Origin: a virus
DNA: 64,000 nucleotides
IMG/VR virus record: IMGVR_UViG_3300047444_000198
Coordinates: 1 to 64,000 of that record
Direction: 5' to 3' (one strand)
Part shown: positions 1-64,000 of the stretch, one piece after another
Position numbering within the stretch: position 1 is the stretch's first letter
Layout of the letters: every line of letters begins with the position of its first letter
The notes under the pieces: generated by a model
What the model was told of the DNA's origin: nothing
The model's database searches: none
Seen by the model: the letters and a program-made list of their open reading frames with translations, nothing else
Position numbers and translations under genes: made by a program

Positions 1-1114
1 GCACCGCAGGGGTGCCCGCAGGAGCCCGCCACGGCCCGACTGTGGCGTCCACCCGGGCGATCATGCCGATGACAGAGCCCGAGGGAGGCACGGTGATCGT
101 GGCCCCGGCCCTCGACGGGTCCGGCACCGTGATCCAGGGGCCGTACAACGCCGTGTAGGAGTCGGCGGCGCCCAGTTGCCCCGCCAGGGCGATGATGTCG
201 GCCTTGTAGTCGCCACCCGTCGCCAGAGCCAGGGGCTTGCCGTCCCACACCACGAAGCAGTTGTTGCGGCCGTTGGCGTTGAGCGCCGCCGCTGCTGCTC
301 CCGGTGCCGGGATGATCGTGACACCCGCCGCCGTCACGAAGGGCTGGAAGCCGACGATGAGCGGGCTGTCGATGACCCGCATGGCGTCGATGACAGCCTG
401 AGTGGTCAGGTCACCGGCAGCCGGGGTGCCGGGGTCCACGCCTGCTGCCAACTGGTAGGACCCAGCCGCAGGATCGACGTTGGTTCCCATCACCACGTTG
501 ATGTAGCGGGACCCGGCCAGCGGATCATTGATCGCCGCCAGCACCGGACGGGTACCAGGGACGCCGGTCATCGAGAGGTTGGAGAACGTCTCCAACAGGG
601 TGCTGTCAGAGAACCGGCTCACCGTCAACGAGAAGATCAGCTTCGGTGGCGTGGATGCGTCGAGCGTCTGCTGCGCTACCCGCACCACGAGATCGTTGCC
701 CCACTTGCCAGCACCGTCAGCATTGCACGTGAACGAGCTTCCGGCAGTCGGCGTAGTCACATCCGCGACCGCCTTGGTGGCGACCACACCACGCGCATTG
801 GTGGCCGCGGGACACACCCGCACGATCCAGCACTGGCGCCCACCGTTCTGGTAATAGTTGTAGACGGCGTGCGGGAGGTACGACATCAGGGTGCTGTCCA
901 CACCCGGGGCGGTGCCGTCGTGCACGGTGATGGTGTCGAAACCACCGAACTGCTGCACGTAGTCCGACCACGATGCGATGGGCGTGGCAACGAGAAGCGG
1001 CCCCTTGGCGGCAACGCCAGCGAAGACGCCGACCGCCGTGGCACTTCCGGCTTGGGTTGGTTGGTTCTGTAGCTGCTCTACCAGGTAAACGCCTGGGCGT
1101 CGAGTGTCACTCAC
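1..1114 (-). CDS. Tail sheath protein (5' part; runs off the window start)
   Basis: Manual translation from GTG at 1114: MSDTRRPGVYLVEQ...VGVFAGVAAKGP...PIASWSDYVQQFGGF, the typical sheath N-terminus. AGGAG upstream. Absent from the ORF track because it is truncated. Confidence 0.88.
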   Translation of the reverse strand, partial: MSDTRRPGVYLVEQLQNQPTQAGSATAVGVFAGVAAKGPLLVATPIASWSDYVQQFGGFDTITVHDGTAPGVDSTLMSYLPHAVYNYYQNGGRQCWIVRVCPAATNARGVVATKAVADVTTPTAGSSFTCNADGAGKWGNDLVVRVAQQTLDASTPPKLIFSLTVSRFSDSTLLETFSNLSMTGVPGTRPVLAAINDPLAGSRYINVVMGTNVDPAAGSYQLAAGVDPGTPAAGDLTTQAVIDAMRVIDSPLIVGFQPFVTAAGVTIIPAPGAAAAALNANGRNNCFVVWDGKPLALATGGDYKADIIALAGQLGAADSYTALYGPWITVPDPSRAGATITVPPSGSVIGMIARVDATVGPWRAPAGTPAV

Positions 1115-1183
1115 GAGATGTCTCCTGTGTTAGGTGTGTTACGTCAGGTTGAGTCATCAAGTGGTCCGTGCCTTCAGGCGGGC

Positions 1184-1999
1184 TCATCGTTCAGCAATGC
1201 TCTCCCACCACTCTGTGGGAGGGTGTGTCGTAGTGGACGGCGGCGTGTTAGCAGAGCCGGTCACCCACATGCCGGAAACAGTCTCCTGCATCCGGTACAA
1301 GAGCTTCTGGATGTAGGGCTGAAGCTCAAGATCTTCGAGGCGGTCCTGCGGAATGTCGGTCTGGATGGACAGGGTGATGATCTTGCGGAAGATGCGCCGG
1401 GAAGCGCCCTCCTGCGTAGCAACATCAGCCTGCGCCCAGTCCAAGAACTCCAGGCGCCGGTACACCTGATCAGCGGGCACCAGGAGCCACTTGGGCCGTG
1501 GCCCGATGACGTCTCGGATCATGCGCGCCGTCAGCATGCGATCGTGCACCGCATTGTTGGTCCACAGACCCACCTGGTAGTAGAGCCGGTAGGTGATGTA
1601 GTGGGCGCGACGGAAGAACAGGCCCGGGTACTGGTCCGCATCGATGCTGGGTGACGTCGAAGGGTCGTAGAGCCCCATCCTGACGAACGACCCCTCGTCC
1701 TCGATCTGCTCCGAGTCGGGGAACAGGTCGTACTCGCTGGTGTGCAGATCGTAGGCAGGCTCCACGCCGATCAGGTCGATCGTGGCGAAGGGGTAGGTGG
1801 TGGCATGGGCGGCGTCGGGGTAGCGGTACCAGACCCGGATGGTGTCATCGACACCCGTGCTCTTGGGGAGCTTGATCGCCCCCTCCAGGTAGGCCTTGAG
1901 CGCTTCCTCCTCGGCCAGGATGAACCCCAGGTGCTCGGGATACTCCGGGGGTGGCTGCGGAGGCTGACGAGGCCTCGTGCGGGGTGTCTGCGGCGCCAT
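1184..1999 (-). CDS. Putative tail completion/neck-associated virion protein
   Basis: 271-aa ORF immediately upstream of the sheath, coupled to its neighbour. Function from position only. Confidence 0.55.
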   Translation of the reverse strand: MAPQTPRTRPRQPPQPPPEYPEHLGFILAEEEALKAYLEGAIKLPKSTGVDDTIRVWYRYPDAAHATTYPFATIDLIGVEPAYDLHTSEYDLFPDSEQIEDEGSFVRMGLYDPSTSPSIDADQYPGLFFRRAHYITYRLYYQVGLWTNNAVHDRMLTARMIRDVIGPRPKWLLVPADQVYRRLEFLDWAQADVATQEGASRRIFRKIITLSIQTDIPQDRLEDLELQPYIQKLLYRMQETVSGMWVTGSANTPPSTTTHPPTEWWESIAER

Positions 2000-2364
2000 C
2001 AGTAGCCGTGCCTCTGGAAGGCCTCACGCATGGACCAGCCCATGTCCACCACCGCCGACTGGAGCCCCATGCGGATCAGCGGCGCCGGAGGGTGGTCCTT
2101 GGTGCCGTACTCAGCCTCGAAGGCCTGCTGGCGCAGAGCCTCGTCCCGCACGCCGAACTGGATGTTGCCCTTGGGGTCGGCCCACATGTCGATGGCGCTG
2201 GCCATGGTCGCCCAGCGGGGATGCGCCGCCGCTGCGTCTCGCATCCTGTCTCGCTGGGCATTGGCCGCACCCCACGTGACTTCCTCGACCAAGTCCTCCG
2301 CGTCCTGGAGAACGGCTTCGATGACGGCCACGATGTCATCGCCACCTGACACGGCCTCAGCCAT
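1999..2364 (-). CDS. Hypothetical virion morphogenesis protein
   Basis: AGGAGG before ATG 2364. Contains a FEAEYGT..PPAP motif loosely like HK97-gp10-type neck proteins. Confidence 0.5.
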   Translation of the reverse strand: MAEAVSGGDDIVAVIEAVLQDAEDLVEEVTWGAANAQRDRMRDAAAAHPRWATMASAIDMWADPKGNIQFGVRDEALRQQAFEAEYGTKDHPPAPLIRMGLQSAVVDMGWSMREAFQRHGY

Positions 2365-2454
2365 GTGGTGTCCTCCTGGTCTAGGCAACTGGGTCGGGGC
2401 CAGCATGGCGATCCGACGCCAGCACCGTACCAGGCTGCTGACTCAGCGGTTGAG

Positions 2455-2979
2455 TTACGCAGGCGCCGGGAAGATCGGCGGCGGGAAGTCCCAGATGTAC
2501 TCGTCCTCGGGGTAGGTCTCCGTGCACGTGATGCCCGCGATGGTGTCCTCCCGGATGCGGCCCCGGATCTGGAAGTTGTTCACCTCGAAGTAGCGCCCGT
2601 CGTAGTACACGATGTCGTTGAGCCGGTCATCGAACCACTTGGCGCCGATGAGCCCCCGGTCCCAGATCCGGTGGCCGTGCGCCTCCTGGAGCCCGATGCC
2701 TACCTCGGTGATGGCACGAGCCCACACGGAGAAGCGCAAGGTGACGACGTTGCGGCGTCCCTCGGGGAGGTACTGCTCCGGCGCCTCGCCCTGGTCGATC
2801 CACAACGTGGGGACGTTGATGCCCCGCTTGTAGACGCGCCCGCCCTCGTCGTACACATGGTCGTACTGAGATGAGTCAGCATCGAACTCGAACCAGATGA
2901 CGTTCTCACCGATCTTGTTGTGGTAGCGCGCCATCTCCCGCTGGATGTGGTTCGACTCACGACGGCTATCCAGAGCCAT
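2455..2979 (-). CDS. Putative head closure/head-tail joining protein
   Basis: 174 aa, beta-rich (DIVYYDGRYFEV), positioned between adaptor and tail genes. Confidence 0.55.
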   Translation of the reverse strand: MALDSRRESNHIQREMARYHNKIGENVIWFEFDADSSQYDHVYDEGGRVYKRGINVPTLWIDQGEAPEQYLPEGRRNVVTLRFSVWARAITEVGIGLQEAHGHRIWDRGLIGAKWFDDRLNDIVYYDGRYFEVNNFQIRGRIREDTIAGITCTETYPEDEYIWDFPPPIFPAPA

Positions 2980-3415
2980 GGAAGCTCTCCCCTCGGCTCT
3001 TGAGCTTGCCGAACTCCTTGATCTCGTTGGCCACGAGCGGGAGGATCTGCTGCTCGTGCACCTTCTCGTTGAGGGGTTCGGCCTTCACACGAGCCTCGCC
3101 GCGCTGCTCAGGTTGCTCGCCACCCGTCTTCTTGCGCCAGGCGTTCCCCATGTCCGTCAGTTCCTCGGAGTGGGGTGGTGAGCCCGCCGCCTCGTGCATG
3201 CGTCCGGCGATGCCCTTGCCCCGAAACTCCTTCTTCACGAAGATCGTGCCGATCTTGCCCGAGGGCTGGATGTCCATGAACCCGGCTGGGCGGCGGCGCT
3301 GGGTCCCCGTGAACGCCGCCGCCTCGGTGCCGAAGTCGGTCCCCATGGTGTAGATGTGGAACGTCGAACCAGGCATGTCCTCGGCTCGGAACTGCGGCTG
3401 GCCTGCGGACTCCAT
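2966..3415 (-). CDS. GNAT-family acetyltransferase-like protein
   Basis: Motif A-like IFVKKEFRGKGIAGRM. ATG 3415 overlaps the upstream TGA. Paralog of 61313..61720. Confidence 0.7.
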   Translation of the reverse strand: MESAGQPQFRAEDMPGSTFHIYTMGTDFGTEAAAFTGTQRRRPAGFMDIQPSGKIGTIFVKKEFRGKGIAGRMHEAAGSPPHSEELTDMGNAWRKKTGGEQPEQRGEARVKAEPLNEKVHEQQILPLVANEIKEFGKLKSRGESFHGSG

Positions 3416-4209
3416 CAGCCGCTCTGACCGAAGGAGGTCCAACCGCCGTAGGCCAGGCTGGGCGGCTCGGGCATCGACACGACTGTGGCGTCATCTGATT
3501 CGAGCGTGCCGTCCGGGATGGGCAGCAGGATGCGCTGCGGCAGCCGGGGATCATCCACCTCACGCTCCCGGATGAGTGGTACCAGACGGTTGGTCAGGTA
3601 GGCCACCCGGCGCAGCGTGAACTGCTCGAACTTGCCGAGGCCCACACCGATCAGGGCTGCCTCGTCCTTGTACTGCTGCGTCCAGAATCCAGCCATCTCC
3701 CACATCTGCTGGAAGCGCTGATGGGCCGGGATCATCATGCCCTCGGGTGTTGACACATCAATGTCGGTGGCGAACTCAGCCAGGAGTGACCACATGGCCA
3801 TGCTCACCGCTCCCGTGGCGATGACGTCACACTCGACGGCCGAGTAGTCCGCAACGTCCACCTCACGGTCGTAGCCGTGCTGGTTACTGACCACGCCCGA
3901 CGCGTACAGCAGGTCGTCGGGCATGAACCACTCGTAGTAGTACCCCGAGATGCCGATACCGTCAGTGAAGGTGCTCGGGTCCTTGAGCTTGATGAGTCCG
4001 TTGCGCCCGTCGATGGTGTAGGCGACACCGCCTGTGTTGTCCACCACCGTGCCGTCGCTCTGCCACACCTGCACTGACGCCGGGTCCACGTTGGGGTGCG
4101 GACACCGGATGGTGTAGATGGGCGTGGCCGTGTAGGGCACCTCGAAGTACTGCGGGAAGTCACGCAGCTTCATGCGAGCCTTGGCCGCGATCTCAGCCGG
4201 TGTACACAT
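3415..4209 (-). CDS. Putative head-tail adaptor/neck protein
   Basis: 264-aa ORF in the structural operon. Function inferred from position. Confidence 0.5.
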   Translation of the reverse strand: MCTPAEIAAKARMKLRDFPQYFEVPYTATPIYTIRCPHPNVDPASVQVWQSDGTVVDNTGGVAYTIDGRNGLIKLKDPSTFTDGIGISGYYYEWFMPDDLLYASGVVSNQHGYDREVDVADYSAVECDVIATGAVSMAMWSLLAEFATDIDVSTPEGMMIPAHQRFQQMWEMAGFWTQQYKDEAALIGVGLGKFEQFTLRRVAYLTNRLVPLIREREVDDPRLPQRILLPIPDGTLESDDATVVSMPEPPSLAYGGWTSFGQSG

Positions 4210-4372
4210 GCTCGACGTCCTTCCGTTCTCGGGCTTCCTGGAACGCCTGGCGAATCATATCCACCACAGCGTCCTCGTCGCTGGGATCGAGAATCACCGA
4301 CAGGAGCACCGGGCCGTAGAGAACTGTCAGCTTCATGCCCCCTGTCTCTGTTGTCTCAGCATGAATCTGCAT
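4193..4372 (-). CDS. Small hypothetical protein
   Basis: AAGGAG 6 nt before ATG 4372; fills a gap in the operon. Confidence 0.5.
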   Translation of the reverse strand: MQIHAETTETGGMKLTVLYGPVLLSVILDPSDEDAVVDMIRQAFQEARERKDVEHVYTG

Positions 4373-4383
4373 GGGGTGCTCCT

Positions 4384-7077
4384 TCATGGGTTCAGCGCTT
4401 GCCATCGGTTCCCGTCCCAGATCTTGGTATCTGTCTCCCATCGCGTGCCGTTCCACACTTCGATCGGTGGTGCACCCACCTCCTGCATTTCCCAGGTTCC
4501 ATTTCTGAACACGAAGACGCCTCCCGCGAACGTGACGATCGAGAGCGTGCCACCCTGAGCGGTACTGATCCCCACTGAAGCGCCAGCAAGTGCCACCGCT
4601 CGTACCAGAATCCCGCTGACGGTACTGGTGCCATCAGAGCGCCCCGCCATCTGCACGGTCCCATACATGGCCCCGGTGACCGTTGACGAACCATCTGAAC
4701 GTCCTGCCAGAGCCAGAGCCCGCACAAGGTTCCCTGAAGCAGTACCCGCGCCATCGGACTGGCCTGCCAGAGGCCGCAGCACAGACAGGGAACCAGTAGC
4801 ACCGCCTACACCACCACTGGTACCAGATAGGAACTTGGCGCCCTGCGTCATGTCCCCTAGCGCCTGACTGGTGCCATCGCTCCGTCCGGCCAGGGCACGA
4901 GCGACAGGCATCCCCGAAGCTAGACCAGTGCTGGTACCGTCACTTTGAGCGCCCAAAGCCCGCTGGACGGGCATTCCGGTGGCTGAGCCGGTGCTGGAGC
5001 CGTCGCTCTGGCCTGCCAGTGCCCGCTGGACGTCCAAACGGGAGGCGGAAGCTGCTCCCACACCTGCCGAGGTCCCTGCGAGCGCCAGAGCGGTCCCCAG
5101 AGCGCTCGTGGTACCGCCTACACCGGCCGAAGTACCAGCGAGGCCTCGGGCCACGTTGGTAGTGGGCGCCGTAGCACTACCAACTCCATCAGACTGGCCA
5201 GCGAGGGCGTAGGCCACGTTCATCGCGCCGGAAGCGCCACTCGTACCATCAGACCGGCCCGCCAGTTGTACGACACCGCCAGCCAGCGTCCCTGCTGCTG
5301 CCGTGGACACCCCATCAGATCGCCCAGCCAGCGCACGAGCCACCGCCATGGTCGGTGTCGTGATGCTCCCGACTCCCGCAGACGAGCCCGCCATAGCAAC
5401 CGCAGCGTTCAGCAGGCCCGATGCCGCACTCGTACCGTCTGATTGTCCAGCGAGAGCTACCGGACCACCGACGTGCCCAGCGATCCACTTGGCGTTGAGG
5501 TAGTTGAGGAGATTGGTCTGGTCGGTCGAGGTGAGCGCCGTGTTGTAGACGATCACGTCGCCGTACTGGCCGGTGAACGGCGACCCCCACGACGGCGGCT
5601 CGTTGCCGATAGTGATGTCCTGCACGGTGAAGTTGCCGTTGGAGTCGGTCGGGTTCAACGTGGATGGGACCCCATCCACGAACACCTGAATAGTTGAACC
5701 GTTACATACCGTCATGGCGACATGCCAAGCATTGATGGGCAGGTCGAATCCACTCTTGACGCCGTTGCGACTACACGACGGGAACGTGATCCCCAGGCCT
5801 GCGTCAGCCTCCTTGGAGAACAGCGCCATGTTCCCAGACCGGTTCCAGTCGCTGTCAGTTGTGACGCCCGCGCTCAGGGCTCGGATGTACTGCGGGTCGG
5901 CGGTGCGGTTGAACACGATGACAGCGGTGAGCGTCGGTCCAGCGACGATGTTGGTACTACCGTCGTACACCAGACGCTCAGTGGTGTTACCACCCAAGGC
6001 CAGAGTGGAATGGCCGTTCTGGTTGGCCCCGACTGTGATCGTGCCACTGTCAGGGAACGCGACCATGGTGTGCCCAGCGCCGGACTTGTCAGTGATCGAC
6101 GTGACGTTGCTACCGGAGGTGACGAGCGAGTCGGACGGGTCCCACCAGCCAATGCACCCAGCGATCTGTGTGGGGTCGAAGACAGAAGCAGCCTTGATCT
6201 CCAGACCACTCGCCATGTAGTTGGAGGCGGTATCCAGCCCGGTCCACGTGAAGGTGGACGAGCCACCCCCGTTGATGTAGGCGGTACGTGCCTCGACACC
6301 CCATGCTGGGTGCACTTCGTTGAGGCCGGTGAACCCAGTCGGCAGCGTCGAGACGACCACCGAGTTGTCGGCGTGGATCACCGAGAAAACGAGCGACGAG
6401 GCTGCCGGTGCCGCGCCGAGCGTGCAGACGAAGGTTGTGGGACCGGCAGATTGGCGAGCCGTCGTTCCGCTCGTTGCTCCGATCGGTGAGGACGCTTGGC
6501 CGTTGACCTCGGTGACGTCAGCCCAGAGGAAGCCGTCCGTAGTGGTGGTGATGGTCCCACCATCAGCCGTAACGGCAAAGTGAACGGTGCCCGACCCGGG
6601 CGCAGAACCCATGGGACAAGTCCAGATCTCGACCTGCTCCATGTATTGACCGTTGGTGGTGACCGGAGCACGGGTACAGGTGGCCTGTTTGGTCCACGTC
6701 CCCTTGCCTGTCGTTCCGAACGTGTCGGACATGGCCACCGTGAGGCCCGAACCGCCGATGCCGTCATAGCGAGCATTTGCTATCAGTTTCACGACGAGGA
6801 TCGAGCCAGCCGCAGGTGTGAACGCCGTTGACGTAGCCGCCATCGTGATGGTGCCGCCACTCGGTCCGGCCTGGAACGTCCCGCGATCCGTGGGTGTGAG
6901 AGCACTGACAACAGACGCAGGAGGCAGACCAGAGTTGACGGTCCGCGACGGGAGGCCAGCCCCCAAGGTGAACTCTAGATTCTCCAACCCATATGTCGTG
7001 GCCTCTGTGGCCACACCACTGAAGACTTGCGAACCCAGTGGCAGGGCGTTACCCGGAGTGGTGGCGTATCCGGGCAT
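4384..7077 (-). CDS. Large fibre/adhesin-like virion protein with LamG/ConA-like domain and about 15 LAGxSxG repeats
   Basis: GWWDPSD...WHVAMTVCNG..IQVFVDG...FTGQYGDVIVYNTAL resembles LamG. The C-terminal half is ~21-aa Ala/Gly/Ser repeats followed by a WNG-repeat tail. Confidence 0.7.
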   Translation of the reverse strand: MPGYATTPGNALPLGSQVFSGVATEATTYGLENLEFTLGAGLPSRTVNSGLPPASVVSALTPTDRGTFQAGPSGGTITMAATSTAFTPAAGSILVVKLIANARYDGIGGSGLTVAMSDTFGTTGKGTWTKQATCTRAPVTTNGQYMEQVEIWTCPMGSAPGSGTVHFAVTADGGTITTTTDGFLWADVTEVNGQASSPIGATSGTTARQSAGPTTFVCTLGAAPAASSLVFSVIHADNSVVVSTLPTGFTGLNEVHPAWGVEARTAYINGGGSSTFTWTGLDTASNYMASGLEIKAASVFDPTQIAGCIGWWDPSDSLVTSGSNVTSITDKSGAGHTMVAFPDSGTITVGANQNGHSTLALGGNTTERLVYDGSTNIVAGPTLTAVIVFNRTADPQYIRALSAGVTTDSDWNRSGNMALFSKEADAGLGITFPSCSRNGVKSGFDLPINAWHVAMTVCNGSTIQVFVDGVPSTLNPTDSNGNFTVQDITIGNEPPSWGSPFTGQYGDVIVYNTALTSTDQTNLLNYLNAKWIAGHVGGPVALAGQSDGTSAASGLLNAAVAMAGSSAGVGSITTPTMAVARALAGRSDGVSTAAAGTLAGGVVQLAGRSDGTSGASGAMNVAYALAGQSDGVGSATAPTTNVARGLAGTSAGVGGTTSALGTALALAGTSAGVGAASASRLDVQRALAGQSDGSSTGSATGMPVQRALGAQSDGTSTGLASGMPVARALAGRSDGTSQALGDMTQGAKFLSGTSGGVGGATGSLSVLRPLAGQSDGAGTASGNLVRALALAGRSDGSSTVTGAMYGTVQMAGRSDGTSTVSGILVRAVALAGASVGISTAQGGTLSIVTFAGGVFVFRNGTWEMQEVGAPPIEVWNGTRWETDTKIWDGNRWQALNP

Positions 7078-7080
7078 AGG

Positions 7081-7515
7081 TTACTCGTCGTAGACGAAGT
7101 ACCCCGAGAACGTCGAAGTCGAAGCGCCAATGTTCCACACCACCAACTCAGCCGGACCGGAGGGCACGATTAACCCGGTCGGGAACGACCAGATGATGCC
7201 CGCACCGATAGTGGCCGGTATGCCGAAGCGTCTGAAGTAGTTGGCGGGCACGGTGGGTTTGGTGGACGCCGCCACCTGGCCGGTGCACGAGGCCGCACCA
7301 GACGACGTGTCTTCCGCTTGTGGTGTCAGCGTGGTCGGCGTGAGCGAGATAGCAGCAGGACGACCAAGGCCAACGTCCGTGGCGGCGGCGGTACCACCTG
7401 ACATGTACACACCGATTTCCCAGATACGCATGTCCTTGGCTGCCGTCGTACGCATCCAGGCCAGCGCTGAGTTCGAGACACCGACGACGTTCCAAGCAAG
7501 TCCGAAGCGAGACAT
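7081..7515 (-). CDS. Hypothetical virion protein
   Basis: Start ATG 7515 (MSRFGLAW) overlaps the upstream stop; beta-rich. Confidence 0.6.
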   Translation of the reverse strand: MSRFGLAWNVVGVSNSALAWMRTTAAKDMRIWEIGVYMSGGTAAATDVGLGRPAAISLTPTTLTPQAEDTSSGAASCTGQVAASTKPTVPANYFRRFGIPATIGAGIIWSFPTGLIVPSGPAELVVWNIGASTSTFSGYFVYDE

Positions 7516-7811
7516 CAGGGCACCACCTCGTAGATAGCGTTGAACTCGGCGTCGGTGTAGGTGACCATCAGGTCGTTCTCGTTGCATACGACCCAGTTGT
7601 CGATCGGCACAGTCAGATCGCCCGAGGTCTGAACGCCATCGAGAGTCTGGACACCGATGATGAACTCGGTGTGGTCGCTGTCGGAGGCGAAGGACCAACG
7701 CACGTCGATGGGGACGGTGGCCGTCGCCATCCAGGTGTTCATCTCATCAGCGTTCGTGCCAGTCCATTGCAGAGCCTCGACCACGATCGGCTTCCGGCTG
7801 TACTGCGCCAT
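7515..7811 (-). CDS. Conserved phage hypothetical protein (RKPIVVEALQW family)
   Basis: N-terminal xRKPxxVEAxQW and C-terminal F..IYE motifs are common in phage small proteins. Confidence 0.65.
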   Translation of the reverse strand: MAQYSRKPIVVEALQWTGTNADEMNTWMATATVPIDVRWSFASDSDHTEFIIGVQTLDGVQTSGDLTVPIDNWVVCNENDLMVTYTDAEFNAIYEVVP

Positions 7812-8212
7812 CAGTCCTCGGTCAGAACAAGCTGCCCCGCGGCGAAGCTCGGCGTGTCACCGTTGAGCACCGGCTTGGGGGTGGTCAACGTGCCCCACAT
7901 GAGTTGGGTACCACCTGGCACCGTCGTAGCGAAGGCCACAATGGTGCCCCAGTCAGCAGTGGCCTGGGCGAAGGTGATGACGGCATTGTTGGACACCGAC
8001 CCCGCCGCAGGTGTCCCCCACTTGCCCTTGGAGTCCACCGGTACGTAGCTACCGCCTGTGACCTCAGTGCCCGTGGTCGAGTCGGTGGGTGCAACGGTGA
8101 ACAGCTTGACCGGCACCGTGGCGAGCGCGGTCGTGGTGACGAGGGTGGTCGCCTGGCCAGTAGCCATCTTGAGGACATCGATTTCCCAGGCGTCGGACTT
8201 GGAACCTGCCAT
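7811..8212 (-). CDS. Minor tail/fibre-associated protein
   Basis: LFT..P.D..GTEVTGGSY...N...ITF..ATADWGT pattern typical of small phage tail proteins. AGGAG SD. Confidence 0.7.
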   Translation of the reverse strand: MAGSKSDAWEIDVLKMATGQATTLVTTTALATVPVKLFTVAPTDSTTGTEVTGGSYVPVDSKGKWGTPAAGSVSNNAVITFAQATADWGTIVAFATTVPGGTQLMWGTLTTPKPVLNGDTPSFAAGQLVLTED

Positions 8213-8221
8213 GACTCACTC

Positions 8222-8446
8222 CTAAGGCTTGACCCAGATCATCCCCACAGTGGGGGCGACGGGTTCGGTTGCTGACACAACAACACCGCCAGCCGGACCA
8301 GGAGGACCAGCCGGACCTTCGGGACCGACAGGACCCGTCTCACCTTCGATGACGGGGGAGACGATGACCGGCGCTCCTGCGCCCCCAGGAACGATCACCT
8401 GCGGCGCACTGGTGCCCTGCACGTTGATGCGGACGGGGCTAGGCAT
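8222..8446 (-). CDS. Short collagen-like virion protein
   Basis: GETGPVGPEGPAGPPGPAG repeats and a C-terminal SATEP..GMIWV motif. Confidence 0.65.
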   Translation of the reverse strand: MPSPVRINVQGTSAPQVIVPGGAGAPVIVSPVIEGETGPVGPEGPAGPPGPAGGVVVSATEPVAPTVGMIWVKP

Positions 8447-9107
8447 AGGGGATCACGTGCCAGTTGCTCGGCGGGTAGAGATCCGGCTGCGTCACCTGCG
8501 TGTCCACCGTGGCCTTGCCCGTCAGCCAGGTACGGGTGGTCCACGCGTCCACCAGGAGCGGGTCCTCCCACTGCTTGGTCTGGAGATCCCAGAGGTAGTG
8601 CCCGGGCCAGATCGTGCCCCCAGTGAGCGTGACCATGGTCCCCGGCCCCAGGTTGCTGAAGTCGTCCAGGAACTCGGTAGTGATGGTGAAGGTCATCACG
8701 TACCGGTACCCGGGCCACGTGGGTGGCCACCAGTAACCGTAGTAGTACCAACCCTCGGCGCGCACCTGAGACGTCCACTGGGTCATCACCCAGGTGAGCC
8801 CGAGAGTGTCGGTGGGCTTCACATCGGTCCAGCAGACGCCGTCGAAGTAGAACTGGAACTCAGCGGTGTCCCCGGCTACCCAGTGCAGGTCGTACTCATC
8901 CGGGGTCTGGCTGGTCGAGCCAGTGCTGGCAGCGTTTGTACCTGTTCCCGAACCATTACTACCACTGACACTGACACCGGGCAGGAACGTGCTCGGGGGC
9001 ACAAAGTCAGTGGCGTAGGGGCTGATCTCAGGACCCTCTCCCCAGATCTGCACGCTCTGGCTGATCGGGGAGGGCGTGTCATTGAAGGTCTGCTGCTGGC
9101 TCGGCAC
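8439..9107 (-). CDS. Putative BppU-like baseplate/fibre attachment protein
   Basis: DLHWVAGDT..F...YLWDLQ...TWLTGK pattern. Confidence 0.5.
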   Translation of the reverse strand: MPSQQQTFNDTPSPISQSVQIWGEGPEISPYATDFVPPSTFLPGVSVSGSNGSGTGTNAASTGSTSQTPDEYDLHWVAGDTAEFQFYFDGVCWTDVKPTDTLGLTWVMTQWTSQVRAEGWYYYGYWWPPTWPGYRYVMTFTITTEFLDDFSNLGPGTMVTLTGGTIWPGHYLWDLQTKQWEDPLLVDAWTTRTWLTGKATVDTQVTQPDLYPPSNWHVIPYA

Positions 9108-9115
9108 AGGTCACC

Positions 9116-10654
9116 TCACGTCTTGATGTACAGGTACATGCCCATGAAGGGAGGACGGATGTCGATCGGAACTCCTCCTCCCACCGTGTTCTCGGTGATG
9201 GGGTGCGAGTGGGGTGCACCACCGCTGTCGATGGTGACGGGGTGCGTGTGCGTAGCAGCAGGCGTGAGAACGTGATCGTGCTGTGAAGACGTCGGCATGA
9301 GTGAGATGTTGGTGACACCCTGACCGAGGATGTTGAGGTTCGCGCCAGTGCTCGGCGGCATGGTGATGTCCTGGTTACCCAGAGCGAACCCCTCGACACC
9401 TGTTCCTTGTGGCACCTTCGTGAGGTACGCAGTGTTGGGCGCTGTCGTCGGATGCGTGTGCCCCAGGTCCCTGACATCATGCACGTGCTGGCCGTCCGTC
9501 TGGGTGGAGTGCCCGTGGGCTCCTGCGGGCGCCGTCGAGGCCGTATGGATGTGGGCGCCACCGGCATCGGTCGTGGGGCTCGCCAGGTGGTGGTGCGGAG
9601 GCATGTTGTCCACGGTCAACGTCACCTGGCTCGACGCGTTGCCGTCCTTCACCCCCGGCGTACCCCAACCGAAGAAGCAGTTGGTAGCGTTCGGTAGCAC
9701 CATGTTGACCCCGGAACGCCACGACGGGAACATGTTCCAGAGCCCACCCGCCGCCGCCTGGGTGACCGTCTGGCCGTTCATGAGCAGCCAGCCCACGGGA
9801 GGCGTGGGCATCATGCCGGTCATCGTCATGCCGGTGGGGATGACGTTCGTGGACAACTGGGTCCACGCCCCCGCCTGGAAGACCCACACGGTACCAGTGG
9901 TGGTGTTCTTGTAGAGGTCTCCTGGTGACTCACTACCGGTAGGAGTGGGGTCGTAGAATCCATGACCGAAGTTGTGGGCGGTGATGTCCCCGCCGATGGT
10001 GACATTCCCCGTCGCGGTGAGGACGCTCACCAGGAGGTTGGCGACGTCGAGCGTGCTGGTCAGCTTGAGCTTGCCCGCCGCCGTGCGCTCCAGCGCAGTG
10101 TCGTTGAGCCACTGCATCTTGCCGTAGGGATCGATCGAGAAGAGATTCCGAAGCGCCTGCCCAGCCGTGGGGTCCTGGTTACTCAACAGCATCCCGCCGT
10201 TGAGGATGGCCGTGGCGAAGCGCTGCGGGATCATGATGCGCTTGTCGGTCACCTGCGCCTGCCCGGGCGGTGTGGACCCAGGCAGGATCAGGATCGAGGC
10301 GAAGATGCACACGGTGCCGTCGTAGTACGGGAAGACCGGGTTCGGGCTCGGGGTGCCACCGATGATGATGACGCCACCGGCCGAGTTACCAGCGATCAGG
10401 TCGAAGCGGGGATTGTTGGTGGAGACAGTCAGAGAGACCTGCCCGCTCCCCGTCGCGACCTGACCGTTGACCACCCACACGCCCTGCGCCACGTTGACCG
10501 TGGACGAGCCCGTGACCGCTACATCGCAGCCCGAGATCACGCCATAGCGCAGGTTGCCCAGGAGGTTGAAGTCCAGGGCATCAGGCTCGGCCATGTCGAG
10601 GTTGGCCCCGACATCAGGCGAGTTGAGGACGATGTACCCGGCCCGCGGCGGCAT
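9116..10654 (-). CDS. Tail fibre/collar-domain protein with HxH repeats
   Basis: Collar-like PTG..PPVGWLLMNGQ, then LTVDNMPPHHH, repeated GAHxH and a C-terminal RPPFMGMYLYIK. Confidence 0.75.
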   Translation of the reverse strand: MPPRAGYIVLNSPDVGANLDMAEPDALDFNLLGNLRYGVISGCDVAVTGSSTVNVAQGVWVVNGQVATGSGQVSLTVSTNNPRFDLIAGNSAGGVIIIGGTPSPNPVFPYYDGTVCIFASILILPGSTPPGQAQVTDKRIMIPQRFATAILNGGMLLSNQDPTAGQALRNLFSIDPYGKMQWLNDTALERTAAGKLKLTSTLDVANLLVSVLTATGNVTIGGDITAHNFGHGFYDPTPTGSESPGDLYKNTTTGTVWVFQAGAWTQLSTNVIPTGMTMTGMMPTPPVGWLLMNGQTVTQAAAGGLWNMFPSWRSGVNMVLPNATNCFFGWGTPGVKDGNASSQVTLTVDNMPPHHHLASPTTDAGGAHIHTASTAPAGAHGHSTQTDGQHVHDVRDLGHTHPTTAPNTAYLTKVPQGTGVEGFALGNQDITMPPSTGANLNILGQGVTNISLMPTSSQHDHVLTPAATHTHPVTIDSGGAPHSHPITENTVGGGVPIDIRPPFMGMYLYIKT

Positions 10655-10655
10655 G

Positions 10656-11219
10656 TCAGAGGAGAGCTTCCAGGTGAGGCAACAGCGTGGCCCGGTTCTT
10701 CCCGGCTACCTCAGCGTCGATCAGCGCCTGCACCTGATCGGGGTTGTTCTCAGCGAACTCGATGACCTCGGGCACCGTGTGGGCGCCAGGGTCGTAGGCC
10801 ACCTCCACGTCAGCCTGCTCACTGGGCGGCAGCGCTTCAGCCTGAACCTGGGCCTCAGGCTGCACCATCCGGGGCGTACCCGAGAACGGCTTGACCGTGG
10901 TGACGTAGGTACCGTTGGCCAGCGGTGGCGTCCCCGCACCAGACACGGTGCAGGTGATGGTCTGGTTGGTACCAGCCGCACCTGCCGGGAAGGTGACGAC
11001 CGTGGATGCCCCCGTCGTCGGGTTGCACACGCCCGAAGCACTGGCCGTCCAGGCGTAGTCGGCCGGGTTCGTGGTACCACGAGGCCCCGTGGTGGTCACG
11101 GTGTACTGCAAGCCGTTGTTGGCGTTCTGCTGGGCCTTGGCGCCCGCAGGCGAGGACTGAACGACTCCCGGAGAGTCGGTGTACATCGTGTTGGGACCGT
11201 GGACGGTCACCATGCTCAT
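10656..11219 (-). CDS. Putative head decoration/accessory protein
   Basis: Beta-rich N-terminus and C-terminal YDP..HTVPEVIEF...AE..GKNRATL helical motif; downstream of the capsid gene. Confidence 0.5.
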   Translation of the reverse strand: MSMVTVHGPNTMYTDSPGVVQSSPAGAKAQQNANNGLQYTVTTTGPRGTTNPADYAWTASASGVCNPTTGASTVVTFPAGAAGTNQTITCTVSGAGTPPLANGTYVTTVKPFSGTPRMVQPEAQVQAEALPPSEQADVEVAYDPGAHTVPEVIEFAENNPDQVQALIDAEVAGKNRATLLPHLEALL

Positions 11220-11223
11220 TGGG

Positions 11224-11628
11224 CTACCTCCGCGCCATGCGCTCGTTGTAGGGGAAGGGCTGCTCCATCAGGAAGTCGAGGCGCGCCAGTTCGTAGGCGA
11301 CAGCCTTCGGCACCTTGTAGCGCACACCAGCCTTGAAGGCCATGTGCACGATCGGCACACCGAGGGTCATGTCCTCGATGTCGGTGTGCGTGCGGATCAC
11401 CCAGACCGGAGAGTCTTCCTCCTGCTGCTCCTGGAGAGCCATCGGAAGCTCTTGGACCTCGTCCACCACATGCGGCGCACCGAAGAGCCCCGCCATCGTT
11501 GACACACCAGGGGTGACCTCGCCACCCTCTTCCGAGACCTCCACCGGCCGCATCTCACTGGCCGGAAGGTCCGGGTCGTGGATGTCAGTGTCAGTGGCTC
11601 CGGGAGCACGTCGTTGTTGGGCCATCAC
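11224..11628 (-). CDS. Hypothetical protein downstream of the capsid gene
   Basis: AGGAG SD; C-terminal FKAG..YKVP..VAYEL motif. Confidence 0.6.
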   Translation of the reverse strand: MMAQQRRAPGATDTDIHDPDLPASEMRPVEVSEEGGEVTPGVSTMAGLFGAPHVVDEVQELPMALQEQQEEDSPVWVIRTHTDIEDMTLGVPIVHMAFKAGVRYKVPKAVAYELARLDFLMEQPFPYNERMARR

Positions 11629-11643
11629 ATCTCCTGTTCCGTG

Positions 11644-11669
11644 GAAAGAGGGGGCCGAGTGGCCCCCTC
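11644..11669 (-). terminator. Putative intrinsic terminator after the capsid gene
   Basis: Perfect 9-bp stem GAGGGGGCC-gagt-GGCCCCCTC, followed by TTT on the minus strand. Confidence 0.6.
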
Positions 11670-11701
11670 CGTCCTGTCACTTGACGGCGGGCGCCGCCAG
11701 A

Positions 11702-13009
11702 TCAGTTGGTCTGGATGCGGACGACGGCGGAATCGGTGATCGTGCCGAAGCCCCAGATCCCGTACCAGGCCAGTGCATGCTCACGGCCGAAGTCGAGCAC
11801 GCCGCCGTCCCGAAGCTCCACGGGGAGGCTGATGGCATGACCGAAGGCGTTGTCCCCGATCATCAACCCCTCGAAGATGTTGTCGGGGTTGGTGGTGGTA
11901 CCACCGCCAGGCCAGTACTCGCCCCATCCGGGCATCACGTTGGCGCCGGGACCGACTGACTCGTAGCCACCGGTCTGCGGCTGGGTGATGTCCGTGGTGG
12001 ACGACACTGTCGTGTCCGACGCGACGTCGGTACGCCAGTAGGCAGCCGCCACCGAGGGATCGAGCGCCAACGTGGGCGGCATCTGGCCAGCAGCCAGCGG
12101 AACACCGATCTGCGTGGTCTCGATGAAGACCACATCGTTCAGGCGCCCGATCTCGCCCAGCATGAAGTTGCCCGGGGCCGCGTACTTCGTGACCTCGATG
12201 AACTCCGGGGTGTCACGGAGACGACGGCTCTGGTGCGGGTGCACCAACATCACGTAGGTCTCCCCGAGGCGGGGGATGTTCTTCGACGCCATCATCTCGA
12301 CGGCGTCCTTCACCGTCGCCATGGTGAGGTAGAAGTACGGCGCACCCGTAGCGGCCACTGACACTGACGTGCCTACGGTGCCGGGGTTGTAGATGCCGTA
12401 GCCGACGTTGATGGCCGTGGTCGAGGTGTCGTAGCCGTACACCGCCGACGACGAGCGCTGGAGTGCCGTGCGGGCCTGCGTGTCGATGTACAGCGCCATG
12501 TTGCGCCCGAGGAGCCGCGAGGCCGAGGCCATCACGTCATCGAAGCTGGCGTTGAGCAGCAGTTCCGTCACCGAGACGGCAAAGCCCTGCTCAGCCACTT
12601 TTATTTGGTACTGCTGCGCGCTGAGAGCGTAGGTCCGCATGCGGACACCCTCGACCAGGGGACCGGCAGGGATCGGCAGGTTGTTGTAACGCATGAAGTT
12701 GACGGTCAGTCCAGGCATGATGCCCAGTTCCGTCTTCTTGACCGCGAACTGCTCGAATCTCAGGACCGGCATGGCCTGAAAGAGGATCTCCTTCGACCAG
12801 ATGACCTGGATCGCTGGACCCATCATGGACGAGGCCGTGGTGGGGGCGACGGAGTAGCCGCCACTCCCATCAGGACCAGCAGCCATGTTGTAGCCAGCGG
12901 CGTTGCCGTAGACGCTGTACTGGGCGCCGCCAGCGACTTGGTTGGTACCGGTGACCGCGGACCCGGTGGGGAACGGGCTACCGATCGGGGCTGGTGTTGC
13001 GTTGGCCAT
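11702..13009 (-). CDS. Major capsid protein (N4-gp56-like, HK97 fold)
   Basis: WSKEILFQAMPVLRFEQFA, PG.TVNFMRY, VHPHQ..LRD, GEIGRL..V.FIETT, DFGR...AWY; follows portal and scaffold. Confidence 0.9.
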   Translation of the reverse strand: MANATPAPIGSPFPTGSAVTGTNQVAGGAQYSVYGNAAGYNMAAGPDGSGGYSVAPTTASSMMGPAIQVIWSKEILFQAMPVLRFEQFAVKKTELGIMPGLTVNFMRYNNLPIPAGPLVEGVRMRTYALSAQQYQIKVAEQGFAVSVTELLLNASFDDVMASASRLLGRNMALYIDTQARTALQRSSSAVYGYDTSTTAINVGYGIYNPGTVGTSVSVAATGAPYFYLTMATVKDAVEMMASKNIPRLGETYVMLVHPHQSRRLRDTPEFIEVTKYAAPGNFMLGEIGRLNDVVFIETTQIGVPLAAGQMPPTLALDPSVAAAYWRTDVASDTTVSSTTDITQPQTGGYESVGPGANVMPGWGEYWPGGGTTTNPDNIFEGLMIGDNAFGHAISLPVELRDGGVLDFGREHALAWYGIWGFGTITDSAVVRIQTN

Positions 13010-13049
13010 TACTGCTCACTTCCCTTCCAGATGGAAGACGTTGTTGTGT

Positions 13050-13907
13050 CTACTGGGCCTGGCGCTGGTTGAGGCCTTGGGCTCCTGCTCGGGAAGCGAT
13101 CCCCAGTAGTTGGTCGCGATAAATAGCGAACGTCTTGTTGTCCATCTGACGGATTTCATCCGCCGAAAGGGTCTGTGTAGCCATCTGTTGTTCCATTGGC
13201 CCCACTGGCGGCGCTCCGGTGGGGGCCACTCCCCGGATCGGTCCTCGTTGCTGTGTCACCGCTGCTTGGAGATTCTGCACGATGGTAGCCGTGCGCTGCT
13301 TCATGATCTCGATGGCGTTGTCGATCTCAGCCGGGTTGGAGCCGATGATCAGGTCCCGAAGCTCGGGCAAGATCCACTCCTGCTCCTGCTCGATGCGGTC
13401 ACGCCGGTAGTCCTGGAGTTGTGTGAACTGGCGCTCCTGCGCGAAGATGGCCAGGTCACGCTCCCGCTGGGACTCGATGTCAGCCAGGCGGGTGTTCCAC
13501 TCCTGGTCCTTCTTCTCCAGGAGTTGACGCACGTCCAAGGCCTCTTCAGCCTTGGCCTGGGCCTCGGCGGCAAGGCGCTCCTGCTCCTGCTGCGCCTGCG
13601 CCTCACGGGCCTCACGGTCCTGGCGAAGCTGATCTAGCTCCCTCTCCATCTCGGTCATCCGGCCGTAGAGCTTGTCCTTCTCCTCGGTGCGAATCGCCCC
13701 GACCTCTTCCTCGGTGAAGAACCGCTGCCCCTGCGGGCCAGGCTGACCCTGCCCACCAGGGCCGTTGTTGATGACAACATGCGGTACCTGTCCACCGCTC
13801 TGCTGCATGGCTAGAAGGTCTGCCTGGGTCATGGGTGGGGTGCGCGGGTCAGCGCCCGTGATGAACCCGTTGCCGGTGTCGCCGGAATGCGTTGCTTGGT
13901 CACTCAT
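13050..13907 (-). CDS. Capsid scaffolding protein
   Basis: Coiled-coil, Q/E-rich, FTEEEV..IR.EEKDKLY motif; between portal and capsid genes. Confidence 0.8.
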   Translation of the reverse strand: MSDQATHSGDTGNGFITGADPRTPPMTQADLLAMQQSGGQVPHVVINNGPGGQGQPGPQGQRFFTEEEVGAIRTEEKDKLYGRMTEMERELDQLRQDREAREAQAQQEQERLAAEAQAKAEEALDVRQLLEKKDQEWNTRLADIESQRERDLAIFAQERQFTQLQDYRRDRIEQEQEWILPELRDLIIGSNPAEIDNAIEIMKQRTATIVQNLQAAVTQQRGPIRGVAPTGAPPVGPMEQQMATQTLSADEIRQMDNKTFAIYRDQLLGIASRAGAQGLNQRQAQ

Positions 13908-13934
13908 AGGGTCTCGTTCTCCATGTTGTCACAC

Positions 13935-15590
13935 TTACTGCTGGGTCGTGTCGTTCTGGTCGTAGTCCATGACCTGCGGCGGCATCACCTGGTAGGCCCG
14001 TTGCATCATCTCTTGAGCTAGTGCTGGGTCAACAGGGGCACCAGGCGCCATGCCACCATCCGGTAGCAGAATGGGCTGCCCATCGGGCGTCATGCCGGTC
14101 GAAGCCATCTGGAACTGCGACACCTGCAAGCGGATCAGGTCGAGAGCGCCCTGCTCCTTCAGGTCCTCCATCATCTCCTCGAAGATCTCTCGCAGCTTCT
14201 GATCGGGGTACTGCTCGCCCAGGTCACGCAGGGCGCCCTTGCGGGACTCCAGGCTCATCGCCATGAGGGCCTGGATCTCGTTGATCTTGAGCAGCCGGTC
14301 CATGGGCATGGGGTCCGGCCAGAAGATCTCGGTGCGGTAGGTGACCGGGTCGAAGGGGTCCAACTGCATCAGTTGGTCCGGGTCCGGGATCACCCCAGCT
14401 AGGGAGGGGTTGTACTGGAGGCTGTCGGGCTCGAACAGCGCGATGTACTTCAGGGCTAGCTCGTTGACCGTCTTGAAGCCCGACGTGTACTGCGTCCGCT
14501 TCTGGTGGTAGCGGTGCATCATCGACGCGTATTGCATCTGAAGCGCCACGCCCGAGGTGTTGCTAACTGGTGTCTGTTGACCCAACGCCCCCTCGGGGAC
14601 ACCGGTCATCTCGTGCATCGAGCGCTTGAGCAGTTCCATGTAGCCCAGCGGCCCCGCGAAGTTGGTGTCCAACTCCAGGTTCTCGATCTTGGCGTCCTTG
14701 TTCCCGATGGACCAGACCTTCTTCGGCCCCTTCTCCAGGTTCGACGCCTTGGCCCCGATGATCACCGTGACGGGGCTCGCGTGATAGTTGATCACGTCGG
14801 AGATGTTCGTGGCCCGCTCGTTGTACTCCCGGTTGATGGCGATGATGTCGTTGCAGTCACCGAGACCCCACGGTGATGACGCAACAGGCACGTTCGGGAT
14901 GTGCACGATGGGGATGGTGCCCAGGCTGTTCTCACGGCGGTCGATCAACTCGTCGTTGACGTACTCCTCGATCGACTCGTCGGTGACAAGCTCGACGTAG
15001 GTGTACACCTGTCGGGTGCCGTCCTGAGCCGTGCCCCAGAACTTGTACTTGAGCTTGAAGCGCTGGATGCGGGACCGATCATGGGCGTGGAACTCCGGGA
15101 AGCAGAACGCCGGGTTCAACGGCAGGATGCGGACCTTGCCCGGGTGGATCATCCCTGTTGGGTCAACCCAAGCCTCTTCGTAGGCCACCTTGATGAACAC
15201 GTCACCGGAAACGCCACCCAACTGGCCGATCTCCCACAGGAGCTTGGCTTTGTTGTTGTCGATCTCCCACACCCGCTTGAGCAGCGGCGGGATGACCAGG
15301 CTGGTGGCCTCAGGGGAGTGGAACTCCACACCACGGCCGAAGGTGAAGTTGTTGATGTAGTCGCTGAACGCCTTGATGTAGTTGAAGGTGAGTTGGGGCT
15401 CACCAATCTCCCGCTTGTACGCCCAGTGATGGCCCAGGTACCAGGCCCAGTTCATCGCATAACGATTTAGTCGAGGGCCGTGGACCTCGAACTCCTCGTC
15501 TGCTAACTCAACAAGGCCCAGCGGGCTGATGGCGATGGTCAGGTCACTGGCTGCGGCCCGGTAGCTCGGCGGGTAGAAGTTGACTGACAT
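13935..15590 (-). CDS. Portal protein (SPP1 gp6-like)
   Basis: 551 aa; N.LGTIPIVHIPN...WGLGD and SNTSGVAL motifs; position in the head module. Confidence 0.9.
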   Translation of the reverse strand: MSVNFYPPSYRAAASDLTIAISPLGLVELADEEFEVHGPRLNRYAMNWAWYLGHHWAYKREIGEPQLTFNYIKAFSDYINNFTFGRGVEFHSPEATSLVIPPLLKRVWEIDNNKAKLLWEIGQLGGVSGDVFIKVAYEEAWVDPTGMIHPGKVRILPLNPAFCFPEFHAHDRSRIQRFKLKYKFWGTAQDGTRQVYTYVELVTDESIEEYVNDELIDRRENSLGTIPIVHIPNVPVASSPWGLGDCNDIIAINREYNERATNISDVINYHASPVTVIIGAKASNLEKGPKKVWSIGNKDAKIENLELDTNFAGPLGYMELLKRSMHEMTGVPEGALGQQTPVSNTSGVALQMQYASMMHRYHQKRTQYTSGFKTVNELALKYIALFEPDSLQYNPSLAGVIPDPDQLMQLDPFDPVTYRTEIFWPDPMPMDRLLKINEIQALMAMSLESRKGALRDLGEQYPDQKLREIFEEMMEDLKEQGALDLIRLQVSQFQMASTGMTPDGQPILLPDGGMAPGAPVDPALAQEMMQRAYQVMPPQVMDYDQNDTTQQ

Positions 15591-16939
15591 CAGAAGTCGA
15601 TCTTCATACGCTTGGCCGCATCAGAGCGGCGATCCGGTACCGCACCTTCAGACGAGCGGGAGAAATCGAAGCTCGGTGTCAGCTTGCCCGTGAACTGGTC
15701 CTCACGGAGCAACGATGGTGCGTCGTGATACTTGCCAGCAGCATCCTGGACCGAGGCCGTCAGTGGCTCAGGGTCCTTCGTGGCCCGCTCGTGGGACCAC
15801 ACGTTGGACTGGAGGTCCCCCGGCAGCATCCGGTGCTTGAACGCCACACGAGTGGAGAGCATCTTGTCCACGTCGTACTGGCCAGCCTTCTTGTGCAGGG
15901 TCTCAGGCATGCCCTTGGCTGAGAGATCCCACGCGTCACTGGTGTAGGACCCAGCGTAGGCAGCCCGTACCGCCGTGGGGATCTGCTCCTGGCCTACTGA
16001 CAGCCCCTCGTTGAAGTTGGGCACCTTCTCCATGCCCTCGGTCTTGGCGGGCAGCGGGTCGGACGAGGTACCAGGCCGACCCAGCGAGATGGCGGCGCGC
16101 TCCTTGGACAGAGGCAACCCGATACCGGGCGACTCCCGGCCCAGGCGCTCCAGTGTTGACTCACGGGCCTTCACACCGGGGAAGCGGCTCTCCCGCTCCC
16201 GCACGGCGCGCCCCACGTTGGTGGCCGTGGTCAGGTTGGGCGTCGAAGGCTGGTTGGCGTTGCCCATGGACCACGGCGTGCGAGGGCTGGTCTGGGCCAC
16301 AGCGCGGGTCATCGACGCCATGGAGGAGTCAGTCTGCGCCGCCGCCGTCTCGATGCCCGGAACAGCCTGGCCGGGGGTGACATGACCAGTCTCCTCGTCC
16401 CGGCCGCTGTACCACGGCGACGTAGGTGCTGCGGCCATCAGCTTGGTCAGGTGCGCCATGTGGCGCGCACCCTGGCCGTAGTCGTCCCCGGCTGGGGTCT
16501 GGTGAGGCACATCGATGGGGTGGGAGGCTCGGGTCTCAGCGAAGTTCTGGATGGCGTTGACCTTGCGCTGATGGGCTGACACGGCACCCGTGGGGCTCGC
16601 CTCGATCCCCGGCAGGAAGCCACCCCCACTGGAAGCCAGCGGTGGTGCTACCCCGGCAGCGTGGGCGATCTCAGACACCGGCTTCTCGAACTGCTGGGTC
16701 TGGAACAACTGGCCCTGGTTCGGGTCGCCCTTGCCCGAGGGCATGAGACCATGCGCTACCAAGGTGGCCTCACGCGCAGGCTGGCGCAGAGGCACGTTGG
16801 GTGCCGGACGGCCAGACTTGCGGCCCGCCATGGGGCTGAACCCGCCTGTGGAGTGCGCCGGACCCATGGGGATGGCGCCCTCGGTCCGCTCCGGGGCTGC
16901 TCCCGAGAAGGAGTCCACCCGATTCCGTGCGATGACCAT
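15590..16939 (-). CDS. Hypothetical protein, possible HhH-GPD/DNA-glycosylase-like domain
   Basis: Ordered motifs WY...AQTSP..PW...KVPNF...YTSDAW...Y...PGDLQSNVW after a low-complexity N-terminus. Confidence 0.5.
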   Translation of the reverse strand: MVIARNRVDSFSGAAPERTEGAIPMGPAHSTGGFSPMAGRKSGRPAPNVPLRQPAREATLVAHGLMPSGKGDPNQGQLFQTQQFEKPVSEIAHAAGVAPPLASSGGGFLPGIEASPTGAVSAHQRKVNAIQNFAETRASHPIDVPHQTPAGDDYGQGARHMAHLTKLMAAAPTSPWYSGRDEETGHVTPGQAVPGIETAAAQTDSSMASMTRAVAQTSPRTPWSMGNANQPSTPNLTTATNVGRAVRERESRFPGVKARESTLERLGRESPGIGLPLSKERAAISLGRPGTSSDPLPAKTEGMEKVPNFNEGLSVGQEQIPTAVRAAYAGSYTSDAWDLSAKGMPETLHKKAGQYDVDKMLSTRVAFKHRMLPGDLQSNVWSHERATKDPEPLTASVQDAAGKYHDAPSLLREDQFTGKLTPSFDFSRSSEGAVPDRRSDAAKRMKIDF

Positions 16940-17250
16940 CAGCTACCTCCCGCAGTGGGGCTCGCCCGTCGCCGCTTGTTGTTGACGTAGCTCAGCGCTG
17001 ACGGCGCCAGGCCGGGAGGCATGTTGATGCCCATCATGTCGTCAGCCCGCTTCATGACCTCCGGCTTCATCTTGGCCCAGAGGAGTCGGTAGTTCTCCGG
17101 CTTCTCTTTGTCCTTCTTCAGCCGGATGTCATGGGGCGGGATGACGATGGGTCGGCCTGGTGAGAGGCCACCAAAGACGCGTTCGTGCACCGTTTGGGTG
17201 CTCGGCAGACGGGTTCCTACCGTCTGCATGCGCTGCGGTGGCCAAGGCAT
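16939..17250 (-). CDS. Hypothetical protein
   Basis: ATG 17250 (MPWPPQ) overlaps the upstream TGA. Confidence 0.55.
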   Translation of the reverse strand: MPWPPQRMQTVGTRLPSTQTVHERVFGGLSPGRPIVIPPHDIRLKKDKEKPENYRLLWAKMKPEVMKRADDMMGINMPPGLAPSALSYVNNKRRRASPTAGGS

Positions 17251-17627
17251 CAGTCGTTGACGACGGCGCGGTTGGGGCGCCGCTTGAGACCTTCGCTCTC
17301 CCGCTCGAAGCCGTAGCCGGTGCCGAAGGCCTGTGAGCCGTGGACGAACTCGCCCAGCATGCTCGGTGCCTCGATCCAGGTGGACGAGCCCATGTGGGCG
17401 CGCTCCCGCATCGTCTCGGCCTGGCCCTTCCAGCACGTGACCGGCCGCTCGTTGGCGGTGTCGGCGTAGGCGCCACGGCGGAAGTCGTTGGGCACGTCAG
17501 TGTCAGTGGCGATTCCCTCCTCGAAACGAAGGGGACCACGACGCCGATCGTTGCTGGCGATGTCGTGTTCGTACTGGGCTCCTCGGAACTTCTCGGGGCC
17601 GAGGGACGGGACCGGTGCGATGCCCAT
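17250..17627 (-). CDS. Conserved actinophage late protein
   Basis: GGAGG SD; RRGPLRFEEGIATDTDVP and RERAHMGSSTWIEAP motifs. Confidence 0.65.
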   Translation of the reverse strand: MGIAPVPSLGPEKFRGAQYEHDIASNDRRRGPLRFEEGIATDTDVPNDFRRGAYADTANERPVTCWKGQAETMRERAHMGSSTWIEAPSMLGEFVHGSQAFGTGYGFERESEGLKRRPNRAVVND

Positions 17628-17673
17628 GGGTGACCTCCGTGGGGTCGGTTGGCGGGATCATACGCCTGTTGGC

Positions 17674-19290
17674 TCAGCGAGACGCGAAGAACGGGCTCTC
17701 GCTCACTTCGACCGAGTCCTCGACCTCGGTCATGGACGCCGCACAGGCTAGGGCCAGGGAGTCAACGAAATCGTCATGGGCCTCCACCTCGTCTGGTGCC
17801 TCAACGAGCATTTGCCCTGCTCGGAACACCTTGATGACGTCCGACATCTGTTGACGGAACCGGCGCCAGACACGAGTGCGGCGGGCCTTGGAGTGCCCCG
17901 GGTACACCATCAAGCGCCGGTCGATCAACGTCTGGAGGTTCTTCCACCGGGTACCCTGCGCCTTGGTGTCGGACCCCATGGGGATGACGACACAACGAGA
18001 GCCCAGAAGCAGTTGGAGCCGTTCTGCGATGGCGGTACCCATGGCCTGTGCATCGACGGCGACGTAAGCGAGCCGGTAGTTGTCCAGGAAGTCAGCGATG
18101 GCGAAGTACTGCTCCTCCCAGGGCTGGTTGTGTAGCTCCAGCCAGTCCAGGACTCGGTGCTCTCGGAAGCCAAACGGATCAGGGTAGTCCCAGTCCACCC
18201 AGCACACGGTGACCACTGTTGAGTCACGAAGGCGGGCCGGGTCCACCCCGGCCACACATGCGCTCTTGTACCAGGAGCGCACCAGGGGCATGCTGGTGTC
18301 CATGAGTGAGTCCATGACCTCGTCGGTGACGAACTGACCTCGCTCCAGCAACCACTTGATGGCGTAGCTCATCTGGAACTCGTCGCTGTCCTCGCCCAGA
18401 CGACGCTTCTCCTTGGAGATGTACTTCGCATAGAGGGGGTTGTACTTGGAGACGATCTTGTAGTCGTACTCGTAGTGGTTGTGCCGACGCATCCGGCTTG
18501 TGGCTCGACGCTTGTTGAGTTGAATCGCCCGGTAGAAGTCACCCTTCACGCGGCTCGGGGTGCCGATCTTGACCATGGTCCCCGCCGTGGCTGCCATCAT
18601 GGGGTGCACCGACTTACGCACGACATCGGCGTCAGCATCCTGAGCTTCGTCTATGACGATGACGTGGTAGGTCTTACCCTCGATCTTGGCCTTCGGGTTG
18701 CACGTCTGTCGTCGGGCGAGGCTCCCGTTCTTCAGCCGGATGACCTTCCCCTTCCCCTTCACCTCGTCATCGATCTCGGGGTCCATCAGGAACTCAGTGG
18801 CGAAGTCACTCGTGAGCCGGTCCACGATGCGCCCATGCAGGGTTTCCGACTGGTCTTCGGTGGGCGCGAAGCACCCCACCCAGAGCCCCTTCTTGAACCG
18901 GGACAACATGTCGAAGCTCAACGCCAGCTTTGGTAACAGCACCATGAGACCGGCGAAGGTGTTGGCCAGGGTCTCGGTCTTGCCCGCCTGACGACTGATG
19001 AGCGCCGTCAGTTCCTCGGCGTCGTTGAGGAGGATCGACTCGATGATGCGGTAGCTGACCTCGCGCTGGTACGGGTAGAAGGGGACCTCGCAGAACTCCT
19101 CGATGAAGAGGATGCACCGCTTGACGAGGTTGTCGATGAACTCGGCCGTTGACTCATCAAGCTCGATCTGATCGGCAGGGTCCTCGTCTAGAACCGCCTC
19201 GTCGTCCTCGTCGTAGACCGGCTCGTCCTGGGCCTGAAAGGCATCAGGCAGGCGCTCGATCAGATCAGTCACCACATCATGGTGGCACAA
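17674..19290 (-). CDS. terL: Terminase large subunit
   Basis: YPYQ adenine motif, Walker A SRQAGKTE, Walker B IVIDEAQ, GTP coupling motif, nuclease AGVDPA...HDDFVDS. Exact start uncertain. Confidence 0.93.
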   Translation of the reverse strand: MCHHDVVTDLIERLPDAFQAQDEPVYDEDDEAVLDEDPADQIELDESTAEFIDNLVKRCILFIEEFCEVPFYPYQREVSYRIIESILLNDAEELTALISRQAGKTETLANTFAGLMVLLPKLALSFDMLSRFKKGLWVGCFAPTEDQSETLHGRIVDRLTSDFATEFLMDPEIDDEVKGKGKVIRLKNGSLARRQTCNPKAKIEGKTYHVIVIDEAQDADADVVRKSVHPMMAATAGTMVKIGTPSRVKGDFYRAIQLNKRRATSRMRRHNHYEYDYKIVSKYNPLYAKYISKEKRRLGEDSDEFQMSYAIKWLLERGQFVTDEVMDSLMDTSMPLVRSWYKSACVAGVDPARLRDSTVVTVCWVDWDYPDPFGFREHRVLDWLELHNQPWEEQYFAIADFLDNYRLAYVAVDAQAMGTAIAERLQLLLGSRCVVIPMGSDTKAQGTRWKNLQTLIDRRLMVYPGHSKARRTRVWRRFRQQMSDVIKVFRAGQMLVEAPDEVEAHDDFVDSLALACAASMTEVEDSVEVSESPFFASR

Positions 19291-19296
19291 CAGGTA

Positions 19297-19494
19297 CTAG
19301 ACGGTGTATCTCCTCACCGTCTCATCGAACAGCGCGTTGCCCTTGCCGCGCCAGACCCTCTGGCTACTACGCAGGCCACCGGCTGCCGGACGCACGTCTA
19401 TCCAGACCCGTACCTCGTCCCGGAACAGCCCCCGCCACAAGTCGATGTGCAGGTCCCCGAGAACCAGACTGCGATCCGGCTCACTCCCAGCCAT
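19297..19494 (-). CDS. Hypothetical protein
   Basis: 65-aa ORF tiled within the operon. Confidence 0.5.
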   Translation of the reverse strand: MAGSEPDRSLVLGDLHIDLWRGLFRDEVRVWIDVRPAAGGLRSSQRVWRGKGNALFDETVRRYTV

Positions 19495-19672
19495 CTTCTC
19501 CTCGGTGCCTGCGGATGGTCTCCCACGCCCGCACGAACGTCACGAAGCCCCACCCCAGGGCCACCATGATCGTCCACAGCATGGCCACGATGGCGATGGC
19601 CTTGGGCCAGCCACCGATGGGTGAGACCGGCGCCTTGGAGTTGTTGAGGCTCTGCGCGAAGAGATGGATCAC
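19481..19672 (-). CDS. Small membrane protein
   Basis: One hydrophobic helix; GTG overlaps the upstream TGA. Confidence 0.5.
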   Translation of the reverse strand: MIHLFAQSLNNSKAPVSPIGGWPKAIAIVAMLWTIMVALGWGFVTFVRAWETIRRHRGEDGWE

Positions 19673-19821
19673 TTGATGACCTCGATCGCTTGCCACGACA
19701 GCAGCATCGTGGGCTTGGGGAAGTGCCCGTCAGCATCAACGGGATGGATGATGCTGACAGCGTCCATACTGACCATCACGTTGTCGCACACGTACACGGT
19801 GCCGTCCACAATGACCTTCAC
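19669..19821 (-). CDS. 50-aa hypothetical protein (not in the ORF track)
   Basis: Manual translation MKVIVDGTVYVCDNVMVSMD...QAIEVIK; GTGA overlaps at both ends; GAGGAGG upstream. Confidence 0.55.
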   Translation of the reverse strand: MKVIVDGTVYVCDNVMVSMDAVSIIHPVDADGHFPKPTMLLSWQAIEVIK

Positions 19822-20039
19822 CGGCCCGGGTCCTCCTCGTAGTCACCGATGTGACTACGGACCTCAGCCATCTCCTGGGTGATGTCCATGCCCTTGGGCC
19901 AGATCATCGCCCACAGCTTCTCGTAGAGGCGGAACGTGAGCGGGCTGAAACGCACCGGGGCGCAGTGGATGGCGGCGTTCATCTTGTCGGCGTGGTAGTT
20001 CTGCTCGAAACACCACAGCAGCACCTCATGTACGTCCAT
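19818..20039 (-). CDS. Hypothetical protein
   Basis: MDVHEVLLW...; begins immediately after the tRNA. Confidence 0.55.
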   Translation of the reverse strand: MDVHEVLLWCFEQNYHADKMNAAIHCAPVRFSPLTFRLYEKLWAMIWPKGMDITQEMAEVRSHIGDYEEDPGR

Positions 20040-20040
20040 G

Positions 20041-20114
20041 TCGGGGTGACAGGACTTGAACCTGCGACCTCTGGTCCCCCAGACCAGCGCGCTAACCAAC
20101 TGCGCCACACCCCG
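20041..20114 (-). tRNA. tRNA-Pro(GGG)
   Basis: CGGGGTG acceptor, TGGCGCAGTTGGTTAGCGC D-arm, CTGGT-CTGGGGG-ACCAG anticodon arm, GGTTCAAGTCC T-arm, CACCCCG-A. CCA not encoded. Confidence 0.95.
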
Positions 20115-20171
20115 GCGAGAAGGGGAACGATCACGCTGTGACCCGGAACGCCCCCCAACTCGACGCTGAAC

Positions 20172-20561
20172 CTAGCTCTTGAAGACACCTTGGGCGACGA
20201 AGGACGTCACCACCGGATCATCGATCGGACCCTGCTTCACGGTGCCGGAGCACTCGTAGGTGGCACTGGGTACGAGGGGCGCCTTGAAGAAGCCGTCCAC
20301 CTGCGTGCCGTTGAAGAAGATCTGGAGCGAGTAGGGCTGGAACTTGGAGCCGTCCGGCAGGAACACCGGGCCGCTCCCGTTGCCCTGCACCGTGAACGAG
20401 GTGAAGAAGTTCCCCAGCCCCGGCTGCAAGGGCGTGCAGGTCACGAACGGGAACACGATGGCCTTCTGGCTGTTGAACGGGGCCGCACCAGCCGGGAGAG
20501 CCATGCCCAAGACGGCAGCGCCCCCGACCGCTCCGGCGAGGAGCTTTCGCATGAGTGTCAT
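20172..20561 (-). CDS. Secreted hypothetical protein
   Basis: Signal peptide MRKLLAGAVGGAAVLGMALPAGA. Confidence 0.65.
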   Translation of the reverse strand: MTLMRKLLAGAVGGAAVLGMALPAGAAPFNSQKAIVFPFVTCTPLQPGLGNFFTSFTVQGNGSGPVFLPDGSKFQPYSLQIFFNGTQVDGFFKAPLVPSATYECSGTVKQGPIDDPVVTSFVAQGVFKS

Positions 20562-20581
20562 GGTGCGGGACCATAACACGG

Positions 20582-20618
20582 AAGAAGCCCCCGGCCGGGA
20601 GGGGCTAGGGGCTTCTTG
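20582..20618 (-). terminator. Stem-loop, putative terminator
   Basis: AAGAAGCCCC...GGGGCTTCTT 10-bp inverted repeat in an intergenic gap. Confidence 0.5.
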
Positions 20619-20670
20619 CCGGAACCTGGATGTCCATCGTGTCACCGAAGAACCACCAAGGACTCCTACT

Positions 20671-21012
20671 TTACCTCGGATTCGGTGTCTTTACAAGTCG
20701 CCGTCGCCGGGGTGCTGGTGGTGGGACCGTGAGGGTGCCTGCGGCCTCCCGGAAGGAGATCACCGCACGCCTGCTGACCTGGGCCTGGAGGTCATGGACG
20801 TCGTCGTCACCGTTGCCGTGAATCTGCGCCACGTGCTGGCCATGGCGGGCTTCCACGAGCCGCCACAGCCAGTCGAACGCCGCTGCGTCCAGGTTGACCT
20901 GGTAGAAGGGCTCGATCCGCTGGAGATGCTTCTTGCCCTGACCTGCTGGTATCGATGGTGGCCCGGTACCAGCAACGGGCTCCATGTCAGGCGGCGGTCT
21001 TCTTCGAGGCAC
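20671..21012 (-). CDS. Hypothetical protein
   Basis: Fills the operon between flanking genes. Confidence 0.5.
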   Translation of the reverse strand: MPRRRPPPDMEPVAGTGPPSIPAGQGKKHLQRIEPFYQVNLDAAAFDWLWRLVEARHGQHVAQIHGNGDDDVHDLQAQVSRRAVISFREAAGTLTVPPPAPRRRRLVKTPNPR

Positions 21013-21496
21013 GCTTGGACACGACCTTGGCCGGTGTCGCGGGCCGCTTGGTAGCTGCCTTGGCCGGTGCCGCCTTCTTGGCCGGAGCCTTCTTGACCGC
21101 TGGCTTCCGGACTGCTGCCTTCTTCACGGGGACAGCGGTGCCTCGATGGTTCCCCTTGCGCCGCTCGTAGGCCTCGTGCTGCTTCTGGCGGCAGAGGTTC
21201 CCGTGGCAGCCCGACTGGTAGCGGTAGATGCTGGCGTAGGGGCAGACCGACGAATCGCTGTCGGGCTCGACCGCACAGACCCCCCGCTGGCGGATGGCGA
21301 TGAGTGGCAGAGGCTTCCGTCCTGGTCGCTCAGCCTCCAACATCTCGATCCGCTGCTCTAGAGAGTCGATACGGTGCCCATCGTTGAGGACGGGCTTGCG
21401 GGGTGCCGGAGCCTTGACGGGTACCGCCTTGGTCACCGCCTTGGGAGCCCGCTTTCGGGGCTCTCTCGTCTTCGTGGGTGTTGAGGTTCGGGCCAC
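20987..21496 (-). CDS. Histone H1/HupB-like Lys/Ala/Pro-rich DNA-binding protein with a Cys motif
   Basis: KKAPAKKAAPAKAATK tail; central C..C..Y..GC...C; AAGGA upstream. Confidence 0.6.
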   Translation of the reverse strand: MARTSTPTKTREPRKRAPKAVTKAVPVKAPAPRKPVLNDGHRIDSLEQRIEMLEAERPGRKPLPLIAIRQRGVCAVEPDSDSSVCPYASIYRYQSGCHGNLCRQKQHEAYERRKGNHRGTAVPVKKAAVRKPAVKKAPAKKAAPAKAATKRPATPAKVVSKRASKKTAA

Positions 21497-21541
21497 GCTG
21501 AATCCTTTCCGTCGTGCTGTGTCATCGTACCAGTGCCCGAA

Positions 21542-21763
21542 TCAGAAGAGTCTCATCTGAGCGGTCTCAGGATGCTCCTCGAAATACCCCTGGAACAGTT
21601 CCGTGAAGGTGGTGAGCAGAAGCTCCATGGCGTCAGTGTCAGTGCTGTCAACGAACCGCAACCTGTCCACGAAGCCCATCTCATCCACCTCCACGACGTC
21701 ATGGTCGAGCCCGTAGCGGCGGAAGAGCTTGTTGATCTCAGCGGCGATCTGTTGCAAGGTCAT
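21542..21763 (-). CDS. Hypothetical protein
   Basis: ATGA-coupled to whiB; ends in QMRLF. Confidence 0.55.
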   Translation of the reverse strand: MTLQQIAAEINKLFRRYGLDHDVVEVDEMGFVDRLRFVDSTDTDAMELLLTTFTELFQGYFEEHPETAQMRLF

Positions 21764-22041
21764 GACGCGACGTTACCCCGTTGCTGTTCCCTACGAAGAC
21801 GCTGCGCCCGTGTGCGGATGATGCTCCGTCGTTCCTTGTCACTGGCCCCACCCCACACGCCCCAGCGCTCCCGGTACCGCAGGGCGTGCTCCAGGCACTC
21901 GCCCCGCACCGGACACTTGGCACAGACTCTCTTGGGGGTGTCGGTGTCGCCGCCCCGCTCGGGGAAGAAGAGTTCTGGGTCGATCCCTCGACACGCAGCT
22001 TCAGCTTGCCAATCCAGGCTTGTCTCGTTGTTCCAGAGCAC
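21760..22041 (-). CDS. whiB: WhiB-family transcription factor (WhiB/WhiB2-like)
   Basis: WQAEAAC..DPELFFPERG...CAKCPVRGEC..AL...GVWGG.S..ERR. Confidence 0.95.
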   Translation of the reverse strand: MLWNNETSLDWQAEAACRGIDPELFFPERGGDTDTPKRVCAKCPVRGECLEHALRYRERWGVWGGASDKERRSIIRTRAQRLRREQQRGNVAS

Positions 22042-22258
22042 GCAACGCCTCCAGGGCCATCTCGGCGTGCGCGACGGCTTGGTTGATCTTGGTCGGGTCG
22101 ATGATCCGGGAGTCCCGCCAGACAGACAGGTTGAAACCCGCCATCATGATCTCGACCTCGGCGTAATCGATCAGGTCGCGCAGTGGCAGCGACACGAGAC
22201 GCGCACTGACACTGACGGGGTCAGGAGGCTGGTGGCGGTTCCGACGTACCAGGCCCAC
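22001..22258 (-). CDS. Hypothetical protein
   Basis: Helical ORF tiling the operon; start uncertain. Confidence 0.45.
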   Translation of the reverse strand: MGLVRRNRHQPPDPVSVSARLVSLPLRDLIDYAEVEIMMAGFNLSVWRDSRIIDPTKINQAVAHAEMALEALRALEQRDKPGLAS

Positions 22259-22514
22259 GCCACGCTCCGATTTCCGCAGGGTCGAACTCCAGATTCCGAA
22301 CGCCCAACTGCTTGTACACGTCCATGTCGGGCTCAGGATTGGGGTGACACCGGCCCACCTGGATGGCCCTGTGACCGATCCTGAGCCGCACACCACTACC
22401 GAGGCGCCAGGGCTCGGCCCGCTCCCGGAACCAGGCCCGCGACACGATCTTGGATTCGTCGGTGTAGCTCTCCCACCCCACGTACACGCTACGGACGCTC
22501 TTGAGGGTCAGCAT
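22221..22514 (-). CDS. Hypothetical protein
   Basis: ATG 22514 overlaps the upstream TGA; E..EPWR.G.G motif. Confidence 0.55.
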   Translation of the reverse strand: MLTLKSVRSVYVGWESYTDESKIVSRAWFRERAEPWRLGSGVRLRIGHRAIQVGRCHPNPEPDMDVYKQLGVRNLEFDPAEIGAWRGPGTSEPPPAS

Positions 22515-22927
22515 CAGTACCCGCCGTCGTAGGGGCGGTAGGGGAAGGTGTTGAGCGTGTGGTTGACGTACTGGCCCTGCGAACCCGCCGACCGGAAGCC
22601 CGTCCACACAGCCGGAGGCACGGCGTCGTAGACGTAGGGCTGGTTGCCGTTGACCCACTCCAGGATCAACTGACGGCGGCTCGGGCTGTAGCGCCCGCTC
22701 GCCACCCGGGTCGAGTTGAAGTAGTCGTCCTCCCAGTCATCGACGTCGTCAGCGAAGGTGATGACCGCTTCGTGAATCCGCCGCCGTGCACTGGTGGTAT
22801 CAAGGTCCGGCCCGGTCCCCATGTCTGAGGACCGGGCCGTGGCGCCGTACCGGGGGCTGCGTTTGCGGCTCTTGGGTGCGTCACCGAAGAGCGACTGCTG
22901 TCCAGGAACCTGCCTACGCTGCGCCAT
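22514..22927 (-). CDS. KTSC-domain protein
   Basis: STRV....YS....LILEW.NG..YVYDAVP..VW..F..AGSQGQYVN. Confidence 0.8.
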   Translation of the reverse strand: MAQRRQVPGQQSLFGDAPKSRKRSPRYGATARSSDMGTGPDLDTTSARRRIHEAVITFADDVDDWEDDYFNSTRVASGRYSPSRRQLILEWVNGNQPYVYDAVPPAVWTGFRSAGSQGQYVNHTLNTFPYRPYDGGY

Positions 22928-23276
22928 CCCCTTCATCCTGGCTCTCGGGCACGCCACCCGTCCAGCGGAATGTCAGGTTCTTGATGATCTCGTCACGCTG
23001 CTCGGGCCATGTGGTCAGCATCTCGATCACGGTCTTGCACCTGATCACACCCTCGATGATCTGCGGAATCAGGTCTTGGAGATCCTGCGCCGTGAAGGCC
23101 AGCGGCACTACACACTGCCCCTCGACCCCGGCGTGATGAGCCAACTGCTCCCCTATGGCATCCACAGGGATGACAGCATTCAGTACCAGCACCGGGTCCT
23201 GGGTCTCCTCGAAGAAGGAGATGCCGAGGTTCATCCCCAGGACCCGGGGGATCATCGCAACTTCGTCGTCAGCCAT
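22914..23276 (-). CDS. Hypothetical protein
   Basis: 120-aa acidic ORF. Confidence 0.55.
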   Translation of the reverse strand: MADDEVAMIPRVLGMNLGISFFEETQDPVLVLNAVIPVDAIGEQLAHHAGVEGQCVVPLAFTAQDLQDLIPQIIEGVIRCKTVIEMLTTWPEQRDEIIKNLTFRWTGGVPESQDEGDGAA

Positions 23277-23297
23277 GAGGCCGGACCCTAACAGGGG

Positions 23298-24026
23298 TCA
23301 ACCGCAGGCCCGCCCGGTAACCGGGTCGCCGCGAAGGACCCACGGACACCAGCCCTGGGTGTGCCATAGCTCCAGCGACTTGGCCAGATTGAGTTCCGGC
23401 TGGACCTCCTGATACACCGGCATCCAGGCGCACAACTGCATGAGGCCCATGGCGTAGTTGCGCCCGCCGCAGTGGCTCCCGGAGCGAGCCGAGGGGTTGC
23501 AGCCCGACTCCCGGTGCATGACGTACATCACCGTCCTCATCTGGCTCTCGGGCCAGCCCACGTCGAGCGCCATCTGGTAGTACTGCGGACACTGCGCCCA
23601 CGACGGCGGGTCCGGTGGCGCAGCGGGTGTCTCCGGTGGATGGCAGGAGGCGTCGTCGGTGACGCATACGCCCGCCGCTACTCGCACCGCAGGAGCAGGT
23701 GTCGGGTCAGCCGGTATGGCGTCAGCGGTCAGAGCAGCAGCAGGTGGGGCAGGTGCAGCCACCTCGGCGCTCGCAGTCGGCTCCGGTGGAGCAGGAGCCG
23801 TAGTCGTTGGCTCAACCGTCGCAGGTGGCGCTGTCGTCGGTGGAGCAGTGGTTGTGGGATCGGGTAGGGCGGTTGTTGTAGTGGTTGTCGGCACATCGGG
23901 TGCCGCAGTTGTTGGCTCATCAACCGTGGTCACCTCGGTGGATGAATGCTGGGGAAGCAGCACCGCCACGCACAAACCCAAGAGGGCTATCAAGAACGCG
24001 TAACGATACCGCTGGGTGGATGTCAT
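23298..24026 (-). CDS. Membrane-anchored lytic transglycosylase (SLT-like) with Pro/Thr linker
   Basis: N-terminal TM segment, TTTT/P linker, VMHRESGCNP (catalytic Glu), GLMQ, GWCPW. Confidence 0.8.
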   Translation of the reverse strand: MTSTQRYRYAFLIALLGLCVAVLLPQHSSTEVTTVDEPTTAAPDVPTTTTTTALPDPTTTAPPTTAPPATVEPTTTAPAPPEPTASAEVAAPAPPAAALTADAIPADPTPAPAVRVAAGVCVTDDASCHPPETPAAPPDPPSWAQCPQYYQMALDVGWPESQMRTVMYVMHRESGCNPSARSGSHCGGRNYAMGLMQLCAWMPVYQEVQPELNLAKSLELWHTQGWCPWVLRGDPVTGRACG

Positions 24027-24064
24027 GGAACCGTAGCATTGTAAGGTTAGCGCACGGTGTCAAG

Positions 24065-24289
24065 TCATGAAGGCCTGGGCAGGCGCTTCATCACCTTCGT
24101 CTTTGTTGGCTTAACACCACGCTCGACCTGCATCAGACCATGACCACGAGGATCTGGTACCCAATCGTAGGGACGGCACTTGGGGCAGTCCACGTCGCTG
24201 TACCACACGGTGGCGTCTTCACGAGCACAGCGGGCGCCACACTTGGCGACGACGCCCGCATGCGTCTGATCCTTCAACAGGTGCTTCAC
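24065..24289 (-). CDS. Small zinc-binding protein
   Basis: H...CG...CxxC pattern. Confidence 0.5.
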   Translation of the reverse strand: MKHLLKDQTHAGVVAKCGARCAREDATVWYSDVDCPKCRPYDWVPDPRGHGLMQVERGVKPTKTKVMKRLPRPS

Positions 24290-24474
24290 GCCTCGTCCAC
24301 GTCCCAGATGGAGATGTTGAACGTCGCGTCACTGTCGCCCTCGCCCACCTCAAGGTCTTCGGGAAGCTCGATCCTGACAAGCTCCATGATCGCTTCCAAG
24401 ACCTGCCCCCTGGTGGCTTGCGCCGTGCCATCCACATGTTCGACCGAGACGTTGAGCGTAAGAGTGAAGTCCAT
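24286..24474 (-). CDS. Hypothetical protein, leaderless
   Basis: TACACT, 6 nt, ATG. Confidence 0.55.
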   Translation of the reverse strand: MDFTLTLNVSVEHVDGTAQATRGQVLEAIMELVRIELPEDLEVGEGDSDATFNISIWDVDEA

Positions 24475-24550
24475 GGTCCCAGTGTAGTGGTGTTAGGGTA
24501 CGGGATGTGTTAAAGTGGGGGAATCTGGTGGAAGATGGGGAGGACGGCCT

Positions 24551-24847
24551 ATGCCCGTGAACGCTGTGGACTACACGAGATGCCGGACCTACGGCCACGC
24601 CTGGTTCGACGCCGACTCAGATTGGAAGTCAGACCGGGGAGTGCCAGTAACGCTGCGCTGTGAGCGCTGCATGATGGAGCGGAGGGAAGTATGGAGCCGG
24701 ACCAGCGGACACCTGATGTATCGGACGTACATCAGACCGAGGGACTACCTGTACGCCCGGGGGGAGAGGCCATCGAAGGACGACTTCCGTCTGGCGATGC
24801 TGGCCCTGAGGCTACGGGAGGCCCGCAAGCTCAAGGCGGTCCGGTGA
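24551..24847 (+). CDS. Hypothetical Cys/His protein
   Basis: C..YGH.W...RCERC...YP-like pattern; first gene of the plus-strand operon. Confidence 0.6.
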   Translation: MPVNAVDYTRCRTYGHAWFDADSDWKSDRGVPVTLRCERCMMERREVWSRTSGHLMYRTYIRPRDYLYARGERPSKDDFRLAMLALRLREARKLKAVR

Positions 24848-25245
24848 TGCCACCCATTACCAAGCCCAAGCCCAAACCCAAGCCGTTCGTCTGTGACATC
24901 CCCGGCTGCACGTGGGGACTGGATGGTGGGCCAGCGTCCTACGCCATGCCCCAGCACCTCGGGCTGCACAAGTACCACAAGCACGGCATCAAGGGCGAGA
25001 CCCGTCTCACCAGGAAGAGGGCCGGAGAACCACCCCAGCCCCGACCCATCGGCCGACCCCCCAAGAACGGGTCCCCGCCCCAACAACGCAAGATCCGCGC
25101 TCTGGACGCCGAGGAAGTGTGCCGCATGGTGCTGGAGACGGTGAGCCCCAGTGGAACCATCCCCATCGACGCCATCGGCGCCTACAACGACTGGGTCATG
25201 GCGACGGAGGCGTTCATGCACAAGATGGTGGTGGGTCGTGCCTAG
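24847..25245 (+). CDS. C2H2 zinc-finger plus AT-hook protein
   Basis: KPFVCDIPGC...HLGLHKYHKH and RPIGRPPK. ATG 24847 is coupled to the upstream stop. Confidence 0.6.
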   Translation: MPPITKPKPKPKPFVCDIPGCTWGLDGGPASYAMPQHLGLHKYHKHGIKGETRLTRKRAGEPPQPRPIGRPPKNGSPPQQRKIRALDAEEVCRMVLETVSPSGTIPIDAIGAYNDWVMATEAFMHKMVVGRA

Positions 25246-25423
25246 ACCACGAACCAAGGGCCGACAACCTGCCGCTGACGGCCGTGTGTACATAACACTG
25301 CGGCTCGACCCGGGTCTACTGGAACGACTGGACGGGGAGGCCGAGGCGCGCATCGTCAGCCGCACCTTCCTCGTGGAGAAAGCTGTTGACGAGTGGCTTG
25401 AGGCGCACGAAGGTGCAGCATGA
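25238..25423 (+). CDS. Ribbon-helix-helix (CopG-like) DNA-binding protein
   Basis: YITLRLDPGLLERLD..AEAR.VSRTFLVEKAVDEWL. Confidence 0.75.
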   Translation: MPRPRTKGRQPAADGRVYITLRLDPGLLERLDGEAEARIVSRTFLVEKAVDEWLEAHEGAA

Positions 25424-26151
25424 AGCTCGTCACCCAACGCTGCTCCCACTGCACCACATGCAAGGCCTCCCCGGCTCACGCCCTGTACCAGTGCGAGGCC
25501 ATAATCAGCCCGCTCAGCCCGGTGGTCACCATGGAGGGCATCCGCCAGATCCAGGAGTCCCTAGCTCAGGAGACCCTGACTCAGGAGACCCTGAATCCGC
25601 ACATCACCAGGACGCGCATCGAGGAAGAGATGAAGAGGGTGAACGAGCTACAGGCCCTTGAGGGGCTGCTGCCCCGGGAACTACTGCCCCACCAACGAAG
25701 GATGCTGGAGCAGGCCTGGAACACAAACCGTGGACAACGGCTCTCAGAGCGGAACCCTCAGGAGCAGAGGGTCCCTCACCCTCAGGACATGGACCACGCG
25801 CCGAGCTTCATCAGCCCCCGGCTCACCAAGACGATCCAGACAGCCTGCAAGCAGGACGAGCGCATGGACTTCGCCTGGACCCAGATCACCGGCCGGGTCC
25901 AGTCAGGCCTGGACGACTACATCGTGCAGGGTGTCTTCGATACGTTGATTCAACTTTTCAAGATATGGGACGACGACAAGGCCCAGCGGGACGAGAGAAA
26001 CCTCAACAACATCCGTTCCCTCGGGGAGGCCGCTCGTGAAGCACTGGACGCCTTCGAGAGCGCCAAAGACCGAGAGAGCGTCCTGTACATGGTGGACACC
26101 ATGGAAGAACTAGACGCCGCCCTCTACGACCTCACGCAGAAGGACACCTGA
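25420..26151 (+). CDS. Hypothetical protein
   Basis: 243-aa ORF with ATGA coupling. Confidence 0.6.
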   Translation: MKLVTQRCSHCTTCKASPAHALYQCEAIISPLSPVVTMEGIRQIQESLAQETLTQETLNPHITRTRIEEEMKRVNELQALEGLLPRELLPHQRRMLEQAWNTNRGQRLSERNPQEQRVPHPQDMDHAPSFISPRLTKTIQTACKQDERMDFAWTQITGRVQSGLDDYIVQGVFDTLIQLFKIWDDDKAQRDERNLNNIRSLGEAAREALDAFESAKDRESVLYMVDTMEELDAALYDLTQKDT

Positions 26152-26507
26152 TGCCCACTGACACTGACGATCCATGGCAGCACCCTGACACCAAGGCATG
26201 GCTGGAGAACACTCGCAAGAGGCTGCCACCCATGATCCGAGACTCGATGATCACCGTCTCCCTGGTACCAGATGAGGCCCGCAACTCTGACCTCAAGTTC
26301 GCCGTCGAGCTAGGGCTCAGCATCATGTTCGACAAGCCGATCCTGTGCGTTATCAAGCCTGGCATGCAGGTCCCTGAACACTTGGTGCGGGTAGCCGACC
26401 TGATCGTGGAGTGCGACTTGAACAACCCTCGGGACCGAGAGCGCCTGGGAGAGGCCATCGCCAAGTTCGCGAAACAGTACGGCGAACCCAACGATGACGT
26501 GGCCTGA
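26151..26507 (+). CDS. Hypothetical protein (weak nucleoside deoxyribosyltransferase-like motif)
   Basis: AVELG.SIMFDKPIL resembles the NDT-family E.G...KP motif. Confidence 0.45.
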   Translation: MPTDTDDPWQHPDTKAWLENTRKRLPPMIRDSMITVSLVPDEARNSDLKFAVELGLSIMFDKPILCVIKPGMQVPEHLVRVADLIVECDLNNPRDRERLGEAIAKFAKQYGEPNDDVA

Positions 26508-26727
26508 GTGGATGACTCAACTGGAGGTTGACCGCATGCACACGATCCGGCTACGCCGACGCTGGTGGCGGCGGATCAACCTGGAGTGCATCGAGTGCAA
26601 CGAGTGCCTGGCCAGTGGGCGCTCAGGGGAACCCTGGCTGACACCAGCCAAGCTGTGGGGCTACGAGCAGATGCACAAGGGTCGAAAGACTCAGGGTCCA
26701 CCGATTCCGAATCAGGTACAATCCTGA
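26494..26727 (+). CDS. Hypothetical protein
   Basis: 77-aa ORF with CxxC. Confidence 0.45.
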   Translation: MTWPEWMTQLEVDRMHTIRLRRRWWRRINLECIECNECLASGRSGEPWLTPAKLWGYEQMHKGRKTQGPPIPNQVQS

Positions 26728-26728
26728 C

Positions 26729-27847
26729 ATGACCGCAGGAGGGAAGACCGGTGGCATGGAGGTCACCTACGCCCTACGAGGCGACAAGCTCGTGATCCTG
26801 GCCGCAGACGGCAGTGAGGTCGAGGTGGACAGAGACCGAGTAGCGGAAACACTCGCCACCCGAGAAGCCATCATCAACAGCATCCCCATCGAGATCCGGC
26901 CTCAGATGGTGCCCGAGCACCGGCTGGACATGGCCCGCACAGCGCTCATCATGAGCCAGTCAGAGTTCTTCGCCAGCAACCCCGACATGGCCCCATACTC
27001 CATGGAGTGGATGCTGGGCGAGATCATGTACGGCGACCTGTACTGGGTCAGCCCCGACATGTGCTCGTTGCTACAACACGCCGCACCGTCACTGCCGCCG
27101 ACCACGCTCACGCCCGACCTGCTGCCATCGAAGTCCGGCGTGCTGTTCTTCGCCACGCCGCTCGTGGGGATTGACGCCCGAGCGGACTTCGACCGCATCC
27201 TCGTGCAGGCCATGGTGTGGGGGCCGTCCAAGTACGACATCGAGAAGGGCACCCGAGCCGACGTTCACCACACGTCTCCCGCACACGAACGAGACGTCGC
27301 TGTCTACACGGTTCCCAGCGACTCCCCAGCGCTCCAGGAGTACGAGCGCTTCACAGGTGACGGCATCTCCATCGCCACCTGGCGCAAGTGGACCATGTGG
27401 AGCCCGCTGGGCCGCACCGACTGGCCCTTCGGCTTCGACACCGAGGGGGAGTTCGCGCCGCCCGACTTCACCGACACGCAGTTGGCCTCCATCATCGAGG
27501 ACCGCCGCATCCTGGCTGCCTTCGCCCTGTTGAGTGCACAGGAGAAGATCACCACCACGACCGAGGTGAACCCACCCAACGCCGTACGGAAGCGCCTGAC
27601 CCGAGCAGGCCACAAGGTGCCCAAGGTGCGCCTGGTGGACATCCACAAGAGCCACAAGCCGTCGAGTCAGGCCAAGGGTGAGAGGCACGTCGAGTGGACC
27701 CACCGTTGGATCGTCAAGGGTCACTGGCGCCAGCAGGCCTATGGCCCCAAGCGCCAGTTTCGGCGCCCCGTGTACATCTCCAGCCACATCAAGGGACCCG
27801 ACGACCTGCCTCTGATTGAACAGGACGTCGTCAAGGTCTGGAAGTAG
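26729..27847 (+). CDS. Conserved actinophage protein with C-terminal V.GHWR motif
   Basis: HRWIVKGHWRQQAYGP...ISSHIKGP; leaderless TACAAT, 6 nt, ATG. Confidence 0.7.
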   Translation: MTAGGKTGGMEVTYALRGDKLVILAADGSEVEVDRDRVAETLATREAIINSIPIEIRPQMVPEHRLDMARTALIMSQSEFFASNPDMAPYSMEWMLGEIMYGDLYWVSPDMCSLLQHAAPSLPPTTLTPDLLPSKSGVLFFATPLVGIDARADFDRILVQAMVWGPSKYDIEKGTRADVHHTSPAHERDVAVYTVPSDSPALQEYERFTGDGISIATWRKWTMWSPLGRTDWPFGFDTEGEFAPPDFTDTQLASIIEDRRILAAFALLSAQEKITTTTEVNPPNAVRKRLTRAGHKVPKVRLVDIHKSHKPSSQAKGERHVEWTHRWIVKGHWRQQAYGPKRQFRRPVYISSHIKGPDDLPLIEQDVVKVWK

Positions 27848-27860
27848 GGTCTCCCGCCTG

Positions 27861-28172
27861 ATGGAGCACTACTTCGACCGCCAGGGAAACCCGATCGGCC
27901 TGTTCGCCTGGGCGCGCATGTTGGAAGCCGGGGACAATCACGTGGCCCAGGACTGGATCAAGGGCGTCCGGATCTCCACCGTGTGGCTGGGGCTCAACCA
28001 CAACTTCAGCCTGGAAGGGCCACCACTGATCTTCGAGACGATGATCTTCTCCGAGACGGGCGACCTGGAGATGGACGAGTACTGCTGGCGCTGGTCCACC
28101 GAAGTGCAGGCCTTGGCCGGACACGACCAGGCGCTCGCCCTGGTGCGGGATGCCATGGCCCGCAAGTGTTAG
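27861..28172 (+). CDS. Conserved phage hypothetical protein
   Basis: ISTVWLGLNHNF..GPPLIFETMIF motif. Confidence 0.65.
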   Translation: MEHYFDRQGNPIGLFAWARMLEAGDNHVAQDWIKGVRISTVWLGLNHNFSLEGPPLIFETMIFSETGDLEMDEYCWRWSTEVQALAGHDQALALVRDAMARKC

Positions 28173-28558
28173 GGTTCTACTTCCTATGAGCGCACCATGG
28201 AACCCCAGCGGGTACCGCGCCCCCCATCGGAACCACCTCCTGAACCGCAGCAAGTGGCACCGGGACAAGCAGTTCCCCTGCTGGTGCGGCGAGAGCCTGG
28301 TGCCGCGCTACCGGATGTTGGTGGATTGCTGCGTTGACTACCTGTACATAGTGGGACCACACGTGTACCTAGACCTGGAGGAGAGCAGTGAGTCCAGAGC
28401 GGATCAGGGAACGGTGTCAGTACCTGATTGAGCGAGGCCAAGGGGACGAGCCCATCTGGACGAGCGCGCAGATGGAGGACATCGTGGTGGCGTACATGCG
28501 GGTCCTTGACGAGTATGCCCGAATCCGCACGGGCATTTCTTAGGGCTATACTGGGGAC

Positions 28559-28831
28559 ATGATCGATACGAACGATTTCGGGCGGCGGTTCGCTGACCGG
28601 CTCTTCGACATCTCGGCTGAGAACCAAGGGATCAGCCGGATCGAAGTAGTGCGGCGCTACCACACGGACAGCAAGTACAAGGGGATGGTGGACGCCATCG
28701 TGTGGGCCGCAACGACGGTGATCCAGTCGATCGAGCAAGACGGCTGGGACCCCCTCGGCTCACTGCAAGAGACCTTCCAGCACGAGGTGTCGGGCCTGCT
28801 GGACATCGATGCACCCGGTTCCGAGCACTGA
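28559..28831 (+). CDS. Hypothetical protein, leaderless
   Basis: TATACT, 6 nt, ATG. Its stop codon lies inside a 13-mer motif. Confidence 0.6.
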   Translation: MIDTNDFGRRFADRLFDISAENQGISRIEVVRRYHTDSKYKGMVDAIVWAATTVIQSIEQDGWDPLGSLQETFQHEVSGLLDIDAPGSEH

Positions 28832-28839
28832 CACTGACA

Positions 28840-29118
28840 ATGGCCCTCGTTCACCTTCAAGCCCTACTACCCAGTTCTGATGGTACTGGCTGGTACGCCG
28901 CCGCAGAAGGCAACATCTGCCGGTGTTCCACCCGCCACTGCCAGAGGCTCGCCGTGGCCTACCACCACCATCCCGGCACCCGTAAGCGGATGTGGCGGAA
29001 CAAGTACCGCTGCATGGAGCACCTACCCCCCGGCCTCAACGTCATGTACGGACGGGTCTGGCTGGACCGACCCCCCAAAGAGTCCGTTCGGCCCACATCG
29101 CAGGGTTCCGCATCGTAG
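28840..29118 (+). CDS. Hypothetical Cys/His protein
   Basis: ATG directly after the 13-mer motif. Confidence 0.45.
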   Translation: MALVHLQALLPSSDGTGWYAAAEGNICRCSTRHCQRLAVAYHHHPGTRKRMWRNKYRCMEHLPPGLNVMYGRVWLDRPPKESVRPTSQGSAS

Positions 29119-29130
29119 TAATCTCTAGCC

Positions 29131-29511
29131 ATGGCAAGCGTGGCAGAGACAGAGAAGCGCAACCGGTACTGGTTCGAGAACTGGCAGGACTTCACCTGCC
29201 AGGTGGTGGTCTCCACCCCGGCTCAGCGCTCCCTGCACGTCGGGGCCATCGTGAGCGGCCTCTTCGCCTCGATCCCGATCCCCTACCAGAGCCGGGACAC
29301 CGACTCGGGCACCTTCGTGATCCGCGACGGGTGCTTCTGGGTGTACTCGCCCCGGGAGACCTACTGCTGGCCCCTGAGCGAGGCCCAGGTCGCTCCCTGC
29401 CGTGACGGCGTGGAAGTCCGGTGCCCCAACCACCCCGTGGTCACCCTGCGGGGACCGGTAGCAGCCCCGCTCGCTGGTGCCTACGCCAGCATGGGGCGCT
29501 TGGAGGTCTGA
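29131..29511 (+). CDS. Hypothetical protein, leaderless
   Basis: TAATCT, 6 nt, ATG. Confidence 0.6.
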   Translation: MASVAETEKRNRYWFENWQDFTCQVVVSTPAQRSLHVGAIVSGLFASIPIPYQSRDTDSGTFVIRDGCFWVYSPRETYCWPLSEAQVAPCRDGVEVRCPNHPVVTLRGPVAAPLAGAYASMGRLEV

Positions 29512-31390
29512 TGACCTCTGAGGTTCCCATCTACCTGATCCTGTTCGGTGCCCAGGGCTACCGCAGCCACCCGATCCGCTCGATCCGCCACATCGGCATC
29601 GAGCGGATCGAAGAGGACGGACTCATGGTGGTACCACGTTGCAACGTCCACTACCGAGGCTCGAAAGACCTCAGCCCTCGCCGCTTCCGTGAAGCCGAGG
29701 GTGTAGAGCAGGACTACCCGGTGTGCAAGCGCTGTCTGGCCTGGAAGGAATACGACTACGGCGTATGACCAAGCACAACGTGTTCGTGAACGACAAGGTG
29801 CATGTCCGACGCCGCCAGTGCGAGACGTGCATCTTCGGGAAGAACTCCCCGATCAACACCGAGCGTCGCGACGAAATGGTCGCCAAGTGCGGTGACGAAG
29901 GTGTTATCCCCTGTCACAAGCACATCCACCAGGATGCGCCGATCGAGCCGGTCTGCCACGGCTTCTACGCCCTCAAGGGCAACATGACCCTGCGCCTGGC
30001 GGATGCGCTCGACTACATCGAATGGTGGGACGACTGATGTCGGCGGCTAGCGAGATGACGGCGGTGCTCAACCGCATGCAGGCCTTACTGGATCACCTCA
30101 AAGCAGAGCCCTGGATCGAGTACGACACGATCTTGGTGCGCTCCGAAGTGATCCTGACAAAGCGGGCCTTCACAGAGCTACAGAAGGTCGCCAAGGCGAT
30201 CAGCAAGGTCAGGCCCGAAGACACGAGAGGGCCGGGTGTGCCGTGGTACGAGGGCGTACTGGACGACATGGTATGAGCACCGCCCACCACCGCACCGACT
30301 GGGAGGTCTACGCCGTCAGCGCCTGCTGGGTGGCGATGTGGGTCGTCCTAGCCATCTGCTTCACCATCCTGGCGATCTACGGCACCATGTTCGGCGTGGC
30401 CACGATGAAGGCGCACTGGCCATGAGCCGCAACAACCGACGCGGTGCAGGCCACAAGAAGCCCGCGCCGAGTGACCGGCGTATGACGCCCCACCATGACC
30501 GAGAGGTGCGGTATTGGACGCCAGGTGAGGATGACGACGTGCCCTTCGGGTTCCACGAGACGAACCTGGCCCCCTGGGAGCAGCCCTACGCCCTAGAGGA
30601 CGACAAGGAGCAGGAGTGATCCGCTACTTCCTCCAGGGTCGCTACGGCCCGTGGTACGAGATCGAGGAGATGCAGTGGGCCGAGGCAGTGGGCCTGCCCG
30701 TGGTGACTCAGCCCGACGACTACCTCTACGAGGAGTACGACCTGCCCCTGATGCGCTGTGTCGTCGTCAACACCGCCAAAGCCTGGAAGGACGACATCAA
30801 GCGAGAGTTCCCCGGGCTCCAGGACTTGATCTGGTTCCCCGACATGCGCTGCGGCGAGTGCGGAGGCCGTCTGGTGGACGAACTGGCCTCAGAGCCCGAC
30901 AAGCGATACCCGCGCTACGTCCACGCCACCGGCATGATGGACCGCCATGGTGCCTGGCCCGTGGAACAATGGGACTGATGACTGTCGCGCTGATGGGCCT
31001 CGATGACCGCGTGATGCACCTGCCGAGCGATGAGCACGGCAAGGCGCAGTGCGGCGAGCGCATGCGCGACCCCTGGGCGGCTGGCCCTCTGGAGACGATT
31101 GCTCAGTCGGCTTCCGAAGCCTGTGAAAGCTGCTTCGATTTCTAGCCACTGACACTGACAACTACGGTGCCGCCGTGCACGTGATGTTGGTGGAGCGCCT
31201 GGACCGCCACAACCGGGTCGTGGTAGCACATGGCACCGTCGATGGTCAGGCCGCAGGCGCGTTCGTGCGCTCCCTGGTCACCGACACGATCTCGGCCGAG
31301 TGTGAGGACGGCTGGGATCTGTGGCGCTGGTACGTGCGTCAACACAAGGGCCGACGTCAAGTCAACAAGGTCAACATCTACCGCGCCTAG
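29511..31390 (+). other. Run of translationally coupled small hypothetical CDSs (29511-29768, 29765-30037, 30037-30276, 30273-30425, 30422-30619, 30616-30978, 30978-31145, 31175-31390)
   Basis: ATGA/TGATG overlaps tile the interval; several have Cys/His zinc motifs and one has a TM helix. Confidence 0.6.
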
Positions 31391-31557
31391 CTGTCAGTGT
31401 CAGTGGCCCATAGTGGCCCTTATGTCAAGTCGGGCGCTGGTAGCCGCTCAGCGCGTCGTGGCATCGCTTCCGTTCGGTGCTGTCATGATCGGTGATCGGA
31501 CGCCCACATTCGGGACAGCACGGTTCGTCAGTCACGCCGCGACGCTAGACGCTGTCA

Positions 31558-33331
31558 TCATCGGTACACGACCACCATGCCCACGACGCCGCGAAGCAAC
31601 ACGACCTCGACGCCCAGGCCGTCGAAGTGCGCCCGGATCTCGTCCATGGGCAGGCTCAGGCTCTCCCCGGTGAGCCCCACCACGAGCACCGGGCGCCTCA
31701 GTGGCGCCGGTCGTGGTTCCACAGCAAATAGATCAAGAGGGCTAGGAACACCATGTCGATCAGACTCATCGGTCACTTCCGAACCGTCCTCGTGTTGCGC
31801 TCAAGCCAGTAGATGTCGTTGATGTCCCAGTCGTTCATGCTGATGGCCCCACAGGCGCAGCGGCGCACGAACACGTGCACGTTGTTCTTGTCGGTGTAGC
31901 CGCCTCGGGTCTGCGTCCAGCAGGTGTGACTCTTGGGCGGGACGATGGCGTCGTGCCACGGCACACCGTTGAGGTTCCACATCTCGGTACCAGATGGTGT
32001 GTCCTCACGGATGAACACCCCCTGCGGCGGCATGTCCTCGGTGACGGTGTTGAAGAACGGCACCTTGTGGCGCCGCATGAGGACCGAGGTGACGACCACG
32101 CTGGCGACGAAGCTGATCACCAGAGCGATAACGAAGATCCCGATCATGGTCGCTCCCACTGGATCTGCGCCAGGTAGGCCCGAGCACAGGGCAGGCAATA
32201 GAACCGCGACCCTGGAGCTTCATCGCCTTCGATCTCGATGGCCACAGAGGCCCCCTTGTCGCACGACCCACCTTCGGGCATCCACCGACCGAACGGGAGC
32301 ACGCCCTGGTAGATCAACATGCGCTGCTGCTCGTCCGAGAGCCCGTTCCAGCACGTGAGCCCGAACCATCCGGTCGTAGGAGTGTCCATCACGGCGCCAG
32401 CCTCCGTAGTGACACCAGGCACCGCTTGCACGTCACGAACTTGGCGTCATGAGGATTCACGGCGCGACCCTTCTTGGTCCCACACAGAGGCACGCCATTG
32501 ACGCGCAGGTGGATGGGCGGCTGGCGCTTCATAAGGCTGGACACTCACCCTGCATGTGCTCCCAGCCCGCCTCGTCAGAGCCGAAGCGGAACCACCCGGC
32601 CTCGATGGGCTTCCCGCACTTGCGGCACGTCACGACCGTCAAGGGCTGCACCATGGTCTCAACGGCCAGCAGCTTCGGCCCTTGACTCAACCCATGCTGC
32701 AACTTGACCCCGGTGTCGAACCCGGCCTGGTAGAAGCTCTCGTTCTCAGCCCTCGCAGCGTCCAGAGCGGCCTGTAGCTGTTCGATGGCGTCAGCGGCGG
32801 CGAGTGCATCTCGTGGGGAAGCCGTATCCCGTAGCCGTCGCACGAGGTCGCTGTAGTCGCTCATCGCAGCGCCGCCCGCATGGCGTTGACGACGCGGCCC
32901 TCACTGCTGCCGTCCCGGACCATGGGCTGCCACTTGATACCGTCGTCCACCCTCGTGTAGGGCAGGTGCGCGCAGGCTTCCGTGGACGGGCTGACCACCA
33001 TGATGTTCATGGCTTCACGCACGGTCCGGTCCCCGGCCAGGAACCGCGCCTGTAGCTCCCCGGGGACCAGATCCGGGAACGGGTCGCTGATCTTGGCCGT
33101 CAGACAATACGTGTCCACCGTCAGACAGGCCATCACCACCGGATCAGCTTCCGCCCACTGCGCCGCGAACGCCGCCAGGCCCAGCAACACCTCGTCCACG
33201 TTGTCGGCGCCCATGAGCACCACCATCGTGCCCGAGCGCTGCGTGGTGGTGATCTGAGCGTTCCAGCGCTCCCCGGAGAACATCTCCTGGACGAGCTTGA
33301 TCTCAAGTTCCAGCCGCTCGTTCACCGTCAT
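31558..33331 (-). other. Run of coupled small hypothetical CDSs (31558-31776, 31773-32147, 32144-32389, 32389-32532, 32529-32864, 32861-33331)
   Basis: Start/stop overlaps. 32389-32532 (MKRQPPIHLRVNGVPLCG...TCKRC) was found manually. Confidence 0.6.
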
Positions 33332-33600
33332 GCCGCCGCCGTCCGCTCCACCATGGCCCGCAGGCGCTCGATCTTGTCATCCTGACGGCAGACGTCCACG
33401 AAGGCGATCCCGCCCCATATGCCGTACAGCGGGAAGCCCGCCTCGACGGCCTGGAGCGCCAGGAGAGCGCAGTCGCGCTGCCCCGGGCACCCCTGGCACA
33501 CCGACAGCGCCCGAGCCCGCTTGGCCCGCCCCATGCGCCCGATACCCCAGTCGTCGGGGAACATGGACGGAGCATCCGGTAGCTGACAGTTGGTGATCAC
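33328..33600 (-). CDS. Divergent WhiB-family protein
   Basis: C...F...CQGCP..RDC..LAL...GIWGG. Confidence 0.8.
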   Translation of the reverse strand: MITNCQLPDAPSMFPDDWGIGRMGRAKRARALSVCQGCPGQRDCALLALQAVEAGFPLYGIWGGIAFVDVCRQDDKIERLRAMVERTAAA

Positions 33601-33616
33601 TTGCCCCCCAGCACGT

Positions 33617-33871
33617 TCATGCAGTCCTCTTCTGTCGCGCCGGTACCTTCTTGGCCGGTACCCGCTTCATGACCTTCTTGGGCACTTCCTTGGTCGCCTT
33701 GACCGGCTTCACCGGCTTGTCCAGTTGCGGCGCCAGGAACGGCTCCTCTTGCAGGTAGCCCTCCAGCGCCTTGCGGATGATCGTGTTCCGGGGCACCCCC
33801 GAGTTGTCGCTGAAGGCCACAAGGCGCTCAGCCAGTTCGTCGGGGAGCCGGATGTTCGTGGTATAGGTCAT
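33617..33871 (-). CDS. Ribbon-helix-helix DNA-binding protein with Lys-rich tail
   Basis: TTNIRLPDELAERL.......RNTIIRKALEGYL. Confidence 0.8.
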   Translation of the reverse strand: MTYTTNIRLPDELAERLVAFSDNSGVPRNTIIRKALEGYLQEEPFLAPQLDKPVKPVKATKEVPKKVMKRVPAKKVPARQKRTA

Positions 33872-34236
33872 TACTGGACAGTACCAGTTAGTTCGTCCAA
33901 CAGTTCCCGGAGGTTCCCCAGGGCCTCCGTGTTGCGCCCGGGGTAGGGCTCGTAGATGGCCCCCTCATAGAACGAGAGCGCGGCATAGAGCCACGACAAG
34001 GCGGCGTCCAGTTGGCGCTGGGAGATCTCCCCACCACCCCCCAGCGTCGTCAGAGCGGCGACACCCATGTGCACGGGCGTGTCCGTCTTCCTGGACGAGG
34101 CCGAGACCATGCCCTCCGGAATCGGCACCCCTGGCTGCCACCGCAGCGCCAACTCGAACAGCCGGTCCCAGTGAAAGCTCCGGCGCCCGTCCTCATCCCG
34201 AGGCAGCCGGTAGTACGGCACCGCTTCTAGTTCCAT
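33871..34236 (-). CDS. Hypothetical protein
   Basis: 121-aa ORF coupled to the downstream gene. Confidence 0.5.
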   Translation of the reverse strand: MELEAVPYYRLPRDEDGRRSFHWDRLFELALRWQPGVPIPEGMVSASSRKTDTPVHMGVAALTTLGGGGEISQRQLDAALSWLYAALSFYEGAIYEPYPGRNTEALGNLRELLDELTGTVQ

Positions 34237-34367
34237 CCCCCTAACCTAGCCCCTGGTACCACCCAGCAACATAGGTCGGAAGGCCCCTTGGTAGGTAGTA
34301 GGGGCGCTCCTGGCCGTGGAAGGACTTGCCGGTCCCTACCCCGTAGGAGCGCCCCTGGAACACTCTA

Positions 34368-34586
34368 CTACTCCTCCCACCGCCCGAGAGCCGCATCCCA
34401 CTGCCTCTGAATGGCCCTGGCCCCGGCAAAGTCCCGAGCCACACTCTCGGGCGTGGAAGAGGGCGGCAGCGCCCCATCCAGGAGCCTCACCATCAACTGG
34501 TTGGTACTGACCCCCTCCACCACCGCCCTAGCCTTCACGCGGCGCCACAACTCCTCGGGCATGCGAATGCTGGAGTTGTGGCTCAC
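34368..34586 (-). CDS. Arc-like ribbon-helix-helix protein
   Basis: SSIRMPEELWRRVKARAVVEGVSTNQLMVRLL. Confidence 0.8.
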   Translation of the reverse strand: MSHNSSIRMPEELWRRVKARAVVEGVSTNQLMVRLLDGALPPSSTPESVARDFAGARAIQRQWDAALGRWEE

Positions 34587-34888
34587 TTGAAGTCCTTGAC
34601 CCTCTTCGCGGCCATGGCAGCCATCTTCTTGTCCACCAACCCCTGGAGATCAGTACCACTTGATACCGGCCCAGCAAGGGAGGGCGGTTGAGGGATGCCC
34701 TGGCGCTTACTCACAGCCTGAGGAGGAGCAGCCCTCTTCGAGGACGGCTTCTTGGTGGGGTCTCGTCCCAAGCTCGCTTCGAGCAGCCTGGTGATGAGGT
34801 TGTTCAGTGAACGGCTTTCGGCAGTTGCACTCACTTGCAAGCGCTCGTACAACCGATCGTCCATGCGGATGGTCACATTGCGCGTCAT
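34583..34888 (-). CDS. Arc-like ribbon-helix-helix protein
   Basis: NVTIRMDDRLYERL..SA..ESRSLNNLITRLLE; leaderless TATCGT, 6 nt, ATG at 34888. Confidence 0.8.
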   Translation of the reverse strand: MTRNVTIRMDDRLYERLQVSATAESRSLNNLITRLLEASLGRDPTKKPSSKRAAPPQAVSKRQGIPQPPSLAGPVSSGTDLQGLVDKKMAAMAAKRVKDFK

Positions 34889-34999
34889 ATGCACACGATA
34901 GCACTCACTTGCACTCATACGCCACCCCCCACACGAGCTACACGAGGAAACACGACAACACGAGGAAATGGCCCTTGACCTGCACAAACGGGTGATCAG

Positions 35000-35465
35000 G
35001 GCCGGTGACATGTGTCACGGGACCATTAATGCGCCCGGGTAGGCCGTATGGCCTACCCACGCACACCCTCTGACCTGGTGTTTCACACCTGGTGAGGTTT
35101 GTCAACAACATAGGCCGTAGGGCCTATGTTGTGTTACCAGGTGGTAGTGTGCTAGGGGTGCTCATGTTGTGTGAACATGAGCGCATTAGGGCAGGTCACA
35201 GTACGTGCCCATGGTCACGACAGGCGTGTGAGTGTGTCACTCACGCCTAAGGCTAGGTTGGGTAGGGTGTGACTCATGTCATTGCCTGCCCATGGCATGG
35301 ACGTGACTTGACACACCCTGTCTATAGGCTGAACGACCCTTATAGGCCTGGCCCATGGCGCCGAACTACTCCGCACTTGGTACCGAGCGGTACTAGGGGG
35401 ACAACGCAAAGGGCGCCCTGTGAGGGGCGCCCTTATACGGTGTGACCAGGTTGTCAGTGTCAGTG
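35000..35465. other. Non-coding, inverted-repeat-dense region (candidate genome end or origin)
   Basis: Stems at 35037-35058, 35105-35132, 35160-35182, 35222-35248 and 35409-35434; no credible ORF. Confidence 0.55.
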
Positions 35466-35476
35466 CTCGCCAGGCG

Positions 35477-37021
35477 TCACCCCTCCCGGTAGCTATCGAG
35501 CAGTGCGGCGGCGATGCTGTCGTCGTCCAGGATCGTGGTCGCTGTACCGTCCAGTACGGTGCCAGTCACGGCAGCCTTGTCATTGAGGATCGACATGAGC
35601 CGTTCATCCACCGTCGCCACGCCATTGGTACCGAGCATGATGTGGCTCACGACCTCGCGAGTCTGGCCGATACGGTCTAGGCGATCCTCGACCTGTTGTA
35701 GGTCTCCGGGCGTCCACGGTAGCTCCGCGACGACGATATGACGGGCCGCCGTGAGCGTGAATCCCACGCCAGCGGCGACGATGTTCCCCGCCAGTACCCG
35801 GGCCTTGCCTGACTGAAAGGCGTCTACGGCAGCTTGTTTCTGGACCGTGGAATCGTTCCCTGTGATGGTCACGGCGCCGAACGCCTCGACCATGGCGCGG
35901 ATCGTGTCGGTATGCGTGGCGGCGATGAACACTTGCTCGCCCTCGTCCAGGAGCCCTTGCACGTACTCGACCACGGCCGCGACCTTAGCCTGGCCGATAA
36001 GGCGCCGCAGGGTATTGAGCAGTACCAGAGCCTCAGCCTTGCCTGCGGACTCAGCAGCCTTGTCGCCACGCTCGCCCCGCACGTAGGCAATCAGGTCATC
36101 TTGCGCCCGCACGTAGTCACGTGCAGCCGTCCCGGCCATGGCGGTCCCGACACTGATACGGCCCTTGCCTGGCAGCGTGAGCACTTCCGAACGCAGGCGC
36201 CGCAGGTAGAACGTGGAGACCATGGTCTCGTGAAGCTCACTCAGGTACGCACTCCCACGCGTGCCCCACCGGTCCAGTACCGGACAGTAGCGATTGAGGA
36301 ACGACCACCAGCCGCCGAACACATGATCGACGCCCGCGATACGTAGCTGGGTGGCTAGTTCACTGGGCCGGTTGACGATAGCCGTGCCACTCATGAGCAC
36401 CCGCAGTGCACCATGGGGGAGCGTGGCGGCGAGCGCCATGGCGGCACGTGCGCGTTGTGCCTTGTATGACTTGAATCGATGCGCCTCGTCTACCACCAGG
36501 GCGCGGATGCCCATCGTGGTCAGTACCCCGTTCACTACGTCACGTGACTTCCCGGTCCGCTGGTCAGTCACCTTGACCAGACCGGCCCACTTGCTGAGTA
36601 CAGCGTCACCGATCACGTAGAAGTCAGCGTCGGCAGGCAGCACCGGCTTGGTACCAGTCAGCACCACCACGCGGGCACCCGGCACCAGCCGCACAATCTC
36701 GTTCCGCCAGTTGAGCGTGAGGCTAGGGGGACACACAACGAGAGCCGGGTACGTGCTGGGTGCCAGCGCAATGGCGGCGATGGCGGCGAACGTCTTACCC
36801 AGGCCCATCTCGTCGCCGACGTAGCTACCGCCGAACCGGGCGACGTCGGCATGGATGCGCTGGACTGCCTCGACCTGGTGGTCAAGGAGGGGCAGCGCGA
36901 GAGCCGTGAAGTCGAACGACGTCGTAGCGGCGATGGCGGTGGCGGCGACGACGGTAGGCAGGGCCGCGCTAGGCGTGGCGGCGAAGAATGCGGACAGGGC
37001 GTTAGTGGGTGCGTTGGTCAC
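35477..37021 (-). CDS. SNF2-family (HARP/SMARCAL1-like) helicase
   Basis: GDEMGLGKT, VVCP, VVDEAH, MSGT, RRL, GVGFTLT, WTP...QVEDRLDRIGQ. True start likely GTG 37021 (leaderless). Confidence 0.92.
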   Translation of the reverse strand: MTNAPTNALSAFFAATPSAALPTVVAATAIAATTSFDFTALALPLLDHQVEAVQRIHADVARFGGSYVGDEMGLGKTFAAIAAIALAPSTYPALVVCPPSLTLNWRNEIVRLVPGARVVVLTGTKPVLPADADFYVIGDAVLSKWAGLVKVTDQRTGKSRDVVNGVLTTMGIRALVVDEAHRFKSYKAQRARAAMALAATLPHGALRVLMSGTAIVNRPSELATQLRIAGVDHVFGGWWSFLNRYCPVLDRWGTRGSAYLSELHETMVSTFYLRRLRSEVLTLPGKGRISVGTAMAGTAARDYVRAQDDLIAYVRGERGDKAAESAGKAEALVLLNTLRRLIGQAKVAAVVEYVQGLLDEGEQVFIAATHTDTIRAMVEAFGAVTITGNDSTVQKQAAVDAFQSGKARVLAGNIVAAGVGFTLTAARHIVVAELPWTPGDLQQVEDRLDRIGQTREVVSHIMLGTNGVATVDERLMSILNDKAAVTGTVLDGTATTILDDDSIAAALLDSYREG

Positions 37022-37028
37022 GAGAGAA

Positions 37029-37085
37029 AGCCTATCAGGTAGTTGAGTCAACAGGTGGTCAGGAGGCATAGGCCATTCGGCCTAT
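37029..37085 (-). promoter_or_regulatory. Promoter cassette P1 (SNF2)
   Basis: AGGCC-GAAT-GGCCT dyad, GTTGACTCAAC, TAGGCT, 7 nt, GTG (dyad-to-box spacing longer than usual). Confidence 0.75.
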
Positions 37086-37094
37086 TTGCCCTGG

Positions 37095-37985
37095 TCAGGC
37101 GTGGTGCATGGGGTACTGCCCACGGTAGTCCGGCGTGCTCGCGAGGCACGGTTCCCCCACGGTCTCGACCAGGTTGGCACCACACTCGGCGCACGCTTCC
37201 GACAGGATGGCGTCCACGGTCGTGTAGCTAGGCGCTACCACCTTTCCGGACGGACGGGTCACGGGCCGACCGAGCACGTCGGCAGCTTCCTCATAGGTGG
37301 GATACCACCAGCCGTGACGGGCGGCGCACTTCGGGCCGTACCCGGCCGCGAGGGACCTGTCGTCGTCAATATCAAGTCCGCAGTTACAGCAGAAGCCGTG
37401 CAGCTTCCCGAACGCGGACGCTTCCTCCTGGCTCATGGCATGGGCGACGCCCTCGCTCACGTAGCGCTTGACGATGGCGACACCACCCCGCACGTAGTCG
37501 AACGTGCGCCCACGGAGCACCTTGCACGCCTGATAGCCGTTCTGAGTCGTGTACAGCTTCCACACCGCGGACCCATCGTCCAGCGTGTAGAGACCGTTAT
37601 CGAGCACCAGGGTAGCGGCGGCGACCGTAGCCGCATCCGCCACGGCGCAATCGCCCTCATGATGGAACGTGAGCCACTTCCCGGTGCTTGACTTCTGAAT
37701 CCACCCAGCACCGGCCGGAACGTTCCCCTTGCACGTCTGGCACTTTCCGGGGTAGCCGTTCGACCGTTTGGCCGGAGCGGTAGCCGTGGCGGCGACAGTG
37801 TTCTTCATGCCTAGAAGCGCCTCGATCATGGCGCTAGCCGTGCCGGACTTCCCGCCCGTCAAGGTGCTCTCTAGTTGCGCCATGGCGGCGGGGACGTCAT
37901 TGATCCCGGTCTGGTCGGCGGGGATCTGCTGGAGCAGCGAACGGATGAAAGAGATCTGCTTAGGGGAAGCCGGTGCGTTGGTCAC
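37095..37985 (-). CDS. DUF6011-domain zinc-finger protein
   Basis: C-terminal CCNCG..I.DDRSL..GYGPKC; internal NGYPGKCQTC; N-terminal ASPKQI.FI. Confidence 0.75.
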   Translation of the reverse strand: MTNAPASPKQISFIRSLLQQIPADQTGINDVPAAMAQLESTLTGGKSGTASAMIEALLGMKNTVAATATAPAKRSNGYPGKCQTCKGNVPAGAGWIQKSSTGKWLTFHHEGDCAVADAATVAAATLVLDNGLYTLDDGSAVWKLYTTQNGYQACKVLRGRTFDYVRGGVAIVKRYVSEGVAHAMSQEEASAFGKLHGFCCNCGLDIDDDRSLAAGYGPKCAARHGWWYPTYEEAADVLGRPVTRPSGKVVAPSYTTVDAILSEACAECGANLVETVGEPCLASTPDYRGQYPMHHA

Positions 37986-37992
37986 GATCATG

Positions 37993-38050
37993 AGTCTAGG
38001 CGCTTTCTTAGGGTCCCGTATGGGCCATACGGCCCTTCTGTTGACTCACC
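37993..38050 (-). promoter_or_regulatory. Promoter cassette P2
   Basis: GGTGAGTCAAC, GGGCC-GTAT-GGCCCA, TAGACT, 7 nt, GTG. Confidence 0.75.
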
Positions 38051-38427
38051 TTAGGAGGGGCGGCGGGCCGTCACCACCAGGGGCACCGCGAGACCGTGCG
38101 CCACAGGGCGCCGCAGGCGTCCGGAGCACGTGTCGAACGTGGTCACCAGCACGTGGTCACCACGGTCCTCGACCTTGTGGACCGTGGAGACGTGCGCGAG
38201 CACGTCCCCCGGCCGCAGGTCACCGGCCAGCACAACCGTGCTCACGCCGTCACCTCGGCGTTGCGGCGCGCACGCCGCAGCTTGTCTTGCAGGCTCATAG
38301 CCTCAGCGGCCAGCGTGGGCCAGGCGTTGGCCTGGCAGTTGTGCCACTCGCTCGACAGGGCGAGGATCAGCGTGCTCATTTCGCCCGCTGTGAGCGTGAT
38401 CGTGGTGGGTGCGTTGGTCATGAGAGT

Positions 38428-38471
38428 ATCTTACCTCCAAGAGTTGAGTCAACAAATAGGCCATTCGGCCC
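38428..38471 (-). promoter_or_regulatory. Promoter cassette P3
   Basis: Dyad, GTTGACTCAAC, TAAGAT, 6 nt, ATG. Confidence 0.8.
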
Positions 38472-39130
38472 TTTGGCTCCAAGCTCCAAGGGCTAGCCCT
38501 CCCACTCACTGAGGAAGGCCAGCACGTCAGCCGTGTCCTGTGACGTAGCTCCAAGCACGCGCCCTGTGATGGTGCACGCATCGCCCGCACCGGTCACCGC
38601 GTACAGGTCGCCTCCAAGGTCGTAGAGCACGTGGAAGTTGTACGCACACATGAAGTTGCGCGATACGAAACGGCGGCGCAAGGCAGGCGTGACAGGGACG
38701 TCACGCTCGATCCGCGGCCAGGCGTCAGCCGGGAAGGGCCGCAGGTCCAGGTCCAGCATCACGGCACACGGTTGGCACGTGGGCACGTCACCCAGGATCG
38801 GATGCGAGACCACGCCCGCAGCGGGGCGCACGCACCGGGCGAACCACTTGCACGTGGTCACTTGACCGGCTCCAAGGGCGCCGATGCGAACAGGTTGCTT
38901 GCGTAGTACACGCGTCGCGACTGGTCGCCGTCCCGGTCCAAGAACCGAAAGCCCTTGTAGTTGCCGGTGTCCATGAGCACGTCCTCGATCATGCCAGCGA
39001 CCGCGTAGCGGGCCTGCACCTGGTCATCGGCCGAGTTGGCGAGCATGTTGTTGGCGAAGTCGAGCACGCGCTTGACGTTGATCGTCTTGCGAGCCTTGAC
39101 GTTGGTGCTGGTCGAGTAGGGCATGAGAGT

Positions 39131-39174
39131 ATCTTACCTCCTTGTTGACTCAACTACTATGGTCCATTAGGCCC
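39131..39174 (-). promoter_or_regulatory. Promoter cassette P4
   Basis: Dyad, GTTGAGTCAAC, TAAGAT, 6 nt, ATG. Confidence 0.8.
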
Positions 39175-39732
39175 TGCTTCTGGCGCTCGTACACAGCGCT
39201 GGGATGTTGTGCCATGGCGCACGCCCTGCACACAGAGACACCACCCATGCGGGTCGTAGCCTCCTGTGAGCACGGACGCAGCCACTCGTCAGACGACTGG
39301 CAGGTCACCGGTACACCACCCGGACCTCACGAGCCTCTAGGCACTCCTTGACTGTGAAGTCAGCGCGCACCCGGCCACCCTTGTGAGCGAGGTTGTAGCC
39401 GACAGCGAACGTCGTGATGCCGCGGTTCTGTAGCACTCGGATGGCCGAGAACGTAGGCAGCGGTTGGCCGATGTGGTCGGACCAGCCGAGACCGGGGTAG
39501 AACACCTGTTCGATGCGAGCATCGCTCGCCCTCGTGTTGAGGTTCCGACGCGACAGGTGGCGACGGATGGGCAGCGGGGGAGTGTTGTGATTGGTCATGA
39601 GATGGCTTTCATCTGCGTGATGGACCGGCGTGCGCTCTTGCGGCCGGGATGCGGACAGGTGACGATCGCGGTGGGCGAGCACACACCGATGGTGTGCTGG
39701 CAGGTCGGGCACTGGTAGGTGGTCATGAGTAC

Positions 39733-39776
39733 AGCTTACTTGACTGTTGACTCAACACCTATGGGCCATTCGGCCC
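39733..39776 (-). promoter_or_regulatory. Promoter cassette P5
   Basis: Dyad, GTTGAGTCAAC, TAAGCT, 6 nt, ATG. Confidence 0.8.
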
Positions 39777-40218
39777 TAGCTACCGTCAGCACGTGAGCGA
39801 AATGTTGGTGCAGCCGGTCAGCAGCGCGCAGCGCCGCGGCCTCGTTAGCCTCCTGTGAGACCAGGGACGAACGAACCGCCAGGCCGGTCGAGTCGAGCGT
39901 GACAAAGCCGACGTGGTAGCTCACGGTGCCACTCTCGTAGGTGATCGAAGCAGCATCGATGATGCCACCTGGTACGTCGTAGGTCACCAGTGTGGTGTAC
40001 GTGCTCTCAGTCATCCCTCGCCCCACGTCTGCACCACGTCACCGGGGAGCACGCGGAACGTGCCACCGCGGATCGTGCCGAAGTCGATGGTCAGCCACTT
40101 GCGGCCGACGATGGTCACGGTGCCGAAGCACACCACGCCGAACATGGCGGGATGGAAGGCCTCGACCGTGTCACCGACCTTGAAGTCGGAGAGTGTGAAG
40201 GTGGTGGTCATGGTGTCC

Positions 40219-40262
40219 ATTCTAGTGAGTAGTTGAGTCAACAGCTATGGGCCATTCGGCCC
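40219..40262 (-). promoter_or_regulatory. Promoter cassette P6
   Basis: Dyad, GTTGACTCAAC, TAGAAT, 7 nt, ATG. Confidence 0.8.
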
Positions 40263-40483
40263 TAGAGCAGACCCTCGGACGTAAGCAGCTTCACCAGGTC
40301 CGCGAGTCCACCCTCTAGCTCCGTGGCATGCGAGACGAACGCAAAGCGCTCACCGAACGTGAAAGCAGCGTTCACGAAGCAGCAGCTACCCCCGGCCATC
40401 ATGCCGACGTGGCCGATGGCCTTGCCCTCGCGCATGATGGCAGCGCTGGACTTGTTCTTGCGGCGAAGCGTCAACATGGTACC

Positions 40484-40527
40484 AGTGTACCGGACGTGTT
40501 GACTCACCACCATGGGCCATTCGGCCC
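40484..40527 (-). promoter_or_regulatory. Promoter cassette P7
   Basis: Dyad, GGTGAGTCAAC, TACACT, 6 nt, ATG. Confidence 0.8.
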
Positions 40528-40550
40528 CTTATCTGGTGGTACCAAGTGCT

Positions 40551-40681
40551 GTCAGTGTCAGTGCGCTCGTCGGACCGTAGCGAGCACCGCAGGCCAGGGC
40601 ACCACCCCCAGACTCGGTCCACCATGTGGCGACAGGGGACCAACCTGGTCGCTACGGCCCGAACAACGCACTGACACTGAC
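40551..40681 (-). ncRNA. Candidate structured RNA (33-bp imperfect terminal stem built on two 13-mers)
   Basis: 29/33 inverted repeat; two mismatches become G-U pairs on the minus strand; internal CCAGG/CCTGG and TTGGTCC/GGACCGA stems. Confidence 0.5.
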
Positions 40682-40990
40682 GGTCTAGAGCCCTTCCTCG
40701 TTGGCGAAGCGCTGCATCATGTTGACGCAATCGTCGCGGTAGCGCTCAGCAGCACACCACGCACTCTCGCCCTTGAACGTCTTGCCTCGCGGCCACGTGG
40801 TGGCCCACTCAGGGCGCTTGGAGACGCTGACACGGTGGGCGCCATCCTCGTAGCGGTAGCCACCACGTGAGTCGAGCAGCGGCCCGGTCTCGATCTGCAC
40901 GGCGCCGATGCGTGAGCCGTAGTAGCCGTTCACGTTGGTGCGGGCGATCGTGCTCCAAGGGCCTGGTGTGCTGTAGCGGGTCATGGGATC

Positions 40991-41034
40991 AGTCTACCGA
41001 TCCTGTTGACTCAACGCATGAGTCATTCGGCTCA
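40991..41034 (-). promoter_or_regulatory. Promoter cassette P8
   Basis: TGAGCC-GAAT-GACTCA, GTTGAGTCAAC, TAGACT, 6 nt, ATG. Confidence 0.8.
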
Positions 41035-41528
41035 TTGCATGCGAAGGCAGGATCGCACTCGTCCTCGCACGCCGCGCAAGGCAAGGGGCACGGTTCATCG
41101 TGGCGAGGATCGTGACAGTGCATCATCGTGCGCTCCAAGCGGCACGCTTGGCCTCGTCCACGCGCATCCGGTGCTGGGCCTCCAAGACCTGGGACTCCAA
41201 GACCTCACGCTCCGTCCAGCGCTTCACCTCGGAGGCGATCTGGTCAGCCGTGTCATTGCGGCCGATCATGGTCCACACCATCATCGAACCGTTGACGAAC
41301 GCAGGCCACGCGATCATCTCGTCGGCGTGCTTCTTGCACGTCACGAACGTGGCCCACCGCCATCCCATGGTGTCGGCCTCGTCCAGTACCACGTCGTTCA
41401 ACAGGCAGACGACGATGCGGTTGGCACGTGCGCTGCACCGGCCAGAGCCCTGGCACAGTCGGCCAGCGGCCCGGTTGCGCTCGCAGCGCTCGTATGTCTC
41501 TTGGCTCACGCTGTATCCCATGAGAGTC

Positions 41529-41572
41529 AGTCTACACTCTCTGTTGACTCAACGCCTGAGTCATTCGACTCA
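41529..41572 (-). promoter_or_regulatory. Promoter cassette P9
   Basis: TGAGTC-GAAT-GACTCA, GTTGAGTCAAC, TAGACT, 7 nt, ATG. Confidence 0.8.
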
Positions 41573-42440
41573 TTGTGGATGCGAGCCTCGGGGCCAAAGC
41601 CGCACCAGCACACCCGCATGCCGTACAGATCACAGGGATTGAACCGATGGGTAGCTGACGCGGCCGGGAAGTCATCCGGCGTGACCACGGTGAGCATGGT
41701 GGAACGCTTGGGCCGTTTCGGCTCATTGGTGGTCCAGCCCTCGTCGCTCTCGTTGTCGCGGTACTGGATGACCACCAGGGCACCGGGATTGATCTCCTGG
41801 TAGATGGCAGCCGCACTACGAGGGTGGTAGGCACTCGTGGGATCGAACGGGCCGTGCTGCATGGAGCAGCCATTGACCAGCACCATGTACTGGTAGCGGA
41901 CCATCTTGTCGGCCATTAGAACGTGCCCTCGTGCTCGGTGTAGTCGATGCCATCGAGAGCCGCAGCCATCTCGGGCGTGATCAGGGTGTAGCGCTGGATA
42001 TAGACGCCATGGTCCACGTCCTCGTCAGTGATGACGACCTCACCCGAACGGATGCGCTGGACTAGCTCGTCAGCGACCTCGTAGTCCTGGATGGTGTCCA
42101 GAGCGAAGGTATCCCAATCGCTCACGAGGTTGACAACCTCGCGGCCTCCAAGGAACTCATGCAGGAAGGCAAAGGGCGCACCGTCGTGGACACCAGGATC
42201 ACAGCCGTCGCCATCGGTGTTGTCGAGCCAGATCTGGCCGTCGAAGCGGACGACAGAGCCGCACTTGTAGCAGATGCTCGGGGTGATGGTCATGAATCCT
42301 CCTGGTCGTCGTCCCACTCGTCAGGAGTGGGACCGTTGAAGCGGCGCCCGTTGATAGACGACGCCCGGAGACGCTGACCATCACGGAACGCTTGGCGGTC
42401 CGCATCGTTCCAGCGGTGGAGTGTGCGGCTCATGTTGAAC

Positions 42441-42484
42441 AGTCTACTCCAAGAGTTGACTCAACACATGGGCCATTCGGCTCA
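42441..42484 (-). promoter_or_regulatory. Promoter cassette P10
   Basis: Dyad, GTTGAGTCAAC, TAGACT, 7 nt, ATG. Confidence 0.8.
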
Positions 42485-43126
42485 TTCGGCGCAGACCTCG
42501 GCCCACTCCAAGGGGAACAGAGCCACCACCGCATCGTCGGACCCTTCACAGGCTCGCAGGTAACGCTTGATCAGCGCTGACTCGTCCTCGGTGCAGTCGA
42601 TACCGTCGCGCTTGCGCTGGATGGTGGCCGTCAACTCACTGAGGATGACCACGTTCGGGTTGGTCTCGGGGCCGTCACCGACCACCATGCCGGTACAGGC
42701 CTCGTGATGGTCACTCACCACGCAGCCACACTCGGGGCACAGGGCCTCGCAGGGGTAGGGCGCGTGGTCCATCTCGTCGTACGAGGCGCCGCACGTAGTG
42801 CAGAAGTCACCGCCACCAGTGTGAGCATGATCCTCGCCCCGCACGTCCTCGTAGGCCTCGATGCGGCCATCCAGGAGCGCCTGACCCGTTATTGAGCCGG
42901 GGCCAACGATCTGGTTGTTGTTGGCGATGCGCCGGTTGACGTCAGCGATCATGGCGAGCACCGTGGCCCTCGTGTCCAGCAAGGCGTTGGCGTAGCCCGC
43001 CTGGTTGGCCCGCTGCACGTTGTTGCCTGCCTGGTCGTACTCACGGCAGCGCTGCTCGGCGTAGCGAGCCTGGGCAGCCAGGCTGTCAGCTAGTTCTTGC
43101 AGGTTGGTGGGGTTGGTCATGATGAG

Positions 43127-43171
43127 AGTCTACCTCCCTCTGTTGACTCAACGCCTGAGTCATTCGACTCA
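43127..43171 (-). promoter_or_regulatory. Promoter cassette P11
   Basis: 35 bp identical to P9; TAGACT, 6 nt, ATG. Confidence 0.8.
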
Positions 43172-43710
43172 TCCTCAGGCTTCCAGTTGAACGGGCGACT
43201 GAGGCTCAGCTTGCCTGCGTTCACAAGCTGCTGGATGGCACCAGCGGCCTCGTCCGAGACGTTGGCCTCACGGATGACGTGGAGCAGGTAGGCAGCGTCC
43301 AAGGCCCGACGACGCTGGGTAGCGGCCCTCTGCTCAGCCTGTTCGGCCTCAAACTTGGCACGCTGGGCGCCGATGCGCTTCTGGTAGGTCTCGAAGTCAA
43401 CGACCTGGCGCTTGTTGACCAGGTAGTACTGACCCTCTCGGTAGGTGCTCGGCTCACCCTGAGCCTTGTCGGCCTCGACCGTCACGACCAGGACGTAGTC
43501 ACCGCCCCGCGACTTGTAGCCGTACCAGTCCTCGATGGACTGGCCTTGCCTCATGTGGACGGGGCCGGGACCACTGCCACTCATGTTGGCCCGAACGACG
43601 CGCACGGTGGTCCACTGCGACTTGTCGGCATCCCAGCCAGTGCGGCCGGAGCGGTTGATCAGGGCGTAGACCTTGCGGCCCTCCCACATTTCCTCGTATT
43701 TCATGATGTA

Positions 43711-43765
43711 AGTCTACCTAGTTTCGTAGGGTTCGGGAATGGGTCATTCGGACTGTTAACTCAAC
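43711..43765 (-). promoter_or_regulatory. Promoter cassette P12
   Basis: GTTGAGTTAAC upstream of the dyad; TAGACT, 6 nt, ATG. Confidence 0.75.
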
Positions 43766-44570
43766 ACCCTCCAAGGGTGTCAGTGTCAGTGCCTCACCAC
43801 GGCCCGCACAGACCGTGATACCGCTCGGTCAGGCCGGAGCCGTCACAGATCGACCAGCGGTAGCGGTAGACCTCGCCCTGGGCGATCGGCCCGGAGCAAT
43901 CGTCGCACTGGTACTCCTTGCGGGCACGCTGTAGGCGTGTCACCACCAGGACCGTGCCGACTTCCTCGTCGTGATGGACCCGAAGCTCGCTCATCCGTAC
44001 GCCTCCATGATGGCAAGCTCGGCCTGGTACTTGACCAGAGCCTCGGCCGCACCCTTCGCGAGCCGGTTGTAGGCATCAGCGGCGCGGTTGACGTTCTGCG
44101 TCAGGCTCGCCCGACGTGCACCCTCGGCATGTGCGGCCTCGTCGCGCAGGTAGCGCTGGACCGTGGCCTCGACCGCCTCCAAGAGGGGCCGCACGTACGT
44201 CTTGGGCGCTCCACCCATGGCTCGGGCTAGCTCGTAGTCCACCGTGCCGTCCTGGGGGATCACGCCGTAGACCTGGCTGTTGCTGTCGCCCTTGGCGTCG
44301 CGCTCGGCCTGGTTGCGGGCGTACCAGTAGCCCTTGGGCTGGCCCTGGTCGTTGGTGTGGATGTACCGGATGGCGTACTCGTTGCCCCGGTAGACCAGCG
44401 TGCCCTCTACGAACACGTCATCGGTGCTCATGGCACACACCATGAGTCCACCGGTCACCTTGCCGTGGTTCACGTCCATCTGGACGTTGGCGACCCGCTC
44501 GTGCCACTCGGGCACCGGAACGGAGAGGGGGAGAGTTTCCTCAATGTCGTAGGTCTTGGTCATGAGCACA

Positions 44571-44614
44571 AGTCTACGCTTGTTGAGTCACCACCGCATG
44601 AGGCAAACGGACCA
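44571..44614 (-). promoter_or_regulatory. Promoter cassette P13
   Basis: Degenerate dyad, GGTGACTCAAC, TAGACT, 7 nt, ATG. Confidence 0.75.
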
Positions 44615-45318
44615 TTTCGTCAGGTTCCGTGTCAGTGTCAGTGGCCTCGATGGTGGGATCACCGTGCAGAGCAAACGTGTGCTCGCAAGGCTCACCCTTG
44701 GGCGGGGCGAACATGATGCGCTCCACGTCCAGCCGGTCGAGAGCATCCAGCAGAGGCACGCACGCCGTGACCATGGCACCCAGGATGAACAGGGCGCCGA
44801 TCATCGCCGCGACCTTGTGCGTGCCCTCCGCGAAAGCGCCTGTGTACACGTAGCCGCCGACCGTGAACAGGACACCGGTAGCGCCCATCCAGCACCAGAA
44901 GCGTTTGCGCTGGCTCATCGTGCGTGCACCGGGCAGTGCTTCCCCTCGTCGTGCAGGATGCCACCGCCCCGAAGCTCACGGCCGGTGCACAGAGACTCCA
45001 TGGCCTCAGCACACACGGCCGGATTGTCGAACGTGAGCAGGAGCGTGTACGGACGGGTGCCGTACTCAGCTTTGGCTACGAACGCCACATTGATCCAGTG
45101 CTCACGGTACCGATGCTCTTGTGTCACTCGATCAACCCCCGGTGTCGTGCTTCGCCCTCCAAGCAGTCTCGCATGAGGTCGGTTCCCCAATCCTCTCCAA
45201 GACGACGACGAAGCTGGGCGTCCGTCATGTCGCGCACGTCCAAGCCGTTGATCATGGCCTGGCCCTTACGGGGACGCTCACCGGGTCCACGTGTCTGCTG
45301 GTAGTCGCTCACGATCAC

Positions 45319-45363
45319 AGTCTACCCGCCATTGTGTTGACTCACCATGAGCCATCCGGCCCA
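45319..45363 (-). promoter_or_regulatory. Promoter cassette P14
   Basis: TGGGCC-GGAT-GGCTCA, GGTGAGTCAAC, TAGACT, 6 nt, GTG. Confidence 0.75.
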
Positions 45364-45368
45364 TCTTG

Positions 45369-45423
45369 TGGAGCACCGGGGAGTCGAACCCCGCTAGCTA
45401 CCCATGCCCCGATGGAGTGCCCC
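45369..45423 (-). ncRNA. 55-nt tRNA-like mini-RNA (Ala-type acceptor plus T-arm)
   Basis: GGGGCAC/GTGCTCC-A acceptor with G3-U70; CGGGG-TTCGACT-CCCCG T-arm; only 23 nt between acceptor and T-arm. Confidence 0.6.
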
Positions 45424-45759
45424 GTCAGTGTCAGTGCTCAGGCCAGCACGAAGAACGCCAGCGTGACCACCACCATGGCCGCAAACAACACCTTGCCAGC
45501 CAGGCGATGGCGTACTGACCAGGGGTAGCGCTTGCGGTAAGCACGGCGCTTCACTCGGTACCGGCGCTTGACGTCACGGTCCCAGGCTCGGCGCATCTTG
45601 CGCTCACCACGCCGTGTCTCGACCACGTGCATCCGGCCGTAGACGTCTACAGGCACCTTGATCGAGCAGAGGGGCACGTCGCGAGAGGACCCAGCGGTGC
45701 CGTTGACGGGAGGAGGAGGACCAGTCAACGGCACCGATGAGGGTGGGGGAGGAGGCAAG

Positions 45760-46341
45760 TCAGACCCCGGCTCGTGCCGCACGCTCACGGGTGACAAGTA
45801 CCAGCCACGCGCCTCCAAGAAGGAGGGCAATCGCTCCAAGGGCCAGCGGAAGCGAGACGGTACCGGTCGTGGGTAGTTCCGTAGGGACGTGCGGTGCAGG
45901 AGTGGCAGCACTGTCCGGCGTACTGACGTCCGGCGTGGTGCTCGGCGTGGGGGGAGCAGTGGTGGCAACGGTGGTCACCACGCTCGGGGGCACGGTCGTC
46001 TCCACAACGCTGGGGGGAGTCGTGGGGGGCACCGATGATTCTGGCGTGCTCGTGACAGGTGTAGACGTGGGAGGCACGCTGGACTCAGGCACGCTGCTCG
46101 GTGCGCTGCTAGGCGGTACCGATGACTCGGGCACAGACGAGACGGGCACGCTGCTCGGCTCGCTGCTCGGGGTGCTGGACGGCGGCACACTGCTGTCAAC
46201 CTCCGTGCTGCTCGGGGTGCTGCTCGGCGTGGACGTGGGCGGTTGGTAGCTGTGACTGCCGTGGGCCGACGCAGAGCCGATGACGAACGCACTCCCGCCG
46301 AACATCACGGCACCAGCCAGTAGCAGGTGCTTGATGTGCAT
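45760..46341 (-). CDS. Ser/Thr/Pro-rich LPXTG cell-wall-anchored protein
   Basis: Signal peptide, SVPESSVPP repeats, then LPTTG, TM segment and basic tail. Confidence 0.8.
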   Translation of the reverse strand: MHIKHLLLAGAVMFGGSAFVIGSASAHGSHSYQPPTSTPSSTPSSTEVDSSVPPSSTPSSEPSSVPVSSVPESSVPPSSAPSSVPESSVPPTSTPVTSTPESSVPPTTPPSVVETTVPPSVVTTVATTAPPTPSTTPDVSTPDSAATPAPHVPTELPTTGTVSLPLALGAIALLLGGAWLVLVTRERAARAGV

Positions 46342-46391
46342 GGTTCGGCACCCTATCAGGCTCCAAGATTCATAGGGATAGGCCGTTTGCC

Positions 46392-47051
46392 CTATTGCTT
46401 GCAGGCACGCCTGTGAGTCAAGCACACCAGGACCACGCCCACCAGCACCGACATGACTCCAACACTCCCCAGGGGCACGCTCGGGCTACCGGTGACCGGC
46501 AGGGAGGCAGCCGGGGCCGTTGTTGCCACATGGTGCGACTTGGGTGGGCCTGTACGGACCTCTGAGGCCGTCTTGTCAGTGTCAGTGGCTACCGGTGACC
46601 CTGCCAGCGCCGTTGACGGCTCCTGCGCCACTACAGCGGTCGTGGTGGTGGGATCAGGCGTGGTAGCTCGGGGACTGTCACAGGACACAGGCTCCTGCGT
46701 GGGTGATCCAGGGACGATGCACACCGGCACGCCGCCGATGACCGTCTGGTGCGGGGTGGTATCAACCGGGGCCGTGGTCGTGGTAGTGGGCGCGCCACAC
46801 GCCACGTCTCGGGATGCAGTCCAAGGAGTGAACACCTTGGTACCGTCTGACAACGTGCCAGCGACCCGGCCGCTCTCGCTCAGAGTGTTGCGAAGCTGAG
46901 CCGTGATGGCCTTGCTCTCGCCCGGTCCCAGGTCCAAGCCGACGATCCATGAGTCGGCCGTGGCACTCTGACCGTGGAAGGCCAGCGCCGCATCGTTGGT
47001 GATGGTGACTACCACGTGGTAGTCACAGTCCATCGAGCCGTTGGCGATCAT
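46392..47051 (-). CDS. Thr/Pro-rich LPXTG protein
   Basis: LPVTG, TM segment, HRR tail; no clear signal peptide at the called start. Confidence 0.65.
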   Translation of the reverse strand: MIANGSMDCDYHVVVTITNDAALAFHGQSATADSWIVGLDLGPGESKAITAQLRNTLSESGRVAGTLSDGTKVFTPWTASRDVACGAPTTTTTAPVDTTPHQTVIGGVPVCIVPGSPTQEPVSCDSPRATTPDPTTTTAVVAQEPSTALAGSPVATDTDKTASEVRTGPPKSHHVATTAPAASLPVTGSPSVPLGSVGVMSVLVGVVLVCLTHRRACKQ

Positions 47052-47485
47052 GCCTGGCCCATGATGTTGCGGGCGTCCCGAATGAGAGTCACCAGCGTGC
47101 CCGGAGCGCCGTCAGTGGTGAAGTCGTCAGCGACGTGACGAACGAAGCTCGCAAGCTCGCCCACGTCGTACCCCTCGCTGGGCGAGTCTCCCTCGGGGCT
47201 GTCGCCGTACATGAGCCAGTTGCTCAGCGTCTCGTCCAGGTCGGTGATCTTCTCCATGGCGTCGTCGCCGTAGAACTTGATCTCACAGCCAACAGAGCCG
47301 TAGACGATGTGGAGCGTGTGACCGGTGCGACCGATGACCTCGACGCCATTGCTGGTGTAGCGCTCGGGCACGCTGGTGAGTTGAACGCTGGTGACGGTGT
47401 CCAGCTTAATCGTCTTGCGCTGGCCGAAGGTGTCCCACAGGCAGATAGCTCGGGCGTTGACGACGTAGTCGGTGTAACTGCTCAT
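47048..47485 (-). CDS. Hypothetical protein
   Basis: Leaderless from a promoter cassette. Confidence 0.65.
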   Translation of the reverse strand: MSSYTDYVVNARAICLWDTFGQRKTIKLDTVTSVQLTSVPERYTSNGVEVIGRTGHTLHIVYGSVGCEIKFYGDDAMEKITDLDETLSNWLMYGDSPEGDSPSEGYDVGELASFVRHVADDFTTDGAPGTLVTLIRDARNIMGQA

Positions 47486-47489
47486 GCAG

Positions 47490-47879
47490 TCAGTCTAGTT
47501 GCGTTGACTCAACAGCGCATGAGTCGTTCGGCTCATCTTCCAGCACGTCCCACACGTTGGTCACGAACTCGACCAGGGGCAGGATGGGATCACCGCGCTT
47601 GCACGTCCACTGCACCAGGCCCAAGCCGGTCAACCGGCGCACGTGACCTTGTACACAGGACGTGCTGAGACCGGTCCTGTCGCGCAGATCGTGAATGCTC
47701 TCCACGCCGTCCATGACATGGAACAGAAGCTCGGTAGCAGTCGGACCCACGGCCTCGAAGCCACGCATGCGCCAGTAGCCGATCTGCTGCGGTCGCCAGT
47801 TGGGACCTAGCTGCTGCGGCGCAGAGGGCGGAACTACAAGAGCCTCCGGAGAGGCAGGGTCATCCGGAGGCTCCTGCAT
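47490..47879 (-). CDS. Winged helix-turn-helix protein
   Basis: SIHDLRDRTGLSTSCVQGHVRRLTGLGLV. Confidence 0.65.
   Translation of the reverse strand: MQEPPDDPASPEALVVPPSAPQQLGPNWRPQQIGYWRMRGFEAVGPTATELLFHVMDGVESIHDLRDRTGLSTSCVQGHVRRLTGLGLVQWTCKRGDPILPLVEFVTNVWDVLEDEPNDSCAVESTQLD
47492..47535 (-). promoter_or_regulatory. Promoter cassette P15
   Basis: Dyad, GTTGAGTCAAC, TAGACT, 6 nt, ATG. Confidence 0.8.
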
Positions 47880-47886
47880 CGGTTCC

Positions 47887-47931
47887 AGTGTAGCGGCTTT
47901 GGCACCCTCTACACATGGGCCAAACGGCTCA
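47887..47931 (-). promoter_or_regulatory. Promoter cassette P16
   Basis: TGAGCC-GTTT-GGCCCA, TACACT, 7 nt, ATG; palindrome displaced to about 47962. Confidence 0.7.
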
Positions 47932-48104
47932 TTCGACTGTCAGTGTCAGTGGGCGAATCGTGATGACTCACCATGACAGGAACGTGTGTTCTTACCCCTC
48001 CTTGGGGGTGCTGCGTGGTGCAGGCTCGGGCGGCGCAGCATCGAGCACAGCATCGAGCAGTTCGCCGGGGTTGGGCAGGGGCTTGACGTCGAGCGGTTCG
48101 TCAT

Positions 48105-49358
48105 TCATGAAGGCCACGCTTTCGTAAAGATGTTCTGCTTCATGTCCCGGTAGATCTGGTACTTGGTACCACTTGTGGCCTGCCACCCAAAGCTGTCCTC
48201 TCGACCGTCGCCGGTCTTGCGGTCGATGGCACAGAACCAGAAGAACGGGCCGAGACGGTTGGCGTACTGGTTGAGGCAGCCACCGGGGAGGTAGGCGTTG
48301 AGCGCATCCTGAGCCCGCTGTGACTGCGTGGCCTGATTGCCACCCACGGCGCTACGGGGACAACCGGTCTCGGTGGTCCACAAGCTCACGCCCCGCCCTG
48401 GTGCGTACTTGTCGATGATGGCGAGCGCCGCCGCCACTGCCTTGGGTGACCATGACGGCCAGTTACCCACGTCCTTGCACGCCGTGTCGGTGTCCAAGTA
48501 CGGGTGCCAACCGACAGCATCGCAGGCCGAGAACAGACCTTTCTGGCCGTAGCTCTCGATGGTGGACAACGCGCCACACCCTGGCGGGGACGGCTGGCCG
48601 GTGGACTGGAACACCGTGTCGGCCGTGGACAGGCCTCCGCTCACGACGATCATCTGAGGCACTGACGCCTTGATCGCCGGGTAGGCAGCCTTCATCATGC
48701 GCGTGTACTTGCCTCGGTAGGCGTCATCCGTGGACGGCTGGCCGGTCCAGAAGCCGGAGAGATTCTGCTCGTTCCACAACTCGATGGCGGTCACGCCCAT
48801 GTTCCACAGGTGCCCCGCCGCCTTGCTGCACCAGTCGGCATAGTCCCCGTCGTTGGTGGGCGGGTTCTTGTCGTTGGACGCCCCGTTCATCCATTGAGGC
48901 AACATGTACAGAATCGGTAGAGGCTTGATTCCGCGGGTCAGGGCCACTTGGACCCAGCGGTCAGTGTCGGCCCAGTTGTAGACGCCCTTCTGCGGGGACA
49001 CCTGGCGCACCGGGTAGTCACCACGCCACCAGCCCGCGCCGACGTCCTTGATTATGTCGCCCTGTTGGGCCAGGAAGTCAGACGGCACGCCCTGCACCTG
49101 CTCTAGCGGCATGGAGAACGCGCCATAGCGCTGGCCGAGAGTCTGTGTGGTCGTGGGCGGCTGGATCGGGGGCTGGATGGGCGGCTCAACCGGGGGTGTG
49201 ACGGGCGGCTTGTACGCCGCTAGGGCGTCAGCGTCGGCATTGATCGCCGCCGCTGCGTTGTTGACGTTGGTCGCCTGTTGAGTCAGGGCGGTGCCGACGT
49301 TGGTTAGGGCGGTGGCCTGCTTACGCAGGTCATCGATGACTGGTTGCAGGTCACTCAT
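48105..49358 (-). CDS. Clan GH-A glycoside hydrolase (GH5/GH39-like) with N-terminal coiled coil and Pro linker
   Basis: IELWNEQN (acid/base), DAVGWHPY, LWTTETG (nucleophile), GVYNW..D. Confidence 0.82.
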   Translation of the reverse strand: MSDLQPVIDDLRKQATALTNVGTALTQQATNVNNAAAAINADADALAAYKPPVTPPVEPPIQPPIQPPTTTQTLGQRYGAFSMPLEQVQGVPSDFLAQQGDIIKDVGAGWWRGDYPVRQVSPQKGVYNWADTDRWVQVALTRGIKPLPILYMLPQWMNGASNDKNPPTNDGDYADWCSKAAGHLWNMGVTAIELWNEQNLSGFWTGQPSTDDAYRGKYTRMMKAAYPAIKASVPQMIVVSGGLSTADTVFQSTGQPSPPGCGALSTIESYGQKGLFSACDAVGWHPYLDTDTACKDVGNWPSWSPKAVAAALAIIDKYAPGRGVSLWTTETGCPRSAVGGNQATQSQRAQDALNAYLPGGCLNQYANRLGPFFWFCAIDRKTGDGREDSFGWQATSGTKYQIYRDMKQNIFTKAWPS

Positions 49359-49384
49359 GCAACCGAACCGTAACACGTCACCAC

Positions 49385-51077
49385 TTACCCCTCAGCGACC
49401 AGCCGTTCAGCCTCCACGAACAGATCCAGGTCGAAGATGCGTACCAGGTGGAAGGCCCGACACAGGTCGCCGCCGTCCTCGTCAACGATGATCCGGTTGT
49501 GATCGCCCTTGACCATGGCATCGATGGCGTCGCGGCAGTCCGGGATGGCGTTGGGGCACTCCATCGCCCACGTCATCCACCACGTGAGCGCATGCTCGGT
49601 GCCCTTGAACAGGATCATCTCGGGCAGGAGTTGAGCCAGCGGGTGTTCAGTCATCCGTCCAGCCTCTTGCACGTGGCGCATTCCGGAGCATCTGATGCGG
49701 TGCCCTTCCACGTGGAGTACGTGATGAGCACGCCACACAGGGTCAGTTCAGCACCACCAGGGATACCACGGACGTGGTGAGCGGCGACGTGCTGCTCAGT
49801 TGCCAGGCCCTCGGCATTGACCGAGACGTCGGGGTAGTTGACCGTAGTCATGACGTCAGGTAGTTCACGACGATGTTGCGGGCGTCGGGCCACTCGATCT
49901 CGACCTGCTCGGCGTAGACAGCAGCCGTGATCTCATCGGAGAAGGGCACCGAGAAGTGCTCAGGCCCAGCGAAGTGCGGACCATCGATGGAGAAGGTGAC
50001 GGAGTGGGTGGGAGGCATGGTCTCAGTCTACTCCCTCTGTTGAGTCATCACCATGGGTCATTCGGCCCTCCGTGGTCTGCGCGCCATACCTCGTAACGAG
50101 CCTTGACGATCACCAGGACTGTCAGTGTCAGTGCACTCAACAGCGCGATGCGCTTCATATCGTGCCCCTGAGCATCACACTCTTGACCGTGACCGTTATC
50201 TCGGGACTCAGATCTTCGGCCTCAGCAGCGATGGCCTCGGCCAGAGTGTTGATGTTGAGCGTCGGCTCGTCAGGATTGGGCGGCTCGTGATGCACCACCC
50301 GCAGCGTCACCTCGTACTCGTAATCGTGCGCCTTCATGCGTACGGGCCGCTCGGATTGTACGGGCGCACCGTCACGTCACCAGGCTTGTCCCACACCACG
50401 GTCCCTGATTCCAGGTCCAGGATGTACGGGGCATTGTCCCACGTGGGCGACTCCATCCAGTCGGTGAGCCGCAGAGCATCGTCAGGCGCGAAGCCCTGAC
50501 GCTCCATGGTGCGGCGAAGGGACGCCCGCCGCCATGCCTTACGAAACGTCTGACGCTTGCCCATGCTCTGTCCCTCTCGTCTCTTTGACCCACCCTGCCC
50601 ACCAGGACAGAGCATCGTACAGGTTCGGTACCTCGGGGAAAGTCTCGGGGTGACCGAACCAGGTGGAGCGGACCACGCTATTGCCGTGCACGTCGTAGCC
50701 CTTGAAGATGGCGACGTAGTCACTGGTCGTGACCGTCTTGGCCCGGTGGAACAGCGACCGGCGCACGTCCACCAGCCACGCGTACTCGTAGTCGAAGTCA
50801 GCGAACGCCTGTACCCACATCCACGTGGTGTCGTCCACTCGGGTGCCCTCGGCCGGTTGCACGGCAGCCAGCTTGTTCAGGATGCCCGCTAGCTCGTCGT
50901 TCACCAGATCGGTGCCGTGGATGGCCCGACGTTGGGCCGCAGTAGCAGTCATCACCGCCCCAATCTAAAGACGGTGATGACGAGAGCGAGCAGAGAGACC
51001 GGACGGACCCGCCGCTGCTCACGGTACCGGAGCGCTCGGGGCTGCTTCCGCAGCCGCATGGGAGGCATGGGGAGCAT
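49385..51077 (-). other. Small hypothetical CDSs (49385-49654, 49651-49851, 49848-50018, 50155-50337, 50334-50564, 50539-50952)
   Basis: Mostly coupled start/stop overlaps; 49848-50018 starts leaderless. Confidence 0.55.
50025..50068 (-). promoter_or_regulatory. Promoter cassette P17
   Basis: Dyad, GATGACTCAAC, TAGACT, 6 nt, ATG. Confidence 0.8.
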
Positions 51078-51880
51078 CAGACGGCCACCTTCCCCTTGTT
51101 GGCGTTGATGGACGCCATGAGGTCGGACAGGAGGTCAGGACCGGACGGCTGTGCGTCAAGGACCACCGCAGGCTCGACACCCGCCGCCTTGTTGTCCACG
51201 TAGGTCTGGATGGCCTGCGACGTGGTATCGACCAGTACCGGGGCGCTCACGCCCACGCTCTCGATCAGCGCCAGAGCAAGGTCGCTCTCCTGCTTGCTCA
51301 CGGTCGCCGTGGGCAGATCGATGGGCTGGCGGATGGCGTCGGCCGTGACCACGTACCGGAGGTCCCCGGCGCAGTCCAGGATGGCGTACCGGGCCGGTCC
51401 CCGCATGGCGAGCTTCACCAGCGCGACCACCTTGCGCTCCTTCATGGCAGCGAGCAACAGCGTCAGCGCCTTGACACCGGACGGGTCCGACTTGCCCTTC
51501 ACCCGGCGTGGCCTGATCTGGTACAGGCCTTCCGTGAGGTACTGGCCCAGGTTGCGGGTCTGGATGAACGTCTCGATGACGGCGATGCCCTTCGGCATGG
51601 TTGCGTCAACGATCTCGTCGTCGTCCAGCGTCACCCACGCACCGGACGTTGCCTCAGCACGGCGCACCACGTCAGCGCGATCGATGATGACACCGGTCGT
51701 CTTGTTGGTGAGCGCACGGCCCACCGGCTGCCAGGCGCCCTCAGCGTCCTTGGTGAACTCCTTGCGGGCGATCCGCACTTCCTCGGTGCCGGTGTAGGCC
51801 GAGACCGGAATGTTGAGCAGACCCCAGGAGATGGTGAAGGAGGTTGTGGCCCGGTTGGGAGTGGGGGCGATTGCTTTCAT
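51077..51880 (-). CDS. ku: Ku-like DNA end-binding protein
   Basis: ISWGLLNIPVSAYT.TEE N-terminal motif; LL.AM......ALVKLAMR; DL...LMAS C-terminus. Confidence 0.88.
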   Translation of the reverse strand: MKAIAPTPNRATTSFTISWGLLNIPVSAYTGTEEVRIARKEFTKDAEGAWQPVGRALTNKTTGVIIDRADVVRRAEATSGAWVTLDDDEIVDATMPKGIAVIETFIQTRNLGQYLTEGLYQIRPRRVKGKSDPSGVKALTLLLAAMKERKVVALVKLAMRGPARYAILDCAGDLRYVVTADAIRQPIDLPTATVSKQESDLALALIESVGVSAPVLVDTTSQAIQTYVDNKAAGVEPAVVLDAQPSGPDLLSDLMASINANKGKVAV

Positions 51881-51886
51881 GTCTCT

Positions 51887-51930
51887 ATTCTACTCTTTCC
51901 GTTCCTTGTACGTATGGGCCGTTCGTACCA
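51887..51930 (-). promoter_or_regulatory. Promoter cassette P18 (Ku)
   Basis: TGGTAC-GAAC-GGCCCA, TAGAAT, 6 nt, ATG; no palindrome. Confidence 0.7.
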
Positions 51931-51944
51931 TTTGGTACCGCCCC

Positions 51945-52991
51945 TCACCCGAATGGTGAGGGGCTGTCGGCGAAGTTGTCGCCAGAGCCAGTGAGCGGGT
52001 GCCGGTTGTCGGCAGCGTTCGCGATCAGGCCCTTGAACGACCGGGACTCGACAATCTCATCGAACACCAGTTTCTCGTCGGCCGTGAACATGGAGCGCAG
52101 GACGAACAGCGCCATGTCAACGCCATCCTCGATCACGTCTGAGCAGACCCGCATGAGCGCGCTGGTACCAACTGGCGTCCGGATATGGCCGGTGGCCCTC
52201 GCCTGGCGCAGAGCGTCACCCAGCGTGCGAACCGCATCGTTAGGGATCAGCCGGTGCTCGACCGTGGGATCGTAGGCCCATTCCAGGTGCCGGAACCGGT
52301 TGGCGAAGGCCTCATTCAGCGCACCCGCGCCCCGGTAGTTGGGGTTCATGGTGCCGACGATCCACAGGTCGGGACTGATGTGCACGGTCTCAGGCATGAA
52401 GCCGTCGCCGGGGACCTTGACGGCCTTGGCCCGGTTGGTGAACGAACGCCGCCAGTCGGCCATGGGATGCAGGGAGGACGTGACCCGCTCCGGCATCATG
52501 TTCACTTCGTCCAGGTAGAAGATGCCGCCGATCCTGGCAGCCATGTCAGCGATGCCGGGGAGCCAGACGATCTGCTCCTGGCCGGTCTCGGGATTGGTCC
52601 AGGCCGTGGGTTGACCGAACATGTCGAAGTCGGTGATGCCGTTGCTGGCCGAGAGGGTGAACACCGGGACCGGGAGCACCTTGCCATCACGGTTCAGGCC
52701 CATGGCCTCCCCGATGTGGATGGCGAGGACGTTGACGAGCATCGTCTTGCCACCCTGCGTGTCGCCCACCAGCAGGACGTTCTCCCGGCTGGCCCACTTC
52801 GCCAACAGGTACTCGACGTCAGTCTTGCCATTGGGCAGCTTGCGACTCACGTACTCCTGCACCAGCGCCGGATCGGGCCGGAACATGTCGAGACGAGGGT
52901 CATCGATGGTCAGCGCGACCGATTCCTCGTGCGTCACCGTCAGGTGGCGGGGAGCGGTGCGCTTCATCACTTTGGTGGGCTGCTCGGTCAC
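51945..52991 (-). CDS. MoxR/CobS-like AAA+ ATPase
   Basis: Walker A GDTQGGKT, Walker B FYLDEVN, TMNPNYRG..LNEAFANRF. Confidence 0.9.
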   Translation of the reverse strand: MTEQPTKVMKRTAPRHLTVTHEESVALTIDDPRLDMFRPDPALVQEYVSRKLPNGKTDVEYLLAKWASRENVLLVGDTQGGKTMLVNVLAIHIGEAMGLNRDGKVLPVPVFTLSASNGITDFDMFGQPTAWTNPETGQEQIVWLPGIADMAARIGGIFYLDEVNMMPERVTSSLHPMADWRRSFTNRAKAVKVPGDGFMPETVHISPDLWIVGTMNPNYRGAGALNEAFANRFRHLEWAYDPTVEHRLIPNDAVRTLGDALRQARATGHIRTPVGTSALMRVCSDVIEDGVDMALFVLRSMFTADEKLVFDEIVESRSFKGLIANAADNRHPLTGSGDNFADSPSPFG

Positions 52992-53021
52992 TGTCGTCCT
53001 CTCGTCTCAGGTTCGATGCCC

Positions 53022-53164
53022 ATTCTAGCAAGGTCCCGTACCAGGTGCATGGGCCGAAAGCACCATTCTGTTGACTCACTACTCTCTCACGTGTTGACTC
53101 ACCCACCACCAGAGCCGAAATAGGTCTCCCGGCCCATGTAGTGGGTACGGTACCCTGCTAGACT
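53022..53164. promoter_or_regulatory. Divergent promoter pair P19/P20 (AAA and vWA)
   Basis: GGCCCAT...TAGAAT on minus and GGCCCAT...TAGACT, 7 nt, ATG on plus; two GTTGACTCAC sites between them (53070, 53093). Confidence 0.75.
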
Positions 53165-53171
53165 GGTGCTC

Positions 53172-55160
53172 ATGACCGAACCAGACGCCACCCGCACGCT
53201 GCGGGACGTGAGGCGGCAGCAGGCCAGTGAGCGCCGCCGCCTGAAAGAACAGCAGCAGCGGACCCGAGAGCGGATGGATGCCGTCTCGGACAAGATGAGC
53301 ACTGAACAGGCTGAGCGCATCCGCCGCCACAACGCCGTGGTAACGGGCATGGTGCCCCGCATCACCGGGGCCGTGGACTCGTGGGCAGGCAAGCGCGTGC
53401 CCATGAACGTCCAGCACCCGGCCAGCCGGTTCTTCGCCGCTACGGACTTTGAGCGCATCACGCTCATGATCCCCGAGACCGAGACCATCGACCTGGACTT
53501 TGCGGCTGACCTGCGTGGACTGGCGTATCACGAGGCCGGACACATCTTGAAGTCGGTCCCCTTCGCCACGCTGGTCAACGCCGTCATGCCTCTCGATGAG
53601 AACGTGGCGAGCCACAGCAACCGCATGCGGAGCCTTTCCAAGATGGTCGATCTGGACCAGGACAAGCTCCACCAGGCGTGGAACGTGCTGGAAGATCAGC
53701 GCATGGAGTCGGCCATGGTGCGGGAGAGCACCAACCTCGGCCGGTACTACAACGTGATCGTCTTGGAGCACGTGCTGCACGGCGGGGTGTCTGACATTGC
53801 CTACATGTGGGTCTACGGGCGCAAGCACGTGGATGCCGACGTGCGGGCGGCGGCTCGCGCCGCCATGGTCGTCCAAGAGGGTGAGGCAACGGTCCAAGCC
53901 GCTGAGCGCCTGATCGACACGTACAAGCAGTCCAACGACCCGCTCGTCATGTGGGAGTCGGTCGTCAAGTTCGGTCAACTCATCGGGCACTGCTCGAATG
54001 GCGGCGACCTGGGCAACGGGGCCATGGATGACCATGAGGAAGCCCGCAACCCCGAACCCAAGCCGTTCGACCTTGATGAGTCAACGGAGCCGTCACCAGA
54101 GCCAGACAGTGAAGGCGAGTGCGACGGCGACGGCGGTGACGGTGAAGATGAGGAAGGCACCGGAGCGCCCGGTGGCGACGGTGACGACAACGACAGTGAG
54201 GATGACGCTGAGGGTCAAGAGGGTGGTGACACCGCTGACCGCCAGGCTCACGGCGATCCCGATGCCTTCCAAAGCGACACCGGAGCGTCCAAGAGCGTCA
54301 ACGATGCCGATTGGAGCCGCCGCCTGGTGACTGACGCTCTCAACAAGGCGAGGGAGTCGCGCAACCGGGACGGGAACGTGCTGGGTGACGTCAAGGCGTA
54401 CAACCAAGCCGTGTCCGAGGGCCGGGGGAAACTCCCGGTGGCACGCATCCCCTACACCGTAGAGCCTGACGCCATGGTGACCAGCCAGGCCGTCAAGCTG
54501 AATCAGGCTCTCCGCAACCTCATGGAGCAGGCGCGTGCTGAGTCATCGCCCACGTGGCAGACGCAGCAGCGGGCGGGCGTGCTCGACGTGCGGGCGTACA
54601 TCACCCGCCAGCCTGGCGAGATGGAGTTCTACAAGCGCTACGCCGAGGGCGGCGACATGCACCTGCCGAACATGGCGGTGAGCCTGTTGCTTGACGGGTC
54701 ATCCTCCATGGATCACCAGGCCCAGCGCCTAGCCATCGCCGCGTTCGGCGTGAAGTCGGCCTGTGACGTGGTGGGCGTGCCCTGCACCGTCACGGTCTAC
54801 GACACCGATGCGTACCTGTTGTGGGATGACGAGGATCGTCCGATGGACGTGCCGTACAACATCCTCCCCAGCGGTGGTACCGATCCGAAGCGGGTGCTCG
54901 ACCTGCTCGACATGCAGAAGTGCGACAAGGCCAACCACCTGGTCATCATCATGACTGACGGTGCCTGGTCACACCAGTGGCAGACGTCGCTCTCGCTGGC
55001 GCACTACGCCGCCGCCGACCGGGACATGGTCCTGTTCTACCTGGACTGTGACCCGGCGTACGGGCCGCAGGGCACCGACACGTGCTCGCTGGTGCAGCGC
55101 ATCGATGACCTACAGGAGATTCCCCGGTTCCTGATGCGCTACCTCGTACGGGCGATGTAA
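53172..55160 (+). CDS. CobT-like protein: HExxH N-domain, acidic linker and vWA domain
   Basis: YHEAGH, NVLEDQRME, D/E/G linker, MIDAS LLDGSSSM...GGT...MTDG; leaderless ATG 53172. Confidence 0.85.
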   Translation: MTEPDATRTLRDVRRQQASERRRLKEQQQRTRERMDAVSDKMSTEQAERIRRHNAVVTGMVPRITGAVDSWAGKRVPMNVQHPASRFFAATDFERITLMIPETETIDLDFAADLRGLAYHEAGHILKSVPFATLVNAVMPLDENVASHSNRMRSLSKMVDLDQDKLHQAWNVLEDQRMESAMVRESTNLGRYYNVIVLEHVLHGGVSDIAYMWVYGRKHVDADVRAAARAAMVVQEGEATVQAAERLIDTYKQSNDPLVMWESVVKFGQLIGHCSNGGDLGNGAMDDHEEARNPEPKPFDLDESTEPSPEPDSEGECDGDGGDGEDEEGTGAPGGDGDDNDSEDDAEGQEGGDTADRQAHGDPDAFQSDTGASKSVNDADWSRRLVTDALNKARESRNRDGNVLGDVKAYNQAVSEGRGKLPVARIPYTVEPDAMVTSQAVKLNQALRNLMEQARAESSPTWQTQQRAGVLDVRAYITRQPGEMEFYKRYAEGGDMHLPNMAVSLLLDGSSSMDHQAQRLAIAAFGVKSACDVVGVPCTVTVYDTDAYLLWDDEDRPMDVPYNILPSGGTDPKRVLDLLDMQKCDKANHLVIIMTDGAWSHQWQTSLSLAHYAAADRDMVLFYLDCDPAYGPQGTDTCSLVQRIDDLQEIPRFLMRYLVRAM

Positions 55161-55197
55161 TCGTGACTCAACACCCACTGACACTGACAGGCAGGCC

Positions 55198-55611
55198 ATG
55201 AACAGCGACACGGCAGGACTCATCCTCAACGTCTACCTCATCATGCGGCGGCACCAACGGGTACTAGCCGCTACCGGGGACAACCGTCTGGCGAACAAGG
55301 CCGCATGGCACACCTACGGGCTGATCTGGCTAGCCGGGTGGGCGTTCATCGCCCCTCTCGGCTGCCTGTTCCTGGCCCTGTTCTCACCGGGCTTCCTGGT
55401 GGCCGCAGGCATCCTCGCGCTGCTCATCCCGGTCTGGTTCTACGCCTGGTCGGCTGATCGTCGCTGGGAGGCCACGCTGAGTGCTCAGGCCATCGAACCG
55501 CCGCCGATCCCTGAGCAGTACCCCATGAGTGCCCCTGAGCGCACCATCACCCAGCCGGTGCTCACGGCGTTCTACCGGCCACCGGCCAAGCAGATCAGGT
55601 CGGCTCGATGA
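55198..55611 (+). CDS. Membrane protein
   Basis: Two hydrophobic segments. Confidence 0.6.
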   Translation: MNSDTAGLILNVYLIMRRHQRVLAATGDNRLANKAAWHTYGLIWLAGWAFIAPLGCLFLALFSPGFLVAAGILALLIPVWFYAWSADRRWEATLSAQAIEPPPIPEQYPMSAPERTITQPVLTAFYRPPAKQIRSAR

Positions 55612-55661
55612 GCCGAATGGCTCTGTCGTGACTCACCAGGAGCCGTGTATACTGAGTCAAC
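55609..55661 (+). promoter_or_regulatory. Promoter cassette P21
   Basis: TGAGCC-GAAT-GGCTCT, GTGACTCACC, TATACT, and a second TGAGTCAAC over the predicted start site. Confidence 0.75.
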
Positions 55662-55697
55662 ACAGAACCTCTAGGACAGGATGGAGCACAAGACGAG

Positions 55698-56111
55698 ATG
55701 GCAACGATTCTCAGATCGTATGACTGGTCACAGGTCAGCCGAGCCAACAAGCGGGCCAGGAGCCGGAGCTACCCCTGGGATGACTGGTTCGATGGCCGCA
55801 TCTGGCAGCTAGAGCCGAGGGTGGACTTCGATGGTCCTGCCGTCAGCTTGGAGCGGGTCATCCGGACATCGGCCAACCGTCGCGGTATCAAGGTCCGCAT
55901 CCGCATCGATGGCGACGTCGTCGTCGTGCAGCGCCATGAGGACGGCGATCCCTTCCGGACGATCACCAAGTCCCCGAGCTTGAAGTCGATCAAGGCGGCG
56001 AAGGAGGCCGAGACGAACGGCCACAAGCCCGAGCCGGTCAAGGTCTCGGCCACGAAGAAGGTCGCTCCCGCCACGCCTCGTAAGCGCGTGTTGAAGCGCG
56101 TGAGCGTCTAG
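55698..56111 (+). CDS. Putative DNA-binding protein with basic tail
   Basis: YPWDDWFDG..W.L...DF motif; K/R-rich C-terminus. Confidence 0.6.
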   Translation: MATILRSYDWSQVSRANKRARSRSYPWDDWFDGRIWQLEPRVDFDGPAVSLERVIRTSANRRGIKVRIRIDGDVVVVQRHEDGDPFRTITKSPSLKSIKAAKEAETNGHKPEPVKVSATKKVAPATPRKRVLKRVSV

Positions 56112-56146
56112 TACCACCCAGCCTCCCCTAGTAAGAGGGGGCGTGT

Positions 56147-56257
56147 AGAAGCCAGGAACCCGCAACCGCATTTGACCCGAAGCACCGCCCACCGGACTCA
56201 CAGAGTCCAGGGCACCGCTGGCAGGCACAACCGGGCGCGTAAGTGTTCCTGGCTTCT
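56147..56257. ncRNA. Candidate structured RNA
   Basis: 13-bp perfect closing stem AGAAGCCAGGAAC/GTTCCTGGCTTCT; internal GGACTC-aca-GAGTCC hairpin; intergenic. Confidence 0.45.
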
Positions 56258-56393
56258 TGCGTTGTCAGTGTCAGTGCGTGCTATGGTCCCGTACCAGGTG
56301 CAAGGGCTGTCCGATCCCTCCACCAAGGGTCGTGCTCCCCAGCTAAGGACTACCGCCAGTCCGAGACGGCCCTTGCACCTGCAAGAGTGGAGC

Positions 56394-56453
56394 GTTGAGT
56401 CAACAAGATGGGCCGAATGGCCCATGTCAGGGTGGTACCACCGGGTGTATACT
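56394..56453 (+). promoter_or_regulatory. Promoter cassette P22 (DUF3987)
   Basis: GTTGAGTCAAC, TGGGCC-GAAT-GGCCCA, TATACT. Confidence 0.75.
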
Positions 56454-56498
56454 GGTCCTTGAACCTGAGGAAACCATCCCCACTGAAAGGGCCAGCAC

Positions 56499-57842
56499 GT
56501 GATTACCGACCACCTTCCCGATTGGATGAGCACCTACGTCAGCGAGACCGCTGCGGAGTTGCAAGTCCCGATCGATGCCGTTGCTCTGCTGAGCCTCGGC
56601 GCTCTGTCCGCTGCCGTGAACGGCGGCGCCACTTCGCTCCCGGTCGATTCCTGGGCCGAGCCGTGCGTGCTCTACACCGTCGCCCTGCTGGCGTCGGGCG
56701 AGGGCAAGTCCCCGGCCTTCACGAAGCTCTTGGAGCCTGTCGTGCGGGCGTTCGAGGAAGTCACTGGCGTGCACCAGGCCACCGATGCCAAGACGCAGAC
56801 GATCCGCAACCGGGTCAATCGCAAGCACATCAAGAAGGTCGAGAGCGATGCGCTGCGGGCCGTGGCCAAGGGTTCGATGAGCCTGGAAGAGGCCATCGGG
56901 GAAATCGCCGCCGCCGAGCGGGCCGTCGCCCTGTTCAACAACACCAACATCCCGCTAAAGGTCGTCACCGACGTGACGCCCGCTGGTCTGCTCGATGCCT
57001 TGCAGGACAACAACGGTCGCGTTGTGATCGCCAGCCCGGAGGCCGAGAGCCTGATGAGCTTCCGGGGAGGGTCCAAGGAGGCCATCCTTAAGGGCTTCGA
57101 TGGCGAGACCATGACACAGGGCCGTCGTGGTACCGGTGAGGTCACCATCGCCCGCCCGACCATCACGGCGATGCTGGCGATGCAGCCAGCCATCCTCGGG
57201 TCGCTGGGCGCCGACATGGTCAACCGTGGCGTGATGCCCCGGTTCCTGATCAGCTACCCGGAGTCCATGGTGGGCCACCGTGAGGCTCGCACCGTCCTGG
57301 TCTCGCCTGAGGCTGAGGCTGAGTACGAGGCCGAGATGACCAGGATCGTGACCGCCTACAGCGAGCCACGGCCGAAGCTCATCACCTGGGACCCCGCTGC
57401 CAAGCGTGAGATCGGCACCTGGCGGGTCGAGATCGAGCCGTTGCTGGCGCCGAACGGTCTCTTGGCGTCCATCGCCGCATGGGGTTCCAAGGTGCGTGGG
57501 GCGCACTTCGTTCGCCTGGCGGCGCTCCTGGGGATCGCCAACGGCCGGGACTTCGTCAACGTGGACGATTGCGTCCAGGCCAAGGCCATCCTGCGCTCGC
57601 TCATGATCGACGCGAAGCGGGCGTTCGGGGCCATGGGGGCGTCGTTCTCCGACGATGACGTGGTGCACCTGATGAGCATCGTGGAGCGCCTTCCGGAGCG
57701 CACGTTTGCCAAGCGCATGATCATGCGCCGGTCCAACAGGCTTAAGACGCCCGACCGGGCGGGCCAGGCTCTCGACAAGGCCGTGGAGGAAGGTCTGCTG
57801 ACCTACGACGAGGGCACCAAACAGTGGACCTACGTCGAGTAG
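56499..57842 (+). CDS. DUF3987/YfjI-like P-loop protein (helicase-like)
   Basis: LY.VAL.ASGEGKSP, DVTP.GL, QP..L, GVMPRFL, RLAALL. Confidence 0.85.
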   Translation: MITDHLPDWMSTYVSETAAELQVPIDAVALLSLGALSAAVNGGATSLPVDSWAEPCVLYTVALLASGEGKSPAFTKLLEPVVRAFEEVTGVHQATDAKTQTIRNRVNRKHIKKVESDALRAVAKGSMSLEEAIGEIAAAERAVALFNNTNIPLKVVTDVTPAGLLDALQDNNGRVVIASPEAESLMSFRGGSKEAILKGFDGETMTQGRRGTGEVTIARPTITAMLAMQPAILGSLGADMVNRGVMPRFLISYPESMVGHREARTVLVSPEAEAEYEAEMTRIVTAYSEPRPKLITWDPAAKREIGTWRVEIEPLLAPNGLLASIAAWGSKVRGAHFVRLAALLGIANGRDFVNVDDCVQAKAILRSLMIDAKRAFGAMGASFSDDDVVHLMSIVERLPERTFAKRMIMRRSNRLKTPDRAGQALDKAVEEGLLTYDEGTKQWTYVE

Positions 57843-57848
57843 ATCCGA

Positions 57849-57874
57849 AGGCCCGGGGCAAACGTCCCGGGCCT
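57849..57874. terminator. Stem-loop between convergent genes
   Basis: AGGCCCGGG-gcaaacgt-CCCGGGCCT. Confidence 0.55.
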
Positions 57875-57887
57875 GCTGCTGTCAGTG

Positions 57888-58163
57888 TCAGTGCCGGTGC
57901 CGACTGGTGTGACACCCACGGCACAGCGGTACCACGTCGTTCTCGTGGCCAGCGTCGTAGCCACGGTGGTGGTGCCACTGATCAGCAGGTTCCCAGCAGT
58001 CAACACAAGCGTGTAGCCGGACCGGAGGCCGACTCCGAGCTACACGCTTGTGGATGGCGTTCCGACGCCTGCGTTCTTGCTCGCTACCGGGGCCAGGCTC
58101 CTGCTCAGGCCAGTCCTGCCGACCCGTCCAAGAGGGGTCCAGAGGGTGCTCGACTACAGACAC
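57888..58163 (-). CDS. HNH-endonuclease-like zinc protein
   Basis: CVDC...WHHH.GY.....VVPLCRGCH..RH. Confidence 0.7.
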   Translation of the reverse strand: MSVVEHPLDPSWTGRQDWPEQEPGPGSEQERRRRNAIHKRVARSRPPVRLHACVDCWEPADQWHHHRGYDAGHENDVVPLCRGCHTSRHRH

Positions 58164-58187
58164 GTCCGGAACCTACCCCCAACGGAG

Positions 58188-59546
58188 CTAGTGGCTTGAC
58201 CATGGGGTTGGTGAGTCATCCGGGCTCAGGGTCCTCAGAACCTCGTCGCTAGAGACCGGGATGGGCAGTGCCCGAGCCGCCGTTCCAACGCCCTCACCGA
58301 ACAAACGGGACAGCACCCCACCGTTCGCCTTAGCCTCCATGGAGAACCTGAACGTGGCCGAGTCGTCCAGTATGTCCTTCATCTTCGCCATCATGGAGAA
58401 GAGCCTGTCCATCTCGGCCGAGAGCGCTGCGTCAACACCCTGGCCGTCTAGCTGCTCCCCGTACCGGGCGAAGGCCACACGCTGCATCTGCATCTCGATC
58501 CCGGCCTGACAGATGGCCTGGATCTGGTCCTTGGTCCGAGCCTCTACGGGGATGTTGAACGCGCACGTCGCATTCAACTGATGGGCGGGGCAGGTCGCTG
58601 CTAGATAGCACGTGTTGCACTGCCTGAACGACGTCCCCAAAGTGATGATCGTCTGCATGGTCTCAGTGCGCTGAACACCGTCGCCATCGGTCACCACGCG
58701 GTCGTTGTCCACCATCTCCAAGCCGGGGAGGAGGATCTGCGCTCGCCCTCCTCCGGGGCCGGGTTGGTGCCCGGTCGGTTGATCCACGAGAGCAAGCCGC
58801 CGCTCGCTCGATCCGGTTCCGTCCTGGTCGCTGTAGACCTCGTTGCTTGACAATGGGACCACCGTTCGGGGCGTGTAGCGCTCCTCCCACTCCTGCCAGG
58901 ACCGGATCGCCAGCCGCGACGTCTCCACCGGGTCATCCGCCAGCACCTGGCTGTAGTCCACTCCTAGCCGTTCAATGTCAGCCCGGTGCTTGGGCCGAGC
59001 CTCGGCCTTGCGGTTCCCGGCGTAGCGGTGCAGCTTGTTCCCCGCCCACACCTGGGTCTCCCCGAAGCGCTGGGCCATGAGCCAGGCATAGCTCACCACC
59101 ATGTCCAAGCGCTCCACGCCCTTGGTTGCTCCAGTGACGGCGCACAGGATGCTGGCCGTGTACTGGTTCATGATGCGCCGCAGCGTCACAGAGGCCTTCA
59201 CGGTGTCATCAGTGAGGCCGACGATGGGCCACACGTTCGGCTCGACACCCTCGCTCCAGAACGGTCCAAAGGCCGCTCCAGGCTCGAAGTGCTTGGCCCA
59301 CGTGATCGGCCCGAGCACCATGTAGGGCTGCTGCTCGATGAACGGCTCAGCCATCTCCCACGTGGTCTCCAAGTCGGCGTAGACGATCCAGAGCGCCCCG
59401 TCCGGCAGGTGGCTGTCCACGTCGAAGTTCTTGCTGGCGATCCGGTCCAGGTTGGTGAGGTTGAGCGCGAAGCGCTCGACACCACACTCGATCAACAGGT
59501 TCCGGTGGCTGGGCTGCTCAGCGCCTGCAAAGAAGAGCTTGGTCAC
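58188..59546 (-). CDS. Conserved hypothetical protein with C-terminal CxxC-x5-C-x8-C module
   Basis: MTKLFFAGAE N-terminus; RQCNTCYLAATCP...TCAF; GGVLSRLFG; leaderless TAGCCT, 7 nt, GTG. Confidence 0.65.
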   Translation of the reverse strand: MTKLFFAGAEQPSHRNLLIECGVERFALNLTNLDRIASKNFDVDSHLPDGALWIVYADLETTWEMAEPFIEQQPYMVLGPITWAKHFEPGAAFGPFWSEGVEPNVWPIVGLTDDTVKASVTLRRIMNQYTASILCAVTGATKGVERLDMVVSYAWLMAQRFGETQVWAGNKLHRYAGNRKAEARPKHRADIERLGVDYSQVLADDPVETSRLAIRSWQEWEERYTPRTVVPLSSNEVYSDQDGTGSSERRLALVDQPTGHQPGPGGGRAQILLPGLEMVDNDRVVTDGDGVQRTETMQTIITLGTSFRQCNTCYLAATCPAHQLNATCAFNIPVEARTKDQIQAICQAGIEMQMQRVAFARYGEQLDGQGVDAALSAEMDRLFSMMAKMKDILDDSATFRFSMEAKANGGVLSRLFGEGVGTAARALPIPVSSDEVLRTLSPDDSPTPWSSH

Positions 59547-59561
59547 ACAACAGAGGCTACG

Positions 59562-59633
59562 TCAGCGCCGCAACAGCAGTACCACGACCACGATGACGAT
59601 GATCAGGATGATGAGACCGCTGCCGATGTACAT
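59562..59633 (-). CDS. 23-aa membrane peptide (not in the ORF track)
   Basis: MYIGSGLIILIIVIVVVVLLLRR; ATG overlaps the upstream TGA. Confidence 0.6.
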   Translation of the reverse strand: MYIGSGLIILIIVIVVVVLLLRR

Positions 59634-60397
59634 CAGCCGAGCATGGTTCCCTGGTTGGGGTTGAACGATGAACGACGGCCCCGTACCGAGCGCGTGGACG
59701 GCAGCGGCGCTCCAACACGAGGGATCATGTCCTCCCCCGTGCCGGGAAGCACCGGAGTGGATGAGGCCTCGATGATGGGTCCCTGGGGCCTGGGCGTGGG
59801 TGCTGGGCCACCAGGACGGGCGGTAGCCGGTCCAAGGGCACCGATGGCCTGGTTGCCGGAGTCCAGAGCGGGCGTACGTGCCGGTCCTAGCTCCGTCATG
59901 GGGCCAGCGGGCATCGGGTACCCGGGACCGCTCGTTGAGAAGCCCTGGTAGGCCTGTGGCGCCCCTGCGCCGAGCGCCTTCATGCCCTGGGGCACCTCCA
60001 AGGGCGGTAGGCCCTCTTCCTCGCCTCCACGCCGGGAAGCCATGAAGTTGCTGATCCGCCGCCCACCCTCGCGGAGATCCTTACCCACACCGGACCAGTC
60101 GCCCGATGAACCGCCCCAGGGCCGCAGGTGGGGCTGCTGCCCGGGCTGCTGTGTGGGGCTGGACACGTGGTGGCCCTGCTTGACCTTGCCGTAGAGCGAG
60201 CCAGCGTCGGTGTAGTTGTGTGACGACGACGGGCCGAACCGAGCGCCCGAGAGCACGCTGTGATGCGAACCGCCACCACCCTGGTAGCCGTGGAGCGCCA
60301 TCGTGTCCATCCCGGCGAACTGCCCGAGCGAAGCCAAGTGCCGAGCCTGAGTCGCCCCCGCCCCGTACCCGTAGCCCCGCATCACCGGGAGTGCCAT
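59633..60397 (-). CDS. Gly/Pro-rich disordered protein
   Basis: GGAGG before ATG 60397. Confidence 0.6.
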   Translation of the reverse strand: MALPVMRGYGYGAGATQARHLASLGQFAGMDTMALHGYQGGGGSHHSVLSGARFGPSSSHNYTDAGSLYGKVKQGHHVSSPTQQPGQQPHLRPWGGSSGDWSGVGKDLREGGRRISNFMASRRGGEEEGLPPLEVPQGMKALGAGAPQAYQGFSTSGPGYPMPAGPMTELGPARTPALDSGNQAIGALGPATARPGGPAPTPRPQGPIIEASSTPVLPGTGEDMIPRVGAPLPSTRSVRGRRSSFNPNQGTMLG

Positions 60398-60399
60398 GG

Positions 60400-60708
60400 C
60401 TAGCCTCCGCTCCGTTGACGCAACATGCGCTGCTTGGCGGCACTGGCGTGACCGTGGGTCGCACCGTGGGAGCCTCGGGTGCCGTGTGAGCCCTGCGAGC
60501 CCGACGACGAGAGGTTCGACCCGGCCACCCTCCAACGAGGTCGTGGGTCGGCGCCCGGTGTTGACATACACACCGCCGTCTTCAACGAGCCTCGCGTCAA
60601 CGCGGGCTTCTCACCCGCACCGCAGATACCACCGCCCCGGACGACCTTGATGCGCTTGCCTCCAACCATCTGGGAGTCATCCTGCTCATCACGCTTGGCC
60701 GGGACCAT
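60400..60708 (-). CDS. Hypothetical protein
   Basis: Tiles between flanking minus-strand genes; GSH repeats. Confidence 0.45.
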   Translation of the reverse strand: MVPAKRDEQDDSQMVGGKRIKVVRGGGICGAGEKPALTRGSLKTAVCMSTPGADPRPRWRVAGSNLSSSGSQGSHGTRGSHGATHGHASAAKQRMLRQRSGG

Positions 60709-60806
60709 GTCAGGTACTGTACTCCGTGCTCAGAGACGTGCTCACTCTTGCCCTCTTGGTGGTGCTGTTCGCCCTGGTAGGGCTGTGGGTCACCCATGTT
60801 GACTGG

Positions 60807-61313
60807 TCAGGCGTCATCAATGGACCAGCCCCCACCACTACGACTACCGACCTCGTCCACCTGGACGCCGTTCGTCCGGTCATGCTGAGCCTGCTGCAAG
60901 GCCACCAGACGCTCCCAGGCTCGTGGTGGACCGTTCGATGGCAGCCAAGCGGGCCGTAGCATGTGATGAGTCAACAGCAGGCTCGACACCCCCATGCTGT
61001 ACACCTGGCGCACCGCGTCAGGGTCCACGTCCAGGTACAGCCCGACCGGCCAACCGGTTCCAAGGGCTTCTCGGACCTGCGAGACCTTCCAAGAGACATC
61101 GGTCAGCACACTGTCGCCCTTGTCCAGCAGAATCTCGTAGCGCACCGTGTTCGAGCGCATGATGCGCTGAGCTTCTTCTCGGGGACTGGTCGTGAGCACA
61201 ACAGTGCGGAACTCCGTCGCCAGGCCCCGGTACATGGCCAGGTGCCGGTCGATCTTGTTGTCCTCGATCGACAGCACCCCCTCCAAGGCGATCATCAGCG
61301 ACTCACCCGCCAT
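60807..61313 (-). CDS. HAD-fold (PNKP-phosphatase-like) protein, motif I degenerate
   Basis: IALEGVL in place of DxDGTL, VVLTT, K, LYLDVD. Confidence 0.55.
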   Translation of the reverse strand: MAGESLMIALEGVLSIEDNKIDRHLAMYRGLATEFRTVVLTTSPREEAQRIMRSNTVRYEILLDKGDSVLTDVSWKVSQVREALGTGWPVGLYLDVDPDAVRQVYSMGVSSLLLTHHMLRPAWLPSNGPPRAWERLVALQQAQHDRTNGVQVDEVGSRSGGGWSIDDA

Positions 61314-61720
61314 CAGATGCGCCTCGGTCGTCGGCCCCCTACGGCCTTGCTCCACGCATCACCTGCGTCAGTGCGCTGCGGCGAATGCTTGGGGGCGGGC
61401 ACCCCTCGGGTCTCACCAGCGATCTCGTGCCCTTGACTCCAAAGGGACGAAGCTACGCCCTGGCGCTGGAACTGCTTTGAGGTGTACACGCCGATGATCT
61501 CACCGGTCTTGTGGTGCCAAGACATTGACCCCATGGGTCGGTGACCGGGATCAACGTAGGACCCCTCCCACCTCCGTCGTTCCGATGGGTGCTCCTGCGC
61601 CCATGATGAGTCAGCATGCTCAGGCTCCCATGCCTCGATGGTGTGCACCGAGAGACCACCCATCGACTTGGGGTTGGCCGGATGGAACACCGTGGTGAAC
61701 TGGGTGCCCTTGGTCTGCAT
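61313..61720 (-). CDS. GNAT-family acetyltransferase-like protein
   Basis: VYTSKQFQRQGVASSLW; PKHSPQRTDAGDAW shared with 2966..3415. Confidence 0.72.
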   Translation of the reverse strand: MQTKGTQFTTVFHPANPKSMGGLSVHTIEAWEPEHADSSWAQEHPSERRRWEGSYVDPGHRPMGSMSWHHKTGEIIGVYTSKQFQRQGVASSLWSQGHEIAGETRGVPAPKHSPQRTDAGDAWSKAVGGRRPRRI

Positions 61721-61981
61721 CTAGACCTGCCGAAGTCGGTGCACCGGCTCCACAGTGGTACCAGTCGGTCCCGGCCTCCAAGACACGTTGACGTGCGTGC
61801 CCCCGGAGTGCTGGGCCACCACCTTGCCCACCTTGCCAGTCTCACCGTGCTCGACCATGGTGCCGGTGGGATGCTCCGGCGCTCCCATGGTGGTCGAGAA
61901 GCGCGCCATCACGGCATCGAACTGCTTGGGGTTCAGGTGACCGGCCTTGCCTAGCTCCCGAAGCGGCTTGAGATTCGGCAT
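61721..61981 (-). CDS. Small SH3-like hypothetical protein
   Basis: ATG 61981; HLNPKQF followed by a beta-rich G..GKVV..VNVSW segment. Confidence 0.55.
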   Translation of the reverse strand: MPNLKPLRELGKAGHLNPKQFDAVMARFSTTMGAPEHPTGTMVEHGETGKVGKVVAQHSGGTHVNVSWRPGPTGTTVEPVHRLRQV

Positions 61982-62238
61982 CACACCACCACCCATGTTG
62001 TGCCGTTCCACCACGCGTTGCCATCGGTGAGAGGTACGGCGTTGGTCACTGAGCCCCAGGTCGTGGCCGGACTGGCGGTGATGCCCGTACCCGTGCCGAA
62101 CTGGGCTTTGGAGGGCACCACACGACCAGCCGGGGTGAACGTGCCGGGGGTACCCATGGTCGCCCCGGTCGGACGATAGGCCGTGTCCGTCCACGTGGGA
62201 GCGTTCATCCACCCGCCACCTGTGAACGCCGAGACCAT
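61981..62238 (-). CDS. Small virion decoration-like protein
   Basis: TGATMGTPGTFTPAG...ASPATTW...WWNGTTW motif, recalled from actinophage structural proteins. Confidence 0.55.
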   Translation of the reverse strand: MVSAFTGGGWMNAPTWTDTAYRPTGATMGTPGTFTPAGRVVPSKAQFGTGTGITASPATTWGSVTNAVPLTDGNAWWNGTTWVVV

Positions 62239-62882
62239 CAGTGCCCGCCTCGTAGCTTCCGGATGGCCTGTTGTTGAGCCAACGCTTCACGCTGACGCTG
62301 GCGCTGCTTCACCTTCAAGCCGTCCTCGTCGTAGTCGCCACGCTTCATCCGGATCTGCGGGATCACGTAGCTGTGCACGAACGGGCACAGGTGGCACAGG
62401 TACATGCGGTCGTTGGGGGCCATGCCCTTCTGGGACTCGTGGTCTCCAACCATCTTGGACTCGCTGAAGACGTCCATGCACCGGTCCGTGGGCCGGTGGT
62501 GCTCGTTGAAGCACGCCATCGCGTCGTCCTTCAACTGGTCCCGCTCGTCGTACATCAAGCCGTGGGAGTCCTTGAGTCCGGTCTGGATCTGCTTGATGAT
62601 GTCGGTGGCCTCCCACGTGAGCTTGTCGATGAAGGCCAGGTCCCACTTCTCCAAGTCAGGGATGTGGATGTCGTCATGGGCGTGACGGCTGACCCAGTCC
62701 TCCAAGGCCGGGTCCCACTTGTGCACCATCGTGGGCATGCCCTTGTCGTCGCGGTAGGTCATGTCAACCTCACGCCCGTCCTCCATCCAGGCAACACGAG
62801 CCGGTACCAAAGGCGCGCTGGCGGGGGGATCAGGAAGGCGGGTGAGCGTCCGGCAGATGTGACAGGTAGCTAGGCGAGGCAT
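62238..62882 (-). CDS. Conserved Cys-rich hypothetical protein
   Basis: RLATCHICRT...DAM.CF..H.RP..C...YLCHLCP. Confidence 0.65.
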   Translation of the reverse strand: MPRLATCHICRTLTRLPDPPASAPLVPARVAWMEDGREVDMTYRDDKGMPTMVHKWDPALEDWVSRHAHDDIHIPDLEKWDLAFIDKLTWEATDIIKQIQTGLKDSHGLMYDERDQLKDDAMACFNEHHRPTDRCMDVFSESKMVGDHESQKGMAPNDRMYLCHLCPFVHSYVIPQIRMKRGDYDEDGLKVKQRQRQREALAQQQAIRKLRGGH

Positions 62883-63496
62883 CAATCCCACTTCTCCAAG
62901 GAGCGCACCTTGTCACGATAGGTGGGTGGTGCGTCAACAGCGTCCGGGTGCGAGAACCGCTCCGTATGTGCTACCACACGGTCCCACGGGATCTGACTGC
63001 GGGTGCGGGCGTAGGGGTCCACGTTGGACTGGAACCAGTTGTCCCCCTGGTGCACGGCCATCTTGACGATGCGACCCCCGCCGACCACACGGCGGGGCAT
63101 GTAGCTGTGCGCCGTCGCCGCCTCGACTCCGGCGTTGGTGCCCTCCCAGCCTGGCTCGATGGCACCCCGCTCGTCGGACTGGACGTAGCCCCGGCTCTTG
63201 GCCTGTTGGAACTCGTCCTCGCTCATGCCCCGGAACACGTGCGTGACATGCCCCGGCAGCGGCGACTCCTTAGGGCCACTGCCACTGACGCCCACGTCCC
63301 TGATCCCCGGCAGCCATGATGACTCACCAAGCTGCTTGATGAGCCGCTGACGCTTGAGTGAGGAGAACGCATGATCAAGGTCACTCGCCTGCATGCGAGT
63401 GTTCAACCAGTCGGGCGCGTCAGTGTCAACAGGAGTCGAGTGAGGACCCGACTCGATGCCGGGGAAGTCCCGAAGCTGCGTGCCCTTGGGCTGCAT
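62882..63496 (-). CDS. Putative ADP-ribosyltransferase-fold protein
   Basis: HVFRGMS..EF...GY..S...GT.....TA.SY...IVK...IPWDRV pattern. Confidence 0.5.
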   Translation of the reverse strand: MQPKGTQLRDFPGIESGPHSTPVDTDAPDWLNTRMQASDLDHAFSSLKRQRLIKQLGESSWLPGIRDVGVSGSGPKESPLPGHVTHVFRGMSEDEFQQAKSRGYVQSDERGAIEPGWEGTNAGVEAATAHSYMPRRVVGGGRIVKMAVHQGDNWFQSNVDPYARTRSQIPWDRVVAHTERFSHPDAVDAPPTYRDKVRSLEKWD

Positions 63497-63783
63497 CAGT
63501 CATAGCCCTCACGGTTGAGCGTGCGCCCCTCGTTGATGGCGTCGTCGTCCATGTAAGCCCGATAGTTGCCCGCCGCCTTCCGCGCCGCAAAGCTCGCCTC
63601 CAAGCGAGCATGGGTGTCTTTGCTGGCCTGGCTCCTGGGATCAGCAGCGGACTCCCGATCGGCCTGGTTGTGTACGAGCACAGAGCCGGGACCGAACGGG
63701 GTGCCCAAGTCCGAGGGGCGTCCCACCTTGCGGGCCGGATGGTCAGCCTTGTTCTCGGGGGGAGGTGAACCGTGTCCGGCCAT
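63496..63783 (-). CDS. Hypothetical protein with HPxRKV motif
   Basis: TGATG-coupled on both sides. Confidence 0.55.
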   Translation of the reverse strand: MAGHGSPPPENKADHPARKVGRPSDLGTPFGPGSVLVHNQADRESAADPRSQASKDTHARLEASFAARKAAGNYRAYMDDDAINEGRTLNREGYD

Positions 63784-64000
63784 CACTCACTCTGCCCATG
63801 CCAAGAGCGCACTGCTCGACGTGGCACTTCCTGCCGAGTGGGGTAGGGAGCCACATCACCAGCCGTGAAGTGCTCCCGAGCCCGTTCACCAGTGAGATCG
63901 CCAGCCCCGGCGATCGCCTTCCAATGAGCGACAGAATCCCTCGTCATCGACGCCTGATCAACCTTGCGGCCAGGGTGGTTGGCCTTGTCTGGCGCTGGCG
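63783..64000 (-). CDS. Partial hypothetical protein with HPxRKV motif
   Basis: Manual translation PAPDKANHPGRKVDQ...WHGQSE*. Confidence 0.5.
   Translation of the reverse strand, partial: PAPDKANHPGRKVDQASMTRDSVAHWKAIAGAGDLTGERAREHFTAGDVAPYPTRQEVPRRAVRSWHGQSE

Follow-up and report, generated by a model that had tools for sequence, protein, structure and literature searches.

The 64-kb window analysed here (bases 1-64000 of a 76,395-bp IMG/VR contig) belongs to what appears, from its gene content, to be an uncultivated lytic phage of actinobacteria, and it contains 22 exact copies of the 13-base word CACTGACACTGAC, 9 on the plus strand and 13 on the minus strand. The first-pass annotation had claimed as many, and all were found exactly where it had placed them, against 0.02 copies expected by chance (mean of 100 dinucleotide-preserving shuffles; largest value 1). 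The copies, and the genes discussed together with them, are the following:

8963-8975, plus strand: 13-mer copy, antisense within gene 8439-9107 (minus), reading VSVS
11584-11596, minus: 13-mer copy, sense, at about codons 10-14 of gene 11224-11625 (minus)
12356-12368, plus: 13-mer copy, antisense in the major capsid gene; SVSV, in a variable loop
17496-17508, minus: 13-mer copy, sense, in gene 17250-17627 (minus); ancestral ATDTD re-coded by two synonymous ACC>ACT changes
21632-21644, minus: 13-mer copy, sense, in gene 21542-21763 (minus); flank downstream of the WhiB gene
21760-22041, minus: WhiB-family gene, with sites 21632 and 22204 on either side
22204-22216, plus: 13-mer copy, antisense, in gene 22001-22258 (minus); exact homologue of site 29641 in relative G001
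26156-26168, plus: 13-mer copy, sense; stop of gene 25420-26151 (plus) 4 nt before
28826-28838, plus: 13-mer copy providing the TGA stop of gene 28559-28831 (plus)
31147-31159, plus: 13-mer copy, with a stop 1 nt before and gene 31175-31390 (plus) 15 nt after
31393-31405, minus: 13-mer copy in a convergent gap, 2 nt past the stop of 31175-31390 (plus)
33617-34888, minus: cluster of three ribbon-helix-helix (RHH) genes, putative binders
35453-35465, minus: 13-mer copy, 11 nt past the helicase stop; same place as G001 site 11138
40551-40563, minus: 13-mer copy, sense; supplies the 3' arm of the base stem in a structured 151-nt element
40669-40681, plus: 13-mer copy, antisense, 3 nt past the stop of 40685-40984 (minus); 5' arm of the same base stem
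43779-43791, minus: 13-mer copy, with a stop 2 nt before and the next promoter cassette downstream
44631-44643, minus: 13-mer copy, sense, in gene 44574-44918 (minus)
45424-45436, minus: 13-mer copy, with a stop 1 nt before and a 54-nt tRNA-like element (45370-45423) directly after
46575-46587, minus: 13-mer copy, sense, in gene 46392-47051 (minus); TDTD
47490-47879, minus: ArsR/MarR-like winged-helix protein, second candidate binder
47939-47951, minus: 13-mer copy, 59 nt ahead of the winged-helix gene; the G001 homologue also has an upstream site
50121-50133, minus: 13-mer copy, 21 nt past a stop, with the next promoter cassette downstream
55176-55188, plus: 13-mer copy, 15 nt past the stop of the gene for a 664-aa protein; in G001, 17 nt past the homologous stop (110218)
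56264-56276, minus: 13-mer copy, antisense, in a 387-nt gap preceding the DUF3987 primase-helicase gene
57881-57893, minus: 13-mer copy in a gap between convergent genes; matched in G001 by a site at the same junction (107421)

The whole contig holds 26 exact copies, the four beyond the window forming two tight inverted pairs (66211+/66228- and 70538+/70565-), and the copies are dispersed roughly evenly, about one per 3 kb. The set is all-or-none, with a single one-mismatch copy (63277) and three two-mismatch matches that are merely overlaps of exact copies shifted by 6 nt. The preceding base is G or C in every copy and the following base A or G, giving a 15-bp unit that can be written S-CAYTGACAYTGAC-R and that consists of two head-to-tail hexamers, a direct repeat and no palindrome. 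Since no base is conserved outside positions -1 and +1 and half-sites are not enriched, the whole tandem is the unit. The 13-mer is supported as a selected, asymmetric, multi-copy site.

Concerning placement, 17 of the 26 copies lie between genes or across a stop codon, in DNA that is 91% coding and about 9% intergenic (the counts in the 76.4-kb contig rest on our own gene calls); when four phages are pooled, 44 of 70 sites are intergenic versus about 9% expected (p about 1e-26). Where genes lie in tandem, 15 of 19 sites are closer to the upstream stop than to the next start. The stop codon that the first-pass annotation had seen at 28829 does terminate gene 28559-28831 (TGA 28829-28831), while the one at 57888 is present (57888-57890) but ends just a 91-aa ORF rejected by the gene caller.

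Enrichment within genes holds under a codon-preserving shuffle, the check that had been proposed at first pass: 9 copies were observed (6 sense, 3 antisense) versus 0.16 expected (0.13 sense, 0.03 antisense), and none of 1000 rounds exceeded 3. The peptides noted earlier were recovered as well, TDTD six times and VSVS twice, with SVSV in the capsid gene. Each of the six TDTD peptides is encoded by the word, by way of the rare ACT codon, which in one case came about by a pair of synonymous C>T changes. In G001 the conserved peptide EEGIATDTDVP is written ACC-GAC-ACC-GAC, versus ACT-GAC-ACT-GAC in the phage studied. Selection therefore acts on the nucleotides and not on the protein, and genic sites originate by substitution at pre-existing codons, not by insertion.

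This origin by point substitution speaks against an explanation in which the motif spreads as a mark of DNA that moves or recombines (through a miniature element, at cassette joints or by slippage) and not by selection for a function. It is true that inverted copies flank genes (31147/31393 around 31175-31390, and 55176/56264 around two genes), that hexamer number is polymorphic at 44628, where a soil variant has a third hexamer at site 44631, and that the early region is highly mosaic. However, distances to the boundaries of homology blocks between the phage and G001 are as for random intergenic points (15% within 30 nt each), no recombinase or transposase was found in the gene content, and flanks are alike at one base per side alone. 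We regard this explanation as very improbable.

The motif CAYTGACAYTGAC is found in relatives with 70-87% portal identity, several sites being at equivalent places. There are 30 sites in the complete 118-kb relative G001 and 6-9 in each of the 70% relatives G011-G013, and none in the more distant relatives G006, G007, G008, G014, G015 and Streptomyces phage Alone3. Seven places are common to the phage and G001, at about 70% nucleotide identity (22204/29641, 35453/11138, 47939/116693, 55176/110218, 57881/107421, 66211/98525 and 70565/96233), which bears out the positional conservation on which the first-pass reading depended; moreover, site 11584, about 50 nt past the hairpin trailing the capsid gene, has an equivalent in the 87% relative L116. 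The site is thus shown to be conserved and co-evolving in relatives. Motif-bearing phages also have in common a replication/repair block (Ku, an AAA_5 ATPase, the 664-aa protein and the DUF3987 primase-helicase), which is missing from motif-free relatives. Among isolates, the closest are tRNA-rich phages of some 115 kb that possess a tail sheath and have no integrase annotated, and no near-identical DNA was found among isolated phages. A scan of the IMG/VR collection with a 14-mer gave, among the matches listed, almost exclusively single chance hits, and a scan of bacterial genomes for inverted pairs yielded just 20-bp palindromes unrelated to the motif (in Nocardia, for instance) without turning up a prophage relative. 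A 7-deazaguanine/TGT-like gene (58188-59546) was considered as a partner of the motif and rejected, since motif-free relatives have it too.

As for orientation relative to transcription, 15 copies in the window are clearly co-oriented, 2 lie in convergent gaps (31393 and 57881) and 5 are opposite (8963, 12356, 22204, 40669 and 56264). This count matches the earlier claim that about 17 of the 22 copies read on the transcribed strand; the two copies described at convergence points do lie in convergent gaps, co-oriented with the minus-strand unit, and the four called opposite are so, while 56264, called ambiguous, was found to be antisense. Overall, 38 sites are co-oriented versus 17 opposite (p=0.003), and genic copies alone give 19 versus 7. 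In early regions 25 of 28 sites follow transcription (one-sided p about 1e-5), and in late regions 15 of 26, which is no polarity; between a quarter and a third of sites run antisense to the genes around them.

The missing preference among late-gene copies (15 versus 11) would suit a non-polar DNA binding site serving genome organisation, self-marking, replication or packaging, the orientation bias being a side effect, and so would the dispersed, roughly even spacing and the replication/repair block that motif-bearing phages have as their own. Yet a 25:3 bias in early regions is hard to explain as a side effect, and coding constraints would, if anything, favour the antisense strand, because one sense frame holds two stops. 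In G001, moreover, orientation tracks the gene strand with no switch between genome halves. Neither ParA nor ParB was found and the sites are dispersed, with no concentration around the terminase gene or towards either end of the genome; the partition and packaging roles suggested at first pass find no support. A non-polar site thus seems unlikely to us.

Sites occupy the ends of transcription units, and frequently a strong hairpin follows directly on the 3' side. Where such a hairpin is near, the site lies just 5' of it 7 times versus 2, and sites 0-24 nt 5' of strong hairpins are 35453 and 57881 in the studied phage, 11138, 17832, 65968 and 116693 in G001, and 9340 and 20542 in G012. A 10-bp GC hairpin (35409-35434) follows 18 nt beyond site 35453 and a 9-bp GC hairpin (57849-57874) 6 nt beyond site 57881; at two of the adjoining sites the stem takes in the last bases of the word. 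Single sites form no hairpin themselves (7 lie just 5' of separate strong hairpins), and tight inverted pairs self-fold (-23.2 and -34.6 kcal/mol). In the 151-nt structure (-89 kcal/mol, z=-6), the pair 40551/40669 forms the closing stem. The seven tight pairs are without exception sense-first, and both arms always carry identical Y variants. An Rfam search gave tRNA-Pro alone above the gathering score.

These structures bring in a close rival, in which the word would act in RNA: sense CAYUGACAYUGAC at 3' untranslated ends and in some coding regions would control termination, processing or stability, read by a phage RNA-binding protein or by antisense copies, with inverted copies as terminator or processing stems. 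Besides the hairpins next to sites and the folding, sense-first pairs with matching arms, polarity extends to genic copies. The variable positions are C/T alone, where a fixed G pairs with either in RNA, and the all-or-none match is as base pairing predicts; after site 45424, an RNase P cut at the tRNA-like element would leave the word at the mRNA 3' end. A roadblock just 5' of a hairpin would also make the hairpin redundant, so this arrangement fits an RNA element better. On the other hand, the pair 22204/29641 is antisense and yet keeps its place, which is not explained unless it is a pairing partner, and the antisense quarter to third of sites and the lack of a hairpin near most single sites are further difficulties. 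No clear RNA-binding protein was found beyond a weak ProQ-C-like match at 40011-40220 and a KTSC-domain protein at 22514-22936. On balance we find an RNA-level element doubtful, though possible. Its broader form, in which a lytic actinophage clade would end or process its transcripts genome-wide through one sequence-specific system, with the word marking mRNA 3' ends, is rather less plausible; about 25-30 units would then stand under one 13-nt code, by way of a dedicated RNA-binding factor or of antisense copies in other (late) transcripts, and to our knowledge no such system is known for phages.

Candidate DNA-binding proteins were searched for in the gene content, although Pfam assigned no known family to most of about 80 proteins, and protein-atlas look-ups of genes 55698-56111 and 40685-40984 gave nothing informative. 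Proteins of the RHH and WhiB kinds, which the first-pass annotation had named, are present: two are WhiB-like and three are RHH (33617-33871 clears the Pfam cut-off, while the matches of 34368-34586 and 34583-34888 are weak). RHH proteins typically read tandem short repeats. The three genes, like RHH-like genes in G001, belong to the operon that follows the helicase-site-terminator junction. The winged-helix protein seems a better fit to a palindromic promoter box than to the 13-mer; its structure model (pLDDT 54, low confidence) is good for naming the fold alone, and a profile search for relatives found the G001 group alone. With L5 gp71 as query, tblastn and phmmer detected no gp71-type repressor at the sequence level in the contig, G001 or G012 (best E=0.04). 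Integrase and partition domains (PF00589, PF00239, ParB_N, AAA_31) are absent from the contig, from the complete G001 and from G012, and the clade looks lytic.

The reading that we prefer, with a probability of roughly 40%, is that the 15-bp unit may be the site of a phage-encoded factor acting on transcription in a polar way, stoperator-like but in a lytic phage. A sequence-specific factor of the phage clade would recognise the unit on double-stranded DNA, at the 3' end of a transcription unit, past the stop codon and ahead of the next promoter or terminator hairpin. Because sites at these ends point along polymerase travel, a bound protein would halt read-through from one unit into the next or insulate the units against it. 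Recognition of duplex DNA fits the opposite-strand sites that hold their position (22204/29641) and the palindromic double sites. We infer protein binding, DNA as the target, a block of elongation and, as the candidate binder, one of the RHH proteins. As the clade looks lytic by gene content, prophage silencing cannot be the purpose of the site; its role would be a lytic one, such as early-gene shut-off or the insulation of about 20 tandem early promoters. Against this reading, DNA-binding dimers that cooperate do not usually have repeats with a period of 6 bp. Exactness in 26 of 26 copies, stricter than most protein sites, also counts against it, though the 17-bp repeats of cluster O phages are equally invariant (PMC4351075).

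That stoperator architecture, clearly selected at the level of nucleotides, occurs in large soil phages that are uncultivated and apparently lytic suggests that its role is wider. Directional control of elongation or of 3' ends by one short word may be a more general means of partitioning dense phage genomes. The system is also compact (a 15-bp site, two orientations, few candidate binders) and, if working, would offer a portable, orientation-dependent transcription stop for high-GC actinobacteria.

Several known signals were compared with the site. The GACAC core of WhiA, invoked by the first-pass annotation, is weakened as an explanation, as 10 of the 30 G001 sites read GACAT there. Start-associated sequences of cluster K, likewise a 13-bp word repeated ahead of many genes, were set aside: they precede start codons by a short and constant distance (see the contrast in PMC4351075), whereas the present site is between 1 and 564 nt from the next start and closer to the preceding stop. 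A sigma-70 -35 element was rejected (when 70 sites are aligned, the -10 hexamer TANNNT, due 16-18 bp downstream, favours no offset, and conservation ends at +1), as was a fixed spacing to the palindromic promoter box (offsets from -23 to +88). A Chi-like or end-facing signal disagrees with the +:- ratios of G001 (11:6 in the left half, 8:5 in the right) and with orientation flipping with gene blocks, and a parS or centromere with dispersed, asymmetric sites and no ParB_N or ParA-type ATPase.

Dimers of the RHH protein omega (ParB of pSM19035) bind contiguous 7-bp repeats, direct or inverted, one dimer each (PMC9499535). The present site, known from sequence, differs in its period of 6 bp and in having two units per site, dispersed and not arrayed at promoters or centromeres. 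Cluster O phages such as Corndog, which also encode Ku, offer a second comparison. These phages, apparently not temperate, each carry >30 invariant copies of a 17-bp repeat of unknown function, roughly one third genic and the others intergenic, with a higher density in the non-structural region (PMC4351075). That repeat, however, has dyad symmetry, being built as a 7-bp inverted repeat, and is not oriented relative to transcription, whereas the present motif is a polar direct repeat.

The closest resemblance is to stoperators, a type of polar multi-copy site that, as far as we know, has so far been tied to temperate phages and their immunity repressors. Those of cluster A phages (L5, Bxb1, TipsytheTRex) and of Streptomyces phage R4 and its relatives are likewise asymmetric 13-bp sites with >20 copies genome-wide. 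They lie mostly in short intergenic spaces beside stop or start codons, their orientation tracks transcription and their sequence varies between relatives (PMC9283540, PMC10276819). The stoperator-like character proposed at first pass stands as regards >20 asymmetric copies, short intergenic spaces, orientation tracking transcription and conserved places, but not as regards the repressor, integrase, ParA/ParB or a copy at a promoter. Stoperator phages are temperate, with a gp71-type immunity repressor and a true operator at the early promoter, none of which was found here; no copy lies in the divergent promoter gaps (24475-24550, 52992-53165) and none of the sites is overlapped by a consensus promoter, so a true operator is lacking. 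Unlike stoperators, the site described here is a tandem hexamer, polar just in early regions and accompanied by tight inverted pairs.

The first-pass annotation had reported 22 exact copies of the 13-bp tandem-hexamer motif (the 13-mer), and recounting bore this out: the window holds 22 where 0.02 are expected, and the contig 26. Near-matches are scarce, with one copy at one mismatch and, at two mismatches, only shifted overlaps of exact copies; the set is all-or-none. G or C always precedes the word and A or G always comes after it. Since alignment of 70 sites across four phages showed no further flank conservation, and since half-sites on their own are not enriched (44 of 46 CACTGACA octamers fall within full sites), the unit is a 15-bp tandem of two hexamers. 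Repeat-unit number is polymorphic in the population: an in-frame insertion of 6 nt gives one soil metagenome variant a third hexamer at the in-gene site 44628. Two octamers, GGTACCAC with 30 copies and CCTTGGAG with 24, likewise show strong over-representation window-wide, partly within the promoter units of the early region.

The phage contig (76,395 bp, GC about 64%, completeness estimated at 79% in IMG/VR; the window covers bases 1-64000) was called with a codon-usage model built from its own long ORFs, giving 138 genes. The blocks 24.5-31.4 kb and 53.2-57.8 kb hold plus-strand genes and the rest is read from the minus strand; tail fibre and endolysin genes lie outside the window.

Genes with PHROG matches
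11702-13009, major capsid protein
13935-15590, portal
17674-19272, large terminase
35477-37021, helicase
58188-59546 (-), TGT/DpdA-like protein (queuine tRNA-ribosyltransferase PHROG, E=5e-27)

The last of these, found in motif-free relatives too, hints at 7-deazaguanine DNA modification. Portal identity is 59% to the Streptomyces phages Alone3, LuckySocke, GiJojo and BRock, whose genomes are near 115 kb; Alone3 encodes about 35 tRNAs and a tail sheath, and its annotation has no integrase. From two WhiB-family genes we infer an actinobacterial host.

Among many portal relatives in IMG/VR, G001 (118,220 bp, direct terminal repeats, rated 100% complete, portal identity 79%) has 30 CAYTGACAYTGAC sites, namely 16 CAT/CAC, 10 CAT/CAT, 2 CAC/CAC and 2 CAC/CAT. 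G004 has five, CAC/CAC; G011-G013 (portal identity 70%) have 6-9 apiece, mostly CAT/CAT; and L354 and L367 have 3-4 within 5-7 kb. Neither such sites nor any other multi-copy word were found in G006 (portal identity 70%), G007, G008, G014, G015 or Alone3. Nucleotide alignment to G001 covers only 40% of the contig, at about 70% identity. The positional conservation in related phages on which the annotation had made its proposal depend was nevertheless found, in seven pairs with G001 and one with L116, an 87% relative.

Sites at matching places
22204 and G001 29641: exact pair, DPVSVSARL here and DPVSVNARL in G001
35453 and G001 11138: each directly after the helicase stop, ahead of a terminator hairpin
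55176 and G001 110218: 15 and 17 nt past the stop of the 664-aa gene
57881 and G001 107421: where the TGT-like and DUF3987 units converge
66211 and G001 98525: shared place
70565 and G001 96233: shared place
47939 and G001 116693: each upstream of the winged-helix gene
11584 and a site in L116: shared place

Site 17496 and others are confined to one lineage. The site system thus shows both persistence and turnover, with different C/T variants preferred from phage to phage, which is how a site co-evolving with its reader is expected to behave.

Although the DNA is 91% coding, 17 of the 26 copies fall between genes or across a stop codon (44 of 70 over four phages, p about 1e-26). A stop codon precedes nine of them by 0-21 nt (26156, 28826, 31147, 35453, 43779, 45424, 50121, 55176 and 66228). 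In larger gaps, 15 of 19 tandem contexts of this phage and G001 place the site closer to the upstream stop than to the following start, and convergent gaps, few in number, hold 11 of the 70 sites.

The sites are also oriented. The early/late division is inferred from gene content, the early regions here being 24.5-57.8 kb.

Sites co-oriented with and opposite to local transcription
Early, this phage: 12 and 2, plus 2 in convergent gaps
Early, G001: 13 and 1
Late, this phage: 5 and 5
Late, G001: 10 and 6

Pooling both phages gives 25:3 for early sites (one-sided p about 1e-5) and 15:11 for late ones; over four phages the ratio is 38:17 (p=0.003), and 19:7 inside genes. Coding constraints are rejected as the cause of polarity because one sense frame of the word contains two TGA stops, while the antisense frames are stop-free. 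A non-polar DNA site, to which the late counts come nearest and the early ones are opposed, is improbable, and less credible than polar duplex DNA or RNA. A Chi-like or end-facing signal was discarded, as orientation in G001 tracks gene blocks and not genome halves.

A codon-preserving shuffle, suggested with the original observation, predicted in-gene counts of 0.13 (sense) and 0.03 (antisense), against 6 and 3 observed, and none of 1000 rounds exceeded 3 copies. All six TDTD peptides in the proteome are written ACT-GAC-ACT-GAC after a C-ending codon, and T-ending codons are rare in this phage. In gene 17250-17627 the peptide EEGIATDTDVP is kept as far as Alone3 with codons differing in every relative (ACC-GAC-ACC-GAC in G001); two synonymous C>T changes here give the exact site. 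Homologues of the capsid gene and of other genes with copies show different residues at equal length. Selection thus targets the nucleotides of the 13-mer, and in-gene copies arose via substitution, not insertion. Mobile or recombinational spread is very improbable, far behind the duplex-DNA and RNA readings: besides the substitutions, sites are not in excess near homology-block boundaries, and no tyrosine or serine recombinase was found in this contig, complete G001 or G012; the same genomes lack ParB_N and a ParA-type ATPase.

The early region has a separate repeated element, a GGGCCGAATGGCCC hairpin with a palindromic TGTTGA(C/G)TCAACA box and a TAGACT-like -10. About 20 such promoter units lie in 37000-56500 (e.g. 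38422-38492, 40985-41122, 42434-48481), with a GGGCCGAATGGCCC-type hairpin and the -10 a few bases ahead of the start codon. The box reads TGTTGTCACAACA in G001, so it co-evolves too, and it probably has its own dimeric binder. The 13-mer is not a promoter part or start-associated sequence, because it has no fixed spacing to the box, no -10 hexamer at a fixed offset (70 aligned sites, four phages) and no consensus promoter overlapping any site.

Sites with a strong hairpin 0-24 nt downstream are 35453 and 57881 in this phage, G001 sites 11138, 17832, 65968 and 116693, and G012 sites 9340 and 20542; the order is reversed at 11584 here and 66270 in G001. Folding energies of tight inverted pairs are -23.2 and -34.6 kcal/mol, and in six phages 7 of 7 such pairs are sense-first with both arms of the same variant. 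Inverted 13-mers 40669/40551 close the stem of a 151-nt element, 40540-40690 (-), at the 3' end of gene 40685-40984 (-89 kcal/mol, z=-6), which is absent from the homologous place in G001. Directly after site 45424 starts a tRNA-like 54-mer, 45370-45423 (-), with acceptor stem and T arm (mascRNA match weak, E=0.3, below threshold), where RNase P cutting would leave the 13-mer at the mRNA 3' end. These structures keep an RNA 3'-end element as a close rival, possible if somewhat doubtful.

A 588-nt non-coding stretch, 34889-35476, between the helicase and the ribbon-helix-helix (RHH) gene cluster contains four perfect hairpins of 9-12 bp and may serve as an origin, an RNA gene or a regulatory leader; G001 has a 589-nt gap at the matching place. 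Two further products are possible RNA-binding proteins, by their domain matches.

40011-40220 (-), weak match to phage ProQ C-terminal-like domain, E=0.0016
22514-22936 (-), KTSC-domain protein, E=4e-11

No relative of L5 gp71 was found by sequence search in this contig, G001 or G012. Candidate DNA binders and the WhiB-like proteins are the following.

33617-33871, RHH protein, above Pfam cut-off, candidate DNA binder
34368-34586, RHH protein, weak match, candidate DNA binder
34583-34888, RHH protein, weak match, candidate DNA binder
47490-47879, ArsR/MarR-like winged-helix protein, candidate DNA binder
21760-22041 and 33328-33600, WhiB-like proteins

RHH-like counterparts occupy the same operon in G001. 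The winged-helix protein, being a likely dimer, fits the palindromic box better than the 13-mer and is a candidate binder of that box. Motif-bearing genomes alone have, among others, Ku (51077-51880), an AAA_5 ATPase, the 664-aa protein, gene 55698-56111 and a DUF3987 primase-helicase, none an obvious sequence-specific binder. The block 51077-57842, common only to motif-bearing relatives (Ku homologue, MoxR/CobS-like AAA_5 ATPase, 664-aa protein, 137-aa basic protein, DUF3987 primase-helicase), appears to take the place of the DnaB/primase/PolI module of Alone3-type relatives.

By their published definition, stoperators are asymmetric 13-mers that number over 20 in a genome, occupy short intergenic spaces and have a transcription-tied orientation (PMC9283540). 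The comparison with them made in the first-pass annotation holds for number, asymmetry, placement and orientation, but not for the features of repressor, operator and lysogeny that mark those systems. The 13-mer also resembles the invariant 17-bp repeats of cluster O phages, which are apparently non-temperate, although the cluster O repeats are palindromes without orientation (PMC4351075). On these grounds we tentatively file it, at a probability of about 0.4, as a stoperator variant: a polar unit-end recognition site of an apparently lytic clade, most likely duplex DNA bound by a phage protein.

Follow-up and report, generated by a model that had tools for sequence, protein, structure and literature searches.

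In an uncultured, high-GC phage (genome 64% G+C) known from IMG/VR record IMGVR_UViG_3300047444_000198 (76,395 bp, only 79% complete), one short arrangement of sequence elements recurs in front of gene after gene, raising the question of whether the copies are promoters and, if so, how they are controlled. We analysed a window of 64,000 nt (positions 1 to 64,000 of the record), extended the motif search to the whole record, and compared the phage (G000) with its relatives G004, G006, L162 and L161.

Anatomy and spacing of the repeated cassettes

By anchoring on the -10 box we located 22 oriented cassettes between positions 37,019 and 56,453, in agreement with the original prediction of about 22, and another at 26.7 kb. 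In each, a dyad GRGYC-GAAT-GRCYC (14-16 bp) is followed after 23-24 nt by TANNNT, most often TAGACT, and this box after another 6-7 nt by ATG or GTG. The cassettes point with their genes, flipping as described at 53.1 kb: the minus strand carries 18 leaderless units and one leadered unit directed leftward (53,022-53,064), and the plus strand one leaderless (53172) and two leadered units (55610, 56410). The dyad GRGYCGAATGRCYC matched 28 times at up to two mismatches, versus 8.0 +/- 2.8 in shuffled sequence (maximum 17), with matches away from promoters at chance level only. The palindrome GTTGASTCAAC had 31 matches at up to one mismatch, versus an expected 0.9 +/- 0.9.

Several features count in favour of reading these units as promoters. 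All 11 TAGACT hexamers in the record lie inside cassettes in the correct orientation, and a start codon follows the box by 6-7 nt in 19 of the 22, the same count as had been predicted. Moreover, in most copies the box begins with a TAG that lies in frame at -12 and, as a stop codon, precludes a start further upstream. Neither sigma-70-type -35/-10 pairs nor terminator-like sites exceeded chance in the cassette region, consistent with the proposed lack of a -35 box and leaving no alternative promoter signals. The gap between dyad and -10 box is nearly fixed, as claimed, at 24 nt (13 copies) or 23 nt (8), with P1 longer at 35 nt. The predicted dyad centre of about -43.5 relative to the start codon proved exact in 15 of 21 copies, where spacings compensate (23+7 and 24+6).

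The units match the geometry of actinobacterial leaderless -10-only promoters, as had been proposed: TANNNT lies 6-7 nt from a predicted start site that coincides with the A or G of the initiation codon, and a Shine-Dalgarno sequence is lacking. Such promoters are common and active in Actinobacteria, often without an activator. The phage cassettes differ from them in being one stereotyped version, recurring at a mean interval of 0.9 kb and carrying two further elements predicted to be regulatory.

Palindromes at the individual promoters

The leaderless minus-strand cassettes P1 to P18 each run from the start codon to the outer end of the dyad or, in P2 and P12, of a palindrome-like site upstream of it; coordinates are given as dyad, palindrome and start codon. 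P1, before an SNF2 helicase gene, has the sole 35-nt gap (37070-37083; 37042-37052; GTG 37019-37021) and a TAGGCT box (37029-37034), and P2, before a gene for a DUF6011 protein (38022-38035; 38040-38050; GTG 37983-37985), a TAGACT box (37993-37998). The box is TAAGAT in P3 (38458-38471; 38443-38453; ATG 38419-38421) and P4 (39161-39174; 39144-39154; ATG 39122-39124), TAAGCT in P5 (39763-39776; 39746-39756; ATG 39724-39726), which precedes a gene for a 43-aa four-Cys zinc-ribbon-like protein, TAGAAT in P6 (40249-40262; 40232-40242; ATG 40209-40211) and TACACT in P7 (40514-40527; 40498-40508, one mismatch; ATG 40475-40477).

TAGACT is found again in P8 (41020-41033; 41005-41015; ATG 40982-40984), P9 (41558-41571; 41543-41553; ATG 41519-41521), P10 (42470-42483; 42455-42465; ATG 42431-42433) and P11 (43157-43170; 43142-43152; ATG 43118-43120), of which P9 and P11 exemplify cassettes lying within the 3' end of the preceding ORF (195 aa for P11). 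The same box occurs in P12 (imperfect dyad 43741-43754; 43755-43765; ATG 43702-43704), P13 (imperfect dyad 44600-44613, loop GTTT; 44582-44592; ATG 44561-44563), P14 (45349-45362; 45336-45346; GTG 45310-45312), P15 (47521-47534; 47503-47513; ATG 47483-47485) and P17 (50055-50068; 50039-50049, one mismatch; ATG 50016-50018). The palindrome is missing from P16 (47917-47930, loop GTTT; TACACT; ATG 47877-47879), before a gene for a 129-aa MarR/ArsR-like winged-helix protein, and from P18 (imperfect dyad 51916-51929; TAGAAT; ATG 51878-51880), before a gene for a Ku-like protein.

P19 (52989-53103, minus strand), the leadered promoter of an AAA_5 gene, has an imperfect dyad (53051-53064), TAGAAT (53022-53027) and a 30-nt leader with a Shine-Dalgarno sequence before GTG (52989-52991); two palindrome-like sites lie upstream and a GGTAC-type palindrome in the spacer. 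On the plus strand, leaderless P20 (53116-53174), before a 662-aa gene, has only the proximal half-dyad GGCCCAT, with GGGTACGGTACCC as the palindrome in its spacer, TAGACT (53159-53164) and ATG at 53172. P21 (55610-55700) is leadered, with a dyad at 55610-55623, TATACT at 55648-55653, a half-palindrome GAGTCAAC overlapping the start site, and a gene for a basic 137-aa protein starting at 55698. P22 (56394-56501), likewise leadered, has its palindrome upstream (56394-56404), a dyad (56410-56423), GGTGGTACCACC in the spacer, TATACT (56448-56453) and GTG at 56499, where the gene for a DUF3987 helicase-like protein begins. The additional plus-strand cassette (26679-26731) consists of the dyad GGGTCGAAAGACTC (26679-26692), 24 nt, TACAAT (26717-26722), 6 nt and ATG at 26729, lacks the palindrome, and precedes a gene for a 372-aa protein (phrog_15934). 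Most cassette genes are orphans without a Pfam or PHROG match.

The GTTGASTCAAC palindrome was predicted to be mobile, sliding within the spacer, moving upstream in P2, P12 and P22 and being absent from P18. All of this holds, and the mobility goes further. Its centre lies between -23 and -29 in 14 copies, farther upstream than the dyad, at -56 to -61, in P19 as well as in the three named, and at -4 in P21, and P16 and P20 also lack it. A fixed dyad beside a sliding palindrome indicates two separate elements, as the original prediction had proposed. Its description of a two-input switch captures these two elements but is a simplification, as a third palindrome type, GGTAC-N-GTACC, occurs at replication-gene promoters. 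Because 16 one-mismatch copies of the palindrome lie outside promoters, its binder may do more than regulate initiation. A role in lysogenic immunity is unlikely, since no integrase was found in the record.

Turnover of the elements in related phages

The closest comparison is with G004 (118 kb; 67% protein identity for DUF3987, 78% for AAA_5), in which the dyad and leaderless starts are retained at orthologous genes, as at the counterpart of P8, which has a different palindrome; the layout of P20 is conserved as well. The G004 palindrome, TGTT(C/G)TGACAACA, is unrelated, so the dyad is kept where the palindrome has been replaced. Where the G004 spacer contains the palindrome, the gap takes its usual length of 33-34 nt, one helical turn more than in G000; where it does not, the gap is 23-24 nt. 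The order of cassette-bounded units differs between the two genomes.

More distant relatives have other elements with the same quantised spacing. In G006 the dyad is another one, GTGACA-NN-TGTCAC (14 bp), separated from the box by 34-35 nt, and the palindrome is G006's own GGTTCCGAACC. L162 and L161 share an oriented element, CTGAGAAATC, at 34-36 or 45-47 nt, two spacing classes one helical turn apart, and their operators are specific to each lineage. The conserved part of this element is the oriented sequence GAGAAATC, and its arms often do not pair; L161 has, at the equivalent place, a perfect stem of 10 bp capped by a GAAA loop.

Function of the dyad

The site recognised by Mor and C of phage Mu is an imperfect dyad of 16 bp whose two 5-bp inverted repeats flank a centre at -43.5, the usual place of a -35 box, and the Mu middle (Mor) and late (C) promoters resemble the cassettes in lacking a -35 box, having a recognisable -10 and using host polymerase (PMC4390567, PMC2582627). 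Mu has five such promoters, whereas the phage studied here has 22 or more, together with an actinobacterial-type host, predicted leaderless mRNAs, a second operator and, across this set of phages, a second spacing class one turn further out. This second class resembles the P2 Ogr sites near -55.

The account we favour, at roughly even probability, is that the cassettes serve host RNA polymerase as leaderless promoters of the -10-only type, with an upstream site of Mor/C geometry and a separate lineage-specific operator. Each would be read by polymerase containing the host primary sigma factor, and because only 6-7 nt separate the box from the start codon, most units should yield leaderless mRNAs initiated at the ATG. 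The dyad, two 5-6 bp inverted repeats with an oriented GAAT/GAAA centre held at -43.5 or a full helical turn beyond, is most likely the docking site of a dimeric factor, presumably an activator, that contacts polymerase in place of a -35 box, as Mor and C do. The 11-bp palindrome would be the operator of a second, lineage-specific protein; over the -35/spacer region, its simplest role would be repression, shutting off the units jointly during the lytic programme. Candidate DNA-binding proteins are one WhiB-like (33328-33600) and two ribbon-helix-helix (RHH) proteins (33617-33871 and 34368-34586), encoded on the minus strand downstream of P1 (33328-34586), and one winged-helix protein. The quantised spacing and operator turnover in the four relatives count in favour of this account.

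The main rival, which we consider unlikely, is that the dyad is an RNA stem-loop (or extruded DNA) that attenuates or ends upstream transcription or stabilises its 3' end, dyad and promoter forming a portable recombination linker and the palindrome alone being a protein operator. The model would be the promoter-early stem-loop (PeSL) cassettes of T4-type phages, promoter plus G/C-rich inverted-repeat units that border and shuffle small orphan genes, are reordered between relatives and bring their own expression signals (PMC2839356). The orphan genes, the reordering relative to G004, the cassettes inside upstream ORFs and the L161 stem all fit, as does the dyad itself, a 5-7 bp G+C-rich inverted repeat in which both arms change together (GGGCC/GGCCC versus GAGTC/GACTC) around a 4-nt centre in one orientation (GAAW in 20 of 30 G000 and G004 copies); such arms and centre characterise hairpins no less than dimer sites. 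However, the stems are short and fold only modestly better than background (mean -7.9 versus -4.8 +/- 2.9 kcal/mol), five copies cannot fold, none has a U-tail, and non-Watson-Crick pairs show no strand bias, all of which counts for the protein-site account. An effect on upstream RNA would also leave the -43.5 position, the compensating spacings and the helical-turn classes unexplained, terminator-like sites are at chance level, and the L162/L161 equivalent conserves sequence rather than pairing. Furthermore, the promoter of a PeSL is a complete -35/-10 type preceded by AT-rich sequence, its transcript has a leader with a Shine-Dalgarno sequence, and its stem-loop varies in position (PMC2839356), whereas this phage, which is not T4-like, combines a fixed dyad, no -35, leaderless starts and a separate sliding palindrome.

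Quite unlikely is a scheme without an activator, in which the promoters fire unaided and are later silenced, both elements being negative operators, bound by two repressors or by a single complex, or the dyad binding a host nucleoid or regulatory protein. The activity of -10-only leaderless promoters in Actinobacteria is in keeping with this, as are the leaderless promoters without a dyad that the phage also has, at least two in number (24474-, 28559+), and the two RHH proteins, members of a classic repressor family. Multi-site operators are also well known in actinophages, including the cluster A stoperators, which are asymmetric and serve the lysogenic repressor, and the phiC31 CIRs. Such phages carry a single short protein-binding repeat dozens of times, in some cases at leaderless promoters of the SigA type; examples are the 17-bp dyad repeat of cluster O, whose members also lack an integrase (PMC4351075), and the cluster M CR1-CR4 repeats with stem-loops (PMC7953290). 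Unlike the cassette dyad, however, cluster O repeats lie mostly away from promoters (PMC4351075), and none of these four systems, whose sequences are unrelated, equips every promoter with both a phase-locked dyad upstream and an additional palindrome of variable position. Repressor sites can normally do without a set distance and helical phase relative to the -10 box, as the palindrome indeed does; nor does a dyad that differs in G006 and L162 look like the site of a conserved host factor.

It is very improbable that the GAAW-centred element is touched by polymerase or a polymerase-bound adaptor with no free-standing dimeric activator, as an UP-like subsite for the alpha C-terminal domain (about -42 proximal, -52 distal) or a WhiB-sigma region 4 docking site: its sole A/T-rich patch does lie at -45 to -42 in this G+C-rich genome, the classes at -43.5 and about -54 match two UP subsites one helical turn apart (PMC4390567), L162 and L161 conserve the oriented sequence and not the arms, and the WhiB-like protein is 66% identical between G000 and G004, but the G+C-rich arms hold most of the dyad's information in these two phages, an UP element of three or four A/T bases would be a poor one, and the G006 dyad lacks such a centre.

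Against the favoured account of a Mor/C-like site counts the absence of a Mor/C homologue among the proteins encoded in the record, in which no sigma factor was found either. Nor could any encoded regulator be linked to the dyad or the palindrome. A phage-made activator required at all 22 promoters would leave the programme to be started by something else, and no clearly independent immediate-early promoter was identified in this 79%-complete record. The need for an activator is itself doubtful, because -10-only promoters often work without one in Actinobacteria, and the cassette copies may owe part of their regular spacing to shared ancestry; they probably double as homology patches for reshuffling gene units. 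With the layout kept and the palindrome swapped in relatives, the cassettes represent a variant of known phage gene control rather than a new mechanism.

Early region and its promoter cassettes

The record is linear, 76,395 bp long, estimated to be 79% complete and approximately 64% G+C. Genes for a terminase, a capsid protein, tail proteins and an SPP1-type portal occupy the minus strand at 1-24 kb. Judged by the portal, the Streptomyces phages Alone3 and BRock are the closest cultured relatives; their portals and that of phage LuckySocke share 59% identity with the one encoded here. From 53 kb leftward to 31 kb extends a long series of largely orphan genes, among them those for AAA_5, Ku, SNF2 and DUF6011 proteins, and a short rightward block (53-58 kb) holds the genes for a DUF3987 helicase-like protein and a protein of 662 aa. 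Megablast comparison of 8-kb pieces with cultured phages gave no DNA-level match, and a search for a phage sigma factor found none. The sole tRNA called by ARAGORN is a tRNA-Pro (20040-20114). Separately, a 452-aa protein (58188-59546, minus strand), conserved in the related uncultured phages G004 and G006, matches the queuine tRNA-ribosyltransferase family (phrog_887, E 5e-27); its resemblance to DpdA hints at a 7-deazaguanine modification of the phage DNA.

Alignment on the -10 box recovered 22 oriented cassettes between 37,019 and 56,453, in line with the roughly 22 originally noted, and an extra one at 26,679-26,731. The cassette comprises an upstream dyad (GRGYC-GAAT-GRCYC), a palindrome (GTTGASTCAAC), a TANNNT box and a start codon, and both upstream elements exceed expectation. 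Allowing up to two mismatches, the dyad GRGYCGAATGRCYC occurs 28 times (8.0 ± 2.8 in shuffles), and the palindrome has 31 matches in the window at one mismatch or fewer (12 exact and 19 with one mismatch, against 0.9 expected). TANNNT is present in all 22 units and reads TAGACT in 11; these are the only 11 TAGACT hexamers in the whole record, all correctly oriented. The start codon originally noted shortly after the box was confirmed in 19 of the 22 units, which are leaderless in layout: ATG or GTG follows after 6-7 nt, the arrangement of actinobacterial leaderless sigma-A type promoters. The three leadered units are the 53.0-kb leftward unit and those at 55610 and 56410. In most copies the TAG of the box stops the reading frame 12 nt ahead of the ATG, which is then the only possible start of the ORF. 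An SD-like 4-mer occurs at 5 of 19 cassette starts and at 24 of 45 other starts, a comparison that is weakly informative. No Rfam family matched the cassettes, several of which are embedded in the 3' ends of upstream ORFs, and most cassette genes belong to no family. Three unrelated neighbouring genes (37019-37021, 37983-37985 and 38419-38421) open with the same 14 nt, (A/G)TGACCAACGCACC, encoding M/V-T-N-A-P, and the homology of the cassette therefore reaches into the first codons.

A fixed dyad and a mobile palindrome

The dyad lies 24 nt from the box in 13 copies, 23 nt in eight and 35 nt in P1, the cassette of the SNF2 gene, in keeping with the original description of a nearly fixed spacing that is longer in P1. 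The distance from box to ATG tends to be 7 nt where this gap is 23 nt and 6 nt where it is 24 nt, and this compensation puts the dyad centre at -43.5 relative to the start codon in 15 of 21 copies. Classical -35/-10 pairs were not above chance; the position originally noted for the dyad, near -43.5 of promoters lacking a -35 box, also held.

As had been noted from the sequence, the palindrome slides, moves upstream or is absent while the dyad stays put. Fourteen copies have its centre between -23 and -29, four at -56 to -61 (adjoining the upstream edge of the dyad) and one at -4; three copies lack it. The palindrome cannot serve as a -35 box, as its TTGAST half lies just 9-15 nt from the -10 box and is too close, and a useful hairpin is excluded because its centre is a single base. 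Outside the early region we found 16 one-mismatch copies (1.0 ± 1.4 for composition-matched palindromes), at 1148, 14576, 15157, 19148, 23806, 25944, 26511, 32681, 60414, 60965 and 62273 in the window and at 67857, 68534, 70606, 73624 and 75687 of the record beyond it. Several are at gene junctions of late operons, and the 16 sites are reminiscent of a 17-bp repeat scattered through the genomes of cluster O mycobacteriophages, which are non-temperate (PMC4351075). Like the operators of multi-site phage repressor systems (stoperator, CIR or cluster O type), the palindrome is a short site with many copies across the genome. The integration or partition functions that go with temperate immunity operators did not appear: no tyrosine or serine recombinase was found in this record or in the complete relative G004. 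Given this lack of an integrase, the palindrome is more likely to mark a lytic-cycle switch than lysogenic immunity.

Two other repeats accompany the cassettes. A third palindrome type, GGGTAC-G-GTACCC (GGTGGTACCACC; GGTAC-N-GTACC family), lies in the spacer of P22, the cassette of the DUF3987 gene, and in those of the divergent promoters at 53.0-53.2 kb. Members of this family at replication-gene promoters lie at 53033-53050, 53143-53155, 56285-56303 and 56430-56441; they include an 18-mer, GGTCCCGTACCAGGTGCA, present twice, and in G004 the type is kept at the gene orthologous to that for the 662-aa protein. The 13-mer CACTGACACTGAC has 26 exact copies in the record, 24 of them in the window, and often stands directly upstream of a cassette dyad (examples are at 40551, 43779, 44631, 47939 and 50121 on the minus strand, with inverted pairs at 66211/66228 and 70538/70565 of the record). 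Its variants CATTGACACTGAC and CATTGACATTGAC in G004 and CATTGACATTGAC in G006 make it a conserved, co-varying feature of the family. Between a 13-mer copy and the P14 cassette is a tRNA-like element (45370-45423, minus strand) that ARAGORN did not call and that matched the Rfam mascRNA-menRNA family below threshold (24 bits, E 0.88).

Cassettes of related uncultured phages

Exact cassette patterns returned single chance matches only from IMG/VR and JGI metagenomes, with no other genome carrying these sequences, and the cassettes are absent from Alone3. Protein-guided searches reached related uncultured phages, which provide the most informative evidence on the cassette. G004, a complete record of 118 kb that has terminal repeats, encodes DUF3987, AAA_5 and SNF2 proteins 67%, 78% and 69% identical to those studied here. 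Its early genes are preceded by the same dyad family (GRGYC-GAAW-GRCYT), and leaderless starts are kept at orthologues, among them those of the P8 99-aa, P2 DUF6011, P13 190-aa and P1 SNF2 genes. Its palindrome, TGTT(C/G)TGACAACA, is unrelated to ours, and its dyad-to-box gap is 33-34 nt with that palindrome in the spacer and 23-24 nt without it. At P8, homology to the G004 orthologue spans the end of the upstream gene and the dyad, stops at the spacer and restarts at the box and ATG.

More distant relatives carry other elements. In G006 the box is TAGAMC, the dyad that lies 34-35 nt from it is another 14-bp sequence, GTGACA-NN-TGTCAC, and the palindrome, GGTTCCGAACC, is again specific to this phage. 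Six of its cassettes (20.8-27.2 kb) have a -10-like box, cctgaTAGAAC or cctgaTAGACC, with the ATG 6-8 nt further on; its final C is unusual for a primary-sigma -10 hexamer. L162 and L161, whose AAA_5 proteins are 48-52% identical to ours, have operators of their own and, upstream of the box at a distance of 34-36 or 45-47 nt, an oriented CTGAGAAATC element. Across the family, an oriented upstream element at one of two distances, one helical turn apart, thus recurs, as do operators that turn over fast and a -10 box often fused to the start codon. From one relative to another the whole palindrome is exchanged, which would be expected of an operator co-evolving with its binding protein. The order of cassette-bounded units differs between G004 and the present phage in at least four places, which would fit modular shuffling at the repeats, in relatives too distant for breakpoint mapping.

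Probable recognition of the cassette, and its meaning

The fixed distance of the dyad despite differing spacer content, the compensating spacers and the one-turn quantization point to recognition of the dyad as duplex DNA, in register with the polymerase. The main rival is that the dyad acts as a stem-loop of the PeSL kind (PMC2839356). The GAAW centre is conserved and oriented, the arms covary, and one relative has a perfect 10-bp stem with a GAAA loop, all of which would suit such a role. However, the stems are weak (5-7 bp; mean folding energy -7.9 kcal/mol against -4.8 ± 2.9 for same-size random windows), there is no U-tract, five copies are unable to fold, and in L162 and L161 the sequence is conserved though the arms are often unpaired. 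The promoter of a PeSL is a strong sigma-70 one in which an AT-rich upstream stretch precedes both a -35 and a -10 box, whereas only a -10 box is present here. Strand-specific RNA pairing was set aside, as G-U-type mismatches fall on both strands (three sense-strand G-U, seven antisense G-U and eight other non-Watson-Crick pairs). Weak stems, the missing U-tail and terminator-like sites no more frequent than chance argue against an intrinsic terminator, and a pure RNA-hairpin or terminator reading of the dyad is weak. GANTC methylation sites in the dyad and palindrome were also considered and set aside, as GANTC is neither avoided nor enriched.

Duplex recognition at this position has a precedent in Mor/C promoters, which lack a -35 box and have an imperfect 16-bp dyad centred at -43.5 (PMC4390567, PMC2582627), the same geometry as here. 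The phage nevertheless falls outside that family, since no Mor-family protein (PF08765) is encoded in this record, G004 or G006, where searches gave only noise inside the terminase gene. Candidate binders of the cassette elements are a WhiB-like protein (33328-33600; 66% identical in G004), two RHH proteins (34368-34586, 46% identical in G004; and 33617-33871, 84 aa with a basic tail, for which no homologue was detectable in G004) and a winged-helix protein of 129 aa and MarR/ArsR-like type (47490-47879, minus strand; 36% identical in G004, with a differing recognition helix). The winged-helix gene's own promoter has no palindrome in either phage, and tracing the protein through the relatives for a link to operator type found orthologues in G004 only. 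For a basic 137-aa protein, the ESM Atlas was uninformative on function.

The cassette is a real and well-defined feature. Of the original two-input switch, comparative evidence upholds two independent elements and a dyad coupled to the promoter at -43.5; from sequence comparison we infer the rest, that the dyad may be an activator site and the palindrome a repressor site. Its kind is known from repeated phage promoter-operator cassettes, PeSLs, Mor/C-type promoters and actinophage repeat systems; new are the spacing rule that holds across the family and the pairing, on leaderless promoters, of a phase-locked dyad with an operator that slides and is swapped between lineages. A fuller model, which we put forward tentatively and consider rather unlikely as a whole, is that a family of large high-G+C uncultured phages has a promoter grammar in common, by which early and middle genes are controlled. 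A GAAW-centred oriented element, held at -43.5 or a further helical turn away, would recruit polymerase via a non-Mor/C activator or a WhiB-sigma complex, and the rapidly swapping palindrome would be each lineage's off-switch, forming an activator-AND-NOT-repressor gate on more than 20 leaderless promoters that is also a joint for unit shuffling.

Public gene calls miss the leaderless starts of these cassettes. The winged-helix gene is called from an internal Met, which gives a 92-aa product (P0038, seen on 23 contigs of up to 119 kb), 37 codons short of the 129 aa obtained from the leaderless ATG, and such starts are probably mis-annotated systematically in this phage family. With more than 20 copies in one genome and several diverged versions in relatives, the locus is an unusually clean natural data set on promoter architecture in high-G+C bacteria, combining a -10-only leaderless promoter with one phase-locked and one free-sliding putative protein site. 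If the Mor/C-like reading is true, activation of -35-less promoters from -43.5 would have arisen independently in actinobacterial phages, and the cassettes would be compact, orthogonal, switchable promoters for Streptomyces and Mycobacterium engineering.

What the first reader, a model, noticed from the sequence alone, without database searches (positions are those of the whole stretch)
45369..45436. 55-nt tRNA-Ala/tmRNA-like mini-RNA fused directly to the 13-mer
Seen on the minus strand: GGGGCAC-TCCATCGGGGCATGGGTAGCTAG-CGGGG-TTCGACT-CCCCG-GTGCTCC-A-CAA. This is a 7-bp acceptor stem with G3-U70 and A73 plus a canonical T-arm, but only 23 nt (one CCAT/ATGG hairpin) where the D and anticodon arms should be. 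The 13-mer ends exactly at G1, and promoter P14 begins just after the 3' end. Established: G3-U70/A73 is the AlaRS identity used by tRNA-Ala and tmRNA, and acceptor plus T-arm suffices for RNase P, the CCA-adding enzyme and AlaRS. Inference: a processed, possibly aminoacylated decoy (for SmpB, EF-Tu or tRNA-targeting defence toxins), or an RNase P/Z processing signal in the early transcript.
Basis: partly seen in the sequence, partly recalled or inferred. Interest (0 to 1): 0.78.

Follow-up and report, generated by a model that had tools for sequence, protein, structure and literature searches.

The report
Phage alanine mini-tRNA without anticodon
This soil phage carries a real, conserved 55-base gene for a tRNA look-alike that keeps every mark needed to be loaded with alanine but has no anticodon arm; it belongs to a small, undescribed family in high-GC phages, and its job is not yet known.

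Summary
On the minus strand, 45423-45369 holds a perfect 7-bp acceptor stem with G3:U70, A73 and a canonical T-arm. Only 23 nt lie where the D and anticodon arms should be. It is neither chance, nor a dead tRNA, nor an attP core. I found 11 distinct homologues in uncultured phage and metagenome contigs. They pair at 98% of the modelled positions, and 10 of 20 pairs show compensatory changes. Acceptor pairs 1-4, which include the bacterial AlaRS identity pairs 2-4, never vary, while pairs 5-7 covary. Conservation stops exactly at G1 and C74. Members searched for without any acceptor requirement still carry G3:U70. A control search for G3-C70 versions found no genuine mini. The 8-nt linker holds a covarying 6-nt palindrome, which hints at RNA dimers. 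ARAGORN and Rfam do not recognise the element, and none was found in 185,579 bacterial species genomes. No protein neighbour is shared. The adjacent 13-mer and promoter are peculiar to this phage. Most likely it is a processed, alanine-accepting tRNA mimic that cannot decode and acts in trans. Its target is unknown, and no RNA data exist. The closest published thing is the 'TLD-only' tmRNA of mycobacteriophage DS6A, which is built differently. Unchecked notes of this scan report other anticodon-less alanine mini-tRNAs in other phage genomes.

The parts
45369..45423 (-). Mini-tRNA, G1 to discriminator A73 (55 nt). Member of a conserved phage family.
   Evidence: Sequence. Model R2 scores it 77.4 bits. 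Covariation was counted on 11 distinct homologues.
45417..45423 (-). Acceptor stem, 5' strand (GGGGCAC).
   Evidence: Pairs 1-4 are invariant in 11 of 11 members, and G3:U70 is present in 11 of 11. Pairs 5-7 covary.
45402..45415 (-). D-arm-like hairpin: 4 bp plus a C-C mismatch in this copy (5 bp in most relatives), with an invariant GG in the loop.
   Evidence: Three of its five pairs show changes on both sides, and GG is invariant in 11 of 11.
45394..45401 (-). 8-nt linker that replaces the anticodon arm. It holds the 6-nt palindrome UAGCUA (45395-45400).
   Evidence: The palindrome is kept through different sequences in the family. 97% of cells are self-complementary, and 6 cells are changed on both sides against 1.3 in shuffles. 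Cofolding predicts a duplex between two copies.
45377..45393 (-). T-arm: 5-bp stem and UUCGACU loop.
   Evidence: 100% paired, with two covarying pairs. It is identical to the T-arm of real phage tRNA-Ala genes in L004 and L005.
45370..45376 (-). Acceptor stem, 3' strand (GUGCUCC), followed by A73 at 45369.
45366..45368 (-). 3' trailer CAA. C74 is conserved in 11 of 11 members, and 5 of 11 encode a full CCA.
45424..45436 (-). One copy of the genome-wide 13-mer, abutting G1. It is context, not part of the family.
   Evidence: 22 exact copies in the window. It is absent next to the other 10 members.
45438..45968 (-). Upstream ORF with no known family. Its TGA stop (45438-45440) lies one base before the 13-mer.
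45310..45362 (-). Promoter cassette of the next gene: dyad 45349-45362, TAGACT 45319-45324, and in-frame GTG starts at 45316-45318 and 45310-45312 (leaderless type).
   Evidence: Sequence. The cassette recurs at about 40.5, 44.6, 47.9 and 50.1 kb.

Best explanation
It is a gene for a small trans-acting RNA that mimics tRNA-Ala but cannot decode. Shown here: the fold is an acceptor stem, U8, a short D-like hairpin with a GG loop, an 8-nt linker and a T-arm. Selection maintains this fold in 11 distinct phage sequences. Acceptor pairs 1-4, which include the bacterial AlaRS identity pairs G2-C71, G3:U70 and G4-C69, are invariant while the neighbouring pairs covary. The conserved block begins at G1 and ends at C74. 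Inferred: the RNA is cut out of a longer transcript by RNase P at G1 and trimmed at the 3' end. It is completed with CCA where that is not encoded, and charged with alanine by the host AlaRS. Without an anticodon arm it cannot read codons. I think its most likely job is to occupy or distract a host factor that recognises the acceptor/T-arm half of (alanyl-)tRNA. Candidates are a tRNA-directed defence toxin, the trans-translation machinery, AlaRS or EF-Tu. The self-complementary linker suggests it may act as a homodimer, with the duplex between two copies standing where the anticodon stem would be. My odds: a functional alanine-identity tRNA-mimic RNA gene about 0.85; charged in vivo about 0.6; a decoy or competitor role about 0.35; dimer about 0.35. 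The confidence of 0.55 below is for the statement as a whole: a trans-acting, processed, AlaRS-recognised mimic.
For: Homologues were found in relatives and in metagenomes. Model R2 separates members (50-86 bits) from other mini forms (45 bits or less) and from real tRNAs (20-32 bits). Covariation: 98.2% of cells paired; 10 of 20 pairs changed on both sides; 0 of 500 shuffles reached this; slid controls gave at most 1. Pairs 1-4 are invariant, G3:U70 is present in 11 of 11, and pairs 5, 6 and 7 covary. The review PMC9976931 gives the bacterial alanine identity set as A73, G2-C71, G3:U70 and G4-C69, and says G1-C72 is conserved in nearly all tRNA-Ala. A search that ignored the acceptor stem still returned G3:U70 members with pair 5:68 flipped. 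The G3-C70 control search found no genuine mini. Conservation ends at G1 and C74. In the complete relative G001 the element lies at a different place, antisense to its neighbours, with its own promoter-like site 69 nt upstream. G001 carries a real tRNA-Ala(GGC) as well, so the mini is not that gene decaying. In L174 the mini sits 17 nt downstream of another tRNA-like gene.
Against: There is no RNA evidence at all: no RNA run holds the stretch, so transcription, processing, CCA addition and charging are all inferred. The discriminator is G rather than A in 2 of 11 members. Most members were retrieved with patterns that demanded the alanine-type acceptor ends, so only four (G000, G001, L190, L192) test G3:U70 without that bias. 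No conserved protein partner or neighbourhood points to a target. The palindrome rests on only five linker variants.
Confidence: 0.55

Rival explanations
1. It is an analogue of the TLD-only (tag-less) tmRNA and acts specifically by titrating host SmpB, blocking trans-translation, as proposed for mycobacteriophage DS6A.
For: PMC4131195 lists DS6A as carrying little more than the tmRNA tRNA-like domain. It cites work showing that such a molecule strongly inhibits tmRNA in E. coli, perhaps by titrating SmpB; PMC11915505 repeats this. The Rfam tmRNA model aligns end to end, though at only 12.5 bits. The element shares the alanine acceptor, the T-arm and the lack of an anticodon arm.
Against: The tmRNA-type stemless D-loop and the P2 helix seen in DS6A are absent here; a closed 4-5-bp hairpin stands in their place. 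DS6A scores only 22.7 bits with the family model. According to PMC4131195, the inhibition did not need chargeability, yet here the AlaRS identity set is strictly kept.
Confidence: 0.13
2. It is a cis-acting processing signal: a tRNA-shaped RNase P/RNase Z site that cuts the polycistronic early transcript between two genes, and the released RNA has no function of its own.
For: In this window it lies between a stop codon and the next promoter, on the same strand as its neighbours. Ten of the 11 distinct members are co-directional with their flanking genes.
Against: RNase P does not need G3:U70 or invariant pairs 1-4 (established knowledge). In G001 the element is antisense to both neighbours and has its own promoter-like site. 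The covarying palindrome and the conserved C74 are not explained. In this window the downstream gene has its own promoter.
Confidence: 0.12
3. It is a private alanine carrier for a non-ribosomal aminoacyl transfer, for example by a Fem/MprF-type transferase that modifies the cell wall, a lipid or a phage product.
For: An alanine-accepting RNA that cannot enter decoding resembles the non-proteinogenic tRNA-Gly of staphylococci (own knowledge). An unchecked note of this scan reports an alanine tRNA-like RNA beside a Fem/MprF-like gene in another phage.
Against: No FemAB-family gene is present in G000, G001 (complete) or three other records that carry the element. No protein neighbour is shared among the 9 contexts compared.
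Confidence: 0.07
4. It is a decaying tRNA-Ala pseudogene that lost its anticodon arm by deletion.
For: Its acceptor stem and T-arm are identical to those of real tRNA-Ala(UGC) genes in unrelated phage contigs. G000 lacks the tRNA-Ala that its relatives carry next to tRNA-Pro.
Against: Eleven distinct sequences keep the same 21-23-nt insert architecture with compensatory changes and no broken stems. G001 has both the mini and a real tRNA-Ala. The mini lies at a different locus from the tRNA pair.
Confidence: 0.03
5. It is a phage attachment site (attP) core copied from the 3' end of a host tRNA or tmRNA gene, or another DNA-level site.
For: The 3' half resembles tRNA and tmRNA 3' ends, which are common integration sites.
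Against: No tyrosine or serine recombinase is present in G000 or in the complete, terminally repeated relative G001. The 5' strand covaries with the 3' strand, which an attP core does not need. No family member was found in 185,579 bacterial and archaeal species genomes.
Confidence: 0.02

Closest known systems
TLD-only ('CDS-less') tmRNA of Mycobacterium phage DS6A (PMC4131195, PMC11915505; located here at JN698994 about 28479-28561)
   Same: It is encoded by an actinobacteriophage. It has an alanine-type acceptor stem with G3:U70, A73 and a T-arm, and no anticodon arm or tag reading frame. It lies in an intergenic site on the same strand as its neighbours.
   Different: The DS6A RNA is about 83 nt, with the tmRNA-type stemless D-loop and a capped P2 helix. 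This family is 53-55 nt, with a closed D-like hairpin straight after U8 and an 8-nt palindromic linker. DS6A scores 22.7 bits with the family model, against 50-86 bits for members.
tRNA-Ala and the synthetic minihelix-Ala substrates of AlaRS (reviewed in PMC9976931)
   Same: G1-C72, G2-C71, G3:U70 and G4-C69 are present and A73 is usual, together with the T-arm, U8 and a GG that could meet the T-loop. The acceptor stem and T-arm are identical to those of real phage tRNA-Ala genes.
   Different: It has no anticodon arm, so it cannot decode. ARAGORN and the Rfam tRNA model do not call it. Minihelices are laboratory constructs; this is a natural, conserved gene.
mascRNA / MEN-beta tRNA-like small RNAs of mammals (Rfam RF01684)
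   Same: It is a tRNA-like RNA of similar size that is cut from a longer transcript by tRNA-processing enzymes and does not decode. This model gives the best Rfam alignment: 24.2 bits, full length.
   Different: The score is below the gathering threshold of 42.5, so it is not a member. mascRNA is eukaryotic, keeps an anticodon-like stem, and is not aminoacylated (PMC9976931).
Other anticodon-less alanine-type mini-tRNAs in phages
   Same: They have a perfect acceptor stem with G3:U70 and a T-arm, but only 22-32 nt (43 in Elezi) where a tRNA has about 41, and no anticodon loop.
   Different: Their inserts differ, and they score 45 bits or less with the family model. Some keep a normal D-arm and some look like a tmRNA TLD. 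The small cysteine-rich protein neighbour reported in those notes is seen next to only 1 of the 11 members here.

Membership tests
tRNA (Rfam RF00005 / ARAGORN) | A cloverleaf with an anticodon arm, detected by the standard models. | tested here: not met
   ARAGORN finds only tRNA-Pro at 20040-20114. Rfam at gathering thresholds reports the same single hit. In the relaxed Rfam scan the tRNA hit was dropped as scoring below the 12.5-bit tmRNA hit of the same clan. [quoted passage not shown]
tRNA-Ala identity (AlaRS substrate) | G3:U70 with G2-C71, G4-C69 and A73 (bacterial set, PMC9976931). | tested here: met
   In sequence, pairs 1-4 are invariant in 11 of 11 members and A73 is present in 9 of 11. 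Charging itself cannot be tested with these tools.
tmRNA (RF00023), including TLD-only forms | An alanine acceptor stem and a T-arm. | tested here: met
tmRNA (RF00023), including TLD-only forms | A stemless D-loop of the GGnnUCGAC type and a P2 helix leaving the tRNA-like domain. | tested here: not met
   A closed hairpin follows U8 and there is no P2 helix. DS6A, which has both features, scores 22.7 bits with the family model.
tmRNA (RF00023), including TLD-only forms | A tag reading frame and pseudoknots; detection by ARAGORN or Rfam. | tested here: not met
   The element is 55 nt with no reading frame. ARAGORN is negative. Rfam tmRNA scores 12.5 bits against a gathering threshold of 47, and permuted tmRNA 8.1 bits.
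mascRNA-menRNA (RF01684) | A score at or above the Rfam gathering threshold. | tested here: not met
   24.2 bits against 42.5, and 25.0 bits for the L174 member.
attP core of a tRNA/tmRNA-integrating phage | An integrase in the phage, and identity to the 3' end of a host gene without any need for the 5' strand. | tested here: not met
   No Phage_integrase or Resolvase family match in G000 or the complete G001. The 5' and 3' strands covary. No family member was found in bacterial genomes.
New family proposed here (high-GC phage alanine mini-tRNA with palindromic linker) | A 7-bp alanine acceptor stem, U8, a 4-5-bp hairpin with a GG loop, an 8-nt linker with a 6-nt palindrome, and a T-arm; model R2 score of 50 bits or more. 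| tested here: met
   The window element scores 77.4 bits and has every feature.

The most novel reading that the evidence does not exclude
The RNA is a new kind of phage effector: an alanine-charged mini-tRNA that pairs with a second copy through its palindromic linker. The result would be a 'double-headed' tRNA whose shared helix stands in for the missing anticodon stems. In this form it would trap or mislead a host factor that measures whole tRNAs, for example a tRNA-directed immune nuclease or transferase, or ribosome-rescue factors. That would make it an RNA-only counter-defence or host-takeover tool in actinobacterial phages.
Probability: 0.2. Interest if true: 0.88.

Novelty: new variant of a known kind. 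Interest (0 to 1): 0.7.

Why it matters
Phage tRNA genes are usually explained by codon supply or by replacing tRNAs that host defences cut. An RNA that keeps the whole alanine-charging half of a tRNA under clear selection, yet has discarded the anticodon arm, cannot serve either purpose. It points to a use of (alanyl-)tRNA mimicry outside decoding. The family is invisible to tRNA finders and to Rfam, so such genes go unannotated in phage genomes. A defined 55-nt RNA with predicted processing, charging and dimerisation can be tested directly in vitro. It could reveal a new phage-host conflict around AlaRS, EF-Tu, trans-translation or tRNA-targeting immunity. It also gives a natural counterpart to the classic minihelix-Ala experiments.

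Tried and rejected
- **GenBank phages, DNA similarity:** searching with the 1.2-kb region, the element itself and a consensus-like member gave only T-arm matches to ordinary tRNAs.
- **Upstream ORF:** it has no relatives in viral contigs, and the flanking ORFs have no Pfam or PHROG family.
- **Portal relatives:** BLAST of the element against 20 related records found nothing. The first covariance model found it only in G001 and G002 among 50 records. The Streptomyces phages nearest by portal (59% identity) lack the 13-mer.
- **RNA evidence:** no RNA holder is listed for the stretch.
- **Population variants:** laying four soil and rhizosphere DNA runs on the stretch showed no variants in it.
- **Second model hit:** the hit in the window at 37660-37726 (24.8 bits) lies inside a coding region, has no T-loop motif, and was dismissed.
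- **Cysteine-rich partner gene:** this lead from earlier scan notes was seen beside only 1 of the 11 members, in L167.
- **Palindromes outside the family:** palindromes of 6 nt or more in the inserts of other mini forms are not clearly more frequent than in shuffled sequence, so I claim the linker palindrome only within the family.

Full report
**What is there.** The window is the first 64 kb of a 76.4-kb uncultured phage record with 63-65% G+C. The same DNA occurs in soil and rhizosphere metagenome runs. Its portal protein is 59% identical to those of Streptomyces phages of the BRock group.

There is a 7-bp acceptor stem with G3:U70, then U8. A short hairpin follows (CCAU/AUGG, with GG in its loop), then an 8-nt linker. 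A T-arm with a 5-bp stem and a UUCGACU loop comes next, then the 3' acceptor strand, A73 and the trailer CAA. The genome-wide 13-mer (22 exact copies in the window) ends at G1. The stop codon of the upstream ORF lies one base before that 13-mer. A dyad/TAGACT/GTG promoter cassette of the type repeated through the early region follows the 3' end.

ARAGORN and Rfam at gathering thresholds see only the tRNA-Pro(GGG) at 20040-20114. With relaxed thresholds the best Rfam alignments are mascRNA-menRNA (24.2 bits, threshold 42.5) and tmRNA (12.5 bits, threshold 47). The tmRNA alignment needs 328 model positions collapsed to 20.

**It derives from tRNA-Ala and is not a chance fold.** The 25-nt T-arm plus 3' acceptor strand and the 7-nt 5' strand are identical to those of genuine 73-nt tRNA-Ala(UGC) genes. 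These genes sit in the tRNA arrays of two unrelated AT-rich phage contigs.

**Homologues.** I fetched relatives through the portal protein and scanned them with my own script. The script looks for any perfect 7-bp acceptor stem placed before a T-arm. It found the same architecture, with the same 23-nt insert, in G001 and in G002. G001 is a complete 118-kb genome with terminal repeats and 79% portal identity. The two copies differ from the window's by compensatory changes in every stem. Pattern scans of viral contigs and metagenomes then gave more members.

A scan that specified only the interior and the T-arm, not the acceptor stem, returned two further distinct members (L190/L191 and L192). 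In these, acceptor pair 5:68 is flipped from C-G to G-C, yet G3:U70, A73 and an encoded CCA are present.

A covariance model built from six members scores the 11 distinct members at 50-86 bits. Other mini forms score 45 bits or less, and real tRNAs score 20-32 bits.

**Covariation.** On the 11 distinct sequences, 98.2% of cells are paired. Ten of 20 pairs have changes on both sides, in 30 cells. None of 500 shuffles reaches these values, and sliding the 3' partner by one to three columns gives at most one such pair. This alignment was fitted to the model, which favours the structure. An ungapped MAFFT alignment of six members gives the same picture.

The pattern within the acceptor stem is the informative part. 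Pairs 1-4 (G-C, G-C, G:U, G-C) never vary, while pairs 5, 6 and 7 all covary. The review PMC9976931 lists the bacterial alanine identity set as A73, G2-C71, G3:U70 and G4-C69. It also notes that G1-C72, G2-C71, G3:U70 and A73 are conserved in nearly all tRNA-Ala. So the invariant block covers what AlaRS reads.

A control scan with the same pattern but G3-C70 returned nine hits and no genuine mini. Its only 'perfect' hit is an internal match inside a full-length tRNA. The G3:U70 pattern gave about 20 distinct minis. A73 is present in 9 of 11 members and G73 in 2. U8, the GG of the hairpin loop and the UUCGA of the T-loop are invariant. These are the residues that form the tRNA elbow (established knowledge).

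Flanking sequence shows no conservation upstream of G1. Downstream, C74 is present in 11 of 11 members, position 75 is C in 6 of 11, position 76 is A in 8 of 11, and there is nothing beyond. Five members encode a full CCA. The conserved unit is therefore exactly a mature-tRNA-sized molecule.

**The linker.** The 8 nt that replace residue 26, the anticodon arm and the variable loop contain a 6-nt palindrome. It is kept through five different sequences: UGAUCA, UAGCUA (this window), UCGCGA, UCAUGA and UGGCCA. Counted as pairs 24:29, 25:28 and 26:27, it is 97% 'paired'. Six cells are changed on both sides against 1.3 +/- 0.8 in shuffles (0 of 500 reach the observed value), and slid controls fall to 4-45%.

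A 6-nt palindrome cannot fold back on itself, so the simplest reading is pairing between two copies of the RNA. RNAcofold predicts the linker-linker duplex, with a gain of 8-19 kcal/mol over two monomers. That program can only draw the duplex with swapped acceptor strands. This is suggestive, not proven, because only five linker variants exist. Outside the family, similar palindromes are not clearly enriched.

**Context.** No flanking protein is shared among the 9 contexts compared, within 6 kb on either side. The contexts I could annotate are phage-like. L190 has a terminase gene 0.9 kb downstream of the element. L176 has a 1510-aa protein with Acb1, NUDIX and ADP-ribosyltransferase domains 1.4 kb away. 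In L174 the mini lies 17 nt downstream of another tRNA-like gene.

Ten of the 11 distinct members are co-directional with their neighbours. In G001 the element is antisense to both flanking genes. It sits at a place that is not syntenic with the window, and it has its own sigma-70-like site with an extended -10 box 69 nt upstream. The 13-mer and the promoter cassette next to the window's copy occur beside none of the others. The 'fusion' is therefore a local accident of where the module landed.

G001, G002 and G015 also carry a normal tRNA-Pro(GGG)/tRNA-Ala(GGC) pair, whereas the window's phage has only the tRNA-Pro. The mini therefore co-exists with a real tRNA-Ala and is not its remnant.

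**Excluded readings.**
- **Pseudogene:** contradicted by the covariation and by the constant architecture.
- **attP core:** contradicted on three counts. There is no tyrosine or serine recombinase in G000 or the complete G001. The 5' strand covaries with the 3' strand. No family member turned up in one genome for each of 185,579 bacterial and archaeal species. That scan returned only other truncated tRNA-Ala-like sequences, in Mycobacterium, Nocardia and Acidimicrobiia.
- **tmRNA:** there is no tag frame, no pseudoknots and no tmRNA-type D-loop or P2 helix. No SmpB gene is present in the phage records tested.

**Closest known, and earlier notes of this scan.** A word search of the scan's earlier notes showed that agents had already reported anticodon-less alanine mini-tRNAs in several other phage genomes. 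It also pointed to the 'TLD only' tmRNA of mycobacteriophage DS6A. I checked the papers. PMC4131195 lists DS6A as carrying little more than the tmRNA tRNA-like domain. It cites work in which such a molecule, chargeable or not, strongly inhibited tmRNA in E. coli, perhaps by titrating SmpB; PMC11915505 repeats this.

I fetched the DS6A locus. Its RNA is about 83 nt, with the tmRNA-type D-loop and a capped P2 helix, and it scores only 22.7 bits with the family model. It is therefore an analogue and not a member.

Two other leads from the notes were tested. A small cysteine-rich neighbour gene is seen beside only 1 of the 11 members. A Fem-type transferase is absent from the five records tested. 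My literature searches found no description of this family.

**How it most likely works.** Shown: this is a conserved, structured unit of tRNA dimensions with the alanine identity set under purifying selection. Inferred from established tRNA biology: RNase P cuts at G1, the 3' end is trimmed, and CCA is added where it is not encoded. AlaRS, which needs only the acceptor helix with G3:U70, charges it. Lacking an anticodon arm, it cannot decode.

What the charged or uncharged mimic then does is open. I favour a decoy or competitor for a host factor that binds the acceptor/T-arm half of tRNA, possibly acting as a dimer. SmpB titration is a specific sub-case and gets about 0.13, because the tmRNA-specific contact region is missing while chargeability is conserved. 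A purely cis-acting processing signal gets about 0.12, and a private alanine donor about 0.07.

**Verdict.** The element is a member of an undescribed family of phage alanine-type tRNA mimics. That makes it a new variant of a known kind: tRNA-like RNAs and TLD-only tmRNA. It is of clear interest to RNA and phage biologists, but no expression or functional data exist.

Noticed in passing
window 8963-57893 (22 sites; e.g. 45424-45436): The 13-mer CACTGACACTGAC occurs 22 times exactly, on both strands and often right after stop codons. The whole 76-kb record has 26 copies, while relatives with 70-79% portal identity have 0-2. It is specific to this phage lineage and remains unexplained.
   Followed up: partly
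window 20040-20114 (-); G001 31337-31506 (L091): Relatives G001, G002 and G015 carry a tRNA-Pro(GGG)/tRNA-Ala(GGC) tandem upstream of the terminase region. This phage has only the tRNA-Pro, and coding-like sequence follows where the tRNA-Ala would be.
   Followed up: partly
L205:560-628 (Arthrobacter phage Elezi, NC_071029 about 42687-42755): An unannotated alanine-acceptor tRNA-like sequence (G3:U70, A73, the same T-arm as the window element). A 6-bp hairpin with a 5-nt loop stands where the anticodon loop should be. It is in a cultured phage, so it is experimentally accessible. It scores only 24.9 bits with the family model.
   Followed up: partly
L174:4274-4426 (-): A tRNA-like gene (Rfam tRNA, 42.1 bits) with a 94-nt insert in place of the 17-nt anticodon arm. 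It lies 17 nt upstream of the family member in that contig, and ARAGORN does not call it.
   Followed up: no
L184, L188, L169, L179, L185 (Nocardia and Mycobacterium genomes and a metagenome contig): A separate group of short alanine-acceptor sequences with 20-26-nt inserts that end in ...CUGGCAGUGUGGGGGUC before the T-arm. They occur in actinobacterial genome contigs and may be D-arm-less tRNA-like genes or prophage remnants.
   Followed up: no
L141:2335-2395 and L147:3575-3637: Mini forms preceded by GGUUUCGAC, the tmRNA D-loop motif. They look like DS6A-type TLD-only tmRNAs in other viral contigs.
   Followed up: no
L176:7838-12370 (+): A 1510-aa phage protein that joins Acb1 (anti-CBASS), NUDIX and ADP-ribosyltransferase domains, transcribed divergently 1.4 kb from the mini-tRNA in that contig.
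   Followed up: no
L167:1210-1389 (-): A 59-aa ORF with two CxxC pairs (zinc-ribbon-like) ends 10 nt before the mini-tRNA in this contig. Earlier scan notes describe such a partner for other mini-tRNA families, but it is not seen beside the other 10 members here.
   Followed up: partly
window 40500-50100, minus strand: Gene order in the early region is shuffled relative to G001, although many genes are 35-78% identical at the protein level. Small gene cassettes, each with its own leaderless promoter, seem to move as units.
   Followed up: no
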